Source: Heteronotia binoei | Taxonomy: Eukaryota | Direction of reading: 5' to 3' | Length of the DNA: 64,000 nucleotides | Assembly (NCBI RefSeq): GCF_032191835.1 | Contig: NC_083237.1 | Coordinates: 19,902,001 to 19,966,000, forward strand | The notes under the pieces: generated by a model | The model's database searches: none | What the model was told of the DNA's origin: nothing | What the model saw: only the letters and a program-made list of their open reading frames with translations | Shown here: positions 1-64,000 of the stretch, one piece after another | How the letters are laid out: every line of letters starts with the position of its first letter | How positions within the stretch are numbered: position 1 is the first letter of the stretch | Program-made: the position numbers and the translations under genes

Positions 1-939
1 TGCAGCAACAGACTAACACGGCTAACTCCTCCGGATCTATAACTTTATTTTTAAATACATGATCTTCCAATTCCACCCCCCCACCACCTCCAAATTTCAC
101 AAGGTACTCCTCTGGCAAACTAGATCTACTGAGGATTGGACTCAGGAGTTTCTGAGTGTAAAGCCAATATGTTAACAACTTCTCACCCTCACCTATTACT
201 ACTACTAGGGTAGTTGTTTTTTTGGAAGGAGGGGTGCACTGTGGCTCAAGGGTAATGCAAAAGGTCCCAGGCTCATTTCCTGGCTTCTCTAGCAAAAAGA
301 ATCAGGTGATAGGTGATCTGAAAAGAATCTCCACCTGAGACTCTGGAGAGCTGCTGCCGGTTGAAGAGACAATGAATACCTTGATGGGCCACGGGTCTGA
401 TTCATTATATGGCAACTTTATGTATGAAGCAATTACATGACAGGACTCATGTTTCCAGCAATCCAGGCCACAAAGACAGGCTTCGAAATGCAAAGACAAT
501 GTCAGCAAAAGCACAAGGAACTGTGTGTTTGATCTCTAATAGTCAAAGGTTAAGCGTTTCATCCTTTGACTAGCTCTGTCCCTGTGATTTGCAAACACAT
601 TATTACAGAATGACAATATGGCATTGGGATTCAACAGATGCTGTGACATTCCCCACAGCAGGTGGAGCTGTCCTCAGTTCAAAAGGCCTTTGGAGCATGT
701 TATCCATATCCAACCAAAATTTGACTTTTGGAACGCACCAGCAACAGGCTTTTCACACTAGGAGTAGGGGGGAAATCCTACCACGAGCTTTTGGGTTTTC
801 GGTAACTCTGCCATTATTTTGCTATCATTGCTCTATTTCTGATTTAGGGAAACAAAAATGTGTTACGCTGGTGGCAACTAGCTAAAAAGGCCTGAATGAA
901 TGACACGTCACCCCACCCCACCGTCCCCGAAGTTTTCAC

Positions 940-1034
940 CTTTCATCAGCCTCTCTGCCAAGGCCAGCATTGCGCTGGAGGAGTCAATGTTCATGTATTC
1001 CGTTAGAGTCTTACCCCAGATGTTATGTGCTGCC
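940..1034 (-). CDS. METTL17: METTL17 exon 7 ([31 protein letters not shown]); later exons lie left of the window
   Basis: Matches human [31 protein letters not shown]; acceptor ttgtag, donor G|GTGAAA; 95 nt. No exon-8 match found in 1-939. Confidence 0.95.
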
Positions 1035-1201
1035 CTACAACGGAGGGAAGAAAGTATGAGTTGGGTTTCTATTAATAGAGCCAAACGTCAGAGCTGCTGG
1101 AGCTCAAAGCCTCCTCAGTTTAGGAGTCCAGCAAGTCCGCCCCGCCTCCCCTCCCTGATCTCTCAGGTAACCATGGAGAAAGAAACAGCACTTGTGCTTA
1201 C

Positions 1202-1275
1202 CAGCTGACAGTGCCAGTCCCGGAGCCAAAATCCAGCAGCGTGGAGGGCTGGAAGTTGGGAACTCGTTTCTCAAT
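1202..1275 (-). CDS. METTL17: METTL17 exon 6 (IEKRVPNFQPSTLLDFGSGTGTVSW), SAM-binding motif I
   Basis: DFGSGTG class I methyltransferase motif; acceptor ctgttag, donor TG|GTAAGC; 74 nt, phase 0 to 2. Confidence 0.96.
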
Positions 1276-2197
1276 CTAACAGGTGCAAAAGGAAAAACTG
1301 CTCTGTAAATATTGGCCTACCTTACAAGATGGTTGTTATGGTAGCTGAGAATGTGAAAAGGCTGGAAGTTTCAGACCGCCTCTTTTTGAGTTGTCACTGG
1401 ATTAAACCGTAGGGGATGGATTCAGACTAGATTTGGTAATTTCCACCAGTTACCCCTCCCCTACTGCAAATCCTCCCCCCTTATGTTGTGCCCCAGGGTC
1501 CCCTAATCCCCCGTCCGAACAACACTGCATGGAGATCAGTGGGCAGCACTGAGTCAGAAGAGGCAGCGGGTAGAGTTCTATTCTGCTGATGGGAAAAAAT
1601 CCCACCTGAATCGAACCCAACTTGAGGAATCAACTGCTCTCGAGCCTGCATAAAATCAGAATGGCCAATAAACGCTACCTATTTATTTTAACAACAACAG
1701 TCAATCGATACAATAAAGACATGTTATACTTTTATACAGCTTTTCTGCCAATAACAGCTCCTAAAGACATCAGGAGGATTCAGGAACTCATGGGGAAAAC
1801 AGCTGAAGCCCACGTTCCTTTTGGAGGGGACTCTTAGTGGCAGCAGCAGGGCTCAAGCATTAGGGAGGGGTGCCCAGCTGCTCCTTGCTCATCTTCTGAT
1901 GGCCCCATCAATTGTGGAAGGTGGAAGGAGGGGACAGCTGGGCGGAGCTGGATGTAGCCATTATAGAGGAGCATTACCTACTTTTACATTGAGGAAGCTG
2001 AGGCCCAGAGGTTAATGACTTCTGAGGCCAAAAATAGTCCATCCTCACAAGCCCCGAACCCCGAGACTAAATGCCACGCTAGCCCCCACTTCTGAACTCA
2101 CACTTTCCTGGATTTAAGAGCCCTGGGTACGTAAGACAACACAAATAATTGCAAAAAAAAAAAAAAAAGGCAGATCCATCCTACTATCACTTGAATT

Positions 2198-2471
2198 AAA
2201 GAAGACCGCAGATTTATACCCGCCCTTCTCTTTGAATCAGAGTCTCAGAGCGGCTTACAATCTGCTTTATCTTCTTCCCCCGCAACAAACACCCTGTGAG
2301 GTGGGTGGGGCTGAGAGGGCTCTCCCAGCAGCTGCCCTTTCAAGGACAACTCCTGTGATAGCTATGGCTGACCCAAGGCCATTCCAGCAGCTGCAAGTGG
2401 AGAAGTGGGGAATCAAACCCGGTTCTCCCAGATAAGAGTCCGCACACTTAACCACTACACCAAACTGGCTC
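2198..2471 (-). mobile_element. tRNA-derived Sauria-type SINE
   Basis: Head GAGCCAGTTTGGTGTAGTGGTTAAG with A/B boxes; same family as the copies below. Confidence 0.85.
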
Positions 2472-2533
2472 TCAAAACTCCCAAAAGGCTTCCTAATCCA
2501 TAGACACCTCTAAAAGCTGAAGAGGCAACTCAC

Positions 2534-2615
2534 CTCATGGAAAGCTCGGGACACGGCTGCATACATCCCATCCATCCGGGCTGCCATATACAAAAAGCTG
2601 AGCTCTTCAGTGTAA
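2534..2615 (-). CDS. METTL17: METTL17 exon 5 ([27 protein letters not shown])
   Basis: Matches human [27 protein letters not shown]; acceptor ccctag, donor GAG|GTGAGT; 82 nt, phase 2 to 0. Confidence 0.96.
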
Positions 2616-3344
2616 CTAGGGAGGAGAACAAAAAAGACACAGCCATTCAAGAAGGGGGCGCTTTCCCCTTACACTACCCTAATGTCAGGGACCAGAACAC
2701 ATGCAAAAGAGAGGACCAGCCAAGAAGCTGCCCTTGGAGGCTTGAGTCAGAGGTGCACCAGATGTGCACTCCAGCTGTTACTCTCCAATATTTGGGGGGT
2801 GGGGGTGGGGAGACCTACAATTATATCAGTAGATTATTTGGCAAACTAATTTGACCTTCTAGCCATGTCAGGTTTACATGTTTTCTAGTCTTCATGGTTG
2901 TTTAAAAAAAAAAAAATAACCAGGCAAAAGGGAAACCTCAAAAACCCAGTAATGGCTAAAGCAGCTGCGACTGCACCAATACAGCATCTACGTATGATTA
3001 CTCTAAATTCAATCTTGCACATTTTCTGTTAGAATAAAAACACCCTTTCCTTTATATGCGGGTATGGAGGACCACAATGAAAGGTGGGGACGTCAATACT
3101 TTAATAAATAAATTGAATAGGGTCAGGATATTTTTTGTAAAAAAGAGCTTCTTAAAGGCTACCTTCCACCTAATGTCCTGTAAAATGGTAGCGGGGATCT
3201 ACATGACAGTTTCAGGGCTTGCAGTATCGCAAGCACATTATCGCAACAGACTTGTGAAGCAGGTTAGTGTGATCCCTGTACTGCATAGCTGCGGCAGGGG
3301 GGGAAGAGGGAAAGTGGCTCACCTTGTGCCACATAACCAGTTCA

Positions 3345-3999
3345 GAGGAATCCAATGATTTGACTGTGCAAGCTATGAATTGTTTGTCTATGAAATAGGG
3401 CTCCATTTTACAGCCTGAAAACCTGGGAAGAGTTGAAACACCTCAGAATGGGTGTCTTTTGTGAATGCTGGAATGGGTGTCTTTTGTGAATGCTGAATAG
3501 ATATTATATGCTTCCTCCTCATATTCTTCATCCCATTATTGGAAAAGTGTGGAAGCCATGTTCCCTCTAAGCTGCAGTCTTGTGAGGAAAAAGTCTACTT
3601 GTGAGCTACCGGCATTACAGTTGTGAGCTACTGCATAGTGTGCTCTGGGGTCATCCTTCCTGAGCGAAGACAAAAATGTGTGAGCTGGAGGCTAACAATT
3701 TTTTGAGCTAGTTCACGCTAACTTATCTTAGAGGGAACACTGTGAAAGCACCGTGGATTCATATGAATGAAGTTTAATTTATTGGGGGTGGTTAAAAGGA
3801 AATTATAAGTCAAGGTTATCCACTGGCTGAGGATTGTACTGGTGGGAAATTTGTTTTTGTACCTGAAATTTGTTAATGAACTGTCTATGTATTGTATGAA
3901 CGCTGTACTAATTGATATAAGAATTTGAGAACAGGATTGAATACACGTTTAAACAAATTGGGAAATAATTATTCTACTTAGTGGTCTTTTCACTGCCTA
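3345..3999 (+). mobile_element. TSD-bounded insertion (L1-like 3' fragment with nested MITE) in METTL17 intron 4
   Basis: Exact 16-bp direct repeat CCACATAACCAGTTCA at 3329-3344 and 4000-4015; AT-rich 3' UTR-like content. Confidence 0.55.
3448..3496. repeat. 25-bp tandem duplication
   Basis: AATGGGTGTCTTTTGTGAATGCTG(G) twice. Confidence 0.9.
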
Positions 4000-4165
4000 C
4001 CACATAACCAGTTCATGGCAGAAGTGAGGGCTGAACCTGAGATGCCCCAAGATCCCAGCCATTTTCTTAGCCCCAATGTCACGACAGGAGCACATTCTGT
4101 TTGGACCAAATCTTCTCCAAGAATCAAGCCCAATGGGTTCTGGAAGGGCTGCCAAGGGTACTTAC

Positions 4166-4262
4166 TTCAGTGCCACCCAGTGGTAAGTTGTCTTACGGAC
4201 AGCAGTCAGGACTTCTCTCTCCAATTCTTTCTGTTTGCCTTGATCCAGTTCACTCGGTAGAT
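4166..4262 (-). CDS. METTL17: METTL17 exon 4 (DLPSELDQGKQKELEREVLTAVRKTTYHWVAL)
   Basis: RKTTYHW motif; acceptor ccgttag, donor AA|GTAAGT; 97 nt, phase 1 to 2. Missed by the ORF track. Confidence 0.93.
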
Positions 4263-4850
4263 CTAACGGACACAGAGAGACAAATATAAATGCCACTATA
4301 TTACATCAGTTATATTATAGTTATCCAACTATATTGCATCAGTGTTGGCGTGACAAGCGATTACAACAAGACGTACATGCCCCTCACCTCTGGCACCTCC
4401 CACTAAACTGAACCCACAGCCAAGGATCCACCAACTACAGATGATTTTGGCAACCATGTTATTATTTGGGGTCATCCAGCTTCCACTTCCTCTGGCTGGT
4501 GGGAAAGTGACACTGAGGCGCACGTGAGCTCACAATGTGGACCACACACCAGCACAAGGGAGTGCCTTCCTTTTCCACAGTCCACTCAAAGGGCAGGAAC
4601 CTTCCCTCCCCTTGCCCTGGACTACAAGCTCTACCTCACCATTTCTGAGTCTATTAAACATTACTAAGACTCTCCCAGTCTGATGAAAGCTAAGAGAATA
4701 ACCCTGTCCTTCCAGGATGCTCACTTCTGTTTATTCCACAAATCCAAAAGGCCACAACTTAGCAGACCCTGCTGAGTGATCTGAGGACGTTCCTGTAAAC
4801 TCTTCATTCAAATCACTACCACGCCCCATCAGCTCTAAACCCACGCTCAC

Positions 4851-4997
4851 CTTCTGGAGGGGCTACCTCCCCTCGCAGCTTCTGCTCAAAATATCTGGCC
4901 TTCTTGAGCAACTCAGTTTCCTCAGTGGGACGCTTGCGGCTCCACAGGTAATTGGTGAGGGCCTTGGCCTGTTCCTCCACATTGCGCATGGAGGATC
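4851..4997 (-). CDS. METTL17: METTL17 exon 3 (GSSMRNVEEQAKALTNYLWSRKRPTEETELLKKARYFEQKLRGEVAPPE)
   Basis: Matches human TLTSYLWSRHLPVE; acceptor ttcttgcag, donor G|GTGAGC; 147 nt, phase 1 to 1. Confidence 0.9.
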
Positions 4998-5453
4998 CTG
5001 CAAGAAGAAAAACACGAGGAGAAGGATGCACCATGGCAACCCTCTTCAGTGGTCCAAAGCACTTCCCATTATAAAGTACCATGTCAATGGTCAAGTGAAC
5101 AAGGACAGTTCTCTGCCCCAAGGAGCTAACAATTGTTGCATGGCTTCAGTTAACATAAGAGCCACCCTTTGAATCAGACTAGCAGCCGATCTAGTCCAGC
5201 ATCCTGTCTCTCATAGTGCCCTGCAAGGCTAACGAACAGGGCACAGAATTAAAGACAGTCCATCTGTAACAACAGTTCTGCCCTGCACATTGTTTCTGGG
5301 GAAGACAGAATGTTTCCTGCAGACTTAGAAATAGGGATAACAGCCAGCATCCCAGAGAACTTCAGGGGCAGGTCCAAAGAAAGAAATGACATTCTGTGAC
5401 ACCACATCTGGCCAACAACTCAGACAAGCCCTAAGCAAATCAGGCAACATTCT

Positions 5454-5718
5454 GAGCCAGTTTGGTGTAGTGGTTAAGGTGTGCGGACTCTTATCTGGGA
5501 GAACCGGGTTTGATTCCTCACTCCTCCACCTACAGCTGCTGGAATGGCTTTGGGTTAGCCATAGCTCTCGCAGAGCTGTCCTTGAAAGGGCAGCTTCCGG
5601 GAAAGCTCTCTCAGCCCCATCTACCTCACAGGGTGTTTGTTGTGGGGAGGAAGATAAAGGAGATTGTGAGCTGCTCTGAGACTCTGATTCAGGGCGGAAT
5701 ATAAATCCAATGTCGTCT
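5454..5718 (+). mobile_element. tRNA-derived Sauria-type SINE
   Basis: Full head, body and tail. Confidence 0.85.
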
Positions 5719-5978
5719 TCACAACTTTAATGCCAGTAGCTCACAAAGCAGAATTTTTGCTCAAAAGACTCTACAGCTTAGAGGGAAGCTTCCCAGTACT
5801 TCTGAGCAAAAACCCCCCAAACACATGCCTTGCTCAAAGCCACTCAGAGGCCCAGCTTAAAAGGATACAGACCCTTATTTCTGAATGCCACCAAAACCTT
5901 CAGTTGAGTTCACTTAACAATTCTGCCTCCTAAAAGACTGCAGAAAGGCCCTCATCCCCTGCTCTGGATTTTACTCAC

Positions 5979-6132
5979 CAGCCATCAGAAGCTTAGTGGC
6001 CTCTATTAATTCGGGTGGAAGGCAAACTGGTCTGAGGTGGACAACCCCAGGGTGCTTGCGGTGATGAACATTGCCTAAGAAATCTGAGGAATTATCCACT
6101 TGGGTGACCTTGGGAACGACACCTGCCATGCC
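5979..6132 (-). CDS. METTL17: METTL17 exon 2 (GMAGVVPKVTQVDNSSDFLGNVHHRKHPGVVHLRPVCLPPELIEATKLLMA)
   Basis: Matches recalled human [24 protein letters not shown]; acceptor cctcag, donor G|GTGAGT; 154 nt, phase 0 to 1. Confidence 0.93.
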
Positions 6133-6719
6133 CTGAGGAGGAAAGAGATGTGAAATCAGAGGCACAATGGCGAAGAAGCAAACTGAGGGGGGAAATTATC
6201 CTAAGGCTGGAATTGCTGAACTTGCCCAGCTCTTTATTTCCCACAGTGACCATCCATAAGACTCTAAAGAACTTGAACACCAAACTGCTGTTCTTTAAAT
6301 GGGGGGAAAGTTACATTATAATGCTTATATGTATCTTTTAGAACAGGGGTGGCCAAACTGCAGTTCAGGAGCTACATGAGGCTCTTTCACACATGGGTAT
6401 GGCTCTCGAAGCCCCCACCACCTCATTGGCCAGCTTGGGAAGGCATTTATCTCTAAATCAAACTGGTGGCTTGAAGAATGCATTTGAAGTTGTTTTCTTT
6501 CCAACCTCTCCCTCCCCCCATTTCCTTCCTCCCTCCCTCATCTTGTGGCTCTCAAACACCTGATGTTCATGTCTCGCAGCTCTACGTGGCTCTTATATTT
6601 AGCAAGTTTGGCCACCCCTGTTTTAGAATGTTCTTCCTTTTCTCTTTGTCAACTTTTTTAGGCACAGTAGCAGGTAGATAATCAGGTTGGTTTGTGCTGG
6701 AAGAGTCAGATTTATGCCC

Positions 6720-6840
6720 ACTGGTGCCTTAGAAATCAACAAGATTTGGGAGGATAAGCTCCTGCTATCTGACGAAGGACACTCCGACTCCTGAATGCCT
6801 ATACCCTGGAAATCCTGTTGATCTTTAAGAGGTCAGTGGA
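6720..6840. mobile_element. Second, degraded Penelope-like remnant (inverted arrangement)
   Basis: CTGACGA core at 6769-6775 with GAAA mutated to GAAT; flanking inverted GGTGCCTT..CAACAAGATTT / AAATCCTGTTGATCTTTAAG. Confidence 0.5.
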
Positions 6841-6949
6841 CTTTAACCTTGCTGTTAGGTATACCAAGTGAAGGTATAATGACAGGCAGGGCTTTTTTGT
6901 AGCAGGAACTCATTTGCATATTAGGCCACCCCCACCCCCAAAAAGGGAA

Positions 6950-8400
6950 GTCCAACTTCACCAACCTTTTGGAGTACTTTGAGAAAGCAAATAAGCACAC
7001 AGAAAGCGGTGACTTTATATACCTGGACTTTCGAAAGGTTTTTGACAAGGCACCCCACTAAAAACTCTTTAGTATATTTGGCAGTCATGGAATAAGAATT
7101 AAGGTTCTCTTATGGATTAATAATAATAATAATTTTTAATTTATATCCCGCCCTCCCCGCCGAAGCAGGCTCAGGGCGGCTTACATGGCATAAAATGCAG
7201 ACATTACAATAATACAATAATAAAATACACTAATTACATAACAATTATATTTCACAATTAAAATATACTATTACATTAAAATATACTATTACAGGAAGCA
7301 AAGAATAGGAATAAATGGACAGTTCTCACAATGGAGAGAAGCAAGCAGCAAGGATCAATATTAGGGCCGGCACTATTTAATTTATTCATCAATGAACTGG
7401 AACTACAGGTGACCAAGTTTGCAGATGACACAACATTATTCAGAATGGTGAAAAACCAAGGCTGATTGTGAAGAGCTCCAAGAGGGCCTCCACAAACTGG
7501 ATAAGTGAACGACAATGTGGCACATGAAGTTCAATGCTGGTAAGTATAAGCTGATGCTATGGAGGGGGGAGGAAAATCCCAACTTCAAGTATAGGCTACT
7601 GGGGTTAGAACTTGCATAGACTGAGAAGGAAAAAGATCCTGGGGTCGCAGTGAATAACTCAATGAAAGTGTCAACCCAGTTGTGCTGCAGCAATTCAAAA
7701 GGCACACTCTATGTTAGGGACTATTAGAAAAGGGATTAAAAATAAAACTGCCAATGTTGTAATGTCCCCGTATAAATCTATGGTGCAACCTCATATTGAA
7801 TACTGTGTACAGTTCTGGTCACCATATATCTTAAAGGACATCAGAGCTGGCAAAAGTACAGAGGAAGGCAAAGAAAATTATATCGAAGGTTGGAACACCT
7901 TCCCTATGAGGAAAGGCTGAAAGAGATGACTAAGAATGGGCATGTAGAGATTTATCAAATTATGTAATGGGTGGAGAAGTTGATAAAGAGAACATTTCCT
8001 ACTTCTCCCAAAATACTAGAACTGAAAGCATTCCAATGAAGCTGATTGGCACTAGGTGCAGGATGGACAAAAGGTAATACTACTTTGCCCAGAGACTGAT
8101 TAAAATGTAGAAAACGCTGCCAGAGGATGTAGTACTTGGCCACAGGAAAGGGAATTAGAAAGCTCTCAAAGGGAATTAGACAGATTCATAGAGAATAATG
8201 CTCTCAGTGGCTACTAGCCACAGTGACTGAGAGGGAAACCTCCACATTCAGAGGCACTGATCTTTTGAATCCCAGAGCCAAAAGGCAACGTCAGGGGAAA
8301 GTCTTCCAGAGGAACTGGGTGGCCACTGTGTGAGACAGGATGCTGGACTAAAGGGACCACTGGTCTGAATCCAGCAGGGCTCTTCTTATGTTTTTATGGT
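6950..8400 (+). mobile_element. Degraded 5'-truncated CR1 LINE in METTL17 intron 1
   Basis: YLDFRKVFDKAPH, GSILGPALFNLFINE and KFADDT motifs with stops and frameshifts; CR1-type TTCTTATG tail; AT-rich insert at about 7110-7290. Confidence 0.85.
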
Positions 8401-8915
8401 ATGTAACAAAAGCAAAGCAGACCGAGTATCTTTCCCTGTTGTCTGTAAAACAAGAAGTATCCGCAAAAGTAGTTCTCCCTTTCCACCAACACGGCAAGTT
8501 GCTGGTGCTCCTCCTCTATGCATTTGCTCTATCCGTTTTAATGTAACGGTTGCTTTTTGCAAAATCAGGGTGATTGTAAATAAATCAGGGTGCAAGTATT
8601 TTAAGATAAATTAGCACAAACCTACGGTGACTCAGTGCCTCCTTCTGCATCAGAGTCTCCCCAGACAAGCACTTATCTCCTTATGGATACATATAAAAGC
8701 GTAGCACTAAGCAGTTCTGCATGTAAACTTCTCTGTTCAGCCCCAACCGGCCCTCCATTATCTCGTGTCGGTCTCAGTTAACTACTTTAAGGCACGCACA
8801 GAAGCCGAGTCAGTTAACACGCTTTACTTAACGCGGAATAAGCCTAAAAGAATTAGAATACGCAAATCCACTCCATAATTGACAAGTCAGAGAAAGGCGG
8901 GAAATCCAAGCTTAC

Positions 8916-8981
8916 CCTCAGCGAAACGTCAGGAAGAGGGGCCATTCTCCAAGCTCTCCGCAAATGCCTCACGGCCGCCAT
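8916..8981 (-). CDS. METTL17: METTL17 coding exon 1 (MAAVRHLRRAWRMAPLPDVSLR), mitochondrial targeting-like N-terminus
   Basis: aaaATGGcg start in a CpG-rich promoter; donor AGG|GTAAGC; 66 nt, phase 0, joins exon 2 in frame. Confidence 0.85.
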
Positions 8982-9500
8982 TTTCGAAAGGAACTTTACT
9001 GAGCCTGCGCAGGAAAGAGGACCCACGTGAGCTTCCGCTCAGAGCCTCGCGCCCGCCATCTTGAGGAGGAATTTCATTCCGACTACCCAAGGCGGAGACT
9101 CTCGCTTGCCTTCAGAGTGGGCCAATCGCCGTGGCAATGTCCTCATCGCGCACCAATCGTAAGCAGATATGCAAAATAAGGCAGTGAAAGTGGGAGGAGG
9201 AGAACCGAACGACATCATTTCATCAGACTGCAAAGGCGATAGAGGTTAATAGAGGGGAAAAGAGAGCGAGAGAGCAGTTAGTGAGTGGCGAGCGCTGATT
9301 GGTTTTCAAGCTTGTCCTATTAACAGACACAGATGGAGGTTTATTTGAATATTGCTTACTGATTGGATCGTTTTTACCGTTTAGAGCGGTGCCCCCCCCC
9401 GATGTCCTGCTTATAAGCATGTTTCCTCGCTAAATGGGAGGGGCAAAAGAAAGCTCCGCCCACTCGAGTTGTTGAAAATCATCGCTCCGCTTTGTACTCC
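8930..9500 (-). promoter_or_regulatory. METTL17 CpG promoter with two YY1-type motifs, E-box, ETS core and several CCAAT boxes
   Basis: CpG-rich; CGCCATTTT (8977-8985) and CGCCATCTT (9054-9062), CACGTG (about 9024), CGGAAG (9032-9037, minus strand), CCAAT/ATTGG near 9123, 9154, 9298 and 9362. Confidence 0.75.
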
Positions 9501-9522
9501 CTCCCTTCTCTAACAAATTTTT

Positions 9523-9525
<3 letters not shown>

Positions 9526-9590
<65 letters not shown>
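9526..9590. repeat. (TA)n microsatellite upstream of the METTL17 promoter
   Basis: About 32 perfect TA units. Confidence 0.98.
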
Positions 9591-9593
<3 letters not shown>

Positions 9594-10286
9594 GGGGGCT
9601 CTCTGACGCATCAATGGGGTGATTCCCCCTTCCCCCACATTTAGCTTGCTAAAGTAGTGAAGAATTTGAAAGTGCACAATTATGTCTTAGTGAGGTTGGC
9701 TATAGTTTTTGTGTCTTGTTATAGAGCAGGGGTGGCCAAACTTGCTTCACGGAAGAGCCACATAGAATACACATCAGATGTTTGAGAGCCGCAAGGCATG
9801 ATGTTTGAGAGGCAAGGGAAAGAAGGAAAATAGGTGGGGAGGGAGGGAGAGGTGGAAAGAAAGTAACTTTAATGCATTCTGAATGCTGCCAGCTGGCTTG
9901 GATTGGAGAAGTGATTTAAAGAAATAAATGCCTTCTCCAGGCTGCATGAAGGGGCAGTGGGGGTTTCAAGAGCCACACCATATGCCCCCCCCCCCCGGTT
10001 ATAGAGTAACAAATTAGTCAACAGCTAGGCTTGCCAGCCTCTAGGTGGTAGCTGGAGATCTGGAGTTAATTTAAAACCAATTCTCCCTCTAAAGCTCTGG
10101 GAAAGAATTGCCGTCATTTTGACCCAGGCTTATTAGCAATAGGATAATTAACAGACATTCTCACATTCAGATCAAAGGTTTTCTGAATTTGTTAATTTTA
10201 CTATTCTGCTATTGTGTTTTTTTTTTACTTTGTACCACTTTGCATTTTACACCCCACCTTCTATATGTAGCTCTGCTCACTGTACC

Positions 10287-10385
10287 TTATTCCTCGTCTG
10301 AAGAAGTGTGCATGCACACGAAAGCTTACATTCTGAATTAAAGTTCGTTGGTTTTAAAGGTGCTTCTTGACTCCTGCTTTGTTCC
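10287..10385 (+). mobile_element. Penelope-like pLTR remnant carrying a minimal hammerhead ribozyme motif
   Basis: CTGAAGA, stem GTGTGC-AT-GCACAC, GAAA, palindromic AGCT, then GTTGGTTTTAAAGGTGC tail. Confidence 0.7.
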
Positions 10386-10539
10386 CTCTAAACTGTGAGC
10401 AAAAATTCTACCTCAGGAGCTACCAGCAGGCCTGTAGCCAGAAAATGTTGGGTGCAGGGGTCTGGGAGCTGAAAAAATTGGGGTGGGGGGTGAGGCTTGG
10501 CTGCTTCTTCCCTCCAGCGGCCAGCCTCCCTGGCCCCAG

Positions 10540-10780
10540 CTCTCTCTTGCACTATCTCTCTGGCTGTTGCTCTCTCACTCTCCCACTCTGTCTCTCTGCC
10601 GCTCTCTCACTGTCCCCCTCTCTTGTGCTGCTGTTCTTTCTCTCGCTCTACCACTGTCTCACTGTCTCCCTCTCTCTCTCTCACGCTGCCGTTCTCTCTC
10701 TTTATCTGCCAATCTCCCCCTCACTGCCCCTTCTCTCTGCCGCTCTCCCTCTATCTCCTGCTGTCTCCCTCGCTGGTCCT
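10540..10780. repeat. Degenerate CT-rich tandem repeat
   Basis: Repeated GCTCTCTCACTGTCCCCCTCTC-like units. Confidence 0.7.
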
Positions 10781-11627
10781 GGAGGCCCTCCAACGGGGGG
10801 ACCCTGCATAGGGAAGAGGTTTTTTAATAGAGCGCCTGCCCCCCAATAGCTACGGGCCTGGCTACCGGTATTAAAGTTGTGAGCAAGTGATTTGGCTACT
10901 GCATAAATTAGTTTGCTCTGGGGCCACCCTTCCCGAGCTGAGACAAAAATGTATGAGCTGGAAGCTAAAAACCCCCTGTAACTTAGTTCACACGAATACA
11001 GCTTAGAGCAGAGGTGTCGAACACATTTGTTACGAGAGCCGTATATGAAATAAATTATTAGTCCTTGTGTGGACGGCCAGGTGTGTCATAAATGTAATGC
11101 CAGGTAGTGGATATGTAAACTTTACAAAGGACACAAACACAATTTATTTTAAAAACAAACAAACAAACTTAAAACATGCTTAAAAGATTACCATTCTTGC
11201 AATATTTTGTTTATTCAACAATATCTGTTAACTCTTGTTCTGAATTATTACATCAAAATCTGGAGATAATGTCTGTGCTGCAGCAATTATGAGTAGACTG
11301 TTCAGGTGTTGTTCAGATGTGTATCTGTAAGTTGCAAATCTACTTTTGATTTATTGACATCCATTACAGAAATCTCATGGTCAATGCTTTGAGCCTAAAA
11401 CCCAGGGGAAAGCATGAAATGGTTGGGCATTGCAAGCTTTTGCACATAAGTTGCTTTGTGTGCTGGTCAGCCAATGGAGAAAATAGATAGTAAAGATATC
11501 ACACCCAAACACTCTTGGTTCAATCATACATACAATTACATTATGATCTTTTTTTTTTTACAGTGGATTACCAATAGGCACACTGATAACATAGGAAAGG
11601 AGAAAGAGAAAGAAATAGAAGCATGGA

Positions 11628-11850
11628 GCTGGTGTGTGGTGTACTGGTCAGAGTGTCAGACTAGGAACTGAGAAGACTCAGGTTCAAATCTCCACTTTGC
11701 CATGAAGCTCCATAGGTGACATTGGTCACTGTCTTTCAGCCACGCCTACCTCACAGGGTTGTTGTGAGGATAAAATTAAGAAGGAATAGCCATGAACACC
11801 TCTCTGAGCTCCTTGGAGGATGTGCAGGAGGATAAAAATATATATGAGAT
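11628..11850 (+). mobile_element. Old CORE/MIR-like tRNA SINE
   Basis: Degenerate A/B boxes plus CCTACCTCACAGGGTTGTTGTGAGGATAAAAT core-like segment. Confidence 0.6.
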
Positions 11851-12444
11851 AAACAGCAAGTTGGGGCGAGAGTGTGTGCGCATTGCTCAGCACATGAGTC
11901 TTTAAAAAATCAAAAGTGGCAAATTCAAAATGCATCAGATCGATAATCTTGAACACCAAAATTCAGAGGAAAATCCAAACGTGGATTTGGAAAGCCCTGA
12001 CTAATTTGAGGAACAATGAATTAGGAATATGGTTGCCAACTCTGGGTTGGGACATTCCTGGAGTTTCGGAGGCACAGCCTTGGGAAGGTGGGGGTTGGGA
12101 AGGGGAGGGGCCTCAGTGAGGTCAAATGCCATAGAATCCATTCTCCAAAGCAGCCATTCCCCCCCACCCCCCCGGAGAACTAATCTCTGTTGTCTGGAGA
12201 TGTAACTCTGGGAGATCTCCAGACCCCACCCAGAGGTTGGCAACCCAGGAGTTGAAGGGTTTAGCCCAGATATATTGGGGGAAGGGTCTAGGGTGAAGCC
12301 GTACCAACAAATTGGGATCCCAGAGAGCGCTGCCTCCAACATTCATGCGATGTAACAGAGAAACCCTCTTCTGAGTAGCCTGTCTGCCCAAAGATACCTT
12401 TATTTCAAGGGGACGGGCACGTCCATTCTGAGGCCACGCAGTGT

Positions 12445-12891
12445 TCATCCACTCATAGTAAGGACTTCATCTAGGTGCACGGGCAAGCTGTTTTCATCGC
12501 AGTGAACGATCAGGCGCCTGGTGCTGAGGGTGGCGTAGTAGATGCACTCCCGAGCCCGGGTCACCAACCCCAGCCTGCAGATGGTGATGGGGTAGTATAT
12601 TTTGCTCTGACGCTTCCCGGTGCCTTTGTAGGGATTCCCGCCAGCCCCACACACGTCCTGGAGGTGTGCCTCAGAGGCGTGGATGAAAACGTTGAATGGC
12701 TTGCATGACTGGAAGAGGCTCCTGTAATTCATCTGAACTTCGCAGTATTCGGCGTTCTCGATGTTCGTTTTGGGATTGTCGTGGTGCTGCCTCAGGAACA
12801 TCTGGTACTTCTCGTTGTAGTGGGCAGTGGCGCCCACCAGCAGGTAGGTGGCGGCCGCAAGGTAAAGGGGCATCCTCTTCCAAGTCCACAT
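12445..12891 (-). CDS. RNase A superfamily protein 'RNase-a' (148 aa, secreted), catalytic triad intact
   Basis: Signal peptide; FLRQH (His12), CKPFNVF (Lys41), PVHLD (His119/Asp121); 6 Cys. accATG just after acceptor ctgcag| at 12898; the ORF track's GTG start is the exon boundary. AATAAA at 12399-12404. Confidence 0.95.
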   Translation of the reverse strand: MWTWKRMPLYLAAATYLLVGATAHYNEKYQMFLRQHHDNPKTNIENAEYCEVQMNYRSLFQSCKPFNVFIHASEAHLQDVCGAGGNPYKGTGKRQSKIYYPITICRLGLVTRARECIYYATLSTRRLIVHCDENSLPVHLDEVLTMSG

Positions 12892-13006
12892 GGTCACCTG
12901 CAGTTCAAGGAAGGGACAGTGACCTTGGTCCTACGTCCCAGCAAGGAACTGATACCCAAAATAGGCCATCAGAGAGGCCCAGCAGCCTTTTAAATACTGT
13001 TTTCAG

Positions 13007-13188
13007 CAGGGCTTTTTTTGTAGCAGGAACTCCTTTGCATATTAGGCCACACCTCCCCAATGTAGCCAATCCTCCTGGAGCTTACAATAGGCTCTGTATT
13101 AAGAGCCCTGTGAGCTCCAAGAAGATGGGCTACGTCAGGGGTGTCTGGCCTGATATGTGAAGGAGTTCCTGCTACAAAAAAAGCCCTG
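13007..13188. mobile_element. Palindromic hAT MITE (182 bp, CAGGGCTTTTT termini) in the RNase-a intron
   Basis: Perfect 8-bp TSD GTTTTCAG. Related copies at 23553-24083 (with a nested MITE), 31605-31803, 50922-51140, 59845-60010 and 61407-61582. Confidence 0.9.
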
Positions 13189-14104
13189 GTTTTCAGTATT
13201 TTGATTTTCACTATTGTATTCCGGACCAACATCTGCATACCCAGAGGAAGGGCTACTGAGGTCCAGGTCTTCTGACCACACACCACCCCTGCTTCCCACT
13301 ATCCCTGCCTCCAGCCTCTTGCTTGCAAGCACTCTGATGCCCACACTGTTACCAGCATCATCAGGTGAGGGACATGCGGGCACTGCAGGCCTCTATGACT
13401 GCAGCAGTTGAGAGGGCCTATGAAGGGGTGGGGAAAGAGTGAACAAGCATGTGGGTCAGTGGCTGGGAAGAGAGGCCTGACAGTAGGCAGAGGAGGCTAT
13501 GGGCAAGGGGTGGCCAAACTGGCTCAGGAGCCACATGTGGCTCTTTCACACATATTGTGTGGTTCTAGAAGCCATCACCGCCCTGCCTGCTGGCTTGGAG
13601 AAGGTGTTTTTTCCTCTTTAAATCACTTCTTCAAGCTAAGCCAGCTGCAGGCTTGGAGAATGCTTTTAAAGTTGCTTTCTTTCTACCTCTCCCTCCCCAT
13701 CTATCTTCCTTCCTCCCTCCCTCCCTTTTCCTCCTTCCCTCCCTCCCTCCCATAAACACCTGGCATTTATCCTGTGTGGTTCTTATGTTAAGCAAATTTG
13801 GCCACCCCTGTCTGGGCACTCTGCTCAAGCCCTCCCTCACCAAAACCCCCCAACAACCTGGAACTGACCCTGATTGTATTGACTGCTGGGGATCAATATT
13901 CACTCTGAGCTGCAGAGTCTTGTGAGCAAAAATTCTACTTTGTGAGCTAGTGGCATTATAATTGTGAGCCACTGCATAAATTAGTTTGCTCTGGGACCAT
14001 TTTTCCTGAGCTAAGACAAAAATATGTGAGCCAGGGGCTAAAAAAACCCGGTGAGCTAGCTTACACTAACTCAGCTTAGAGGGAACGCTGCTGGGGGTGC
14101 AGAA

Positions 14105-14275
14105 TGGTATAATATCGCCTCATCCTGTCAGATTTCGGAAGCTAAGCAGGGTCGGTACTTGGATGGGAGACCACCAAGGAAGGCTCTGTCCAGGAAGGCA
14201 GTCCCCTCTGATTCCCCCTTCCTTGGAAAGCCCCTTTCTGAGGGCGTCATAAGCCAACTGCAACTTCACAGCACA
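14105..14275 (+). mobile_element. 5S rRNA-derived SINE (other copies at about 17230-17285, 45880-46000, 52650-52772, 60440-60620)
   Basis: CGGAAGCTAAGCAGGGTCGG...TACTTGGATGGGAGACC from 5S rRNA with internal deletion, followed by a non-5S body. Confidence 0.75.
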
Positions 14276-14460
14276 TAGATACATACATAACGATAGCCAC
14301 AGATATTGACTGCGGGCTTTTCTGTAGATCTCTGTATTATTCGGGGCTTGCGGGAAAACCAAATAGGCAAAGCTTCAAACCATCACAGTCAAATGGTCCA
14401 AATTCCATTTGGAGCCTAATAAAAGGAAATCAGCATCGTCGCCTTTTTTTTTTTTTTTAC

Positions 14461-14551
14461 CTGAATCTGGTGCTGGATGCGGATGTCCAAGTGCTGTTGC
14501 AGATTTCGTCCAGGAAGCTTCACAGCATCAGGTTCCCTCGAAGTATATATA
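14461..14551 (-). promoter_or_regulatory. Predicted TATA box and non-coding exon 1 of RNase-a
   Basis: TATATATA at 14544-14551, then donor CAG|GTAAAA at 14460 about 85 nt downstream; fits the canonical RNase A gene layout (non-coding exon, intron, single coding exon). Confidence 0.6.
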
Positions 14552-15081
14552 CCGAGAGAGTGTGTCCTGGCAAGAGAACACCCAAGGCAATTGAATAGGA
14601 TGTGGGGATGACAGGAACAAAAAGCCCCAACTGCACCTAGAACAGAACACTCTTTCGCCTGAGGTTGTGAGGTGTTTTCTCCTGGCAGGGACCTCAACTG
14701 CTGTGTGACAGGCCACGCTTTCCCTGAGGAGACTTTTTGGTTGTTCTTTCAGGAAGGCGGCCATGCCATGGTAGCAGTCAGTCACACATTACACAGTATA
14801 CAGGCAGGCAGATAAGAACTGTCACCGCTATCAGAAGATGTCTGAGAGACTTGGGTTACAGGAGCGTGTGGTTAGGACCTGCAGAGTGGGCTCATCTGTT
14901 TATCTGAGATTATTCTTTCAAAGCATAAAAGGGCGTTCATTCTAGAGCAGGGGTGGCCAAACTGGCTCGGGAGCCGCATGTGGCTATTTCACACATACTG
15001 TGTGGATCTCGAAGCCCCCACTACCCTATTGGCTGGCTTGGAGAAGACATTTCTCTCTTTTATATCACTTCTGTTCTTTAG

Positions 15082-15360
15082 GAGAGCCAGTTTGGTGTAG
15101 TGGTGAAGTGTGCGGACTCTTATCTGGGAGAACCGGGTTTGATTCCCCACTCCTCCACTTGCACCTGCTGGAATGGCCTTGGGTTAACCATCGCTCTCAC
15201 AGGAGTTGTCCTTGAAAGGGCAGCTGCTGTGAGAGCCCTCTCAGCCCCACCCACCTCACAGGGTGTCTGTTGTGGGGGAGGAAGGGAAAGGAGATTGTGA
15301 GCCGCTCTGAGACTCTTCGGAGTGGAGGGCGGGATATAAATCCAATATCTTCTTCTTCTC
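15082..15360 (+). mobile_element. tRNA-derived Sauria-type SINE nested in a MITE
   Basis: Full copy with (TTC)n tail interrupting a CAGGGGTGGCCAA MITE. Confidence 0.85.
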
Positions 15361-16839
15361 CAAGCCAAGCTAGCCACAAGCTTGAAGAATGCATTTAAAA
15401 CTGATTTTTTTTCATTTCCCCCTCCCTCCCCCATCTATTTGCCTTCCTTCCTGCTCTCAAACGTTGGATGTTCATGTCTTGCAGCTCTCAAACATCTGAC
15501 GTTTGTTCTATGTGGCTCTTACGTTAAGCGAGTTTGGCCACTCCTGTTCTAGAGTGCCTGAGTGTTCTACTTTAAGCTGTGATGTCACGAAGATGGGATT
15601 TCATACTCAGATCCAGGCCTCAGATTCAGCAGGAGCTCACAGGAGTGCAGCTCCTGAACCTTTCTGAGGGTTGCTCCTCTTCCTCCCCACCTACCTTGTC
15701 CATTGAATAGGAGGTGCAGCTGCATAACAATCCCTGGATTAGGAGAGGGGGCAGCTAGCCAGCCCCCAAGGGCTTTGCCATGCCTCTGTCCCACTATTGG
15801 TGAGCCTGCCTTTGTCCCCCTTCCCCCTCAGTTGCCAGAAGGGAACTGGTAGCCCTGTAATTCAGCCCTTAATGATAATTTCCAAATTGTTCTTTAAAAA
15901 GTTTGAAGAATTGGTTTAGGTCAGAAATCAGAAAGGGGTGGTGTGGCTGAAAAAAGACAATTTGTCCTTCCCAGACCAAACAAACTAGCTGTCCTTTGCA
16001 AAGAAGGCATCTTGGTTGGTACCTTCCTTAGGGTGGGGGACCAACGGGCATTCAGAGCATTTGTTCCTGCTCAGGCTGCGGAAACAGGCAAAGCAGCTGA
16101 AGCCAGCTCAGAGGCACACAGTACGGTTCTCCTTCAGGGAGCCAGAGAAAGCCTGAACAATAAGCTGCAAGTTCAGAAATCCACCCTTCAAAGACATGAA
16201 CCACCAAGTTTGATATTGTTGTAGAAGGGTAGTGAGACTAGAGGGGCACCGTTCCTAATAGATCCTAAATCAAGTGGATGGGAAAGTCTGAGAAAGGCAG
16301 ATCTTGGCTATTTTTGGGTAGGAATACACAGGAAAGCAGTTCTGTCTGGTTTGGCATCAGGGTGTGTGGCCTAATATGCAAATGAGTTCCTGCTGGGCTT
16401 TTTCCACAAAAGCCCTGCTTTTACGAGAATCAAACCATGCATCCTCATTTTCATGTTTTTTTTGTTACCTTATGCCAAGATTTCTCTGTTAAATGTATTC
16501 ACTTTTCTTTTAAAAATAGGATATACAAAAGCAACAACAGAAACCCATCACTTGCGGAAGTGTGACAGAGGTCAATCCTAAGCATGTATACTCAGACATA
16601 AGTCCAGTTTCATTCAATGAGACTTACTCTCATGTAGGAATTGGTACAATTGCAGCCTAACAGCATGTAGATGTGCTCTCAAGTTGCAACTGAATTATGG
16701 GGACCCCAGTCAGCAAGAAGCTTTCCTGGTGAGACAGAAGCAGAGGGAGTTCAGGCATTGCCTTCCTCTGCATAACCTTCCTGCTGGGCTTTTTCCACAA
16801 AAGCCCTGCTTTTACGAGAATCAAACCATGCATCCTCAT

Positions 16840-17080
16840 GGTGTAGTGGTTAAGTGTGCGGACTCTTATCTGGGAGAACCGGGTTTGATTCCCCACTCCT
16901 CCACTTGCACCTGCTGGAATGGCCTTGGGTCAGCCATAGCTATCGCAGGAGTTGTCCTTGAAAGGGCAGCTGCTGTGAGAGCCCTCTCAGCCCCACCCAC
17001 CTCACAGGGTGACTGTTGTGGGGGGAGAAGATACAGGAGATTGTAAGCCGCTCTGAGTCTCTGATTCAGAGAGAAGGGCG
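16840..17080 (+). mobile_element. tRNA-derived Sauria-type SINE running into an assembly gap
   Basis: Slightly 5'-clipped copy ending at the N run. Confidence 0.85.
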
Positions 17081-17224
17081 NNNNNNNNNNNNNNNNNNNN
17101 NNNNNNNNNNNNNNNNNNNNNNNNNNNNNNNNNNNNNNNNNNNNNNNNNNNNNNNNNNNNNNNNNNNNNNNNNNNNNNNNNNNNNNNNNNNNNNNNNNNN
17201 NNNNNNNNNNNNNNNNNNNNNNNN
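17081..17224. other. Assembly gap
   Basis: 144 N. Confidence 1.
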
Positions 17225-17617
17225 AGAGTTCCAGCCCTGCTTAGCTTTACAGGTCTGATGAGATCAAACTATACCATAGTCTGCCTTCCCTTCTAGCCTA
17301 ACAGTGCAGTTCCAATAATATCTGTTTGCGATCAAATCCATGCCTGAATTGGAAATATGAGACTGTACCAGAGCTTAAAATAAGCAAAAGAATCACCAAT
17401 GGATATGGGTGGACCAAAACTTCCCCCCAAAAAGAAACGTTGGGGGTGGGGAAGGTGAAAATGATGATATAGTTGGTCCTTATTTGAAATGGTTAACTCT
17501 CCCTGCCCCTCCGCTTCCCCAACTGGTTCTGCTTCAAAAGCTACTTTTTGCCAACTTGAATGATGGAGCTAGAACCTGAGGCGCAAGCAGTCCAGGGAGA
17601 AAAGGTTCCCTCAGCTA

Positions 17618-18031
17618 TAGGGTTGCCAAGTCCTCTTCATCCCCCGGCAGGGGACATTCGCGTGCGTGGTGTGTGCGCAATGAAATGATGTCACCTGGAA
17701 GTGACATCATCAAAATGACAGTGCCCGTGCGGGGCTGCTCTAGGCGTTTCCAGGAAAACTCTATGGTTTTCCCAGACGCGCTAGCTATTTGGGAGGTTAA
17801 AACTCTATTGCACCTCCCAAATGGCTAGAGCGTTCGGGAAAACCATAGAGCTTTCCCAGAAACGCCTAGAGCGGCCCCGCACGGGTGATGCCATTTTGAT
17901 CACTTCTGGGTGACGTCATCATGCCAGCGACACAGGGGGAGGTTCCCCTATGCCAGCCCACTGTGGGCCGGCGGGCTGAAAACCTCCCGGGCGGGAGATT
18001 CCCCGCCTGGACCGGGGGCTTGGCAGCCCTA
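17618..18031. mobile_element. hAT-type palindromic MITE (414 bp)
   Basis: TAGGGTTGCCA...TGGCAGCCCTA termini; perfect 8-bp TSD CTCAGCTA; internal palindrome. Confidence 0.88.
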
Positions 18032-20199
18032 CTCAGCTAGCACCACCACATCCCTGACCAGAACTTTCCTGCCTGGCTCTTCTATTATTAGCATTTTTTA
18101 AAAAAAATAAAAATAAAAATGATAGAGATCTCTATATCCTTTACTGTCTACTTTAATCCATGCCAGCTTGTAATGCTAAGGATAACTCTTTCTCAACCCT
18201 GACACATGAGAAACTTTCTACCAGGAGTTTGTTTGGGATAGAAGAAGCTGGAAAATGCAGGCAACAGAACTGCTGTAAGCAGTGACTTTCTTTCAGGATG
18301 GACCTCCCAGTGGGGCCTGGAGATCTCTCAGGATAACAGCTGATCTCCAGACTACAAAGATTGGTTCCCCTGAAGAAAATGGCTGCTTTGGGGGGTGGAC
18401 TGTATGGCATTATACCCCCGCTGAAGTCACCCGTCTTCCCAAACCCTGCCCTCCCCAGTCTCCACCCCCAAATCTCCAGGAATTTCCCAACCCAGACTTG
18501 GCAACCGTAACTCAGCACGCATTCCCTCCTCCTGTTCAGTGTACACCAGGCTTTTGTTTGGGGTTTCAAAAAGAGTTTGGTCTTCCTGTGAACACTTGGA
18601 ACAAATCCACATGACTACAAAGCCAGCCTCCACCAGAATTTTCAAATAGTACCTTGTGGAACAGGGAAGATGGCATGATTTAAATGATGCACTTACCGCA
18701 GAGGGTTTTCTCTGCTCATTTGACATATTTGTTTATCTGTAAGCATTACTACATGCGCTGAAGAATCCCAGGACTGGATCTACATTTTGGGGGGGGGGGG
18801 GAGAGGGGGCAAAATTAAAAAATAAAGCCACCTTGTGGGCCCATTCTATCTTATGGGCCCATAGAATAGAATAGACTTCACACCCAGTTTGGCACACGCA
18901 CCCCTCCGCTGGTGCCTGGGGCAAGTGTCCCCTCCACCCCACCCTAGATCCGGCCACGAAGAATCCACTTCCAAATTTCTGTGATTGATGGGACTTTCTT
19001 AGTCTGTGGCATTTTTAATGACTGTGTTAATGCTTACAGCAAAGGCGGGTTTTGGAATCCACAGTCCCTTGTGTTCTGATTTCTAACTGCCTGAAGGAAA
19101 GGAGACCATCTAGCAATCTGCGTTTCTCTGGTTCTCCTTCAAAGTACTGACTGGATACTTCTACAACTTCGTTTAGAAGCTGACAATTAATCATGGGATA
19201 TAAAATTGCTTGTGCTCAGAGTGGAGGATGAATCACAATAGATTTTTAAAAAACCCTTTAAGACAGGCAGTGCATGTTATCATTTGCAGTTATTAGTACT
19301 GGCAGCCAGTATTTTCCCAACTTCGCCGGGTCAGGCAGCTAGCCACCTTCCTCTCTAACTCAGATCCATGCAATGGTCACTTTGAGATTGGATTACTGCA
19401 ACTTGTTCTACATAAGGTAGAGTTGCCAGGTTTGACTCAAGAAATATCTGGGAACTTTGGGGGTGGAGTCAGGAGCAAGGGTGTGAAAAGCATGATTGAA
19501 CTCAGAAGGAGGTTCTGGCCATCACATTTAAAAGGACCACATGCCTGATATATGCCTTCCCTCCGTTTGAAAATAATGAAGGATAGGGGCACCTTCTTTT
19601 GGGGCCCATAGTATTGGACCCCCTGGTCCAATCCTTTTGAAACTTGGAGTGCGTTTTGAGGAGAGGTATTGGATGCTATGCTGAAAATTTAGTGTACCTC
19701 AAAAACAACCCCCTCCCAGAGCCCCAGATACCCATGGATCAATTTCCCACTATACCCAATGGGAATCAGTTCTCTTAGGGAATAATGGAGTGCCCTGCAG
19801 CCGTTTCCCTCCCCGCCTTTCTGATAACCCTGAAGCAGGGGGAAGGCTTTCAGACCAGGGATCCCCTGGTCCCAACGGGGGATTGGCAACCCTAAACTAT
19901 GGCTTGGGAAATCCCTGGAGATATGGGGCCAGACCCTGAGGGGGGCAGACCCTGTTGGGGGGGGGGGCTGGAGCTCAGCAGGGATGGGATGTTATAAAGA
20001 GTCCACCCTCTGAAGCTGCCTTTTCCTCCAGAGGAACTGATGTCTGTAGTCTCTCTGGAGATCACTTGTAATTTTGTAAAAACTCCAGAACCTTCCTGGA
20101 GGTTGGCAACCATAGATCAATGATCTACAATTTGCTCCTCTCATATCCATAATTTTAAATTTAATTATGCCCCTTAACTAGGATCTCACCCTCTTTAGT

Positions 20200-21150
20200 C
20201 TGATAGTTTAGAAATATTTTTTTTTCCATACCAGGGTTAATACCAGTGAGGGGAAGGGGTGGAGGTGGTTCTATTCAGGAAATGTTACAGAGCAGCGAGA
20301 AATATTTAGTTTTCAAATAAATGAAGGATCTCTCCATCCCTTACCACCCTCCTCCCCCATATATCTTCCCGAGTCTTTGCACCTGAATAAAAATGCACAG
20401 GACCGGTCTGTTAATGTGATCAGTTATTACTCAGAATCTCTTTTATTTGCCATGGATAATTTACAAATTGTGCACAATCCAGAATCTTACAAACAAGCTA
20501 TAATATGTATAGCTGTGATGGGGGGGGGGGGATCTAATGATTGCCTCCTGTTGCAACCTCAAAGGAAACATTCAGAGATTTTCTTTATAAGTGGCACGGA
20601 AGTAAATAAACCATTTGGTGAATCTGCTTCTTTTCCTCTGAAGTTGAGAAGTCATTGTTTTCAGCAAAATTTATAAAGTTTATGTGCTTGTATGTGTGCT
20701 TTAACCATATCTCAGACTTGAATCACCAAAGCACAATCTAGTTTTCCAAAAACACACATATCAAAGATTACCAAGATTTAAATATGTACCCACTTTTTCT
20801 GCTCCAATCCAAAATAGATGATTCGTCCCCATAAAATCTAGGTTAATTTCTTCAGATTTTGCGTAGATAATCTAATGCACTGGATGCCACAACCCAATAA
20901 TGTTCTCTTAATTAAAAAACTGGCCTGGAGCCACCTTCTGCTCTGATGAAACAGGAAATAAAAGACCCCATTGGCTACCAAAACAGTCTATTCTGGGGAT
21001 CATGAGACTGGCATGTACAAAACCTGTGTGGGATGGAGGCTATAGTGAGAAGGGAAATTAAGCAAGACCAAGTGAAAAAGCTGGCTGCATCCAACCAGTG
21101 CAATTTTTGTATGAATGTACAACAGAATGTCAAATTAGGGTTGCCACCAG
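20200..21150 (+). mobile_element. Possible heavily decayed L1/Tx1 ORF2 fragment
   Basis: Weak motif remnants only (SLLFAMDNLQIVHNPES; LPRFKY...PI) with many stops. Confidence 0.3.
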
Positions 21151-23039
21151 CCCAGCACAGTTGCTGTGGGAGCATATGGAGGCAGAGGCTTCCAAAAAGA
21201 GCATTGCATGATGCCACACTGTCATTTCAGGCTAGGAACCTGGGAGTGACATTGGCACAACATAGGGTTGCCAGATCCAATTCAAGAAATATCTGGGGAC
21301 TTTGGGGGTGGAGCCAGGAGACATTGGGGTGCAGCCAGGAGCAAGGTTGTGACAAGCATAATTGAACTCCAAAGCGAGGTCTGGCCATCATATTTAAAGG
21401 GACCGCACAACTTTTAAATGCCTACCCTTCAATGGAAATAATGAAGAATAGAGGCACCTTCTTTTGGGGCGTATAGAATTGGCTCTCTGGTCCAATCCTT
21501 TTGAAACTTTGAGTGTGTTTTGGAGAGAGGCACCAGATGCTATGCTGAAAATTTGGTGCCTCTACCACAAAAGACAAAACAGCCTCTCCAAGCCCCAGAT
21601 ACCTACAGATCAATTCTCCATTATACCATATGGGAATCGGTCTCCATAGGGAATAATGGAGTACCCAGCAGACATTTCTCTCCCCCCCCCAACACACACA
21701 CTTTCCGATGACCCTGAGGTGAGGAGATGGCCTACAAACCAGGGGATCCCCTGCCCCCACCTGAAAACTGGCAACCCTTGCACAACATGACAACACTCTA
21801 GGATGTCTCTCAATCTCATTGGTAAAAAAATAGATATGGTAACTCTCTCAAAACCATAGATAGAGATCAAGAAAATTCCTAGAAGGTTAGTGCATTGTAC
21901 CAATGTCATGTTGGGGTTCCAGCCCAAAGCAGTGTCGGCAGCATCGTGCAATACTGTCCCCCCCCACCCCCCCTTTTCCACATACACCCTGCCAGCCCAC
22001 TGAGTGCCAGTGGGGATGGGGAATACCAGTGGGATTTTGCCCGCTATAATTAGGCAAATAGCAACTCTGAGGCTGCGATCACGCACATTAAATAATGCGC
22101 TTTCAATTCACAATGCACTTTCCAACTAGGGTTGCCAAGTCCAATTAAAGAAATATCTGGGGACTTTGAGGGTGGAGCAAGGAGACTTTGGGGGTGGAGC
22201 AAGGAGACATTGGGGGCGGAGCCAGGAACAAGGGTGTGACAAGCATAATTGAACTCCAAGGGAGTTCTGGCCATCACATTTAAAGGGACAGCACACCTTT
22301 TTAAATGTCTTCCTTCCATAGGAAATAATGAAGGATAGGGGCACCTTCTTTTGGGGCTCATAGAATTGAACCCCCTGGTCCAATTGTTTTGAAACTTGGG
22401 GGGTACTTTGGGGAGAGGTACTAGATACTATACTGAAAATGTGATGCCTCTACTTCCAAAAACAGCTCCCCCAGAGCCCCCGAAACCTCCAGATCAATTC
22501 CCCATCATACCCTATGAGAATTGATCTCCACATAGGGAATAATGAAGTGCTCAGCAGATGTTTCCCTCCCTCCTCCCCCCACTGTTTCTGGCGACTCTGA
22601 AGCAAGGGATTGGCCTCTCTACTCCCGAGTGGCTGCCAACTTATTCCAGGTAACACAGACACACCATCCCAAGAGGAAACCTTTCAATCGGAGACTGAGG
22701 TGGAAAAGCGCATGGTCCTCTGGGGGCGGGGCTTCCCCCCGCCAGCCAGCTGACTGGGGCAGGAAGGCGCCTGGGAAACCGGGAAAAACCCTGCTGGGAT
22801 CTGGGGAATAGGCAAGCCTATTTCCAACTGGATTTTACTGTGTAACTGGCAAAATCCAGTTGTAAAGTACACTGAAAGTGGATTGAAAGTGCATTATTTA
22901 GTGTGGGTGATCGCAGCCTGAGTGAAATACAGAGACTAATAGGGGAGAGGATTGTCATACATCAACTCTGAGGAGTTTTTGCCTTCAGAGACTTGTGCTA
23001 TCAATTATTTCCTATAGTGGTTACAGTCTGGGATCCTTG

Positions 23040-23483
23040 CTACATGAAATTGGTCTCTTCAAAAAGGTCAGGCCACCCCTTTTTGTCACAGGTAATCATG
23101 ATGAATCTCCTTCCCCTGTGGAAATCGTAGAAGCACCGGTTAGGTGCCGTGCTCTGCAGAAAGCAAGTGGTGACGGGAACCTCTACCTTGCTGATTCGCA
23201 AGTTCCGGCGGTAGTAGGTCCCCCCTCTCCAGTTGCAGATGTTATTCATGTCATCCCTGGAGATGTGGACGAAGCTGTTGGTCTGCTTGCAAGGAGTTGT
23301 CATCAATCTCTGTCTCATCATCGTGTTGCAGTACTCTGGTCCCGCATTGGTCTGGGGGAAGTCGATGTGTTCCCTCACGAACTTCCAATAGTGAGGAGTC
23401 TGGGAGGAGACGGAGGTCACAGCCAGAAAGGAAACCAGTAAGACCAGGACCAGCGCTTTGCTCCCTTTCAGCATGAGTGTCAT
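23040..23483 (-). CDS. RNase A superfamily protein 'RNase-b' (147 aa), lacks catalytic His119, predicted pseudoenzyme
   Basis: Signal peptide, mature N-terminal Gln, FVREH, CKQTNSF, 6 Cys; C-terminal PDLFEE replaces PVHF(D/E). Acceptor ttgcag| at 23502. No stop or frameshift. Confidence 0.93.
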   Translation of the reverse strand: MTLMLKGSKALVLVLLVSFLAVTSVSSQTPHYWKFVREHIDFPQTNAGPEYCNTMMRQRLMTTPCKQTNSFVHISRDDMNNICNWRGGTYYRRNLRISKVEVPVTTCFLQSTAPNRCFYDFHRGRRFIMITCDKKGWPDLFEETNFM

Positions 23484-26083
23484 CGCTGAATTCAGAGGAA
23501 TCTGCAACAGTAGCAAGGAGTAAAAGGGTTAAAGCAGGCTGATACTGCTTCTCAGGGCTTTTTTTGTAGCAGGAACACCTGTGTATATAAGGCCACACAC
23601 CCCTGAGGCAGAGCCGGATTAACAATTAGGCCATATAGGCACTGGTCTAAGATCTCATGCCTTTAGGGGCCCCGGACCGGCTCCCCCCTAGTTTCCCCCC
23701 GTTTTGCAGCCCTCCCAGCCTGCATGTGCTGCTCTTTACCCAACTTGTCTGGGGCAGCTGCTGCTGGCATTGTTGTCAAGTTTGCCTCTCCCCCGCAGCT
23801 TAGTAAAAGGGACTTTCGAGAAGGTGCCTGCAGGCTGCAGCGGGGGTCATGGGTAATGGAGTGGGCACTCAGACTCTGAGATAATTTGCAAGGCCCCCCC
23901 GCAAGATTTTGACTACCTAGGGACCTCCACGGGGTTTGATCTGGCACTGTCCTGATGTAGCCAATCCTCCAAGAGCTTACAGGGCTCTTCTTACAGGGCC
24001 TACTGTAAGCTCCAGGAGGATTGGCTACATCAGGGGTGTGTGACTTAAGATGCAAAGGAGATCCTGCTACAAAAAAAGCCCTGATGCTTTTCCGCCCCCC
24101 CCCCGCCATCCCTGCAAGCTGAACACAGCCGTTCATCTCAAGTCCTCAGTTTTATTGATTCATTGATTATCTTCCTTTCTCACTGGGGCTGGGAAAGTGA
24201 AAAATGACATAGGATTGGGCCAGGGCTTTTTCCTGTGGAACTGTGCTGGGACAAAGTTCCATAGAGGGCTGACCCATGGGTTTGTGGCACCCTAGGAAGG
24301 CACCCCCCTGCTGCCTCCCCGCCAGTGCCGCCCAAAGGTGCCCCCCTGTGTTGCCTTGCACCCCTAATGTGGTGCTGCAACCCCCCTTCCGTGGCAAGGC
24401 AGTGGTGGCACCCCCTTCCCTTCCCATCCCTCCCCTCCGCCCGCGTTCACAGTCCAACGGGTGAAACTTATCTTTAGAACGACTGGGCTGAAATGAAGGC
24501 TTGGCTCCCCCCTCCTTTCTGGAACCGGAAGGGAGGGGGGAGCCAAGCCTTCATTTCAGCCAGGTCGTTCTAAAGATAAGTTTCACTGGCGTTGGGCTGT
24601 GAGTGCGGGGGCGGAGAGGGTTAGGGCTAGGAAAGGGAAAAGGGGAGGAACGGGAAGGGGTTGCCGCCGCTGCCTCGCCACCCGCTGTGATTGTGGCAGT
24701 GGGGCAGAGAAGGGAAGGGAAAGGGGGAGGGAAGGGGATGCCGCTGCTGCCTCGCTGCTCACTGTGATCGCGGTGGCGGATCAGGGAAGGGGATGCAGTC
24801 TCTGCCTCGCCGCCGGCTGTGATCGCAGCAGGAAAGAGAAGGGAAAGGAAGGGCGGCGGGGGGAGGTGAAGGGAAGGGGCAGGCGAGGCAGCAGCGGTGG
24901 CAGGCGGCGGTAGTGGGCGGCAGAGGCAGGCAAACTAGGTGCTTGCCTGGGGCACCGGGAGGGGGTGGGGAGCCCAATTTGGCACCCCCACCCTCCCAGA
25001 GCCCTAGGCAACCGCCTAGTTTGCTAGTGGGCAAGCCGGCCCTGGTTCCAAAACCTCTTTGTGGAAACAAAATTCTCAAAATATGTCTAAAGGTTCATAT
25101 GGGGCACTGGGGGAGCATGACACCACTTGTGATGTTACAAAAATATTAAAATAAAAATAATTTTTAAAAAAGATTTACATGAGGAGATGCTCAGTACCAG
25201 TTGTGGGCGAGGAGGGAAACAGCCAGACTGCGCAGGGGACTGAAGTTTAGAAGCCGCTTTAAAGCAGAGGCATGCCCATAGCTCATGAAAATAACATCGT
25301 TTCAAAGAATCCCATGTGTTTCTCCTTCATTTCCCTCTTGTGAGTTCCAGCACCTCTTTTTCCAGAAAAAAAGCCCTGGTTTTGAATTGCAGAACCAACC
25401 AGAAGTCTAGAAAACAGAAATGAAGCAAAGCCCCCCAGAGGGTGTGGCCTAATATGCAAATGAATTCCTGCTACAAAAATAAAAGCCCTGGTTACCTCAG
25501 CTGTTCCGGTATCACTGGGTTGTACCCTGCCACCTCAGTCAACTAAACACTGAGCCTTTTCTTCATTCCATGGAGCCATCTGTTAACCTGCTAAACCTGT
25601 TATTTCCAGGCGTTGGGCTGTGAGTGCGGGGGCGGAGAGGGTTAGGGTTAGGAAAGGAAAAAGGGGAGGAACGGGAAGGGGTCTTTTGAATCTTACTCTG
25701 GGAGTGATAGGCCATATTACAGACAGCTGTTACAGACAGCTGCCCATCTCAAGCTGCTTTCAGAAAAAGAAAGAACTTGGGGCACCATGTTCATAAATTT
25801 TGTGGGATTTATTAATCGATAACCTCTAATGAGGATTTTCTCTTTTAATCACATCCAGAATTTCCAGACCATACCCCAGCACAGAAAAATACATTGATAG
25901 CACGTAGCTTAGCCTTATCTAAAATATCTTTATATTGAAGCATTAATTTGGCTTAAAACAGCAGAAAGCATAAGCAGCGTGGAGTGTGAAAAGCAACATA
26001 AGAACACAGCAAGCGGGATATGAAAGGGTAGTGGAGCACATTCAAAGTTGGCCCAAAGGTGGCTTGCCAGGAAAAGGCCTTAC

Positions 26084-26194
26084 CTAAACCTCCACAAGGT
26101 TTTCCTTCAGATGAAGATCTGAAAGAAGGAAGGAGGGAGAACGGTTTTGGATCCTCTTGACCTGACTCCCATGAGATATTCCCCTATTTTTATA
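26084..26194 (-). promoter_or_regulatory. Predicted TATA box and non-coding exon 1 of RNase-b
   Basis: TATAAAAA at 26194-26187 (minus strand) and donor TAG|GTAAGG at 26083. Confidence 0.6.
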
Positions 26195-26939
26195 TATTCT
26201 ATTCAGGTTGTCTATCCACACTTCTAATCCAATCAGAGTCTTCCAACTACTCTTGGATTTCTACCAACGTGGTGACATCTCATTATTGGCAAAAAAAAAT
26301 AATTGTCATATGGTCATGGAAAACATGTGTCCTGTCTGGGTTTCCCCTTGCCAAGGACACCCCAACTCTATTGGGTCAAGTTGCCCTCTGCTGGAACCTG
26401 TGCTGGAACACTTCTGCCCTGTGCTAGAACACTTCTGCTTTGTCCCAGCATTGTAAACATGGCCTGTCTCCTGACATCATTTCATAGAAAAAGAGACACT
26501 GGAGCTCATCAGCACAACTCACTTGCATAGATCACACGCCTCTGACATCACTGGCGGGTGTACTAAATGATATCAGCTCAGCATCGACTTTAAAATGCTT
26601 CTTGAATTATAATTGTCATCATAAAACCTTACTCCCGTCATACTTTTTAAATTACTTTCTCTCCTATGTGGCCACAGTGGCAGGATGAGGATTTCCATCT
26701 GTCCGCTTTATACGGCTTCGTTATTTTCCCAGTTTTTGTGTGGGAATATATTAGAAAGTTTGTCACATCTTAAGAGTCCAGCGAAATTCTCACAAGGGGT
26801 TTGAGCGATGGAGCCGAGAAGCAAGTATTTGCACAATAAAATTTAGCGGTTCCAGAGCTCTGCTCCTGTGAGCTGCTGCCCAAAATGAGACTGGAGATGG
26901 CAAAGCCTGGGACATGAGAGACTTCAGCATAGTCTAGTG

Positions 26940-27632
26940 TAGGGTTGCCAAGTCCAGTTCAAGAAATATCTGGGGACTTTAAGGGTGGAGCCAGGAGACT
27001 TTGGGGGTGCAGCAAGGAGACATTGAGGGCGGAGCCAAGAGCAAGGGTGTGACAAGCATAATGGAACTCCAAGCGAGTTCTGGCCATCACATTTAAAAGG
27101 ACATCACACCTTTTTAAATGCCTTCATTCCATAGGAAATAATGAAGGATAGGGGCACCTTCTTTTGGGGCTCATAGAATTGGACTCCCCGGTCCAATTGT
27201 TATGAAACTTGGGGGGTATTTTGGGGAGAGGCTATAGATGCTATACTGAAAATTTGGTACCTCTACCTCAAAAAACAGCCCCCCCCCCGAGCCCCCGATA
27301 CCTCCAGATCAATTCTTTATACCCTATGAGAATCGATCTCCACATAGGGAATAATGAAGTGCCCAGTAGACATTTCCCTCCCCCATTTCTGGCGACTCTG
27401 ATGCGAGGGATTGCCGTCTCTACTCACAAGTTGCTGCCAACTTCTTCAAAGTAACACAGACACACCATCCTAAGAGGAAGCCTTTCAATCAGAGACTGAA
27501 GCCTCCGAAGATGGAAAGTCAGATGGTGGCTGTGGGTGTGGGGCTTCCCCCCACCGGCCAGCTGACTGGGGGCGGGAAGGAGCCTGGGAAAGCGGGAAAA
27601 TCCCCGCTGGGACCTGGGGATTGGCAAGCCTA
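26940..27632. mobile_element. hAT-type MITE, about 690-bp family with TAGGGTTGCCA termini (type copy)
   Basis: TIRs plus perfect 8-bp TSD GTCTAGTG. Further full or partial copies near 19420-19895, 21320-21780, 22127-22690, 33135-33793, 36630-37105, 47440-47830, 51827-52360, 52770-53010, 53210-54032, 56608-57110 and 62895-63660. Confidence 0.88.
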
Positions 27633-28589
27633 GTCTAGTGCCATGTTAGGGTTGCCAGCTCTGGGTTGAAAAATACCTGGAGATTTTGTGGGTGGAATCT
27701 GAGGAGGGTGAGGTTTGGGGAAGGGAGGGACTTCAGTGGTGTATAACAACATAGACCCCGCCTTCCAAAGCAGCCATTTTCTCCAGGTGAACTGTTCTCT
27801 GTTTTCTGGAGATCAGTTGTAATCCCAGGAGATCTCCAGCTACCACCTGGAGGATGGCAAACCTTTGCCATTGCATCCACTCTTCAAAGCAGCCATTTTC
27901 TCCAAGGGGACTGAGTTCTGTAGTCTGGAGATCAGTTGTAATGCTGGGAGATCTCCAGGCCCCACCTGGATTTTGGCAGCTAGAATGGCCCCTCACACTT
28001 TCCTCCCTCAGATAGATTTTCCCCTCTGAAATTTTGTTTCCTTCTGTGACTAAGTTGCCCCAAATAATGTGGTTTTCTTCTTTATCTTTAAAAGGCCTTC
28101 TGTCCCACCGTGACATAGAGATATAATTTGGCTTTTAGCCCAGCCCCGGAATCTGAGGGAAGAATAAGGAGCCCTCTTGGGTTAAACCTCTTCAAATGGC
28201 ACTTGAGATGATGTAAAAGTCAAACAGGGAAAACAAATATTTAAAAGACAGGGGAAGGTCATGTGTAATCAGGAGTTGTTAACTTTGAGACAAAAATCAG
28301 TGGCTGTACAGACTGTAATTCTTTATATAGGCAAATGAGAGTTATTGAAGATTATCGTCCTGGTTACTGAGATCTAGATACTGAGAGGCTCCCCCCCTCC
28401 CCAGTTTTTCCAAACACTACAATGTGTCAGGGCTGGCCTGGAGCAGGTGGGATGGATGGGGAGGGGACGGGGCGGGGCGGTAGGATGAAGAGGAGAAGCA
28501 ACAGGGAGGGGGTGGGATGGGTGAGCAGAGGAAGTGAAGTGATGAGGAGGGGGCGAAATGATGAAGAGAATCAATGGGGAAGAGGCGGG

Positions 28590-28735
28590 ATGTGCGAGCG
28601 GGGGAAGAGAAGCCATGGGGAGTTGGTGGGGCAGGTGGGAGGCGAGCGGGGGAAGAGAAGCCATGGGGAGTTGGCGGGGCGGGTGGGAGGCGAGCGGGGG
28701 AAGAGAAGCAATGGGGAGTCGGTGGGGTGGGCAAG
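28590..28735. repeat. Purine-rich minisatellite, about 45-bp unit x3
   Basis: GCGAGCGGGGGAAGAGAAGCCATGGGGAGTTGG.GGGGC.GGTGGGAG repeated. Confidence 0.85.
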
Positions 28736-30373
28736 CTACAGAGGAGGGGAAGGGACGTGTGGGCGGAGGAAGAGGCAAACTAGCCATTTGTCTAGGGCAT
28801 GGGGAGGGCCAAATTTGAGGCCCCCACCCTGCCGGCACCCTAGGCAAATGCCTTATTTGCCTAGTGGGTGGGAAAGCCCTGTAATGTCTCTTAAAAGAGT
28901 TAGCTATTTCTCCTCTTATTTCTTTGAGTCTGGTACCTTCTTTCAGTACCTAATTCCCTCTCTTCCTTCTAATCCTTAGTTTCTATCTAGCTCTTGAGGT
29001 GTCTCAAGCAGTTTCCTTTCACAACAGACCAGGGATCTCCTCCTCCCAAAGATGACTCTCCCTGTTTAACTGGGCCTGGTTGCTTCTTGTTTTCCTAGAA
29101 GATAAATCCTCTTTCCTTTGGCCAATCCTCTCAGTACCCAACAACCTTGCCAAAATCTCATTCCCAGCTCTCGTGTCTGTGTAAACTGCTTTCAGCACAG
29201 GCTGAGACTCACACTCTTTCAGTTCTTCTACTGAGTTCTTTCTCAGAGCAGATTTTTAAAAGTTAAGGTATAGAATTGTCTTTTTTCCTCTCAAATCAGG
29301 AATCTGTCAGAATGCCCATTCTCCCTCAGCAGGGCCAGATCTAGGGGGGGGGGGGGGGGCAGAGGGGGGTGCTTGCCCTGGGCGCCACCAGAGGGGGGGC
29401 ACCAAATTGGGTATGGAGTCCATTCTATTCTATGGGCTCATAAGGTAGAATGGGCCCATAAAGGGGCACCATTTTTTAATTTTGCCCCCCCCTCAAAAAA
29501 ACATGTAGATGCAGTCCTGTCCCTCAGCACCCAGTTTATAAAATTTCTGTGGATCAGAATGGTTGGAGTAGCTCTCCCTTCTTGTGGAGATTTAACTCCT
29601 CACCTCCCAGTCTTCTGACAGTGCAGCATTTTGAAGCCTGTTTTAAGGGCTGTCCATCACAGCAGCCTTAGATTTGGAGCACAAAGTCAAGCTCTTAATC
29701 CCACATTCAGATCTTGCACACATGCCTTCTGGGGGCAGGGCCAGAGAGTACAATCCCTCCACTCCCTCTATGCACACAGAAGGTGGGTGTTTTGTAAAAA
29801 AACCGAACAGGGCATGATGTAAGGACATGTTGAGTAAGCAAAGGGAATCTCTTGAGCAATGAAGACTCCAGAGCCTGGGGCTTACAGAAGGATTTGTGTC
29901 CATCTGTCGAAGAGAGAACAATTGTGACTTCACACGGTCAAGGACAAAGAGGGCAGCCAGCTGTTTTGGCAGGTCCTCTGGCTGTCCCTTTTTAATATCA
30001 GCTTGATCAGCAAGCAAACAACAGGTGACTTGCATGTCATGGAAAGCTTGACCTGCCCCTCACAGCATGTTCAATTTGTATTAAGAGAACAGAACATTCC
30101 CCCCATCCACCTACCCAACTGACCACATGAGGGGTTGATACAAGGGTATACATGGTTCTAGGAGGATACAAGGGTATACACGGGTTTAGGAAGAGATCCA
30201 TGTACACACCATTATACATCAGTGTGTGATGATACCTGACTTCTCTGTTGTATTACTTTCACTAACACTTTCCCAGTAAGTGTATGCTTGGCAAAATAAG
30301 CACTTGTATGATATATGTAAGTAATTTAGTTGTCGTGAGTTGCCCTGAACCCTATGTGCATGGAAATGTGGGA

Positions 30374-30648
30374 NNNNNNNNNNNNNNNNNNNNNNNNNNN
30401 NNNNNNNNNNNNNNNNNNNNNNNNNNNNNNNNNNNNNNNNNNNNNNNNNNNNNNNNNNNNNNNNNNNNNNNNNNNNNNNNNNNNNNNNNNNNNNNNNNNN
30501 NNNNNNNNNNNNNNNNNNNNNNNNNNNNNNNNNNNNNNNNNNNNNNNNNNNNNNNNNNNNNNNNNNNNNNNNNNNNNNNNNNNNNNNNNNNNNNNNNNNN
30601 NNNNNNNNNNNNNNNNNNNNNNNNNNNNNNNNNNNNNNNNNNNNNNNN
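30374..30648. other. Assembly gap
   Basis: 275 N. Confidence 1.
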
Positions 30649-33600
30649 TCTTCCTTACCTCTATATAGCCAAAATGTCATGTCTGAAACAGCCCTTTAAG
30701 AGTTGGAAAAGTGAGGGGCTAAGAAAGGTATCTTGATCTAGAGGTGGGACCTGGGTATCCCCCAAAATTCCAGCTCATCTCCAGGCTACAGAGATCCATT
30801 TCCCTGAAGAAAATGGATGCTTAGGAAGGTGGACTCTGTAGCATTGTGCCCCACCAAGATCCCTGTTTTCCCCAGCTCCAGGAGAGAAAAGGAGCACCGC
30901 TGTTGCTTGTGCACATCTGAACAGCCATAGAGCTGAGAGGCAGAGTGAGGTTCTGAGTGGGTGAGTGATAGCGACTTCTCCTAACCTATTCTCAACCCAT
31001 GAGGGAAAGGGGACCATGAACAAAAAACCCTTTGGAAGTTTCAGAAACAGCCCATCCATCATGCCTTCCCCTCTGCTTTGCTGCTCCTGTGGAAAATGCA
31101 GGAGGGTTGAGAACAGGGGGTGGGGTGGGGATCTGGGAGAGCAAGTTTCAGGCCCCCTCACTTCTGGAGCCAGGAACCTGGCATTACAGGTATCTGTAAA
31201 GTGACATTTATGTCAAATCTGGCCCTTTAACAAATGAGCTCGACACCTCTGCTTCAAACTTTTCCTTTAAGCTGTCCATAAAGCAGAAATTTTCAGGGAC
31301 TACTGGGCAGATGTGCTGTGAACAGGCTTCCTAGAATGGCTGGTGTCTTGGACCTCATGTGGAAGAGGTCACAAACAGGGCTGCCAACTCCACACTGCGC
31401 AATTCTGAGAGATTTGGGAGTACAGTGAGGGTAGGGTGGGATTTGGGGAGGAGTGGGACCTTGATAGGGTACAGTGCCATGCATTCCACACACACCCTCC
31501 CTCTAGGGGATCTGATCTCAGTTGTCTGGGACTCAATTGTAATTCCACAAAATCTGCAGGCTCCAGGTGGAAGTCGACAAGCCTATGCCCACATAAGGTA
31601 ATGGCAGGGTTTTTTTTGTAGAAAAAGCCCAGGAGGAACTCATTTGCACATTAGGCCACACCCTCTGACATCACCATGGTTTCACGCAGGGCTTTTTTGT
31701 AGAAAAGACCCAACAGGGGCTCATCTGCATATTAGGCCACACCCCCTGACACCAAACCAGATGGAACTGTGTTCCTGTGTGTTCCTGCTCAAAAAAAGCC
31801 CTGGGTAATGGTATAAAAGGAGCTGGTGGCACTGCCCGCTTTTTCACCTCAGGTAGCAAAACATTCTGAAGCCAGCCTAGCTAACTGATAGCTATGAGAA
31901 GAGTAGTCCAAGTCGTGGCAAAAGTAGGTTCTTCTAGGGAGTCCATCGCTCCAGGACGTCTTCACGAATTTTAAAGATGAAATAATCCAGTGCAGCAGGG
32001 CACAAGAAACGCAACAGGGCCGTACTTGATCCCGTTTCACTAACAAGCTTTGGAAAACCATCGTACATTTTACAATAGAGCAGAGCTTCAAAGATCTTAA
32101 CAACAACAACAAGCTCCCTAGAAGAACCTACCTTTGCCACGATTTGGACTACTCTTCTCATCTTGGCGTTAATTCGCCTATAAAGGGACTTGAGTGTGAA
32201 CGTGTTCTTTGTCTATTTCATGATTAATTTCACTTTATATGTTTGGTTGTTATATTTATAAACATTTGTATTAGAGGCTTGTTTTTCGCGGAGGTGTGTA
32301 CCTTGTTCCCTGCTCCACCTGGAGGCTGGAAACCATAAAAGACCTGGCATAGCTAGGCTAAAGAAGGCCTCTGGCTGCCATCTTGGCGCATGGCAACCCA
32401 TCCAATGATACTAGATGCCAGACCAAATGGACCAGTCATCTTACATAGATAAAAGGTGGCTTCATATTGCTAAAGTTATTCAAGACCTTCTCTGAGAAGC
32501 GTTGGGGTTGTGCTTACTGGGTCCATTCCCTTTGGAGGAGAAAGGGGGACCTTGGCCTAAGTGGTGTTGAGGAGGGGGACTGAATGTTCTGCTGATTTAA
32601 CAATTTTAATAACAAATCTTAGCCACAAAATAACACGGAATAATACCAACTATCAGTTCTGATGTGTATATATAAGAAGACTTTATTATATAACGCTGCA
32701 AAGGAAGACTGTTCAGTTCTCAGAATGACAGACACACGTTATTCCCACAGATGTTGATCAGTTAATTATAAATGACTTATAAAACACTTCAGGTGAAATG
32801 CATTATCTTAGAAGAGGCATTCCGCTTTTGTACACCACACAAACATAGGGCTGCCATTTGCCAACCTCTAGGTGGGAGCTGCTGGAGTTATCCTGGAATT
32901 ACAGCTGGTCTTCAGATTACAGAAGTCAGTTGCCCTGGAGGAAAAGGTGGATCTGGAAGGTGAGTTCTACAGCAACATATTCCCACTGAACTTCATCCTG
33001 TATCCAAACCCCAGCTATGCCAGGCTCCGCCCCCAAATTTGTAGGAATTTTCCAACCTGGAGCTGGGAACCAGGCCGGATCTAGGGGGGGCAGAGGGGGG
33101 TGCTTGCCCCAAGCACTGACGGGGGGGGAGGGTGCAAAATTTGGTGTGGACTTAGGCTTGCCAATCCCCAGGTCCCAGCGAGGATTCTTCCGCTTTCCCA
33201 GGCTCCTTCCTGCCCCCAGTCAGCTGGCCGGCGGGGGAAGCCCCATCCCCACAGCCACCGTGTGACTTTCCACCTTCGGAGGCTTCCGTCTCCGATTGAA
33301 AGGCTTCCTCTTGTGTTACTTTGAAGAAGCTGACAGCAACACATGAGTAGAGAGGCCAATCCCTCGCTTCAGAGTCGCCAGAAACGGGGTGGGGGGGGAG
33401 GGAAATGTCTGCTGGGCACTTCATTATTCCCTAGGTGGAAATAGATTCTCATAGGGTATAATGGGGAATTGATTTGGAGGTATCGGGGGCTCTTGGGGGG
33501 CTGTTTTTGAGATAGAGGCACCAAATTTTCAGTATAGCATCCAGTACCTTTTCCTAAAATACCCTCCAGGTCTCAAAACGATTGGGCCAGGGGATCCAAT

Positions 33601-34854
33601 TCTATGAGCCCCAAAAGAAGGTGCCCCTATCCTTCATTATTTCCTATGGAAGGAAGGCATTTAAAAAAGTGTGCTGTTCCTTTAAATGTGAGGGCCAGAA
33701 CTCCCTTGGAGTTCAATTATGCTTGCCACACCCTTGCTCCTGGCTCCATCTCCAAAGTCCCCAGATATTTCTTGAATTGAACTTGGCAACCCTATATGGA
33801 GTCCATTGTATTCTATGGGAGCATAAGATAGAATGGCCCATAAGGGGGTGTCATTTTTTAATTTAGCCCCACCTCAAAAAACATGTAGATCTGGTCCTGC
33901 TGGGAGGGAACTCAACCAAACACAAGAAGGAATGCCTCTTTTAAAACTCATGGCATGCAGCTCACATGTGGATCATTGTGAAACTAATCACAGATGCACC
34001 CAATGAGATGGGGTATTAGTAGCACTGGATTGTAGCTCCATTGCCTCAAAACGTAGTAGTAAAAATATAATAACCTGGGATTTAGTTTTATCTAGAGCTC
34101 TCCACTTTATCAAAGCTTAACAGAATGAGAAGAGAGCTCAAACTGCGCCCTCCGTTCCCCTCTTCTCCAGTTTCCTTAGGCGTAAAAATGGCATGCTAGC
34201 TGGAAGTTGGCTGCACCTGGGGCAGTGCTTTAAAGCAGAAAGCATTGGCCACTTATAAGAGGTTTCAACAGATAATAACACTACAAATTATATTGGCTTT
34301 ATATTGCTTTAAATGTCATGCTTTCATCTGAAAAATCATGGGAACTGTAGTTTGGAGGAAATGCCAAAAGATGAAGGACCCTTCATCTTTTCCTTCACAG
34401 AGTTCAGTTCTCAGGGAACAGAGAACGGCTGTTATACTCCTTGACAGTCTGCCTTGTGGGCAGAATTTTAGGGTGCATCTCCTGGGCATGGAGCAGGTGT
34501 CCCTGTGGGGAGGTATTTATGAATGGCCTGCAGGGGGTTGGGCTAGATGACCCTGGAGGTTCCTTCCGACTCTATGATTCTTTGAAGAATAAACGGAAGT
34601 AGGACAGGGCTGTTATCGTGCTTGATGCAAATAATCAGTGCAAATCATCAAAATATCAGTTTGATGAGGAAAAGGGGGAGGGGCAGCAGCAGAAGAGAGG
34701 ATATTAGATCTACAGCAACAGCAAAATCTAAATGAGATATAAAAATGTACTAACGAGCAATGGAATCTTTCATCTTTCCAGGGTCTAAAATGGCTGCATG
34801 TCACCTACAATGCACAGGTCAACACCATAGACCCCATCTCCGTTGCTCAGCAAC

Positions 34855-35295
34855 CTAAAGGGCAGCTTTGAAGTGAACAGGCACACCGTTGAGACAGGCC
34901 ACTCGGATGCGCTGGGAGCTGAGTCTGGCTCTGTAGCTGCAGGGAGGCCTCTGGGAACCCCCAGAGATCCGGCAGGAGGTGATGTCAAAGCTGACATTGC
35001 TGTCGTAATAATTCTCACTGGAGTGGGTGCCTCCGTGGGTGCAGATGGCGTCCACATCCTCGGGGGGCCCGTGGACAAAGGTATTGGAGGGCTTGCAGGC
35101 GTCTTTGGTCATCTTTCTGCTCTGCATTATGTGGTTGCAATAGCGCCGGCCGTCCAACTCAGGGCTGGTCTTTGGGAAGTCGACATGCTGCCGTTGGAAC
35201 TTCTCGTAACGGGTTTCCCTCTGGGTGGAGGCTGGCAAGGGTCCCAGCAAGACCAACAGGAGAAGCAGCACTGGCCAGACTGACATTGGAGCCAT
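34855..35295 (-). CDS. RNase A superfamily protein 'RNase-c' (146 aa), angiogenin/RNase4-like, triad intact
   Basis: Signal peptide; RYEKFQRQHVD, CKPSNTF, RPPCSYRA, PVHF; 6 Cys; acceptor ttcccctag| at 35305; accATGG. Confidence 0.96.
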   Translation of the reverse strand: MAPMSVWPVLLLLLVLLGPLPASTQRETRYEKFQRQHVDFPKTSPELDGRRYCNHIMQSRKMTKDACKPSNTFVHGPPEDVDAICTHGGTHSSENYYDSNVSFDITSCRISGGSQRPPCSYRARLSSQRIRVACLNGVPVHFKAAL

Positions 35296-37272
35296 GGTGT
35301 CCCCCTAGGGGAAGGAAGAGTTAAAAACTGTTTATAAAGTAGCTAGCCCACCCAAAAACATGTGAACACCTAGGTGTATAAGAGGCTAGAAGTTGACATT
35401 CTTGAGTATGAGCCACAGGCAGGGCAGGCCCTAGACTGTCTGACACCCTAGGCAACTTCTGGCGCCCCCCCCGGCACGGATTACATCACCAAGTCACATG
35501 GGGTGCCTGATCTGGCACCCCAAGAAGGCTGGCACTCTAGGCAATAACCTAGTTTGCCTAGCGGCAGGGCCAGCCCTGGCCACGCAAAGCCTTCCCCTGT
35601 CAATTGGCTGTGCGGGTGATATTCACGAACATTTGTTTACTGTTCATGAAGAAGGAAACGGTGATCACGGAATGCTAACTAATAGTACAACTCCTGTGAG
35701 GGAAGCAGATGGCCCCTTTAGCAGAGTAGACGTGCAGGACTGTGAGCCGTTTTTGAAAAGGAATGGAGGAAAATGTTTTGCTGAGTGACTCAGAGCTTGA
35801 AAGTGACCGCCAAGAGGATGAAGAAGGAAGGGGAACAATGAAAGAAAGTAAGAACAAAAGGGACGCCATTGGATCAGACCAATGTCCCATCCAGTCCAAC
35901 ACTGTCACACAGTGGCCAAAAAACCCCAGGTGCCATCAGGGGGTCCATCAGTGGGGCCAGGACACTAGAAGCCCTCCCTCTGTTGCCCCCACCCAAACGC
36001 CAAGAATACAGAGCATCACTTTCCCCAGACAGAGAGTTCCATCAATACCCTGTGGCTAATAGCCTTTGATGGACTCTGCTCCATATGTTTATCCAAAATG
36101 GTTTATAATCATTGGTGTTTCCTTCTTAGCCCTGGTTTACAGAAGGTGCTTGTTCTAGATCTGTGACTCGTAACTCTGAGATCAGGTAATGGTATTCCAT
36201 TAACTTGACTTTAGGTATATATGGACTGTTTTCTCATCTGCTGTCATAGCTGACAGAGTGCAGGAGAACACCAGAGTTTGGTGCTCAAACAGAAGCAGGG
36301 TGGCCTGGCTAGGGAGAGGGGCATAGGGAGAAAAGGCTGCAGACTGAGATCCAGGAGGGACCAGCATGAAAGGAGAGGGGGGGGGGAAGCAAGAGGAAGA
36401 CCCCAGGGGCTGAGAGCATCCGTGCTCTTGGCTCCAGCCAGACTGCTTCTCCACCCATTCCCTGTTGACAGCCTGGAATCAATGTACTTATTCACAACGT
36501 TTTAAACCTACCCTTGCAAGGAGTTCTGGACAGCGAATGTGGCTTTCTCCTCCTCTATTTTAACCTCACAACAGCCTTGCAAGGTTGATCAGACTGAAGG
36601 AATGTGACTGGCCCAAGGTCACCCAGCAATAGGGTTGCCAATCCCCAGGTGGGGGCAGGAGATTAGGGTTATCAGAAAGCGGGCGGTGGGGGGAGGGAAA
36701 TGTCTGGTGAGCACTCCATTATTCCCTATGGAGACTGATTCTCATAGGGTATAATGGAGAATTGATCCACGGGTATCTGGAGCTCTAGAGGGACTGTTTT
36801 TGGAGGAAGAGGCACCAAATTTTCAGCATAGCATCTGATACCTCTCCCCAAAACACCCTCCAAGTTTCAAAAAGAGTGGACCAGGGGGCCCAGTTCTATG
36901 AGCCCCAAAAGAAGGTGCCCCTATTCATTATTTCCAAAGGAGGGAAGGCATTTAAAGGTGTGCGGTCTCTTTAAATGTGATGGCCAGAACTCCCTTTGGA
37001 GTTCAATCATTCTTATCACAACCTTGCTCCTGGCCCCACCCCCAATGTCTCCTGGCTCCACCCCCAAAGTCCCCAGCTATATCTTGAATTGGATTTGGCA
37101 ATCCTATGCTGCAAGTTAGGGTGGGGATTTGATGCTCAGCCTGCTGGATTCCAGTCTCACGCTCTAAGCAGGACATCACTCTTGTGACTCTGATGACATC
37201 AGCCTGCCTCGTATTCCGTTTCCCCTTTGCTGAGTTTTCCCTGGTAGTTAATCCTACCCCCTAGCAGCTCAC

Positions 37273-37350
37273 CTGAAGCTTCGGGTCTGTCCCCTGGAGT
37301 TTGTGCAGCTTTCCCCCTTGCTTGGCTCTATTTCTCTCTCCAGTTGCTTT
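37273..37350 (-). other. Predicted non-coding exon 1 of RNase-c (5' boundary approximate)
   Basis: Donor CTTCAG|GTGAGC at 37272; its context aligns with the equivalent donor upstream of RNase-e at 63962. Confidence 0.55.
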
Positions 37351-39111
37351 TCCTCCTCTGTTTTGCGCACACTGCGATATAGGGAGAAGCAATCAAGTTC
37401 TGGGAAAATCCAACGTGTTTTGCAATCTGGACCTCCTGGGATGATGGGAGGCTCCATTGCAAAAAAAAAAGGGGGGTGAGAGGGGTTGGAAGTGTTATAA
37501 GCAAACAACTGTCAGAGCATTTGCTGGCTCAGAGAACTTTGGCACTAAGACAACCTGGATCGACTTTTAAAGATTCTTTTTCGGCAATTTTGGCAGAGGG
37601 AAAATTGCTCCAGCTAAATTTGGCAGGGCGACAGCCTTCCTGTTGGTGGAATGGGCCCAGCCCAAAATGATCCTTTGCAGAGAGGGAAAAAAAATCTAAA
37701 ATTAACAAGACTTTTGCTCTACTTTTCCAAACAGAACAGAACATCTGGAATTGCTGGCACTGGGAAAACTGCATTGGCCAATTGCTTCGATTACACTGAC
37801 CTTGTCTGCCGGCCAAGCTAGGAGGGCTGAGGGGGGAGTGGAGAGTTCCTTGCTGCTTTTTTAACAAAACAAAGAACAGTGTGAACAACCTGTACAGCAT
37901 TCCTGAGCCAAGCGCTGCCTCTGAGCGACTGAAGTCTGATCTTCCAGCAGAAGAAGCCACCTCTGCCTTTGAAACGGGACTCTCTCATCACGACATCAGC
38001 CTGCGGCAGTCTCAGCTTCACCTTCCCTGTACAAGTCTGCACTTGTGTGAATTCAAGCTCATGTCTGCACCATGAGCTCTGCAAAATGGACCCTTGTTTG
38101 AGCTTGACTGTACTTTGCTTATTGAGGGTGTTTTTACATTCCGTTTGATCCAGAGTTTTAGAGTCTTCAAATCGTCTGCTACTGTTCCGCTTTAATTATT
38201 TTCCTTTTACATTAAAGCGTTTCAATTTGGGGGGGGGGGAGGTGTCTCTGATCAGAGGGCAGCCGGAATACCAGTGCTTAGTTAAATGTATACGATTGCT
38301 TGGAAATTGTGTCAACACTGCAAAAACAATACACATTTAAATTACTAGATGAGGCAAGCAATGATATGTAAAAATTTCAAGTGCTGTCAGTTCTCATGCA
38401 AATTACTGCACCTTGTGGTGGCTTTTGGAGGAGTCTTTTAAAACGCATGAAAACTCCTACAATACAAGTTTGAAATGCCTGTAGAGAAAAGACCAGATCA
38501 AAACTAGTGTGGAGAAAAAATAGTTGCAGCAGCAGCTCCAAAACTCATCTCACCGAAACGAATTTAGATGCTTCGGGCAGCAACGATGCAAAGCAGTTGT
38601 GGGAACGTTAGGTAATGTAAAAGATGAGTTTCCAATGCGGTGATAGAGAGTCACAAACTGTCAGTGTAAAAACACCCTGATAAGAACAGCACACTGGTGG
38701 GAACTGCCAAAGGCTGCCAACTCTGGGTTGGGAAATTCTTGGAAATGTGGGGGTGGAGCCTGGGGAAGGCAGGGTTTGGGGAGGGGAGGGAGCTCAGAGA
38801 GGGTTGCCAGCTCTGGGTTGGGAAATGCCAGGAGATTTGGGGAGTGCAGCCTGGGGAGGGGGGGACACCAGCAGTGTCTGATGCCAGAGAGTCCTCCCGC
38901 CAAAGAAGCATTTTTCTCTGGGGGAATTGATCTTGGTTGTTTGGAGATCCAGTGTAATCACAGATGATCTCCAGGTCCCACCTGGAGGCTGGCAAGGCTG
39001 GGTTCAGCTGGGCATAATGCCATAGAGTCCACTTTCCAAAGCAGGCATTTTCTCCAGGAAAATTGATTTCTGTCATCTTGAGATCAATTGTGATTCTGGG
39101 AGATCTTCATG

Positions 39112-39300
39112 GGGAGGGACGGTGGCTCAGTGGTAAGCAGAAGGTCCCCGGTTCAATCCCCGGCATCTCCAGCGAAAAAGGGTCCAGGCAAAATAGACAT
39201 GAAAAACCTCAGCTTCAGAGCCTGGAGAGTCGCTGCCAGTCTTAGACAATACTGACATTGATGGACCGAGGGTTTGATTCCGTATAAGCCAGTTTCATTT
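39112..39300 (+). mobile_element. Squam3-like tRNA-derived SINE (other copies at about 232-425 + and 57445-57615 -)
   Basis: GGTGGCTCAGTGG...GGTTCAATCCC Pol III boxes followed by a shared body. Confidence 0.7.
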
Positions 39301-39448
39301 GTTGATGCCCCACTGGAGGTTGGGAGCCCTAGATGAGCACAGGGTACCCATTTCATTTCTTTTTATATTTTGTCAATGATTTGGGGGATTTTGTTTTGTT
39401 TTGTTTTTGTTACTGAGAGCCAGCATAGCACTTAAAGCATGATCTTCT

Positions 39449-39856
39449 TGTTGGTGTAATGAATCTATGTAAACCCAGTCTGACAGCTATGCTTTGACAG
39501 CTGGTGATCTAGCAGGCATGCTAGGTCACAATGACCTTATCAGCAGGCCGGTTTGAGCCGGCAGAAGCCAAGAGAAGAAACCTGCTGAGTCAGCATGACA
39601 GTGCCCAGCCAGGATTGGCTGGTAGAACTATAAGAAGACTGTGTGTGGAACACACAGGTCTCTCTCTGAGAGTTGGTGTGTAGGCGGAGCATTTTGTCTG
39701 TTAGAGTAAGATATTGGACTGCACTAGTGAGCACTTATTGTATATATCTGTAAATACACTATTTTGGCACTAGTTGCAGGTGTCTGGCTGATTTCTTTCC
39801 TGGAGCCCTGTGTCGGGCAAGTCACCAAGCTCACTCTGCTAACTCCCGCACCAACA
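39449..39856. mobile_element. Solo LTR (408 bp)
   Basis: Ends TGTTGGTG...CACCAACA (8-bp inverted termini, TG/CA); perfect 5-bp TSD CTTCT at 39444-39448 and 39857-39861. Confidence 0.85.
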
Positions 39857-40729
39857 CTTCTTGGGACACTTCTGAGCCTACCTCACAGGGTAGTGAGTTT
39901 CCCCCCCCCCCTACGTAGTGTGATTGAGAGAGCCTGGCAAAGCTCTCTTCCTTTTCAAGAGAGGAGCCTCAGCCAATGGAGAAAATAGAGGTTTTGCTCT
40001 GTAGCTCCTGTGCGGTTGAACAGGCCTTGCAAAGCAAGCTGTGATGCAGAAGGAAGCAAGAGAGAGGGAGAAGGAAGCAGAGGACAGCCAGTTGCTCGGG
40101 GGCCTGATTCGGCCCCAGGGATGCATGTTTGACACCCCTGGTCTAAAACAACTGCATAACCCTATCGTATTTTGTTGGTGAGATTGCATCACGTAGGTAG
40201 CTTTCTGTTAGTTGTTTAAAGATAAACTCTCAACAGCTGTTCAAGACCACTAGGCTTAATGAAAAGTAATAGAAAAGAAAGATATGAATTTTTTTTTTAA
40301 AGTAGGGTTGCCAGCCTCCAGGCGGGTAATATCAAGTGAACTCACTGTGCTAGCAAATTATGATGTCTATTAAATAGTATACAATTCTTTACAGTTTTGC
40401 AAACCCCTCAATATTTTACACAACAGCTTTATGATAACACCAGTGTAACAGACACTTAACAAGGGTCTCAAACAATTTTCCAAAAGAGCTGTGACGATGC
40501 TATATGAGCGTGTGACTTCAATGCGGTTGCAGCGCTTGCAAAAATTCTCTCAGTATTTGTTCCCCTGAATGTCTGCACGGTCCGTTTTGGTCCTTTCTCA
40601 AAGGGATGTGGATTCTTTGAGTTTGCGTTGTCTTTAGTGGCATCCTCTGTCTTTCCCCACCATGTTTCAATGCACTGACCAGCTCAATTAATCACGCTCC
40701 ACTTATCCTTCTTTTAGTACAGACGACAG

Positions 40730-41435
40730 TCACCTCAAGAATAGATCACTGTAATGTTCTCTTCATGGGGCTACCCTTGATGCTGACTCGGAAACTGCAG
40801 CTAGGTGCAGAACGCTGCGGCACGGCTGTTAATGGGGCTCCTTCAATGGGAGCACATTCGGCCACTGCTGAAAGAGCTGCACTGGCTACCTATTGTGTTC
40901 CAAGTCCTTTTCAAAATGTTGGTATTGACCTTTAAAGCCCTTTATGGTCAGGGACCTGTCTATCTGCGGGACCACCTTTCTCCACAGATTCCCCAGAGAG
41001 CACTGAGTTCAGGGACAAAAAAATCTATTGTCCATCCCTGGACCAAAGGAAGCTACGTTGCATTTGACGCAAGCTAGGGCCTTCTCGGTGGCAGCACCAG
41101 AATTGTGGAATGCTCTCCCGGAGGCCATAAGGGCCCTGTGGGATCTCTCCACTTTCTGCAGGGCCTGTAAGACCGAATTGTTTCGACAGGCCTTTGATAT
41201 CTAACCAGGAGAGAACTGCCACCCGACATTATATAGAGTACTAGGTGATCACCGTCTGGAAAGAAAAACCCGCCTACATTGTATATTGTAGCGATACAGC
41301 ACCATGAAATGGTTTTTAGAAAATTTAAAAATTGTAATTATATTTTATTGGTTTTTATTGATTTTTAACTTGTGAAAATGAATGTTGCTAGCTGCCCCGA
41401 GTCCACTTGCGGAGAGGGCGGGATAGAAATTTAAT
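40730..41435 (+). mobile_element. L2-clade LINE 3' fragment
   Basis: SRIDHCN...LQL(V)QNAAARLL...LKELHWLP is typical of the L2 RT C-terminus. Confidence 0.85.
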
Positions 41436-41439
41436 GTGT

Positions 41440-44400
41440 CTCGGCTTGGCTTCGCGAACGAAGATTTAAGAAGGGTGCAATAGTCCACGTTTGCTGCAGG
41501 CTCGCTGGTGGCTGACAAGACCAATGTGGGACAGGCAGGTCCGGCCACAGCGGCTGCAGGGAAAAGTCTGATTTGGGGTTGGTGCTGTAGCAGTGCGATT
41601 CTTCCTCAATCTCCTTTTGTCCTCAAGACCAGCTATGCGTGTGTTCTCAAAGGAAGAGACAGCCTGGTGGATGGTGTGCCTCCATGCTTTGCGATCTGAG
41701 GCTAGGTCAGACCACTGGTGATGGTTGATGTGACAGGTGCTAAGGGATTTCTTCAAGGAGTCCTTGTACCTCTTCTTTGGTGCCCCTCTATTTCGATGGC
41801 CGGTGGAGAGTTCGCCATACAGGGCAATCTTGGGAAGGCGGTGGTTTTCCATCCTAGAAATATGCCCTGCCCAGCGCAGCTGCGTCTTCAACAGCAGTGC
41901 CTCGATGCTGGTAACCTCTGCCCGCTTGAGGACTTCAGTGTTGGTCACAAAGTCACTCCAGTGGATGTTGAGGATGGTGCGAAGGCAGCGCTGATGAAAG
42001 CGCTCAAGGAGTCGCAGGTGATGACGGTATAAAACCCACGATTCGGAGCCATAGATGAGGGTTGTCATCACAACCGCTTTGTAAACATTGATCTTTGTGC
42101 CTTTTTTCAGATGCTTGTTGCTCCACACTCTTTTGTGCAGTCGGCCAAATGCACGGTTTGCCTTTGCCAGCCTGTTGTCAATCTCCTTGTCGATCTTGGC
42201 ATCTGAGGAGATGATGCACCCTAGGTAGCTGAACTGCTGGACTGTCTTCAGAACTGATTCACCCACAGTGATGCAGGGAGGGTGATAAACTTCCTGGGGT
42301 GCAGGCTGGTGGAGAACTTCTGTCTTCTTCAGACTAACTTCTAGGCCGAATAGCTTGGCAGCCTCTGCAAAGCAGGACGTCATATGCTGCAGAGCTGATA
42401 CCGAGTGGGAGACGAGTGCAGCATCATCAGCAAACAGTAGCTCTCGGATGAGTTTTTCCATTGTCTTGGAGTGGGCCTTTAGTCGCCTCAGGTTGAACAG
42501 GCTGCCATCGGTGCGATAGCGGATGTAGACACCATCGTCCTCATCTAGATCTACTGCGGCTCTTTGAAGCATCATGCTAAAGAAAATCGTAAAGAGAGTT
42601 GGCGCGAGAACGCAGCCTTGCTTTACACCTGTGCCTATTGGGAAGGGCTCCGAGAGGTCGTTGCAGTGTCTGACTTGGCCTCGCTGGTCTTCGTGTAGCT
42701 GGATGATCATGCTGAGGAACCTTGGGGGACATCCTAAACGTTCCAAGATTTGCCACAGGCCTTTCCTGCTAACGGTATCGAAAGCTTTGGTAAGGTCGAC
42801 AAAAGTCACATACAGACCCTTGTTCTGTTCCCTGCATTTCTCTTGGAGCTGCCTGAGAACAAATACCATGTCGGTGGTGCTCCTGTTAGCTCTGAAGCCG
42901 CACTGGCTCTCTGGGAGGAGTTCTTCTGCAATGGTGGGCACCAGTCTGTTCAGGAGTATTCTGGCAAGGATTTTGCCTGCGATGGAGAGCAGGGTTATCC
43001 CCCGGTAGTTGGAGCAGTCTGACTTTTCCCCTTTGTTCTTGTATAGGGTGATGATGATTGCATCACGAAAGTCCTGTGGTAATTTGCCTTGTTCCCAGCA
43101 GGTGACAAGTACTTTGTGAAGTGAGCTATGTAGTACTGTGCCCCCATGCTTCCAGATCTCTGGTGGAATTCCATCAACTCCTGCTGCCTTGCCACTTTTC
43201 AGTTGCTTGATGGCTTTAACAGTCTCTTCTAGGGTGGGGATCTCATCCAACTCTGTTTTCACCGGTTGAAGTGGGGTGAGGTGGATTGCTGAATCTTGAA
43301 CTACGCGGTTGGCACTGAAGAGAACCTGAAAATACTCCGACCACCGGTTCAGTATGGATGCCTTGTCTGTGAGGAGCACTTGGCCGTCTGCACTATGCAA
43401 GGGACTCTGAGCCTGATATGATGGACCATATACTGCCTTCAGGGCTTCGTAGAACCCTCTTAAATCACCAGTGTCTGCACACAGCTGGGTTCTCTCTGCA
43501 AGCTTGGTCCACCACTCGTTCTGAATGTCTCGAAGCTTGCGCTGGAGGTTGCTACATGCAGCGCGAAAGGTTGCTTTTTTCCCAGGACAGGAGTGCTGAG
43601 CAAGATGTGCTTGGTAGGCAGATCTCTTTTTTGCCAGTAATTCTTGGATCTCTTGATTGTTCTCATCAAACCAGTCCTTGTTCTTCCTTGTGGAGAACCC
43701 GAGGACTTCTTCAGAGATCTGCAGGACGGTAGTTTTTAGGTGTTCCCAGAGTGCTTCTGGAGAAGGGTCTGTGGGGCAACTGAGGTCCTCAATTCTTGAC
43801 TGGAGTTTTGCCTGGAAGGCAGCTTTAACTTCGGCTGACTGGAGGCTGCCAACCTGAAACTTCCTCCGAGGGATACCTCCTCTCCTGGGTGTGGGTTTAA
43901 AGTGAAGACGGAGATTGCAGCGTACAAGACGATGATCCGTATGACATTCTGCGCTGGGCATTACTCGGGTGTGTAAGACATCTCGAAGGTCTCTCTGGCG
44001 CACCAGAATGTAGTCGATAAGGTGCCAATGCTTGGACCGTGGGTGCATCCAGGTTGTCTTCAGACTGTTCTTCTGCTGGAAGATAGTGTTGGTGATGGTG
44101 AGCTGGTGCTCCATGCAGAATTCTAGCAGGAGGCGCCCGTTGTCATTGCAGTTGCCAATGCCGTGTTTGCCAAGTACTCCTTTCCAGGCTTCCGAGTCTT
44201 TACCTACTCTGGCATTGAAGTCGCCAAGGATGATCACCTTGTCCTCTGTAGGGGTCTTCCGTACAAGGTTGCGTAGATCAGCATAGAACTTGTTCTTTTC
44301 TGCAGGATCTGCTTGAAGGGTTGGGGCATACACACTGAAGAGTGTTGCATGCTGCTTGTTTTGAAGTGGGAGGCGCATGGACATGATGCGATCTGAGTGA

Positions 44401-45119
44401 CCTGTTGGAAGGTTTTCGAGTTTGGAGGCGATGGAGTTCCTGACCATGAAGCCAACGCCTGAAAGGCGGCTCTCAGCCTTTGACTTACCCGACCAGTAGA
44501 GGGTATAGCCAGCACCGTGTTCTTGAAGACTACCTTCCTCAGGGAAACGGACCTCACTGAGAGCTGCTATGTCGATATTCAACCTGAGAAGTTCGTGGGC
44601 AACTAGAGCAGAGCGTCGTTCAGGGCGACCACTGCCTACTGTGTCAAGCATGGTTCTGATGTTCCAACACGCAAGCTTTAGTCTTTGCACACTTTGTGAG
44701 GCAGGTGCATGCCTTTTCTTTGTTGTTATTTTTCGACCGCAAGTAAGGATGCCCGTTGACCGCGGCTAGCCAACTGGGGTGGGGGAGACGAGCTTTGTTT
44801 AGGCCACCTTTTCTAGGCCCCTCTCCGTGTGGAGCAAGCAGTGCTGTCCCTAGATAAGGCTGCTTGGTCGTTCAGGGTGCTGCCGAAAGATGCTTTCGTC
44901 TCCGGGTTAGCATCAGGCGACCAATATCCTGAACCGCCTACATGCAGGATCGGGACTGCGGCTTCCAGTGGCACCTTCCACCTGCCGTTTCGCCCCTTGC
45001 CTATCGCTGCAGGACTTGATGCGTTGTGAGTTGTGTGTGTGGATATGCCCTTCAGGCCTGCGCAGAGGAATTTTTTAGGTGAAGCGCAGTGTGCGCGGTA
45101 CTGGCTCCACCCTTTCACC
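41440..45119 (-). mobile_element. Full-length RTE-clade LINE (about 3.7 kb)
   Basis: Single long ORF, about 350-bp structured 5' UTR, short 3' tail ...TTCGCGAAGCCAAGCC; inserted at the 3' tail of an L2 fragment. No clear TSD seen. Confidence 0.93.
41466..44690 (-). CDS. RTE polyprotein: AP endonuclease, reverse transcriptase, C-terminal C2H2 finger (1074 aa, uninterrupted)
   Basis: WNIRT, ILGDFNAR, TDHRLV (endonuclease); YRGITLL, QCGFR, DLTKAFD, GVKQGCVLAPTLF, LFADD (RT); CSRCGRTCLSHIGLVSHQRAC. Confidence 0.97.
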   Translation of the reverse strand: MQRLKLACWNIRTMLDTVGSGRPERRSALVAHELLRLNIDIAALSEVRFPEEGSLQEHGAGYTLYWSGKSKAESRLSGVGFMVRNSIASKLENLPTGHSDRIMSMRLPLQNKQHATLFSVYAPTLQADPAEKNKFYADLRNLVRKTPTEDKVIILGDFNARVGKDSEAWKGVLGKHGIGNCNDNGRLLLEFCMEHQLTITNTIFQQKNSLKTTWMHPRSKHWHLIDYILVRQRDLRDVLHTRVMPSAECHTDHRLVRCNLRLHFKPTPRRGGIPRRKFQVGSLQSAEVKAAFQAKLQSRIEDLSCPTDPSPEALWEHLKTTVLQISEEVLGFSTRKNKDWFDENNQEIQELLAKKRSAYQAHLAQHSCPGKKATFRAACSNLQRKLRDIQNEWWTKLAERTQLCADTGDLRGFYEALKAVYGPSYQAQSPLHSADGQVLLTDKASILNRWSEYFQVLFSANRVVQDSAIHLTPLQPVKTELDEIPTLEETVKAIKQLKSGKAAGVDGIPPEIWKHGGTVLHSSLHKVLVTCWEQGKLPQDFRDAIIITLYKNKGEKSDCSNYRGITLLSIAGKILARILLNRLVPTIAEELLPESQCGFRANRSTTDMVFVLRQLQEKCREQNKGLYVTFVDLTKAFDTVSRKGLWQILERLGCPPRFLSMIIQLHEDQRGQVRHCNDLSEPFPIGTGVKQGCVLAPTLFTIFFSMMLQRAAVDLDEDDGVYIRYRTDGSLFNLRRLKAHSKTMEKLIRELLFADDAALVSHSVSALQHMTSCFAEAAKLFGLEVSLKKTEVLHQPAPQEVYHPPCITVGESVLKTVQQFSYLGCIISSDAKIDKEIDNRLAKANRAFGRLHKRVWSNKHLKKGTKINVYKAVVMTTLIYGSESWVLYRHHLRLLERFHQRCLRTILNIHWSDFVTNTEVLKRAEVTSIEALLLKTQLRWAGHISRMENHRLPKIALYGELSTGHRNRGAPKKRYKDSLKKSLSTCHINHHQWSDLASDRKAWRHTIHQAVSSFENTRIAGLEDKRRLRKNRTATAPTPNQTFPCSRCGRTCLSHIGLVSHQRACSKRGLLHPS

Positions 45120-46285
45120 AATACATCATAATTCAAGTACTCTGCTCACGGTTCTGTATGCACAATGGCATGTTCCTCCAAGTGGAGATCTCCTGGAATC
45201 ACAACTGATCTTCAAACTATAGAGAGCAGTTTCCCTGGAGAAAATGGCTGCTTTGGAGGCAGACTCTCTGGCATTATACCCTGCCCAGTCCCCTCCCTTT
45301 CCCAGTCTTCCTTCCCCAGGTTCTACTTCCCAGATCTCCAGGAATTGCTCAACGCAGAGCTGGCAACCTTAACTGTGGGTCAACATTCCCTCTAAGCTGT
45401 GAAATCTTGTGAGCAGAAATTCTACTTCGTGAGCTACTAGCATTATAGTTGTGAGCTACGGGCATTAAAGTTGTGAGCTACTGCATAAATCAGTGTGCTC
45501 TCGGGGTCATCCTTTCTGAGCTATAGGGTTGCCAATCCCCAGGTGATAGAGAAATCCAAAGCACAAGGCTTTCCGTGAAAACCAGCCTCCGTACAACCAA
45601 CAAACTCACTAAACAATACAAGAATACAAAAGCATCTATTAGTTCATGAAAGACCATACAATTAGTCCTTAACAAAATAGGGAACGTGTTCATCAAGAAT
45701 CGATCCAGTCTTTATAGCAATCATTGTTCAGTTCATTCCAAGGAATCCTGGTGAAATAGTTGCGCAGATGATCAATGTCTCTACAGCAATGTAACTACAG
45801 CAGGTGTTGCTCCTGTTGACGTGGTTCTGGCCAAGCTGGGTCGAAGGGGACTAGAAAGCCTTCCTTCTTTTTTTTGCTGTCCAGTCACAGCTGACTTATG
45901 GTGACCCCTGGTTGGGTTTCCGAGACAAGAAAGGTGCAAAGGTGGTTTGCCATTGCTTGCCTCCAGGTCAGCACCCTGGTATTCTTTGGTGGTCTCCAGT
46001 GTTCTCTCTAAGCTGAGCTAGTGCGAGCTAGCTCAAAGTTTTTTAGCCTCTGGCTCACATATTTTTGTCTTAGCTCAGGGAAAATGGTCCCAGGGCAAAC
46101 TAATTTATGCAGTAGCCTTGTGCTTTGGATTTCTCTGCCTATAATTGCCATGATTCTTTTTGTGGGTTGCACAATTCCCAGGTGGGGGCAGGGGATCCCC
46201 CCCACTTCAGGGTAATAAAAAAGCAAGGGGAGGGCAGGGAAATGTCTGCTGGCAACTCTATTATTCCCTATGGAGACATTCCCAT

Positions 46286-47441
46286 AGGAACATAAGAACA
46301 TAAGAGAAGCCATGTTGGATCAGGCCAGTGGCCCATCCAGTCCAACACTCTGTGTCACACAGTGGCCAAAATTTTTTATTTATACACACACACACACACA
46401 CACACATATATACACACACACTGTGGCTAATAGCCACTGATGGACCTCTGCTCCATATTTTTATCTAACCCCCTCTTGAAGCTGGCTATGCTTGTAGCCG
46501 CCACCACCTCCTGTGGCAGTGAATTTCACATGTTAATCACCCTTTGGGTGAAGAAGTACCTCCTTTTATCTGTTCTAACCCGACTGCTCAGCAATTTCAT
46601 TGAATGCCCACGAGTTCTTGTATTGTGAGAAAGCGAGAAAAGTTCTTCTTTTCCATCCCATGCATTATTTTGTAAACCTCTTATCATGTCACCCCGCAGT
46701 CGACGTTTCTCCAAGCTAAAGAGCCCCAAGCGTTTCAACCTTTCTTCATAGGGAAAGTGTTCCAAACCTTTAATCATTCTAGTTGCCCTTTTCTGCACTT
46801 TTTCCAATGCTATGAAATTCTTTTTGAAGTGCGGCGACCAGAATTGCACACAGTATTCCAAATGAGACCGCACCATCGATTTATACAGGGGCATTACGAT
46901 ACTGGCTGATTGTTTTCATTTCCCTTCCTAATAATTCCCATCATGGTGTTGGCCTTTTTTATTGCAATTGCACACTGTCTTGACATTTTCAGTGAGTTAT
47001 CTACCACAACCCCAAGATCTCTCTCTTGGTCAGTCTCTGCCAGTTCACACCCCATCAACTTGTATTTGTAGCTGGGATTCTTGGCCCCAATGTGCATTAC
47101 TTTGCACTTGGCCACATTGAACCTCATCTGCCACGTTGACGCCCACTCACCCAGCCTCAACAGATCCCTTTGGAGTTCCTCATAATCCTCTCTGGTTCTC
47201 ACCACCCTGAACAATTTAGTGTCATCTGCAAACTTGGCCACTTCACTGCTTACTCTCAACTCCAAATCATTTATGAACAAGTTAAAGAGCATGGGGCGCA
47301 GTACTGAGCCCTGCGGCACTCCACTGCTTACCGTCCTCCACTGCGAAGACTGCCCATTTATACTCACTCTCTGCTTCCTATTAATTAGCCAGTTTTTGAT
47401 CCACAAGAGGACCTGTCCTTTTACTCCATGACTCTCGAGCT
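46286..47441 (-). mobile_element. 5'-truncated CR1 LINE (3' part of RT plus tail)
   Basis: SGVPQGSVL, LFNLFINDL, KFADDTKL, HLEYCVQFWSP; (CATAAGAA)n tail at about 46286-46305. Confidence 0.92.
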
Positions 47442-49225
47442 GGAGAATAATGGAGAATTGATCTGCGAGTATCTGGGGCTCTTGTAAGGCTGTTTTTTGA
47501 GATAGAAGCACCACATTTTCAGTATAGCATCCAGTGCCTCTCCCCAAAATACCCCACAAGTTTCACGAAGATTGGACCAGGAGGTCCAATTCTACAAGCC
47601 CCCAAAGAAGGTGACCCTATCCTTCATTATTTCCTATGGAAAGGAGGCATTTAAAAAGGTGTGTGGTCCCTTTAAATGTGATGGCCAGAACTCCCTTCAG
47701 AGTTCAATTATGATTGTCACACCCTTGCTCCTGGCTCCACCCCCAATGTCTCCTGGCTCCACCCCCAATGTCTCCTGGCTCCACCCCCAAAGTCCCCAGA
47801 TATTTCTTGAATTGAACTTGGCAACCCTACTGAGCTAAGCCAGAAATGTGTGAGCTGGAGGCTAAAAATCTGTGAGCTAGCTCATGCTAACTCAGCTTAG
47901 AGGGAACACTGTTGTGGGGTTAGCCTCCCTCCCAAATCATAGATGCAGGGTCTGTTTCCTTAAGCCACCAGTGTCACATGGTCACTGTGAGGTTGCTGGG
48001 CAACCCTCAACCAGCTTTGTAAAGGATTCCAAACCTCTGTTGATGATGATGTGTGTGTGTGGGGTGGGGGGGCATGAGAGAGATAATGAATCAGTCAGTT
48101 GTTTCATAGAGCAGGCGAATAAAGTGTACATCAACCGAGTGGCTGGCAAAAGAGACAGGTCTAAAAGGTAAAAGAAGGGAAGGCAAAAATGGAGGAGGAA
48201 GAAAAAGGGTTTAAATGGAAAGCTGGGAAGGCAAAATAGAAAGAGATATATGGATGGATGAGAGAGTGGGAGACAGGTGCTTTCAAGGGGAGAAACAGAA
48301 AAAAACTATAGAATTAAAGGGGCAGGGTTGGAGTATAGGTCCAACCCTGTAGTACAATGTAGTACAAAATGATCCAGGGATCATTTTGTAGAAAAAGAGG
48401 TGCCTGAGCTCATTAGCACAACCCATTTGCATGTGCTGCACATCCCTGACATCACCGGAAGGTGTACGAAATTATATCAGCTCAGCATCTACCTTAAAAT
48501 GCTTCTGGAATGATAATTGTCATCACAAAACCACAGTGTGGCCCCAGTGGCACGATGAAGATTTCCATCTGTCAGCTTCATATGTTTTGGTTATTTTCCC
48601 CATTTTTGTGTGGGGAAAAATATTAGAAAATTTGTCAACTCCTAGAGTTCAGCAAAAATCTCACAGGAGGTTTCAATGGTGGAGCCCAGAAGCAAGTATT
48701 TTTTGGGGGGGAGGGGTAAGAAAGAGCACAATAAAATTTAGAGGCGTGTTATTTTGAGAGTATTATTTTGTGTACACAGACTGGTTCAGAGAGAGGTCTG
48801 TCTTCAGGACTGATCGTTGAGTAATACAAATGGCACATTCCACAGGGATAACTGTCAGGGACAGTCAGAATTACTATCAAAATTAAACAGAATTGCAGTG
48901 ACACTTCCCAGACTTAGTCCAGCAGGAGGTTTTGTGAGTCAGATTTCCCTTCCTCGCTTTTTCTTAATTCTGCTTCTAGCAGGGCTTGCCCTGGACTATC
49001 TGGCACCCTAGGCAAGGCTACATTCTGCCCCTCCAGCCTCCGCAACAGTGGAGGTTGGTGGACAATGATGTCACCAAGTCATGTGGCGGCACCCGTTTCG
49101 GTGCCCTCAGAAGGCCAGTGTCCTAGGCCAGGGGTTCCCATCCCCCGGTCCATGGACCGGTACTGTTAGCAACCCGTGAGTTGTATAGTTATTTCATTAT
49201 GTATTACAATGTAGTAATAATAACA

Positions 49226-49482
49226 AGAAAAAGATATTGGATTTATATCCTGCCCTCCACTCCAAATCTCAAAGCAGCTCACAATCTCCTTCTTCCCCCA
49301 CAACAGACACCCTGTGAGGTGGGTGGGGCTGAGAGAGCTCTCCAAGAAGCTGCCTTTTCAAGGCCAACTCTGCGAGAGCTACGGCTGACCCAAGGCCTTT
49401 CCAGCAGTTGCAAGTGGAGGAGTGGAGAATCAAACCCGGTTCTCCCAGATAAGAGTCCGCACACTTCACCACCACACCAAAT
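49226..49482 (-). mobile_element. tRNA-derived Sauria-type SINE nested in a MITE
   Basis: Reverse complement of the family consensus. Confidence 0.85.
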
Positions 49483-49713
49483 TAAAGTGCACAATTGTAT
49501 CATCCCGAAACCATGTCTCTCCCCCCCGCCCCCTCTGTCCATGGAAAAATTGCCTTCCGCAAAATGGTCCCTGGTGCCAAAAAGGTTGGGGACCACTGCC
49601 CTAGGCATTCACCTACTTTGCCTAATGGTTGGGCTGGCCCTGGCTGCAACAGACTAATGTGCTCCTCTGGAAAGTAAGGTAAGGCTCTTTATTATTCCAG
49701 GGGAGCTCTAATG

Positions 49714-49850
49714 CAGGGGTGGCCAACGGTAGCTCTCCAGATATTTTTTTGCCTACAACTCCCATCAGCCCCAGTCAGCATGGCCAATGGCTGGGGCTGA
49801 TGGGAGTTGTAGGCAAAAAACATCTGGAGAGCTACCGTTGGCCACCCCTG
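49714..49850. mobile_element. Palindromic hAT MITE (137 bp, CAGGGGTGGCCAA termini)
   Basis: Near-perfect palindrome; perfect 8-bp TSD CTCTAATG. Confidence 0.9.
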
Positions 49851-50157
49851 CTCTAATGAATCCCCCACTGCTCAGTACCCCCTTGTGGCCATATAAGGCA
49901 CTAACAAGCATTGGCATTGAAATTCCCAAGCCTTGTTGTTGTAATGTTTAGCCATTTCCATAAGTTTTAACTTTTAGTGTCACTTTGCAATCTTTAACGA
50001 TCCAATCTTAGAATGTCCGAATGCTAGTAGACATTTGCAATTATTAGCTCCAGGGGTTTTCATAAAGAATATTTTGAAATCTAACCGTTTGTCGAATTTA
50101 GGAGGCAAGAATGTATCCCCACTTGGTTTTAACAGGAACCTGCCAGTAGCTGATACA

Positions 50158-50652
50158 ATGAGAGCTTTTCAGAGACATGCTCTGATTCTCCTGGCTTTCC
50201 AAGTGATGGCATCTGCACTGGAAGACTCTCCCGAGAAAACAAATGGATTTCTACTCTTCTTGAGGCAACACTTTATTCCTGACTATGTTCCCCTGGAAGA
50301 TGTGGACTGTAACCACCTAATGAGTGGTAGTATCCTTACCACCGGGAAATGCAAGAAAGCAAATACCTACATTGTGTCCTTCCCGGATCTTCTCCAGGCT
50401 GTTTGCAATTCCAAAGGAAAGCCCTACAACAACCTCCGGAAAAGCCTGGACCGCTTCGACCTCATTACCTGCACATTGGAAGAAGACATAGCCGAAGAGC
50501 TCTGTAACTACAAGCTGCGTCGCTTCTCTGACTCCATCGTTGTCGGCTGTGATAGATACGGGTATCCTGTTCATCTTGAAGAAAGTTATTTTCAAACAGC
50601 GATGGAAAAGGAGGCCAAAGCCAGCAGGACTTGGTACAACTATTTTTTGTAG
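50158..50652 (+). CDS. RNase A superfamily protein 'RNase-d' (164 aa), acidic, C-terminally extended, opposite orientation
   Basis: Acceptor ttttaacag| at 50135; MRAFQ... signal peptide; FLRQH, CKKANTY, PVHLEE; 6 Cys; AATAAA at 50760-50765. The ORF track's upstream 41 aa are intronic. Confidence 0.93.
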   Translation: MRAFQRHALILLAFQVMASALEDSPEKTNGFLLFLRQHFIPDYVPLEDVDCNHLMSGSILTTGKCKKANTYIVSFPDLLQAVCNSKGKPYNNLRKSLDRFDLITCTLEEDIAEELCNYKLRRFSDSIVVGCDRYGYPVHLEESYFQTAMEKEAKASRTWYNYFL

Positions 50653-51199
50653 TGTTGGACTAATTTTTTTTTTAAATGGCTTGGGTTTTTTTCCAGTTCT
50701 GACCAGGCTTCTTGATACAACGTCAGTACATTCAAATGGAAAAAAAGAAAGAAATGCAGAATAAAGGCAAAGTAGCCGTGTTGGAAAAGGAGAAACGAGG
50801 ATTGAAAAGATCATTTGCACTTTGAAATGTCAGTAAAATGACTTGGTATCCCAAGTGTTCTCTCTCTTTATTTGTTGATAAGTGTAACCATTTTTTTTTG
50901 GGGGGGGAATATTCTTTGTTAGCAGGGCTTTTTTTGTAGCAGGAACTCCTTTGCATATTAGGCCACACACTCCTGATGTAGCCAATCCTCCAAGAGCTTG
51001 GAATTCTAGCAGCGGCTCCTTTGCATATTAGGCCACACACCCCTGATATAGCCAATCCTCCAAGAGCTTACAGTAGGCCCTGTAAGAAGAGCCCTGTAAG
51101 CTCTTGGTGGATTGGCCACATAAGGGGTGTGTGGCCTAATATTAGGGGTCCCAACCCTCCCGCCCTAGCGGGGGACCCCAGGTTTTCCAGCCTCTTCCC

Positions 51200-51830
51200 C
51201 CGCTATCCCAAAAAAACGGAAGCGGGGGAAGAAACGGCGCGAAGGAGCGTGGTGAGCCGCCCCTTCTCCGCTTCACCATGGCTGCTCCTCCGAGATGGGA
51301 TCAGGCTGGGCCCATCTCAAAGGAGCAGCTGGGAGGGGGCGGCAGCGCAGCGGCATCGCCCGCGCCGCCTCTGAAGTGGAGTGGGGGGGCGACCCGGGGG
51401 GGGGGCGGGCCAGGAGCGTGGCGGGGGGTGGGGTGGGAGAGAGAGTGTGCCGCTCCAGGCCGCGCGCGGAAGTGCCTCCCCTTCCTGCTCGGTCTCCAGG
51501 GAAACGCCAAGCAGAGGCTCGCTCGCCCGCCACCCGGCAGCTGCTGGCTTGGCCTCCTGGGGGGTGGGAGCGCGGCTCCCAGGGAGGGCAGGTGGGGGTG
51601 GCTCCTTGCCTGCCCCCCAGGTCCACTTGGGGCGAGGGGGGAGCCGCTGGTGGGCGGGCTGCTGCCATGGCTGGTCCTGCCGCCGCCACTATCCGGATCG
51701 GGGACCAGCTCATCTTGGAGGAAGACTATGATGAGACCTATATCCCCAGCGAGCAAGGTATCCCCTCCTTGCCCTGCCCGGGGGGTGGGGGTCACCCGAG
51801 GGGGGTCTGGGCCCTCCTCTTCCCGCTGTA
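51200..51830 (+). promoter_or_regulatory. CpG island with RFX X-box and ETS site (CEP164-type promoter)
   Basis: Very GC/CpG-rich; GTCTCCAGGGAAAC at 51492-51505 fits the RFX X-box consensus of ciliary genes; CGGAAGT at about 51467. Confidence 0.65.
51667..51757 (+). CDS. CEP164: CEP164 first coding exon ([31 protein letters not shown]); no downstream exon found in the window
   Basis: Near-identical to the recalled human N-terminus [28 protein letters not shown]; gccATGG Kozak; phase-1 donor G|GTATCC; upstream acceptor ccccccag at about 51619. Confidence 0.9.
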
Positions 51831-54639
51831 GGGTTGCCAATCCCCAGGTGGGGGCAGGGGATCCCCTGGTTTGGAGGCCCTACCCCCACTTCAGGGTCGT
51901 TAGAAAGCGGGGGGAGGGGAGGGGAATGTCTGCTGGGAACTTTATTATTCCCTATGGAGATGTATTCCCATAGGAAATAATGGAGAATTGATCCGCGGGT
52001 ATCTGGGGCTCTGGGGGGGCTGTTTTTTGAGGCAGAGCACCAAATGTTCAGTACAGCATCTAGTGCCTCTCCCCAAAATACCCCCCCCCCCCAAGTTTCA
52101 AAATGATTGGACCAAGGGGTCCAATTCTATGAGCCCCAAAAGAAGGTGCCCCTATCCTTCATTACTTCCTATGGGAGGAAGGAATTGAAAAGGTGTGCCG
52201 TCCCTTTAAATGTGATGGCCAGAACTCCCTTTGGAGTTCATGATGCTTGTCACAGCCTTGATCTTGACTCCGCCCCAAAGTCTCCTGGCTCCACACTCAA
52301 AGTCTCCTGGCTCCACCCCCAAAGTCCCCAGATATTTCTTAAATTGGACTTGGCAACCCTACCTAATATGCAAAAGAGTTCCTGATAAAAAAAGCCCTGC
52401 TTCATGAAACATTTTTGTTGCTTTGTGCTGTCAAGTCAGGGCAGACTTACGACAACGCCAGAGCAGGCCCTAGACTGTCCGGCACCCTAGGCAAGGCTAA
52501 CTTCTGGTGCCCCCCCCCCTGCACTGTTAATGTCAACGAGTCACATGGGGGGTGCCCAATTGGGTGCCCCCAGAAGGCCAGCGCCCGAGGTAATTACCTA
52601 GTTTGCCTACTGGCAGGGCTGGCCTTGGGCAATGCCATAGGGTTTTCAAGGCAAGAGACATTCAGAGGTGGTTTGCCCTTGCCTGCCTCTGTGTCTTTAG
52701 AGGTCTCCCACCCAAATGCCAGCCGGGACTGAACCCTGCCTACCTTCTGAGATCTGATGAGACCAGGCTGGCCTCTCCTCAAAACACCCCTAAAGTTTCA
52801 AAAAGATTGGACTAGGGGGCCCAATTCTATGTGCCCCAAAAGAAGGTGCCCCTATCCCTCATTATTTCCAAAGGGAGGGAAGGTATTTAAAAGGAATGCA
52901 GTCCCTTTAAATGTGGCGGCCAGATCTTAACTTCAGAGTTCACTCATGCTTGTCAGTGTCCCAGAATCTCCTGGCTCTACCCCCAAAGTCCCCAGAGTTG
53001 GACCTGGCAACCCTTTTGTAGTTGATGTCGGAAGCTGGAATTTAATAAAGGGTGTCCAAAACTTCACAAGCAATCCTGATACATTGGAGTCTGTGTCCAG
53101 GTCCGGCTTCTGCCCCCAACTTAGCCCCTCTCCCACCAGGCAAGCCACAAAGAATCCATTACTCAGAGAGGAAGGCAGCAGCTAATCTAGGAGCAGTGGC
53201 CAGGCAGGTCTTGACAATCCCCAGGTCTCAGTGGGGGTTTTGCTTTCCCAGGCTCCTTCCTGCTCCCAGTCAGCTGGCCAGCGGGGGCAAAGCCCCGCTC
53301 CCACAGCCACCATGTGCCTTTCCACCTCCGGAGGCTACAGACTCCTTGGGATGGTGTGTCTGTGTCTTTAAGGCTGAATGGGGGCAGGGGGCGGGGAACT
53401 GGCAGAACAAGATGGCTGCTCCCAGTGGCTGTAAAAGCAGCCCAGACCCTCCATTGGTTGCACAGTCTTTTCAGAGGTCGTTTGCATACGAAAGGTGAAC
53501 TTGAACCTTTGGTTGTTCTGTGTTACTTTGAAGAAGTTGGAAGTTCAACTGGTGAGTAGATTCTTCAGAGTTGTCAGAAAGGGGGGGCGGGGCGGGGGAG
53601 GGAAATGTCTGCTGGGCACTTCTTTATTCCCTATGGAGATCGATTCTCATAGGGTATAATGGAGAATTGATCTGGGGGTATCTGGGGCTCTGGAGGGGCT
53701 GTTTTTTTAGATAGAGGCACCAAATTTTCAGCATAGCATCTGATGGCTCTCCCCAAAATGGTCTCCAAGTTTCAAAACGATTGGACATGGGAGTCCAATT
53801 CTATGAGCCCCTAAAGAAGGTGCCACTATCCTTTATTTCTAATGTAGGGAAGGCATTTAAAGGTGTGAGGTTCCTTTAAATGTGATGTCCAGAAGTCCCT
53901 TTGGAGTTCAATTGTGCGTGTCACAACATTGCTCCTGGCTCCGCCCCAATGTCTCCTGGCTCCACCCCCAAAGTCTCCTGGTTCCACCACCAAAGTCCCC
54001 AGATATTTCTTGAATTGGCCTTGGCAACCCTACCAGGCAGTGAAAGGCCCCAACCAAGTAGTCATCCTTGTTATTGCCAAAGAGGAAGCTGGAAGCTTGG
54101 TGGCATATGGGGTGAACGCAGGCAGCCAGGAAGGGCCAGGGTAAGAAGAAGATGGAGGAGGGAGGCTGGGCCTGATACCTTTACAGCCCAAGAGGAACAG
54201 CAAAGGGCAGACAACCCTCAGAGTGGTTTCCACTCTCCTGCTGCCACTTGCAGGAAGAGGTGGGCCCAAACCCTACATGTACCCAAGGTCCAGGGGGTGA
54301 GGCCAAGGGTGGTATATTAGGGAGGCTTCCAAGCCAGGCTGGAGCCAGGCTGGGGAGGAAAAACTGGGTGGAGCACACAGACCTAGATAGTGAGAGGGAG
54401 CAAGGGTGTGCTCACTTGGAGCGGAGGAAGAGAACCAAGGTGCCTGAGCTCCTTCTTCCCATTCTGAGGCCAGCAGAGATGCTGGTCTGAATTAGGGATG
54501 TTGGCCTCCAGGTGGGATAGGGGGATCTCCTGGAATTGCAGCTCATCCCCAGACTTCAGAGTCTGGAGCTTTGGAGGGTGGACTTGATGGAATTCTGCCC
54601 CACTGAGGTCATCCCCAGGCTCCATCCCTGAATCTCCTG

Positions 54640-56392
54640 GGCCGTTTTCGCACTAGCGTTTACTCCGGGGTGGCATCCCATTTAGCTCCTGATCTTTTGC
54701 TGGTTTTCGCACATGTTGCTCCGCGGTCACGGTTTGATCCGCGGCTTCAGCAGTTTCACCCCGCAGTATCTGAATGCGGATGCAAGTGGAGTTTCCTAAA
54801 ACCTCCAGATCCACTCCGCGGATTTTTAAGTGGGAAACTCATCAGATCCGCATCGACTGCTTTGGGGCGGCACCCTCCTCTGCCTTTCAGTCCTCCCACT
54901 CCATCCCTACGCTGCTGGCCTGGCCAATCATCAGCCGTGTTCATGGTGCTTCCAAAACGTGCCTGCCCAGCCATTTTTTTCTTCATTTCAGTTCCTTGCG
55001 TAACAGCGATATTTCACAGCTACGAAATTTCGATCCCTGCAGACATAAGTGTTGGGGGGGCGGGGGTGGAATCTAGTGCCGGCGTGGGCCAAAGCGAAGC
55101 AGCGGCTTGGTTCCCTGGGGCCAGGAGAACCTGCCAGCTTGAGCGGCCCCATCTGCGCTCCGAATTCACGCTGCGCCAGCCAGCTCCCCAGCCAGGCGTG
55201 GCGGAGGCGCAGCTGGGAGCGCATGTGCCAGGCGGGCCCTGGAGCGCACTTGCGGCGGCCACCGCGCCCCACTCATGCCTCCCGCGGGCTTGGCATGCCC
55301 CTCGGGACGGCAGCAGCACCCGAGCGGACTCGCCCCTCAAGAGCTACGCCTCGGCTTCATGGAGAGACGGGACGGGACAAGACGAGAGAGCCCCGGGAGC
55401 GCCTGGCCTCCTTCCTCGCCTGCTCCGTGGTTGCGCAGCTGGAGGCGGACCCTGGCCCCCTGCTCGCTCGCCTGGGCTCCGCTGCCGCTCCTGCTGCCCA
55501 GCTCCTAATCGCTGGCTCACAGCACACACTGCCTCTCTCTACTCCTCTGCCTTGAAATTTTATACCTCCCTCCCATGACATCTCTGAGACCGGGATGGGG
55601 AAAGGGGGAGCCAAAGAGGGTTCTCCAAGCCCAACCTTCACATCCAGCACAGTTTTAATGTGTTCAACAGGCGCGTCTTGTGGAAAGGCCGGGAGGGAGC
55701 AAGGCTGGGAAGGGAAGAAGCTGCCACACACACACACACACACACAAACACCCTCTCTCTCTCTCTTGATTGCCCCTCGATTTCTCTCTCTCTCTTCAGG
55801 CTGTCAGCGTTATTGCGATATTTCGCAACTCCGGAATTTGGTCATACGGAACTACAGAATCAGGGTCGATCCCTGCGGACATAAGTGTTGGGGGGGGGGG
55901 AATCTAGTGCTGGGAGGCTTCTCATGGAAGTGAGACTCCTTGCATATGCATTAATCAGTTGGCGTCCAGCGTACAGGCACAAAAGCAAAACCTCCACTCT
56001 GGAATAAAGACACGCCACAGGCTTGTTATCCAGATTCTCCACTGTGAATGCTTCTGTCAATACATAAAGGGCTGTGGAGGATGCTACAGCTGCAGCCAAT
56101 CCATAAGCAGAAGCGGCACACGTAATGCGGTTTGCCCACGAAAAGAAGGGGAAGGAACAGCTGTGACCGCTCATTGTTACGTTGTTATGTAGTAACGCAA
56201 CCAGACTTGCGCTTAAAAAAAAAAGATTGACAGGGCATCGAACTCAAGTCGATGCTAGTGCGAAAACGATTTGAGCCGGGGCTTCATGGAAAGCGACTGC
56301 GCAAAAGAGACAATGTGCGAAAACGAGGAAAATGATCCGGACATATTTCCTCCGCGGAATACCGGTAGCAAACGCTAAGTGCGAAAACGCCC
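54640..56392. mobile_element. Non-autonomous PIF/Harbinger-type DNA transposon (1753 bp) nested in a MITE
   Basis: 14-bp TIRs GGCCGTTTTCGCAC / GGGCGTTTTCGCAC; 3-bp TSD CTG at 54637-54639 and 56393-56395; subterminal copies of the TIR motif. Confidence 0.8.
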
Positions 56393-57846
56393 CTGGAGTT
56401 TTCCAGCTTAGATGGAACACTGCCTGGAAGGCAGAAACACATCCCACCACCCTTGCCAGTTGCCAGGCTGAAGCCCTGGGGTGACAACAGCTGGTACCTG
56501 CAACCAACACATGCCAGAAACTGCCCATATTGTGCAGCATTCTCAGCCATATGGACTAGAAACATTTTTTTTAAAAAAAGTATGGTTCCAAAGATGGTTG
56601 AAAACCTGAAACTGCCTTAGGGTTGCCAAGTCCAATTCAAGTAATATCTGGGGACTTTGGTGGCGGAGCCAGGAGACATTGGGGGTGGAGCCAGGAGACA
56701 TTGGGGGTGGAGCCAGGAACAAGGGTGTGACAAGCATAATTGAACTCCAAGGGTGTTCTGGCCATCACATTTAAAGGGGCAGCACACCTTTTCAAATGCC
56801 TTTCTTCCATAAGAAATAATGAAGGATAGGTGCACCATATTTTGGGGCTCATAGAATTGGACCCCCTGGTCCAATCGTTTTGAAACTTGGGGGGTATTTT
56901 GGGGAGAGGCACTAATGCTATACTAAAAATTTGGTGCCTCTACCTCAAAAAAAGCCCCCCCCCAATACCCGCGAATCAATTCGCCATTATTCCCTATGGG
57001 AATCGTTCTCCATAGGGAATAATAGAGTGCCCAGTAGACATTTCCCTCCCCCCTCACACTTTCTAAAGCAGGGGGAGGGCCTCCAAACCAGGGAATCCCC
57101 TGCCCCCTCCCTCTCTCTCACACACAAATACTGGGTCTTGTTCCTGCAGAACTTTACTTGCTCTGAAAACAAAAGCAAAAGAAAGGGAGGGGCCGTTATC
57201 TGAGGAAACTGTTACTGATCCTTTCCCATGAAGCTTTTCCTGTTTCCTGCTTCCTGCTCAGTCTTGAGGGCACACATTTTAAAAATGGACCTGTTTGCAG
57301 GTTTCTAAACCTGCAGGAGCTCTAAAACTACAGGATGACTGTGGGGGCAGGGCTTCCCCCGCCGCCCAGCTGTCTGGGGGCGGGGAGAAGCCTGTAAAAA
57401 CGGGGGATCCCCTGCTGGGACCTGGGGATTGGGAAGCCTACTTAGACTGAATCCAACCCTTGATCCATCAAGGTCAATCTTGTCTACTCAGATTGCTCTC
57501 CAGGGGCTCAGGCAGAGGTCTTTCCCACCACCTGGCCCTTTTAGCTGGAGATGCTGAGATTGAACCTGGGACCTTCTGCATGACAAAGCAGAGCTTCTTC
57601 CACCGAGCCTCAGCCCCGCCCCACATAGGTGGCTCTGTCTCAGCTACCAACTCCCACACTTGTGCAGAGAAACGATGGGTGTGCCCTGTTTGGAAACCAG
57701 ATTTCTGTGGAGTTAGGATTCTAAAATACGGTTAGCAAATTGGTGTTTCTGCAGGACAGATCTGAGGGTCAGTCTGCCTGCCCAGTCTCTAGCAGCCAAG
57801 GGCAGATTCCTCTAGACTGCAGCATGCCATGAGGCCACACAAGGTG

Positions 57847-58110
57847 GAGAGCCAGTTTGGTGTAGTGGTTAAGTGTGCGGACTCTTATCTGGGAGAACCG
57901 GGTTTGATTCCCCACTCCTCCACTTGCACCTGCTAGCATGGCCTTGGGGCAGCCATAGCTCTGGCAGAAGTTGTCCTTGAAAGGGCAGCTGCTGTGAGAG
58001 CCCTCTCCAGCCCCACCCACCTCATAGGGTGTCTGTTGTGGGGGAGGAAGGTAAAGGAGATTGTGAGTCTCTTCGTAGTGGAGGGCAGGATATAGATCCA
58101 ATATCTTCAA
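57847..58110 (+). mobile_element. tRNA-derived Sauria-type SINE
   Basis: Full copy. Confidence 0.85.
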
Positions 58111-60776
58111 TATTTTCTTTCACAACACATCTCAGTTGAAGGGGGGAATCACAAGAGCAAGGGAGCTGTGAACATTTTCAGGGTCAGGCTCTCTAAAATG
58201 TTTGATAGTTGCGAATTGATGGAGGTTGAAAAGAGCTTTAAGCTGGGAAAAGTCACATGGGATCAGCCATCACAATCAACAGAAGACCTCTGTGCCTGAA
58301 ATTTGTTTTGGATTTTATGACGGCAGAATTGCCAAATCATACCAACCAGACCAAACTAGTGGATCTAATTTCATGTTACAGACTGAGCAAGGTACAGGGG
58401 TCGTTCTGCAGAAAAATAGGTGATGCAGCTCATCCAGGGATTGTTATGCAGCTGCACTTACTACTCAATGGACAAGGTGGGGAGGAGGAGGGGGAACCAT
58501 CAGAAAGGTTCAGGAGCTGTGCTCCTGTGAGCTCCTGCTGTGAGGTATAAACTCAAAGAACCCTTGGATGAGAAGCCTGAATGGGTCATGGATTCAAATT
58601 ATGGCTGGCCCTGAAAATAAGGGAAGGAAAGCTTGTGGGAGTAAAGAATCCGGGAGTGGGGACACTGGCCCAAGTGCTGCGGGGGGGGGGGGGGGGGACA
58701 CACCAAATGTCATGTTGATGTCAAACCTGCACAAAAGCCAAATCTTTGCATCAAAATAAGATGCAGTAGTATGAAATAGCCATTCTGGTGCTTATAGCAA
58801 GCTTTAGTTGCATGACAGTGCATTGTCATAAGATCCAGCTCTTGTACTGAAAGAAACGTTTTTTTTTCTTCCAAGTTGACACTTTCTCTCTATTTGTTGG
58901 GGGAGCTGTGGATGGAATATTTAAATACGCTATTCAATTAGCTTAATTGATTTTGAAACCTCGATCGACAAAACAGTTGCCTCCACTGAATGAACCAACG
59001 TATTTTAGAATATATTCATTTAACAATCATTTTTAAAATGTTGATTTTTTTTTTTTAGGAGGCAAGGATCCTATCAGAAGAGGCATTCTAGACGGAGAGG
59101 CATTCTATCTATGTATTTTCTGCAATGCTTTTCTCTTTTGTAGTTTAAATCAATAAAACTTTTAAAAAGCCAGAAGAGGCATTCTATTTTTTCATCCGTC
59201 TTTTCCTCTTCGCATGTATGCCACCCACGTGTAACTCTTGAAACAAAGGCTTTTCTTCAAAACAATGGTTTAATTGAGATGCGGATTCATGCACATTCAT
59301 TCATTATTTAAAAACTCATTATATTATCTGAAATTTCTTCGACGTTTCTTGTTTTGTCATTTGGTGACCCAAAAGGTGAGCCAGATCACAGATACATCCA
59401 AGAAGATAGAAAAGATCTACTGAAGAGTAGAAAATTTCCAATTTATCAGAGTTTAAAAAAAATGAGGAGAGTGATCAAACTGGAGACCGTACACTGAGAA
59501 ACAGTCTCCCTTCTCCCTCAGTTTCCTTAGATATATAGGTATATACAGTAGCTAAATGGAAATCGGCAGTACCACATCTGGCCACTGGGGGCAGCAGTCT
59601 GATCTAGAAAGGGCGCCTAATTATAAAAAGTCTTGGAAAGATTCAAAAACTACAAACTTATTTTGACTTAACAACACTTTAACTGTTATGCTTTCCCCTG
59701 GAAAATAATGGGAACTGTAGTTTGAGGAAGGTGCTAAGAATTAAGGATGCTTAGTCCTTTTACCTCACAGAGTTACAGTTCCTTGAGAAGAAAGAAATAC
59801 TGTTACTTATAGGCACAGTGCAAGGATGCTGAAGATCAGGGGTTTTTTTTCTGCAGGAGCCCACAGAAGCAGTGCTCCACGTGGGCTGGCTTGGGCTCTG
59901 GCTGGCTCGACCTGCCATTGGGCAGCCGCAGGCTCCCAGGTCAGGCGGTGTGACCTAATATGCAAATGAGCTCCTGCTGGGCTTTTTCCACACACAAAAA
60001 AGGCACTGCTGAAGATCAAATGAAAATAAGAGGCAGGAAGGTTGTTACAGAGTTGCCTGTTTCCTGCCACAGGCTGTAACTACAGCAGGAATTTTTTGTA
60101 ATGGTTGTTGGGCCAACAGTGTGACATAACTTCCAAAGGACCTCAGTCCTTTCCAGGAAAACCAGAAACTCTATGGTTTTGGCCAGAGTGATTCCTAGAG
60201 AGGTGTGACATCACTTTCATATATTCCTGGAAGTGACATCATACCATCGCTGACAGCTGCCTGCCTATGTCTTTGCCCCTCCACTTGCCGCTTGTTGCCA
60301 GGCACAATCTAGGTTATTATAAGTGATGACCACTAGAGAGTAGTACAGTCAAAATTCAAGCTTAAGGAGTAGGAGGAAAGGTTAGAACGGCTGATGGGAA
60401 AAGAGAGGTGATTATAACTAGGTGTATAGCCTCAGCACTGTGACCTGGATGGCCCAGTTGAGACCAATTTCTTCAAATCTTGCAAGCTAAGCTGGTTAGT
60501 ACCTGGATTGGATATGACCAAGGAAGCCCAGGGTTGCTCTGCAGAGGCAGGCAAAGGCAAAACACATCTGAACACCTTGAAAACCCTATGGGGTTGCCAT
60601 AAGTTGGCTGAGAGTTGATGGCTCTTTCCACCACCATAGCAATAGCAAATTCTAGATGATACATTAATGGGGAAGTGGAATATGTAATCTTTCTGAAGTT
60701 TAAAGTGGCTACATGGCATCTATTCCAGACCACACATGCTGACACCACTTCCAAAGACTCTTCTCTACTTGGAGAT

Positions 60777-61205
60777 CTAAATAATTCTGTGGAAGTGTAC
60801 TGGCTGCGACGCATTATTGCAGAGCACTTCGATACGTCTGTAGTCGGTCCAGCCCCTGTAGTTACAGGGGGGCCTCATGCGACGTCCCCCAGTGGCTTCA
60901 CAGTTAGTGAGATTAAAGGAGGCATGGCTATCAGTGTAGTTGCCAACACGGGTCCCTGCGGTGGTGCAGATGGCATCTACGTCGTTTGCAGGGTTATGGA
61001 TGAAAGAGTTGAGATATTTGCAGATGCGGCGGGTCATCCCTCTCCTCTGCATCATGAGGTTGCAATAGAGCCGGTCAGTCAGCTGGGGACTGGTCTTTGG
61101 GTAGTCCATATGTTTCCTCTGGAAGTCCTGGTAGGTAGGTTGTGGGGAGGCTGGCAAGGGCCCCAGCAGGATCAACAGGAGGAGCAGCATTGGACAGGCT
61201 GACAT
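60777..61205 (-). CDS. RNase A superfamily protein 'RNase-e' (142 aa), cationic, closest paralogue of RNase-c
   Basis: Acceptor cccccag| at 61224; signal peptide near-identical to RNase-c (LLLLL.LLGPLPAS); FQRKH, CKYLNSF, PVHF; 6 mature Cys. Confidence 0.96.
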   Translation of the reverse strand: MSACPMLLLLLILLGPLPASPQPTYQDFQRKHMDYPKTSPQLTDRLYCNLMMQRRGMTRRICKYLNSFIHNPANDVDAICTTAGTRVGNYTDSHASFNLTNCEATGGRRMRPPCNYRGWTDYRRIEVLCNNASQPVHFHRII

Positions 61206-63962
61206 TGCAGCTACAGTGTCGATCTGGGGGACTGAAGGATAAAAAAGCAGATTATTAATTATCTTGCTTCCAAACACATATGTGCAACATAATGTAAAAA
61301 GCTCGTGTTCCCTACTGCCTATTAGCCACACACACCCTTCCCAAGTCAATCGGCTGTGTTGCTGAGATTCATGAACATCCTGGCTGTTGGTTGGGAAGGA
61401 GATAGCCTGGGCTTTTTTTTTATAGCAGGAACTCCTTTGCATATTAGGCCACACCACGTGATGTAGCTAATCCTCCAAGAGCTTACAAGGCTGTTAGTGC
61501 AGGGCCTACTGTAAGCTCCAGGAGGATTGGCTACCTCAGGGGGGTGTCGCCTAAAAGGAGTTTCTGCTGCAAAACAGCCCTGGAAATAACAATCACGGAA
61601 CGCTGACAACAGGACAACTCCTGCAAGGGAAGCAAATGGTTCCTTTAGCTGAGCAGAAACACAGCACTGTAATCTGTGTATAGGAAGGAATGCCCAGAGG
61701 TAGATGTTCTGCTGCGTGACTCAGAGCTTGGAAGCCAAGGCAAAGAAGAAGAAGAAGGAAAAGGAGTTAAGAAAGAAAAACAATGTCTCATCATCAATGG
61801 TATTCCATTCATCTCGATGTGGGGTGGTGCTAACCACTGTCTTGCCTGCCCTTTCAACCACCTTTGTTAACCCCCCCCCCCATGGGTTACCAAGGCCAAC
61901 TCCAGAGGAGTGTATCACTGTAGCATGCCAAGGAGTCAAGGCAGGTGGTTAATGACTTTTGCAGGCTCTCACAAGTTAACTCAGGGCACAAACTTGGGGT
62001 ACGACAAGGACAGAGTCAAGGTGTGCTAAGTAAAATAAAGAAGACAGTTACTAAGTCCTGCACAGTCCCCATCAATGATGACCTCTATGAGGGGAATCAA
62101 AGTAAGTTTATTCATTAAATGAAGACGTTACAGGTCCAAGACTCCATCTTGGTGAGACAGGGGCACTCAGGCTCAGGATGACAATTATACTCTTGGGTTC
62201 AGACGAGGTCTCATTTTGGGTAGGAGCTCACAGGAGCAGAACTCTGGAGCCTATACATTTTATTGTGTTCTTTTGTTCTTAATCCCACCCCACCCCCCAC
62301 CCCCCCAAAAAAACCTTGCTTCTGGGCTCCAAACCCCCTGTGAGAATTTTGCTGAACTCTAGGATTTGACAAACTTTCTAATATTTCCTCCCCCCCCAAA
62401 AAATTGGGAAAATAGCCAAAACATAAAACAGACAGGTAGAAGTCTTCATCATGCCACTGTGGCCACGTAGGAAAAAGTAATTTAAAAAGCATGATGAGAG
62501 TGAGGTTTTATGATGACAATTATAATTCAAGAAACATATTAAGGTAGCTACGGAGCTGATAAAACTCAGTCCACCTTCCAGTCAGGGGTGTGTGGCATGT
62601 GCAAGTGAGTTGTGCTAATGAGCTCCGGCACCTCTTTTTCTACAAAATGACCCCTGGTCCAGATTGTTTTGAAAGTGAAAGCCTCCAAGCCATGGCCTTC
62701 AACTCAAGCCGTACCATGCACTTAGGGTGAGAAAGTTACTTGCAGAATATTACAGACATAATACAGTTCATAAGCTAGCAAGCATGTTAAACATAGCAAT
62801 TCCCCTCTACAGCAGTTCTCGTTACAGCAGTTGTCTTGACGCCAAAATGGAGGTGCTCATGGCAAGAAGCATTCTTGACACTAACTAGGTACTAGGGTTG
62901 CCGGATCTGACTCAGGGAATATCTGGGGACAACAGGGGTGGAGCCAGGAGCAAGGCTGGGACAAGCATGATTGAATTCCGAAGGAAGTTCTGGACATCAA
63001 GTTTAAAGAGACTATGCTCCTTTTCAATGCCTTCCTTCCATTGCAAATAATGGCGGATGGGGGCACATTATTTGGGGGCTTTAGTGGTCCAATCTTTTTA
63101 AAACTTGGAGGGGGGGGAGGAGAGGCACCAGATGTAATGCTGAAAATTTGGTACCTCTACCTCAAAAAACAGCCCCCTCCAAGCCCTAAATACCCATGAA
63201 TAGTTTCTCCATTATATCCTATGGGACCAGTCTCCATAGGGTATAATGGAGTGTCCAGCAGACATTCGCCCCCCCCCCTTGCTTTCTAATAACCCTGAAG
63301 TGGGAGGAGGGCCTCCAAACCAGGGGATTCCCTGCCCTGGGGATTGTTATGCAGCTGTACTTACTATTCAATGGACCAGGAGGGGAGGAGGAGGGGGAAC
63401 CATCAGAAAGGTTCAGGAGCTGTGCCTCTGTGAGCTCCTGCTGAATTCAAGTCCTGGCAAGGTATAAACTCAAAGAACCCTTGGATGAGAAGCCTGAATG
63501 AGACATGAATTCAAACCAGTCTCCATAGGGAATAATGGAGTGCCCAGCAGACATTTCCCTCCACCACCCTTGCTTTCTGATAACCCTGAAGTGGGAGGAG
63601 GGCCTCTAAACCAGGGGATTCCCTGCCCTGGGGATTGGCAACCCTACTAGGCACTTACAATCAACACACACTAAAGGAATGCAGCAATTTTTTCCAGGCC
63701 AGTTTGGCCAGAGATCCTGGAGGAATTATTTTTTTTTTTGCCTTCTTCTGGGTGTGGAGCAGGGGTCACTGGGAGTGTGTGTGTGTGTGTGTGTGGGGGG
63801 GGGTTGAGAGGTAGCTGTGAATTCCCTGCATTGTACAGGGGGTTGGAGGAGATGACCCTGGAGGTGCCTTCCAACTCTATGATTCTGTTCTTCTTATGAC
63901 AACACCCTGTCTGCTGCTCAGTTTCCTGTCTCCCTAATAACTCATCCCTCATAGCAACTCAC

Positions 63963-64000
63963 CTGAAGCCTTGACTTTTCAGTGGTCTCTCTCTCTCTCT
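63963..64000 (-). other. 3' part of predicted non-coding exon 1 of RNase-e (continues beyond the window)
   Basis: Donor CTTCAG|GTGAGT at 63962, homologous to the 37272 donor. Confidence 0.55.

Follow-up and report, generated by a model that had tools for sequence, protein, structure and literature searches.

Secreted ribonucleases of the RNase A family share a secretory leader and three core disulphide bonds, 26-84, 40-95 and 58-110. Their catalytic triad consists of His12, Lys41 and His119, with the signature CKxxNTF around Lys41, and their genes have a single coding exon with an intron upstream in the 5' UTR. The human cluster includes the order RNASE3, RNASE2, METTL17, SLC39A2, NDRG2, TPPP2, RNASE7, RNASE8 (PMC10340279); RNASE2 adjoins METTL17, as a preliminary description of the DNA studied here had said of the human cluster. 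The reptile repertoire has been described as small and simple, with three to five genes (PMC3845642). Few reptile RNases have Asp121, and the iguana enzyme is highly active (PMC6794472). In the literature we searched, the diversification into catalytic and non-catalytic members is cast as a mammalian story, and we found there no papers on squamate RNase A clusters or their METTL17 synteny.

The window, a stretch of 64,000 nucleotides from the gecko Heteronotia binoei (CM063339.1:19,902,001-19,966,000), contains five RNase A genes (Pfam PF00074), all intact and apparently single-exon, which we call a to e (Table 1). All five match the PF00074 profile over its full length, from position 1-6 to position 118-121, with 61-110 bits (E values 1.5e-16 to 9e-32) against a curated cut-off of 23.1 bits. 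Each has an N-terminal hydrophobic leader (a signal peptide predicted from the sequence), a putative AG acceptor 2-9 nt 5' of the ATG followed by an uninterrupted ORF, and exactly six cysteines in the mature protein, at aligned invariant columns. The genes are arranged in tandem and are 26-53% identical to each other, with pairwise dN/dS values of 0.21-0.50 across all five. A tblastn search of the window with all five genes as queries found no sixth RNase copy or fragment. Two additional RNase A genes lie ~230-250 kb beyond METTL17, so that the Heteronotia chromosome carries at least seven.

Table 1. Features of the Heteronotia binoei window (positions within the window).
Feature	Position	Strand	Remarks
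METTL17, 5' part	968-6255	-	runs off left end of window; human METTL17 match and tblastx collinearity
RNase a	12445-12891	-	Pfam E 3.9e-23; 148-aa precursor, mature pI ~8.3
Assembly gap 1	17081-17224		N run in a-b spacer; touches no ORF
RNase b	23040-23483	-	Pfam E 6.4e-24; 147-aa precursor, pI ~9.2
Assembly gap 2	30374-30648		N run in b-c spacer; touches no ORF
RNase c	34855-35295	-	Pfam E 9e-32; 146-aa precursor, pI ~9.2
RNase d	50158-50652	+	Pfam E 1.5e-16; 164-aa precursor, pI ~5.4
RNase e	60777-61205	-	Pfam E 3.4e-26; 142-aa precursor, pI ~9.5, net +8

METTL17 was recognised from an ORF at 4816-5121(-) that matches residues 72-117 of the human protein (PDB match). Comparison by tblastx with the Rsm22-domain genes of the agamid Phrynocephalus (L007) and the turtle Emydura (L008) placed coding exons at ~6147-5971, 5033-4864, 4227-4159, 2614-2519, 1290-1198 and 1036-968. 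From the stop codon of a it is thus ~6.2 kb to the nearest coding exon, and both genes are on the same strand. Together, the ORFs, profile matches, leaders and METTL17 exons confirm the preliminary description of five intact, secreted, six-cysteine RNase A genes beside METTL17. At the other end of the window, no WW-like ORF (further CEP164 exons) was found on the plus strand between 51.8 and 64 kb.

In Emydura, Phrynocephalus, Gekko japonicus and Heteronotia, RNase genes immediately precede METTL17 and have its orientation, and the order c ... b (a) METTL17 is common to turtles, one agamid, one snake and four geckos. Emydura has a c-type group, a b-like gene, an a-like gene and METTL17; the turtle Chelonia has a b-like followed by an a-like gene; G. 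japonicus has b, a and METTL17; and Phrynocephalus has c, b and METTL17, with a absent. In the snake Candoia, b lies 9.9 kb downstream of c, and no RNase was found in the 10 kb on the other side of c. The position of c upstream of b is conserved in Phrynocephalus, Candoia and Emydura; in Hemicordylus c stands alone within +/-10 kb. The order c(-) d(+) e(-) of Heteronotia recurs in Eublepharis and Gekko kuhli. The METTL17-anchored RNase locus is ancient, and here the turtle, agamid and gecko synteny bears out the preliminary description.

The phylogenetic tree agrees with the gene order. Gene a groups with the turtle a-like gene (support 99/96), b with the turtle b-like gene (97/82), and the a and b groups with each other (100/98); c groups with a turtle gene (99/97) and with its squamate counterparts (100/99). 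Turtles have an orthologue of each of genes a, b and c, by position as well as by phylogeny. Gene e falls within the gecko c clade (99/95); it is 53% identical to c, and the flanking DNA of c and e is homologous too. As judged from these comparisons, e is a gecko-specific duplicate of c. Gene d was found among geckos only, within the best 150 of 672 family representatives. This sample includes 30 representatives with a species assigned and no mammalian RNases 9-13, crocodilians or tuatara, so it could have overlooked a d or e outside geckos or a mammalian counterpart orthologous to a or d. On the sequences sampled, only e and d are young or lineage-restricted, and they are confined to geckos rather than shared by squamates in general. 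We conclude that this is very probably a tandem cluster of mixed age, in which secreted RNase A genes older than squamates (a, b and c) occupy an ancient METTL17-linked locus and geckos have added e and d. The sauropsid ancestor of turtles and lizards would already have had a c-type gene followed by b-type, a-type and METTL17; geckos would then have gained e, by copying c, and d, an inverted, angiogenin-like and fast-changing gene.

The paralogues differ in their active-site and charge make-up, as had been noted previously, and the residues then listed are all present: Thr45Val in a, His119Leu in b, Asp121Lys in c, an acidic protein with a tail in d, and Asp121His with sequons in e. The triad is complete in all but b, which has Leu at position 119. 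The signature around Lys41 is exact in c (CKPSNTF) and reads CKPFNVF in a, CKQTNSF in b, CKKANTY in d and CKYLNSF in e. Several of these configurations had nevertheless been misread: Lys121 is lineage-wide in c, and His119Leu is confined to a single species in b. The functions that we assign to the five genes are likely ones, read from such residues.

Gene a retains His12, Lys41 and His119, and has Val at the Thr45 position. It has orthologues in Gekko, Euleptes and Paroedura, besides the turtle a-like genes. Seven of the nine sequences of this lineage, both turtle genes included, are without His119: the residue is Gln in both turtles, in G. japonicus and in two further sequences, and Leu in Euleptes and Paroedura. 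His119 is present only in Heteronotia and G. kuhli. The dN/dS of a against its G. japonicus orthologue is 0.29 (interval, 0.17-0.49), even though that orthologue has no His119. The a lineage thus looks like an old non-catalytic line under purifying selection, and its key feature is the lineage-wide loss of His119 among the orthologues of a rather than Thr45Val, the change previously listed. The lineage would have dispensed with His119 before turtles and lizards diverged or soon afterwards; its proteins most likely act by binding rather than catalysis, and the His119 of Heteronotia a may be a reversion. Tentatively, and with somewhat less than even confidence, we propose that this lineage is an RNase A paralogue of sauropsids that dates back more than 250 million years and adjoins METTL17 on its upstream side, that it lost His119 early (Gln in both turtle suborders and in several geckos) and stayed under purifying selection, and that it is a counterpart of the non-catalytic RNases 9-13 that arose independently outside mammals. 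Geckos would, in addition, have evolved an acidic RNase of their own, d, whose tail is conserved and tipped with aromatic residues.

Gene b presents a different picture. It retains His12 and Lys41, and its motif WPDLF replaces Val118-His119 with Asp-Leu (plus strand, 23064-23069). The codons are GAC CTT, as read from the Heteronotia assembly alone, versus GTC CAT in G. japonicus and Phrynocephalus; the orthologues in these two species and in turtles keep WPVHF, and b would be a normal angiogenin-like enzyme in species other than Heteronotia. Contigs from four RNA runs (two studies) hold 46-89% of the sequence words of b. They are the sole expression evidence for the five genes.

The loss of His119 from Heteronotia b might mark the beginning of decay. 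By this account b, and perhaps a, is an incipient unprocessed pseudogene whose reading frame is open by chance and which has no function left. The His119 codon has been lost through two adjacent non-synonymous changes private to this species, and the Heteronotia branch of b, with 29 non-synonymous and 10 synonymous changes, has a ratio near the neutral expectation of ~3:1. Members of the cluster can evidently be lost, d by a 5-bp deletion in G. kuhli and a in Phrynocephalus. Against this, the b ORF is complete, with six cysteines, His12 and Lys41, and its last eight codons, including the stop, are identical in DNA to those of G. japonicus; b is represented in RNA-run contigs; its branch does not differ significantly from that of G. 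japonicus (20:13; Fisher p=0.31); and a is clearly under purifying selection. We consider such a complete loss of function unlikely. Given the missing His119 and the near-neutral ratio, Heteronotia b may have lost catalysis and taken on a new role, or it may be starting to decay.

The other three genes retain His12, Lys41 and His119, and so should cleave RNA by the standard acid-base mechanism of RNase A. In c, the motif PVHFK places Lys at the Asp121 position. Its orthologues, annotated as ribonuclease-like genes in squamates and turtles, are 64-84% identical and all have Lys121, which by this comparison is the norm for the c lineage. Gene c is a member of this conserved reptile 'ribonuclease-like' orthologue group, and e is a gecko in-paralogue of it. 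We expect c to be a general 'pancreatic-type' enzyme. Gene e has His at the Asp121 position (PVHFH) and three N-X-S/T sequons for predicted glycosylation; with a net charge of +8 it is the most cationic of the five. It is probably a glycosylated, strongly cationic candidate for host defence.

Gene d is inverted relative to its neighbours, with a net charge of -4 and 22 extra C-terminal residues that end in WYNYFL. The same tail is present in the Paroedura and Eublepharis orthologues, and the dN/dS of d is 0.35. It would be an acidic form of the enzyme, in which the conserved tail probably alters access of substrates or partners. The branch leading to d is very long (1.5 changes per column), and its weak grouping with fish sequences (81/14) was taken for long-branch attraction. 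A position inside the c/e clade is marginally rejected (AU p=0.041) and one next to the a/b group is compatible with the data (p=0.45); the AU tests do no more than narrow its placement.

The preliminary description had viewed the cluster as an ancestral amniote locus with an independent squamate radiation, to be checked by a tree and by synteny. Both comparisons were made; the ancient locus stands, and the radiation does not. It would require all five genes to descend within squamates from one ancestral METTL17-locus gene, followed by a split into catalytic and non-catalytic members. Consistent with this are the tandem arrangement with just 26-53% mutual identity, the word searches, in which the species-assigned relatives of a, d and e were geckos only, and a first test that allowed the a/b duplication to have occurred within squamates (AU p=0.17). 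However, once a second turtle was added, a squamate a+b clade, with duplication after the turtle split, was marginally rejected (p=0.044). Genes a, b and c each match one turtle gene, and the order of these turtle genes with respect to METTL17 is unchanged; in the tree, mammalian angiogenin and RNase 1/4 separate the a/b side from the c side (moderate support). A tree constrained to unite the five squamate groups as a single clade loses 100 lnL units (AU p=3.4e-5). With three genes shared with turtles and only two gecko additions, there was no squamate-only burst of duplication, and we regard the radiation as very improbable.

It is just as hard to believe that the two N gaps in the cluster conceal mis-joins, collapsed copies or missing genes and so falsify the gene count, the order or the b substitution: the compared gecko loci end at gap 2, leaving it unbridged, and the b codons come from the assembly alone, but independent assemblies of G. 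japonicus, G. kuhli and Eublepharis show the same gene order and orientation, gap 1 is flanked by sequence collinear with G. japonicus (L006 14430-14771 and 14798-15150), neither gap touches an ORF, and no further RNase was found in the agamid and snake c-b spacers (9-10 kb). A reading of the genes as Toxicofera 'ribonuclease toxins' was also set aside: nothing was found that marks the window genes as toxins, and a comparative transcriptome preprint doubts that RNases are conserved Toxicofera venom components (10.1101/006031).

The five genes are new members of a known family and do not constitute a new kind of system. What the mixed-age locus adds is a micro-synteny conserved among sauropsids (c ... 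b, a, METTL17), one lineage that has apparently done without its catalytic histidine since about the time turtles and lizards separated, and lineage-specific gains (d and e) and losses (a in the agamid, d in G. kuhli, His119 of b in Heteronotia). The cluster is a natural paired set of catalytic and non-catalytic RNases outside mammals, in which to ask what RNases that do not cut are for.

As in the human cluster at 14q11.2, where RNases flank METTL17 on both sides (PMC10340279), Heteronotia too has two RNase genes beyond METTL17. In contrast, the mammalian paralogues stem from a mammal-specific expansion (PMC3845642), and the gecko genes have no 1:1 orthology to them in our tree. Genes c and e resemble pancreatic-type RNases of reptiles (among them iguana RNase 1 and turtle RNases, with the NCBI 'ribonuclease-like' and avian 'ribonuclease CL2-like' genes) in their three disulphides, full triad and short L4 loop. 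The missing Asp121 is also typical of these enzymes (PMC6794472), the iguana protein being compared by its description. Gene e differs from them in being restricted to geckos, in its higher charge and in its three sequons. The best single-domain match of c among solved structures is green turtle egg-white RNase (2ZPO), in which we had expected to find Lys121; unlike c, it has Asp at this position and belongs to a turtle-specific paralogue group outside the c orthologues.

The best-scoring solved structures for a, b and d are angiogenins and zebrafish RNase 5. Like angiogenin (RNase 5) and the angiogenin-like fish and mouse RNases, these three have six cysteines, and the tree puts them on the side of angiogenin (moderate support); the C-terminal motif of the b lineage, G-W-P-V-H-F-D/E-E-S, resembles that of angiogenin. 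They lie on the same side as mammalian ANG but are not its sisters, and 1:1 orthology to it is not supported (one ANG sampled; open forks with 84-85% support). Unlike angiogenin, most of the a lineage and Heteronotia b have no His119, and d, with its 22-residue tail, is acidic where angiogenins are basic. Mammalian RNases 9-13 are secreted proteins of the RNase A fold that are conserved despite missing catalytic residues and have a METTL17-linked neighbourhood. The a lineage is similar to them by functional analogy only, and differs from them in that it keeps His12 and usually Lys41.

Five open reading frames match the Pfam RnaseA model (PF00074) from end to end, with scores of 61-110 bits where the cut-off is 23.1 bits. 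A tblastn search with all five proteins found no further RNase copy above chance in the window. All five genes encode a hydrophobic leader followed by a mature part with exactly six cysteines; an AG lies 2-9 nt 5' of each ATG, which fits the single coding exon of this family. The first of two runs of N in the window has both flanks collinear with a Gekko japonicus contig. Human METTL17 residues 72-117 are matched by an ORF at the left end, and tblastx against agamid and turtle Rsm22-domain genes mapped six METTL17 exons. METTL17 thus starts about 6 kb past the stop of a and shares its direction of transcription with a, b, c and e. The mapping confirms five RNase genes beside METTL17, as given in the preliminary description. 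Its residue calls (Thr45Val in a, His119Leu in b, Asp121Lys in c, Asp121His in e) are likewise all correct, using numbering from a HMMER alignment of c to bovine RNase A and from family alignments. Automatic annotation in related geckos labels these genes 'ribonuclease-like' or 'angiogenin-like', and our literature search found no paper describing this cluster. We rate the five genes as new members of the known RNase A family.

Features of the window and of related loci (local coordinates unless a locus is named; precursor lengths counted from the first sensible ATG)
Feature	Position	Strand	Details
RNase a	12445-12891	-	Pfam RnaseA match; 148 aa; mature pI 8.3; net charge +2
RNase b	23040-23483	-	Pfam RnaseA match; 147 aa; mature pI 9.2; net charge +6
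RNase c	34855-35295	-	Pfam RnaseA match; 146 aa; mature pI 9.2; net charge +6; one sequon
RNase d	50158-50652	+	Pfam RnaseA match; 164 aa; mature pI 5.4; net charge -4; 22 extra C-terminal residues
RNase e	60777-61205	-	Pfam RnaseA match; 142 aa; mature pI 9.5; net charge +8; three sequons
METTL17, six exons	6147 to 968	-	
METTL17 ORF	4816-5121	-	matches human residues 72-117
Changed codons in b	23064-23069		GTCCAT to GACCTT
N run, gap 1	17081-17224		a-b spacer; no ORF touched
N run, gap 2	30374-30648		b-c spacer; no ORF touched
Overlapping ORFs	28374-28979	both	b-c spacer
Retrotransposon ORF	41466-44690	-	c-d spacer; 1074 aa
RT fragments	46526-47559		c-d spacer
GC-rich segment	50890-56424		between d and e; about 5.5 kb
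CEP164 first coding exon	51667-51759	+	within GC-rich segment
Interspersed repeat copies	13014-13181, 23551-23598, 25442-25486, 50822-51038, 61400-61457, others		near 5' side of several RNase genes
Angiogenin-like RNase A gene	L004:2486-2956	-	156 aa; L004 = CM063339.1:19,650,492-19,680,121
'Ribonuclease-like 3', RNase domain	about L004:19268-19627		multi-exon
Emydura MHC class I gene	L008:668-3134		about 7 kb upstream of b-like RNase
Gekko kuhli d, two indels	L010:10455-10465 and about 10535		5-bp deletion; 5-bp insertion

A word-index search recovered relatives of c in every squamate group and in turtles (64-84% identity), of a in Gekko kuhli, G. japonicus and Euleptes, of b in G. japonicus, of d in Paroedura, Eublepharis and G. 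kuhli, and of e in G. kuhli, G. japonicus and Eublepharis. Among 1.84 billion representatives, a profile search identified 672 family members; species names were assigned to 30 of the best 150, which extended the set by an a gene from Paroedura, a b gene from Phrynocephalus and a turtle cluster next to b. In the fetched loci, Eublepharis and G. kuhli have the Heteronotia order c(-) d(+) e(-), and G. japonicus has b, a, METTL17. In the agamid Phrynocephalus the order is c, b, METTL17; just 1.7 kb separates b from METTL17, and a was not found at this locus. In the snake Candoia, b lies 9.9 kb downstream of c, and the 10 kb upstream of c hold no RNase-like sequence; Hemicordylus has no RNase other than c within +/-10 kb. 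The turtle Emydura carries a c-type group of three genes, followed about 35 kb on by a b-like gene, then a second RNase and then METTL17, with a single orientation throughout. Chelonia has the same pair of b-like and second genes. In Emydura, an MHC class I gene separates the c-type genes from the b-like/a-like/METTL17 group.

The phylogeny (IQ-TREE, LG+C20 PMSF, 65-66 named domains) groups squamate c with turtle c (support 99/97) and nests e inside the gecko c clade (99/95). Squamate b, from geckos and Phrynocephalus, joins the first, b-like turtle gene (97/82), squamate a joins the second, METTL17-adjacent turtle gene (99/96), and the a and b groups fall together (100/98). Tree and gene order therefore agree, turtles having b-like, a-like, METTL17 and geckos b, a, METTL17. 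This supports the earlier proposal of an ancestral locus anchored at METTL17, and also supports an age for the order c ... b, a, METTL17, common to turtles and squamates, at least as great as that of the turtle-lizard ancestor. A later duplication producing a squamate a+b clade after the turtle split gives AU p=0.17 with one turtle a-like gene in the tree and p=0.044 with two. The independent squamate radiation proposed alongside the ancestral locus fails: a single clade of all five squamate groups is rejected (delta lnL 100, AU p=3.4e-5), and in both tree and synteny the turtle genes pair with a, b and c. Three of the five genes are old (a, b and c); the two young or restricted members, d and e, are gecko-specific among the sequences sampled. 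Of the mammalian sequences, RNase 1/4 group with the c side of the tree and angiogenin with the a/b side, but support for this is just moderate.

Residue 119 is the second histidine of the catalytic triad; within the a lineage, only Heteronotia and G. kuhli have His there (CAC). The a-like genes of both turtles encode Gln (CAG in Emydura), as do G. japonicus a (CAA) and two further sequences, and Euleptes and Paroedura have Leu. Euleptes a and one further sequence have lost Lys41 as well, and position 45 is Val or Ile gecko-wide. Hand parsimony on the tree topology, with b as outgroup, counts 5 changes for one early loss of His119 versus 6 for repeated losses, so the histidine of Heteronotia a may be a reversion, by a one-step preference. 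Under either count, His119 is not conserved in the a lineage. The dN/dS between Heteronotia a and the Gln119-bearing G. japonicus gene is 0.29 (0.17-0.49). An old a lineage lacking His119 is worth specialist attention, and the mammalian split into canonical and non-canonical members is a fair analogy for it.

The loss of His119 from b is confined to Heteronotia. Every other b-lineage gene, turtles included, keeps the motif W-P-V/M-H-F and reads GTC CAT; Heteronotia b alone reads GAC CTT in its assembly. The two adjacent non-synonymous changes, T-to-A and A-to-T at second codon positions, remove both Val118 and His119; they lie in a C-terminal stretch that is otherwise nucleotide-identical, with the surrounding 24 nt unchanged, and may represent one multi-nucleotide event. 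Polarised by outgroup, as for c and e below, the Heteronotia b branch carries 29 non-synonymous and 10 synonymous changes, near the neutral expectation of about 3:1, and the G. japonicus branch 20 and 13; the two branches do not differ significantly (Fisher p=0.31). The Heteronotia ratio hints at relaxation of b after the loss of His119. Contigs from four RNA runs in two studies contain 46-89% of the words sampled from b and its flanks, so b is transcribed or, at the minimum, represented in RNA libraries.

Lys121 occurs in every squamate and turtle c orthologue and is thus the norm of that lineage. Asp121 is rare among reptile RNases, and iguana pancreatic RNase is highly active (PMC6794472). 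Residue 121 of e varies (His, His, Glu, Gln), and an NLT sequon is common to three of the four species. The Heteronotia branches carry 12 non-synonymous and 7 synonymous changes in c, and 22 and 14 in e. Pairwise dN/dS (Nei-Gojobori) is 0.21-0.50 for all five genes, with bootstrap upper bounds below 1 save for the short Heteronotia-G. kuhli comparison of c.

The d proteins of Heteronotia, Paroedura and Eublepharis all keep the triad, are acidic and carry the tail (F...E.E...WY.YFL). The d branch is long, at about 1.5 changes per column. A position of d next to the a/b group is worse by 1 lnL unit (AU p=0.45); one within the squamate c/e clade is marginally rejected (AU p=0.041), and we regard the weak grouping with fish sequences as long-branch attraction. 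The best solved relatives of d are zebrafish RNase 5 and mouse angiogenins. In G. kuhli d, 5 bp are deleted at the Pro-Val codons just ahead of His119 and 5 bp are inserted close to the end of the tail, with an early stop in its assembly; this disruption reflects either genuine loss or an error in that assembly. The acidic, tailed d also merits specialist attention.

The spacers contain further elements. An intact non-LTR retrotransposon ORF with endonuclease and reverse transcriptase domains, together with RT fragments, accounts for a c-d spacer of about 15 kb here versus about 5-6 kb in Eublepharis and G. kuhli. The GC-rich segment between d and e is absent from the otherwise collinear spacers of the same two species. 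It holds a perfect-looking first coding exon of CEP164, matching human residues 7-32 (E 2e-9) and followed by a GT donor; no WW-domain-like exon follows within the window. The exon may mark the genuine start of CEP164, whose intron would then contain e, or it may belong to a transposed copy of the 5' end. The overlapping ORFs of the b-c spacer mark a proline-rich, internally repetitive stretch, probably a tandem repeat. The translation of the interspersed repeat contains ...WPNMQRSSCYKK..., and this repeat lengthens the raw e ORF upstream of the true ATG.

Two more Heteronotia RNase A genes lie 232-249 kb to the left of the window, on the far side of METTL17, giving at least seven on this chromosome and placing RNase A genes on both sides of METTL17. 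The human cluster has the same pattern, in the order ... RNASE3, RNASE2, METTL17, SLC39A2, NDRG2, TPPP2, RNASE7, RNASE8 (PMC10340279). The Heteronotia pair beyond METTL17 recalls human RNASE13/7/8 beyond TPPP2.

What the first reader, a model, noticed from the sequence alone, without database searches (positions are those of the whole stretch)
23040..23483. RNase-b: intact, cationic RNase lacking catalytic His119 (candidate pseudoenzyme)
Seen: the C-terminal motif reads cct gac ctt ttt = P-D-L-F, with the His codon replaced by CTT (Leu) at 23064-23066 and Val118 replaced by Asp; Gln11 is Glu. The signal peptide, His12, Lys41, all 6 Cys, the splice acceptor and a TATA/exon-1 unit are kept, and there are no stops. 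My count for the mature chain is 17 K/R versus 11 D/E. Established: His119 is the general acid, and cationic RNases such as ECP and chicken RNase A-2 kill bacteria independently of catalysis. Inference: a non-catalytic antimicrobial or RNA-binding protein kept by selection.
Basis: partly seen in the sequence, partly recalled or inferred. Interest (0 to 1): 0.78.

Follow-up and report, generated by a model that had tools for sequence, protein, structure and literature searches.

The report
Gecko RNase lacking its catalytic histidine
An intact, apparently transcribed gecko gene for a secreted angiogenin-like ribonuclease has lost one of its two catalytic histidines, a change found in none of seven related lizards and snakes, so it is either a newly non-enzymatic protein or a gene that has only just begun to decay.

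Summary
On the minus strand, 23043-23483 is an open 147-codon RNase A-family gene (Pfam E 5e-24). It has a signal peptide, His12, Lys41 and six Cys. The conserved Pro-Val-His-Phe strand reads Pro-Asp-Leu-Phe (GAC CTT at 23064-23069).

It is one of five RNase paralogues in the window and the only one without this His. Seven positional orthologues (three geckos, one unnamed species, three snakes) all keep the His; six read Val-His and Euleptes reads Ile-His. The loss is therefore private to this lineage.

The gene looks otherwise normal:
- Terminal-branch dN/dS is 0.41, against a background of 0.33.
- Only 3 of 45 otherwise invariant residues are changed.
- The fold is predicted with confidence as angiogenin-like.
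- The splice acceptor is conserved.
- Four RNA runs from two studies hold an exon-sized share of the locus.

These data bound any neutral drift to about a quarter of the terminal branch. They cannot separate "kept by selection after the loss" from "inactivated recently".

The antimicrobial idea gains nothing. At +6 this is the least cationic of the eight orthologues. Glu11 is shared with orthologues that keep the His.

The scan's notes show no earlier report of this.

Verdict: real, modestly interesting, and a new member of a known kind (RNases 9-13).

The parts
23043..23483 (-). RNase-b coding sequence, 147 codons (stop TAG at 23040-23042)
   Evidence: ORF list and translation. Pfam PF00074 E 5.1e-24.
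23403..23483 (-). Signal peptide, 27 residues: a basic N-region, a 13-residue hydrophobic core, then small residues before Gln28
   Evidence: Read directly from the sequence. Aligned with the signal peptides of seven orthologues. No signal-peptide predictor was run.
23043..23402 (-). Mature chain, 120 residues, N-terminal Gln, six Cys, net charge +6
   Evidence: AlphaFold2 model has mean pLDDT 92.4. Foldseek TM-scores are 0.87-0.92 to turtle egg-white RNase and human angiogenin.
23064..23069 (-). Codons GAC CTT (Asp-Leu) where six orthologue DNAs read GTC CAT or GTC CAC (Val-His). This is the lost general-acid His (RNase A His119, angiogenin His114).
   Evidence: Codon alignment and protein alignments. 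Two single-base changes, T to A and A to T, lie three bases apart.
23367..23369 (-). His12 codon, retained; preceded by Glu at the Gln11 position
   Evidence: This His is invariant in all 14 aligned family members.
23286..23288 (-). Lys41 codon within the signature C-K-x-x-N-S-F, retained
23484..23521 (-). Pyrimidine tract and CAG splice acceptor (AG at 23502-23503), followed by 18 nt of 5' UTR in the coding exon (23484-23501)
   Evidence: Conserved in seven species. Its position fits the six-residue extension before the Met in the annotated Paroedura and Pseudonaja products.
22939..23039 (-). Start of the 3' UTR, conserved among geckos for about 100 nt. No canonical AATAAA or ATTAAA lies within 740 nt.
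12448..12873 (-). Paralogue RNase-a (context). Keeps P-V-H-L.
34858..35295 (-). Paralogue RNase-c (context). Keeps P-V-H-F.
50158..50652 (+). Paralogue RNase-d (context). Keeps P-V-H-L and has a long C-terminal tail.
60780..61205 (-). Paralogue RNase-e (context). Keeps P-V-H-F.

Best explanation
RNase-b is this gecko's single-copy orthologue of a conserved squamate angiogenin-like secretory RNase.

Shown:
- It is an intact gene with a signal peptide and a confidently predicted angiogenin fold with six Cys.
- Two neighbouring codons of the conserved Pro-Val-His catalytic strand changed in this lineage only (Val to Asp, His to Leu).

Inferred from mutagenesis of angiogenin:
- The protein is still secreted and folded, but it cleaves RNA orders of magnitude more slowly, if at all.

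Inferred, weakest step:
- It is still kept for a role that does not need the general acid, such as binding a partner, RNA or a surface.
- The grounds are that everything else in the gene remains under the same constraint as in its orthologues, and that decayed copies are not seen in these clusters.
For: Family and fold:
- Family membership.

Orthology:
- Collinear flanks with Gekko and with the unnamed L002 species.
- The same gene order d-c-b-a in Paroedura.

The loss is private:
- All seven orthologues keep the His.

Effect of the substitution:
- ANG H114A and H114N are 10,000- and 3,300-fold down, and H114R keeps 1.6-2 % activity with the fold intact. Pro112, Val113 and His114 are described as part of the catalytic apparatus (PMC3493651; PMC5296752).

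Constraint:
- Terminal-branch omega is 0.41 (95 % profile interval 0.20-0.92). It does not differ from the background of 0.33 (p about 0.55). Omega = 1 is disfavoured at p 0.03-0.10 depending on topology.
- 3 of 45 otherwise invariant residues are changed, the same count as in Gekko.
- The 14 C-terminal codons are identical to Gekko at every base except the two changes.
- Pairwise omega of 0.34-0.40 is similar to that of the canonical paralogue c at 0.37.

Other support:
- If the time of loss is uniform along the branch and drift follows it, an open 441-nt frame is expected only about 7-24 % of the time. This is my own integration of the rates.
- Four RNA runs in two studies hold 0.26-0.47 of the sampled words of 22700-24000, about the size of the coding exon.
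- A second intact gecko RNase, the Paroedura orthologue of RNase-a, also has His to Leu, with pairwise omega 0.24.
- No decayed RNase copies turned up in the window or in the Gekko and L002 loci searched with RNase-b. All four RNase genes called in the Paroedura locus are intact.
Against: - No other species shares the change, so selection after the loss is not measured.
- The omega interval nearly reaches 1, and it averages over a long branch (dS 0.27) on which the loss could be very late.
- Val to Asp beside the lost His looks like damage rather than remodelling.
- Another invariant residue, a Lys aligned with angiogenin Lys54, is also lost.
- The charge is lower than in every orthologue.
- In this birth-and-death family, lineage-specific gene death is common (PMC3845642).
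- The codon was not checked in reads, and fixation in the species is unknown.
Confidence: 0.45

Rival explanations
1. Young null allele or incipient pseudogene. The gene became dispensable in this lineage, or the variant is still segregating. A recent double hit destroyed catalysis, and the frame is open only because too little time has passed.
For: - The change is private to this genome among eight species.
- Both changes hit the Pro-Val-His catalytic strand, and one puts a charge next to the active site (PMC3493651).
- An open frame and two or fewer further hits at invariant sites are fully expected if drift has lasted less than about d = 0.05-0.1.
- A point estimate of omega slightly above background (0.41 against 0.33) allows roughly 13 % of the branch to be neutral.
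- RNase A genes die often in other lineages (PMC3845642).
Against: - It requires the loss to fall in the last quarter or so of the branch.
- The locus appears in RNA runs of two studies.
- No decayed RNase copies are seen in the clusters examined, while a second 'dead but intact' copy exists in Paroedura under omega 0.24.
Confidence: 0.35
2. Still a working ribonuclease. Another group, such as water, the new Asp or a nearby His, takes over as general acid, or the enzyme acts on substrates with good leaving groups. Activity would then be lowered rather than lost.
For: - His12, Lys41, the C-K-x-x-N-S-F motif and Phe120 are all kept. That would be needless if catalysis were gone for long.
- H114R angiogenin keeps about 2 % activity (PMC5296752), and angiogenins are weak enzymes anyway.
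Against: - H114A and H114N in angiogenin lose 3,300- to 10,000-fold (PMC3493651).
- This His is kept in all seven orthologues and in all four window paralogues.
- Leu has no proton to give.
- No structural evidence puts Asp118 in reach. The coordinates of the model could not be inspected here.
Confidence: 0.08
3. Artefact: an assembly or consensus error, or a somatic or rare variant of the sequenced animal.
For:
- The exact protein is on record from one contig only.
- A search for partial products found nothing.
Against: - Two substitutions three bases apart inside otherwise perfectly conserved sequence are not a typical consensus error.
- There is no gap nearby; the N runs are at 17081-17224 and 30374-30648.
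- No donor for a mis-join or gene conversion exists. The 14-mer around the site occurs once in the window.
Confidence: 0.07

Closest known systems
Angiogenin (RNase 5) and mouse angiogenin-2, -3 and -4
   Same: - They are the best sequence matches among solved structures (E 9e-22 to 1e-20).
- TM-scores are about 0.9.
- They share six Cys, an N-terminal Gln and a C-terminal G-W-P-V-H-F-(D/E)-E-S stretch, which the orthologues of RNase-b also carry.
   Different: - RNase-b has Asp-Leu where angiogenins have Val113-His114.
- Orthology to mammalian ANG was not tested; only family and fold likeness were.
- No function of the squamate group is known.
Human angiogenin disease variant H114R and laboratory variants H114A and H114N
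   Same: The same residue is replaced. The fold is kept and activity falls to 1.6-2 %, or by 3,300- to 10,000-fold (PMC5296752, PMC3493651).
   Different: Those are rare pathogenic or engineered alleles of a working gene. Here the change sits in a reference genome of a species and comes with Val to Asp next door.
Non-canonical mammalian RNases 9-13
   Same: [quoted passage not shown]
   Different: - They are old and shared by many mammals.
- They are much more diverged, and they are not orthologous to this gene.
- RNase-b lost one triad residue recently and keeps the signature motif.
Green turtle egg-white ribonuclease (PDB 2zpo)
   Same: It is the top structural match, at 40 % identity and TM 0.87, and it is a reptile member of the same family.
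   Different: By its entry title it is a ribonuclease. It is not the positional orthologue.
Eosinophil cationic protein and chicken leukocyte RNase A-2
   Same: They are family members whose killing of bacteria does not need catalysis.
   Different: They are far more basic (pI near 11, from memory) than RNase-b at pI 9.2 and net +6. They also keep their catalytic residues. No bactericidal feature was tested or seen here.

Membership tests
RNase A superfamily (Pfam PF00074) | Profile match above the curated threshold | tested here: met
   E 5.1e-24, 85.4 bits against a cut-off of 23.1, covering profile positions 3-118 of 121.
RNase A superfamily (Pfam PF00074) | Secretion signal and six to eight conserved Cys | tested here: met
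   A 27-residue hydrophobic leader aligned with those of the orthologues. Six Cys lie in invariant columns. The signal peptide was judged by eye, not by a predictor.
RNase A superfamily (Pfam PF00074) | Signature motif C-K-x-x-N-T-F | tested here: met
   It reads C-K-Q-T-N-S-F. The Ser-for-Thr variant is shared by the whole orthologous group.
RNase A superfamily (Pfam PF00074) | RNase A / angiogenin fold | tested here: met
   AlphaFold2 pLDDT 92.4 and pTM 0.84. Foldseek E about 1e-13 and TM 0.87-0.92. This is a prediction, not a solved structure.
Canonical (catalytically competent) RNase A-family enzyme | Complete catalytic triad His12, Lys41, His119 | tested here: not met
   His12 and Lys41 are present. 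His119 is Leu (CTT at 23064-23066).
Pseudoenzyme kept by selection | Catalytic residue lost in an otherwise intact gene | tested here: met
Pseudoenzyme kept by selection | Expressed | tested here: inconclusive
   Four RNA runs in two studies hold 0.26-0.47 of the sampled words. Reads, splice joints and strand could not be examined.
Pseudoenzyme kept by selection | Purifying selection after the loss of the residue | tested here: inconclusive
   Whole-branch omega is 0.41 (interval 0.20-0.92). There is no second lineage with the change.
Pseudoenzyme kept by selection | Loss of activity shown, and the allele fixed in the species | not testable with these tools
   This needs recombinant protein and population or read data.
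Catalysis-independent antimicrobial RNase (ECP or RNase A-2 type) | Exceptional cationicity or a bactericidal region | tested here: not met
   Net +6 and pI 9.19, the lowest of eight orthologues, which range from +7 to +10.

The most novel reading that the evidence does not exclude
Gecko RNase clusters repeatedly turn canonical secretory RNases into non-catalytic proteins by the same His119-to-Leu step. It is seen in RNase-b here and in the RNase-a orthologue of Paroedura picta. RNase-b would then be a pseudoenzyme caught shortly after its birth, kept for a binding role such as a host-defence ligand, a decoy for ribonuclease inhibitor, or an RNA trap.
Probability: 0.2. Interest if true: 0.5.

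Novelty: new member of a known kind. Interest (0 to 1): 0.3.

Why it matters
The RNase A family is a textbook case of birth-and-death evolution and of proteins whose biological roles may or may not need catalysis. The known non-catalytic members (RNases 9-13) are old and much diverged, so the first steps of such a transition are not visible in them.

This gene differs from working orthologues at essentially one site. That gives a clean natural pair for comparison, this protein against the Gekko or Paroedura orthologue. The pair could show what an angiogenin-like protein still does without its general acid.

If it is instead a gene caught at the moment of death, it is an ordinary event of little wider interest.

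Tried and rejected
1. Raw reads. The codon, heterozygosity, splice joints and expression level therefore remain unchecked. Local sandbox scripts did read the whole window, among them one BLAST with it as subject and an ORF scan; no result there was used. Searches left those places out.

2. Partial products in other runs. A word search with residues 75-147 found no candidate.

3. Gene conversion or mis-join as the source of GAC CTT. The 14-mer around the site is unique in the window.

4. Micro-inversion. The four changed letters are a plain reversal, not a reverse complement, so this is not an inversion (read).

5. Exon 1 and promoter. Paroedura exon 1 has no match upstream in the window. A 660-nt block conserved with Gekko lies at 25736-26398, but nothing shows it is an exon. 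The TATATA at 23584-23589 is not conserved.

6. A poly(A) signal. No AATAAA or ATTAAA lies within 740 nt after the stop, and the spot where Paroedura has AATAAA is diverged here.

7. METTL17 as a flanking marker. It was not found in window 1-12400.

8. The big representative search was not run.

9. My first run of the codon model failed numerically on two trees. It was repaired by clipping the transition probabilities.

Full report
**What is there.** The minus strand of window 23040-23483 carries an uninterrupted 147-codon reading frame. It matches Pfam RnaseA at E 5.1e-24, 85.4 bits against a threshold of 23.1. The product has a 27-residue hydrophobic leader and a 120-residue mature chain that starts with Gln.

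**Context in the window.** A tblastn search with the protein finds five RNase A-family loci and nothing else above noise. They are a (12448-12873, minus), b (the finding), c (34858-35295, minus), d (50158-50652, plus) and e (60780-61205, minus). All five are open. The other four read P-V-H-L or P-V-H-F, so b is the only copy without the second catalytic His.

**Orthologues.** Two word-based protein searches returned seven relatives of 48-66 % identity:
- Gekko japonicus, named 'angiogenin-4-like'
- Paroedura picta
- Euleptes europaea
- a Logan contig of unnamed origin (L002)
- Python bivittatus
- Pseudonaja textilis
- Ahaetulla prasina

Orthology is positional. The Gekko and L002 loci are collinear with the window on both sides of the gene. 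The Paroedura locus has the same gene order d-c-b-a, followed by a METTL17-like (Rsm22) gene, and the Python gene also sits next to that gene.

All seven end in W-P-(V/I)-H-F-E-E-(S/T)-N-(F/S)-M. In the six with DNA the two codons are GTC CAT or GTC CAC, against GAC CTT here. The change is thus two transversions three bases apart, T to A and A to T. The surrounding 14 codons are otherwise identical, base for base, to Gekko. The loss is private to this lineage among the eight species.

Glu at position 11 occurs in four of the eight, three of them with the His, so it is not part of the lesion.

I did not verify that. The gene tree does place the sequence among gekkonid geckos.

**Fold.** An AlphaFold2 model of the mature chain, built on a 14-sequence alignment, has mean pLDDT 92.4 and pTM 0.84. 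Foldseek puts it on green turtle egg-white RNase (40 % identity, TM 0.87) and on human angiogenin (TM about 0.92). By sequence, the nearest solved proteins are mouse angiogenin-2, -3 and -4 and other angiogenins, at E 9e-22 to 1e-18. The model cannot judge the effect of two point changes.

[quoted passage not shown] They report that H114A and H114N lower activity 10,000- and 3,300-fold, and that H114R keeps 1.6 % (PMC3493651). Bradshaw et al. solved H114R, found the fold unchanged, and measured about 2 % activity (PMC5296752). By inference, RNase-b is a folded protein with little or no ribonucleolytic activity. This was not measured.

**Is it kept by selection?** I fitted a Goldman-Yang codon model with my own code to seven orthologues on three topologies.
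- One-ratio omega is 0.34.
- With the window's branch as foreground, omega is 0.41-0.45 against 0.33 in the background.
- The foreground is not different from the background (p 0.52-0.57). It differs from 1 at p 0.03 on two trees and 0.10 on the third.
- The 95 % profile interval is 0.20-0.92.
- On this branch dN is 0.112 and dS is 0.270.

The branch changes 3 of the 45 columns that are invariant in the other seven species: a conservative Leu to Val, a Lys to Asn, and the His. Gekko also changes 3 of 45. Roughly 20 changes would be expected if the whole branch were neutral. Pairwise omega against Paroedura and Gekko is 0.34-0.40, much like the canonical paralogue c at 0.37.

So most of the branch was constrained. 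But the loss may have come late.
- 3.5 % of random substitutions in this frame create a stop.
- Depending on the indel rate assumed, the frame would probably stay open for a neutral distance up to about 0.05 to 0.2.
- Two or fewer further hits at invariant sites bound a neutral period to about 0.07. This is my own Poisson bound on the counts.
- That is about a quarter of the branch.

If the time of loss is uniform along the branch, an open frame under pure drift is expected about 7-24 % of the time. This favours retention by a factor of roughly 4-14. Against it stands a prior that lineage-specific gene death is common in this family (PMC3845642). I therefore put retention at about 0.45 and a young null at about 0.35.

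**Expression and gene structure.** Four runs recorded as RNA, from two studies, hold 0.26-0.47 of the sampled words of 22700-24000. That is about what the coding exon alone would give. All are labelled metatranscriptomic. Other runs of one of the two studies are labelled feces metagenome, which hints at gut expression but no more.

The pyrimidine tract and CAG acceptor 18 nt before the ATG are conserved in all seven species. The annotated Paroedura and Pseudonaja products carry exactly six residues between their upstream exon and the Met, which fits that junction. Exon 1, the promoter and the poly(A) site could not be placed.

**The antimicrobial reading.** At net +6 and pI 9.19 the protein is the least basic of the eight orthologues, which range from +7 to +10. 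The two changes together remove a partly positive His and add an Asp. Nothing in the sequence points to a gain of a membrane-active surface.

**A parallel case.** The Paroedura orthologue of RNase-a (L003:17606-18052) is an open 148-codon gene that reads P-V-L-L where the window's RNase-a reads P-V-H-L (CAC to CTC). Pairwise omega between the two is 0.24. There are thus two intact gecko RNases with the same His-to-Leu step. No decayed copies turned up in the window or in the Gekko and L002 loci searched with RNase-b, and the four RNase genes called in the Paroedura locus are all intact. This leans weakly towards tolerance of a non-catalytic state.

**Comparison with what is known.** Secreted RNase A-family proteins without a full triad are known: mammalian RNases 9-13 (PMC3845642). 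Those are old and strongly diverged. RNase-b meets every family criterion tested except the triad, so it is a family member but not a canonical enzyme. It is best filed as a new, young member of the known kind 'non-catalytic RNase A homologue', with the reservation that it may simply be dying.

**Limits.**
- No read-level check was possible.
- The codon model is my own implementation, with seven taxa and one foreground branch, so its power is low.
- The position of the unnamed L002 species in the tree is uncertain.
- The closest relatives of this gecko, which would date the loss, are not in any collection I could reach.

Noticed in passing
L003:17606-18052 (Paroedura picta), orthologue of window RNase-a at 12448-12873: This is an intact 148-codon RNase that reads P-V-L-L where the window's RNase-a reads P-V-H-L (CAC to CTC). 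It also has His in place of Asn44. It is a second, independent His119-to-Leu in a different paralogue and species. Pairwise omega against the window copy is 0.24.
   Followed up: partly
L001:10001-10441 (Gekko japonicus orthologue of RNase-b): In the branch model the Gekko terminal branch has omega about 1.0 (p 0.01-0.015 against one ratio), although it keeps the whole triad. Pairwise omega against the window is only 0.34, so the signal depends on the model.
   Followed up: partly
L002:276-731 (Logan contig of SRR13336340, species unknown): This orthologue sits on a long branch. It has a five-residue insertion after the conserved T-Y-Y stretch, 8 changes at otherwise invariant sites and omega 0.65, yet it keeps Val-His.
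   Followed up: no
window 50158-50652 (+) and L003:2390-2896 (-): RNase-d's long acidic, aromatic C-terminal tail beyond the RNase domain is also present in the Paroedura d-like gene. The tail is therefore conserved between two geckos.
   Followed up: no
window 23584-23589 (-): A TATATA lies about 80 nt upstream of the splice acceptor, inside what the orthologous gene models treat as intron. It is not conserved with Gekko. It could drive an unspliced transcript, but this was not tested.
   Followed up: no
window 25736-26398: A 660-nt block 76 % identical to Gekko lies 2.3-2.9 kb upstream of the RNase-b start (in Gekko, about 5 kb upstream). It is a candidate promoter or first exon, or else a shared repeat.
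   Followed up: no
window 22995-23441 (+): A 148-codon open frame runs antisense to the RNase-b coding sequence. I take it for a by-product of the sense frame; it was not examined.
   Followed up: no
window 17081-17224 and 30374-30648: Two runs of N flank the RNase-b region at a distance. They were left as they are.
   Followed up: no
No letters of them were sent to any search tool, and nothing is claimed about them.
   Followed up: no

What the first reader, a model, noticed from the sequence alone, without database searches (positions are those of the whole stretch)
51200..51830. CEP164 promoter and first coding exon embedded inside the RNase cluster
Seen: about 1 kb downstream of the RNase-d stop is an undecayed CpG island with an X-box (51492-51505) and a clean CEP164 first coding exon with the phase-1 donor. 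I found no EILEFAREIGIDP/WW-domain exon in the remaining 12.2 kb. Established: human CEP164 lies at 11q23, unlinked to the RNase/METTL17 locus. Inference: either (i) a relocated or duplicated CEP164 whose large intron contains RNase-e in antisense, or (ii) a transplanted 5' fragment that gives the cluster a new RFX-responsive promoter, possibly producing chimeric or antisense transcripts. The retained CpGs suggest it is unmethylated or recently inserted.
Basis: partly seen in the sequence, partly recalled or inferred. Interest (0 to 1): 0.78.

Follow-up and report, generated by a model that had tools for sequence, protein, structure and literature searches.

The report
Transposon-carried copy of CEP164 gene start
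The CEP164 promoter and first exon seen beside the gecko RNase genes are not a moved gene: they are a 1.2-kb cut-and-paste (hAT-type) transposon that carries a copy of the gene's start, landed inside another small transposon, and showed almost no RNA in the sample read.

Summary
A GC-rich, CpG-rich stretch (51200-51830) contains a clean CEP164 first coding exon: ATG at 51667, last base 51757, GT donor, phase 1. Neither bird CEP164 N-termini nor the gecko's own 1259-aa CEP164 match any other exon in the 64 kb.

The piece lies inside a 1219-bp insert (51143-52361) with hAT-like ends (TAGGG...CCCTA). A perfect 8-bp target-site duplication, CCTAATAT, flanks it. Removing the insert restores the right arm of a host MITE.

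The insert is a composite:
- a diverged left end of MITE family "B"
- the CEP164 promoter, exon 1 and 71 nt of intron 1
- a full B copy

The annotated Heteronotia binoei CEP164 gene lies on a different chromosome record of the same assembly. So reading (i), a relocated gene, is refuted. Reading (ii), a transplanted 5' fragment, is right, and the vehicle is a Pack-type hAT transposon.

In two RNA runs the exon had at most about 4 reads, against 30-125 on RNase-d 1 kb away. No listed splice joint leaves 51757.

The X-box is only a relaxed match. The island looks partly decayed (CpG o/e 0.54).

This scan already found the same CEP164-carrying family elsewhere in this genome (s1-335859, s1-345456; about 90 copies, not re-counted here). 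This is another copy of a known kind.

The parts
50923..51142 (+). Host MITE 'A', left part. It starts with the terminal repeat CAGGGCTTTTTTTGTAGCAGG. The left arm is partly duplicated (50934-50999 / 51004-51069) and the element runs to the point of interruption.
   Evidence: At least 8 other A copies lie in the window. The copy at about 13012-13183 has an 8-bp target duplication, GTTTTCAG. Heterogeneous loose ends at 50923 in all four runs mark a repeat boundary.
51135..51142 (.). Left copy of the 8-bp target-site duplication CCTAATAT (host MITE A sequence).
   Evidence: it is identical to 52362-52369 and lies immediately outside the insert ends.
51143..52361 (+). Composite non-autonomous hAT-type transposon (Pack-hAT), 1219 bp. 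Ends: TAGGGGTCCCAA... and ...TTGGCAACCCTA.
   Evidence: Perfect 8-bp TSD. Removing the insert restores the A right arm GGGGTGTGTGGCCTAATATGCAAAAGAGTTCCTGATAAAAAAAGCCCTG, as in other A copies. No Pfam domain in its long ORFs.
51143..51250 (+). Diverged left end of the B MITE family; it forms the left arm of the composite. Read depth suggests that mid-repetitive sequence may extend to about 51400.
   Evidence: Global alignment to the B left end scores z = 6.8 against 500 shuffles. Nine contigs cover 51300 in run X1 and depth is raised in 51201-51400 only.
51400..51666 (+). Captured CEP164 upstream region: GC-rich putative promoter and 5'UTR. The left limit is uncertain and lies somewhere in 51250-51490.
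   Evidence: GC 0.74, CpG o/e 0.56. No other copy in the window. The promoter is not alignable to Pogona at this distance.
51492..51505 (+). X-box-like motif GTCTCCAGGGAAAC, two positions off the RFX consensus.
   Evidence: The Pogona CEP164 promoter has GTTGCCATAGGAAC about 250 bp upstream of its ATG.
51667..51757 (+). Copy of the CEP164 first coding exon: 30 codons plus 1 base, with a phase-1 GT donor at 51758-59.
   Evidence: Compared with the annotated gecko CEP164 N-terminus ([14 protein letters not shown]...) it is 2 residues shorter, with Ala to Thr in the alanine run.
51758..51828 (+). A 71-nt stub of CEP164 intron 1, cut off by the B element.
   Evidence: The sequence is unique up to 51828 and the B repeat starts at 51829.
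51829..52361 (+). Full copy of MITE family 'B' (TAGGGTTGCCAA...TTGGCAACCCTA); it forms the right arm of the composite.
   Evidence: Eleven B copies aligned. The copy at 21263-21778 has a perfect 8-bp TSD, TGTTGTGC. This copy has no TSD of its own (TCCCGCTG against CCTAATAT). Heterogeneous loose ends at 51829 and 52361.
52362..52399 (+). Host MITE A, right terminal part. Its first 8 bases (52362-52369) are the right copy of the TSD CCTAATAT. It ends ...AAAAAAAGCCCTG.

Best explanation
The CEP164 promoter-and-exon-1 piece is cargo of a 1219-bp non-autonomous hAT-type composite transposon (a Pack-hAT, 51143-52361).

Inferred origin: at the true CEP164 locus, a B-family MITE end lay upstream of the promoter, and a full B MITE sat 71 nt into intron 1. 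A hAT transposase supplied in trans used the outermost inverted ends. It cut out and pasted the whole unit, promoter and first exon included.

Shown here: one such copy inserted into the right arm of an A-family MITE about 480 bp downstream of RNase-d, and duplicated 8 bp (CCTAATAT). It carries no other CEP164 exon and cannot encode CEP164. The functional gene is annotated on another chromosome record.

In the RNA sampled, the copy is essentially silent and no splicing from its donor was seen. The partly reduced CpG content is what I would expect if the copy were methylated like other transposons; methylation itself was not measured.
For: - TSD and ends: a perfect 8-bp direct repeat, CCTAATAT, lies exactly at both edges of the insert. 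The ends are TAGGGGTCCCAA and TAGGGTTGCCAA (reverse complement).
- Empty site: deleting 51143-52369 recreates a normal A-MITE right arm, as in other copies in the window.
- B is itself a mobile element with 8-bp TSDs: 11 copies were aligned, and the copy at 21263-21778 is flanked by TGTTGTGC. The left arm of the composite is homologous to the B left end, z = 6.8.
- The internal B copy has no TSD of its own, as expected if the composite moved as one unit.
- Repeat boundaries at 50923, 51829 and 52361 are confirmed by reads that run into many different flanks.
- Only exon 1 of CEP164 is present in the 64 kb.
- The annotated H. binoei CEP164 (P0175, 1259 aa, WW domain) lies on an 84.15-Mb record. 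The window is on the 68.09-Mb record CM063339.1 of the same assembly.
- In Pogona, exon 2 follows exon 1 by about 350 bp, and a gene with many Ig domains lies downstream, which I take for DSCAML1.
- RNA: at most about 4 reads over 51401-51800, against 30-125 over RNase-d in the same run. No joint or loose end at 51757 was listed.
- No Pfam domain in the composite's ORFs.
- Earlier scan notes report the same family elsewhere in this genome.
Against: - I could not read the true CEP164 locus: its gene range is too long for the tool. So the capture boundaries, the presence of B elements at the source and the age of the copy are all inferred.
- The two terminal repeats match at only 11 of the first 20 bases.
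- No autonomous hAT with these ends was identified.
- The host A MITE has no TSD of its own.
- Only about 6% of each RNA run was read, the tissues are unknown, and most joint and loose-end rows were not shown. Weak or tissue-specific activity is therefore not excluded.
Confidence: 0.9

Rival explanations
1. Relocated or duplicated functional CEP164. On this reading the piece is the real 5' end, exon 2 lies beyond the window's right end, and a long first intron holds RNase-e in antisense.
For: The exon and its donor are intact, and 22 residues are identical to the annotated gecko protein. The gecko gene has long introns: its range is 119 kb.
Against: The fragment is bounded by transposon ends and a perfect TSD inside a MITE. 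The intron sequence stops after 71 nt, at a B terminal repeat. The annotated CEP164 is on another record. No other exon occurs in the window. Almost no RNA was seen, and no listed joint at 51757.
Confidence: 0.02
2. Exapted promoter. The transposed CEP164 promoter is active in some tissue, such as ciliated cells or testis. It would drive a non-coding or chimeric transcript through the RNase cluster, antisense to RNase-e.
For: The core promoter, an X-box-like site, the ATG and the donor all survive. CpG content is still well above background, at 0.54 against 0.31. Only about 6% of two RNA runs was read.
Against: Depth was at most about 4 reads at 90% likeness or more, and those reads may come from the true gene or sister copies. 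No supported joint was seen. The X-box is off consensus at two positions. CpG o/e is lower than in a native CEP164 island.
Confidence: 0.06
3. Assembly artefact (misjoin), or a segmental duplication that did not involve a transposon.
For: GC-rich repeats are hard to assemble. The only other copy of this locus I fetched comes from the same assembly, so it is not independent.
Against: A misjoin would not create an exact 8-bp duplication at the ends of inverted repeats, nor a host MITE that can be restored precisely. A retrocopy is excluded because promoter and intron sequence are present.
Confidence: 0.02

Closest known systems
Pack-TIR / Pack-hAT elements of animals (Tan et al. 2021, Nat Commun 12:4280, PMC8277862)
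   Same: A non-autonomous TIR transposon with a host gene fragment between its ends, flanked by TSDs, and with the parental gene elsewhere. hAT is the commonest carrier: 208 of 370 cases in that paper. Its frog example, hAT-N8_XT, also carries a 5'UTR piece.
   Different: Here the cargo is a whole CpG-island promoter with the first coding exon and its donor. The unit is built from two B-family MITE ends, so it is a composite rather than an insertion into one element. According to earlier notes of this scan the family is multicopy (about 90), whereas that paper found multicopy Pack-TIRs only in a few cases in frog and alligator. I did not verify the copy number here.
Pack-MULEs of plants
   Same: Capture and amplification of GC-rich 5' gene fragments by TIR transposons (PMC5861414, listed; the comparison is from my own knowledge).
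   Different: The superfamily is different: Mutator, with 9-bp TSDs and long TIRs. The host kingdom is different too.
Sister copies in this genome found earlier by this scan (s1-335859, s1-345456), and similar composites carrying CHCHD3 and CCDC50 first exons (s1-321094, s1-321089)
   Same: The same gene fragment (CEP164 promoter and exon 1), the same kind of hAT-bounded unit of about 1.3 kb, and an 8-bp TSD.
   Different: The insertion site differs: here it is inside an A-family MITE, downstream of RNase-d. I could not align the copies, because no sequences were available from the notes.
Native CEP164 locus (Pogona vitticeps, L002)
   Same: The first coding exon is 84% identical in DNA over 81 nt and has the same phase-1 donor. 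It has a CpG island and an X-box-like motif upstream of the ATG.
   Different: The native locus continues with exon 2 after about 350 bp, and I located the first four coding exons within 5 kb; the whole gene spans 25 kb. A gene with many Ig domains lies next to it, which I take for DSCAML1. The gecko window copy stops 71 nt into the intron and lies among RNase A genes.

Membership tests
Functional CEP164 gene | WW-domain exon(s) and the remaining coding exons downstream of exon 1 | tested here: not met
   tblastn with bird N-termini and with the gecko's own 1259-aa CEP164 hits exon 1 only in the 64 kb. The motif scan was negative.
Functional CEP164 gene | Conserved neighbourhood: a DSCAML1-like Ig gene downstream, as at the Pogona locus | tested here: not met
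   The neighbours here are RNase A genes at 50035-50652 and 60777-61457. Pogona L002 has a 2072-aa gene with many Ig domains downstream. The annotated gecko CEP164 is on another record.
Functional CEP164 gene | Transcription, with splicing from the exon-1 donor | tested here: inconclusive
   Depth was at most about 4 reads and no joint at 51757 was listed. Only about 6% of two runs was read, and many rows were not shown.
hAT-superfamily non-autonomous transposon | 8-bp target-site duplication | tested here: met
   CCTAATAT at 51135-51142 and 52362-52369. A B-family copy at 21263-21778 also has an 8-bp TSD.
hAT-superfamily non-autonomous transposon | Short terminal inverted repeats starting YARNG (consensus recalled from the hAT literature) | tested here: met
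   TAGGGGTCCCAA against the reverse complement TAGGGTTGCCAA: 10 of the first 12 bases match, and 11 of the first 20.
hAT-superfamily non-autonomous transposon | A related autonomous element encodes a hAT transposase that recognises these ends | not tested
   No transposase lies in the unit. The genome could not be searched with these tools.
Pack-TIR (gene-fragment-carrying TIR transposon) | Internal host-gene fragment, with the parental gene at another locus | tested here: met
   CEP164 exon 1 lies inside the unit. The parental gene model P0175 is on an 84-Mb record of the same assembly.
Pack-TIR (gene-fragment-carrying TIR transposon) | Several copies with different TSDs, as proof of repeated transposition | not testable with these tools
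The gecko assembly is not searchable here. Reads show only that 51143-51400 is mid-repetitive.
CpG island (Gardiner-Garden and Frommer criteria: over 200 bp, GC over 0.5, o/e over 0.6) | CpG observed/expected above 0.6 over at least 200 bp | tested here: met
51200-51399 has o/e 0.82.
RFX X-box | Match to GTNRCC-N(0-3)-RGYAAC | tested here: not met
   GTCTCCAGGGAAAC departs at two positions. The strict pattern has 0 matches in the window. The relaxed pattern has 2 matches, with 1.0 expected by chance.

The most novel reading that the evidence does not exclude
The copy is not dead. As one of many dispersed CEP164 promoter copies, it would keep RFX and ciliogenic responsiveness and fire in ciliated or germ cells, giving the RNase A cluster a new transcript antisense to RNase-e. 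More broadly, a multicopy Pack-hAT family in this gecko would be spreading ready-made CpG-island promoters with splice donors, so that new first exons could be recruited genome-wide.
Probability: 0.06. Interest if true: 0.7.

Novelty: new member of a known kind. Interest (0 to 1): 0.3.

Why it matters
This removes a false lead. There is no relocated CEP164 and no break of synteny, only a mobile copy of the gene's start.

It also adds one well-resolved insertion to a vertebrate Pack-hAT family that moves a complete promoter, first exon and splice donor. The TSD, the ends and a restorable empty site are all shown. A published survey of animals found multicopy gene-carrying TIR transposons to be rare (PMC8277862). 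The family, rather than this copy, is therefore worth a genome-wide census.

For annotation, such copies can seed false first exons or chimeric gene models.

Tried and rejected
- Word search with the 178-aa ORF through the exon. It found only CEP164 N-terminal fragments of birds and two unnamed contigs, and no sister copies from this gecko. The collection holds gene models, not ORFs, for this assembly.
- Fetching the true gecko CEP164 locus. No DNA was returned, because the gene range of 119 kb is too long.
- Gecko relatives Paroedura and Sphaerodactylus. These isoforms are not on record.
- Aligning the captured promoter to Pogona. Only the coding exon aligns, so the capture boundaries could not be set by comparison.
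- The look-up of sequencing runs. No run holds more than 12% of the sampled words, and no whole-genome raw reads of the species were offered, so copy number could not be measured from depth.
- The search of earlier findings by sequence. Blank.
- Literature search for the terminal-repeat strings. Only chance primer matches.
- A TSD for the host A MITE. None found: TTTGTTAG against CTTCATGA. This probably reflects the partly duplicated left arm and has no bearing on the composite.
- Retrocopy. Rejected, because promoter and intron sequence are present.

Full report
**What is there**

The window is CM063339.1:19902001-19966000 of assembly GCA_032191835.1. I established this by exact look-up of the RNase-d protein and by identity of the fetched locus with window 44158-56652. 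NCBI names proteins of this assembly Heteronotia binoei.

At 51200-51830 the GC fraction rises to 0.65-0.72. CpG observed/expected in the 200-bp bins is 0.82, 0.59 and 0.43, against 0.31 for the whole window.

The exon:
- Bases 51667-51756 translate to [30 protein letters not shown].
- One more base (G, 51757) precedes GT, so the donor is phase 1.
- The peptide matches human CEP164 residues 7-32 in PDB entry 7nwj at E 2.7e-9.
- It matches bird CEP164 N-termini at E about 4e-12.
- It matches the gecko's own annotated CEP164 (P0175), whose first exon reads [32 protein letters not shown].

No other CEP164 exon is in the 64 kb. A motif scan, tblastn with bird N-termini that include the WW domain, and tblastn with the full 1259-aa gecko protein all hit exon 1 only.

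Two caveats apply to the observation:
- The 'X-box' GTCTCCAGGGAAAC fits only a relaxed pattern that chance gives about once per window. It misses the RFX consensus at two positions.
It is not undecayed.

**Anatomy**

Self-comparison and repeat finding show three nested layers.

(a) MITE family 'A'. Its ends are CAGGGCTTTTTTTGTAGCAGG...CCTGCTACAAAAAAAGCCCTG. The window holds at least eight further copies, and one of them has the 8-bp target duplication GTTTTCAG. The copy here occupies 50923-52399.

(b) A 1219-bp insert splits that copy at 51143-52361. The insert begins TAGGGGTCCCAA and ends TTGGCAACCCTA. It is flanked by a perfect 8-bp direct repeat, CCTAATAT (51135-51142 and 52362-52369). Removing the insert and one repeat copy gives ...GGGGTGTGTGGCCTAATATGCAAAAGAGTTCCTGATAAAAAAAGCCCTG. 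That is the normal right arm of family A, as seen in the other copies.

(c) The insert is itself a composite.
- Its right 533 bp (51829-52361) are a full copy of a second dispersed family, 'B'. I aligned eleven B copies from the window. Their ends are TAGGGTTGCCAA...TTGGCAACCCTA, and the copy at 21263-21778 has a perfect 8-bp duplication, TGTTGTGC.
- Its left 100 bp or so are a diverged B left end, with alignment z = 6.8 against shuffles.
- Between the two arms lie the GC-rich CEP164 upstream region, the first coding exon and 71 nt of intron 1.
- The internal B copy has no target duplication of its own (TCCCGCTG against CCTAATAT). This is expected if the unit moved as a whole, using its outermost ends.
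- The long ORFs of the unit have no Pfam domain, so it encodes no transposase.

An 8-bp duplication together with short YARNG-type ends is the signature of the hAT superfamily. The consensus is recalled from the literature.

**Evidence from reads**

One call laid two raw RNA runs, one set of RNA contigs and one small DNA run on 50001-56000.
- Reads that match families A and B pile up to hundreds or thousands.
- They run off into many different sequences exactly at 50923, 51829 and 52361 (loose-end agreement 0.35-0.54). This independently marks those three positions as repeat ends.
- The stretch 51201-51400 is mid-repetitive, with nine contigs over 51300 in one run.
- RNase-d (50001-50800) is covered at summed depth 30-125 in run X18 and at zero in X19. 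The reads carry fixed differences from the assembly, so the RNA comes from the right organism or a close lineage.
- The CEP164 piece (51401-51800) has at most about 4 reads in either run. Those reads could equally come from the true gene or from sister copies.
- No joint or loose end at 51757 is among the listed rows.

Only about 6% of each run was read and many rows were not shown. This is absence of support, not proof of silence.

**Where the real gene is**

A full HMMER search with a bird N-terminal fragment gave full-length CEP164 representatives. A word search with one of them listed 'centrosomal protein of 164 kDa [Heteronotia binoei]' (P0175, 1259 aa, WW domain). It lies on an 84,150,879-bp record. 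The look-up places it in the same assembly with a gene range of 119 kb. The window's record is 68,086,271 bp, so the gene is on another chromosome record. Its DNA could not be fetched.

I used the Pogona vitticeps locus (L002) as a squamate reference:
- Exon 1 is followed by exon 2 after about 350 bp.
- The gene spans 25 kb.
- A 2072-aa gene with many Ig domains lies downstream in the opposite orientation. I take it for DSCAML1, by recall of the human order.
- The island has CpG o/e 0.75-1.0.
- An X-box-like palindrome, GTTGCCATAGGAAC, lies about 250 bp upstream of the ATG.

Only the coding exon aligns between the gecko copy and Pogona (84% over 81 nt), so this remains a suggestion.

**Mechanism**

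Shown:
- The unit is an insertion with hAT hallmarks inside another MITE.
- It carries only the 5' end of CEP164.
- The annotated gene is elsewhere.

Inferred:
- At the source locus, a B-type end upstream of the promoter and a B element 71 nt into intron 1 were used together by a hAT transposase supplied in trans. The intervening promoter and exon therefore moved as cargo (composite or Pack-type mobilisation).

I could not see the source locus, so the capture boundaries are uncertain; the left limit lies somewhere in 51250-51490. The date of insertion is also open. The exon copy differs from the annotated protein only in the alanine run, being 2 residues shorter with one Ala to Thr.

CpG o/e between the transposon arms is 0.54. 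The adjacent B copy has 0.17 and a native squamate CEP164 island has 0.75-1.0. This fits a copy that has begun to lose CpGs, but it is not a measurement of methylation.

**Comparison with what is known**

Gene-fragment-carrying TIR transposons are documented in animals. Tan et al. 2021 (PMC8277862) report 370 Pack-TIRs in 100 species, 208 of them hAT, and found multicopy cases only in a few frog and alligator examples.

This scan had already flagged the same thing in this genome. Notes s1-335859 and s1-345456 describe hAT composites carrying the CEP164 promoter and first exon at other loci. One follow-up gave about 90 copies and no transcription. Other notes describe similar units carrying CHCHD3 and CCDC50 first exons.

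Those notes gave me the lead. The TSD, the ends, the empty-site restoration, the location of the real gene and the RNA check are my own tests on this copy. The copy number is not.

**Verdict**

Interpretation (i) is refuted. Interpretation (ii) is right in outline, but the agent is a transposon, and nothing shows that the promoter works here. This is a further member of a known kind and has been seen before in this scan on other DNA. The interest lies mainly in the family as a whole.

Noticed in passing
window 54631-56401: The second CpG-rich island of the region (about 55083-55806, o/e up to 0.83) also sits inside a TIR-bounded element. The ends are 24-nt inverted repeats (88% complementary), with the motif GTTTTCGCAC repeated near both ends. 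Direct repeats of about 85-105 bp (54998-55082 and 55807-55913) flank the island. This may be another CpG island captured by a transposon. RNA depth there was about zero.
   Followed up: partly
window 50001-50852: RNase-d is transcribed in RNA run X18 (summed depth 30-125) but not in X19, and molecules end near 50852. The reads carry fixed differences from the assembly: 8 substitutions and a 3-nt deletion at 50704 in all reads. The RNA therefore comes from another individual or lineage.
   Followed up: partly
window 23553-24083: Another A-family MITE copy carries an internal insert of about 340 bp (23606-23950) between its arms. Its flanks, CTGCTTCT and ATGCTTTT, match at 6 of 8 positions. Family A may also pick up filler DNA.
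   Followed up: no
window 41466-44690 (-): An uninterrupted 1074-aa ORF that looks by eye like a non-LTR retrotransposon ORF2 (endonuclease and reverse transcriptase), and so possibly a young LINE copy. I ran no family scan on it.
   Followed up: no
L002 9738-9751 (Pogona vitticeps CEP164 promoter): An X-box-like palindrome, GTTGCCATAGGAAC, lies about 250 bp upstream of the CEP164 ATG inside a strong CpG island. It is a candidate RFX site of the native gene.
   Followed up: partly
window 51829-51840 and 52350-52361, and all B copies: The terminal repeats of MITE family B (TAGGGTTGCCAA / TTGGCAACCCTA) contain the RFX half-sites GTTGCC and GGCAAC. This is probably incidental.
   Followed up: no
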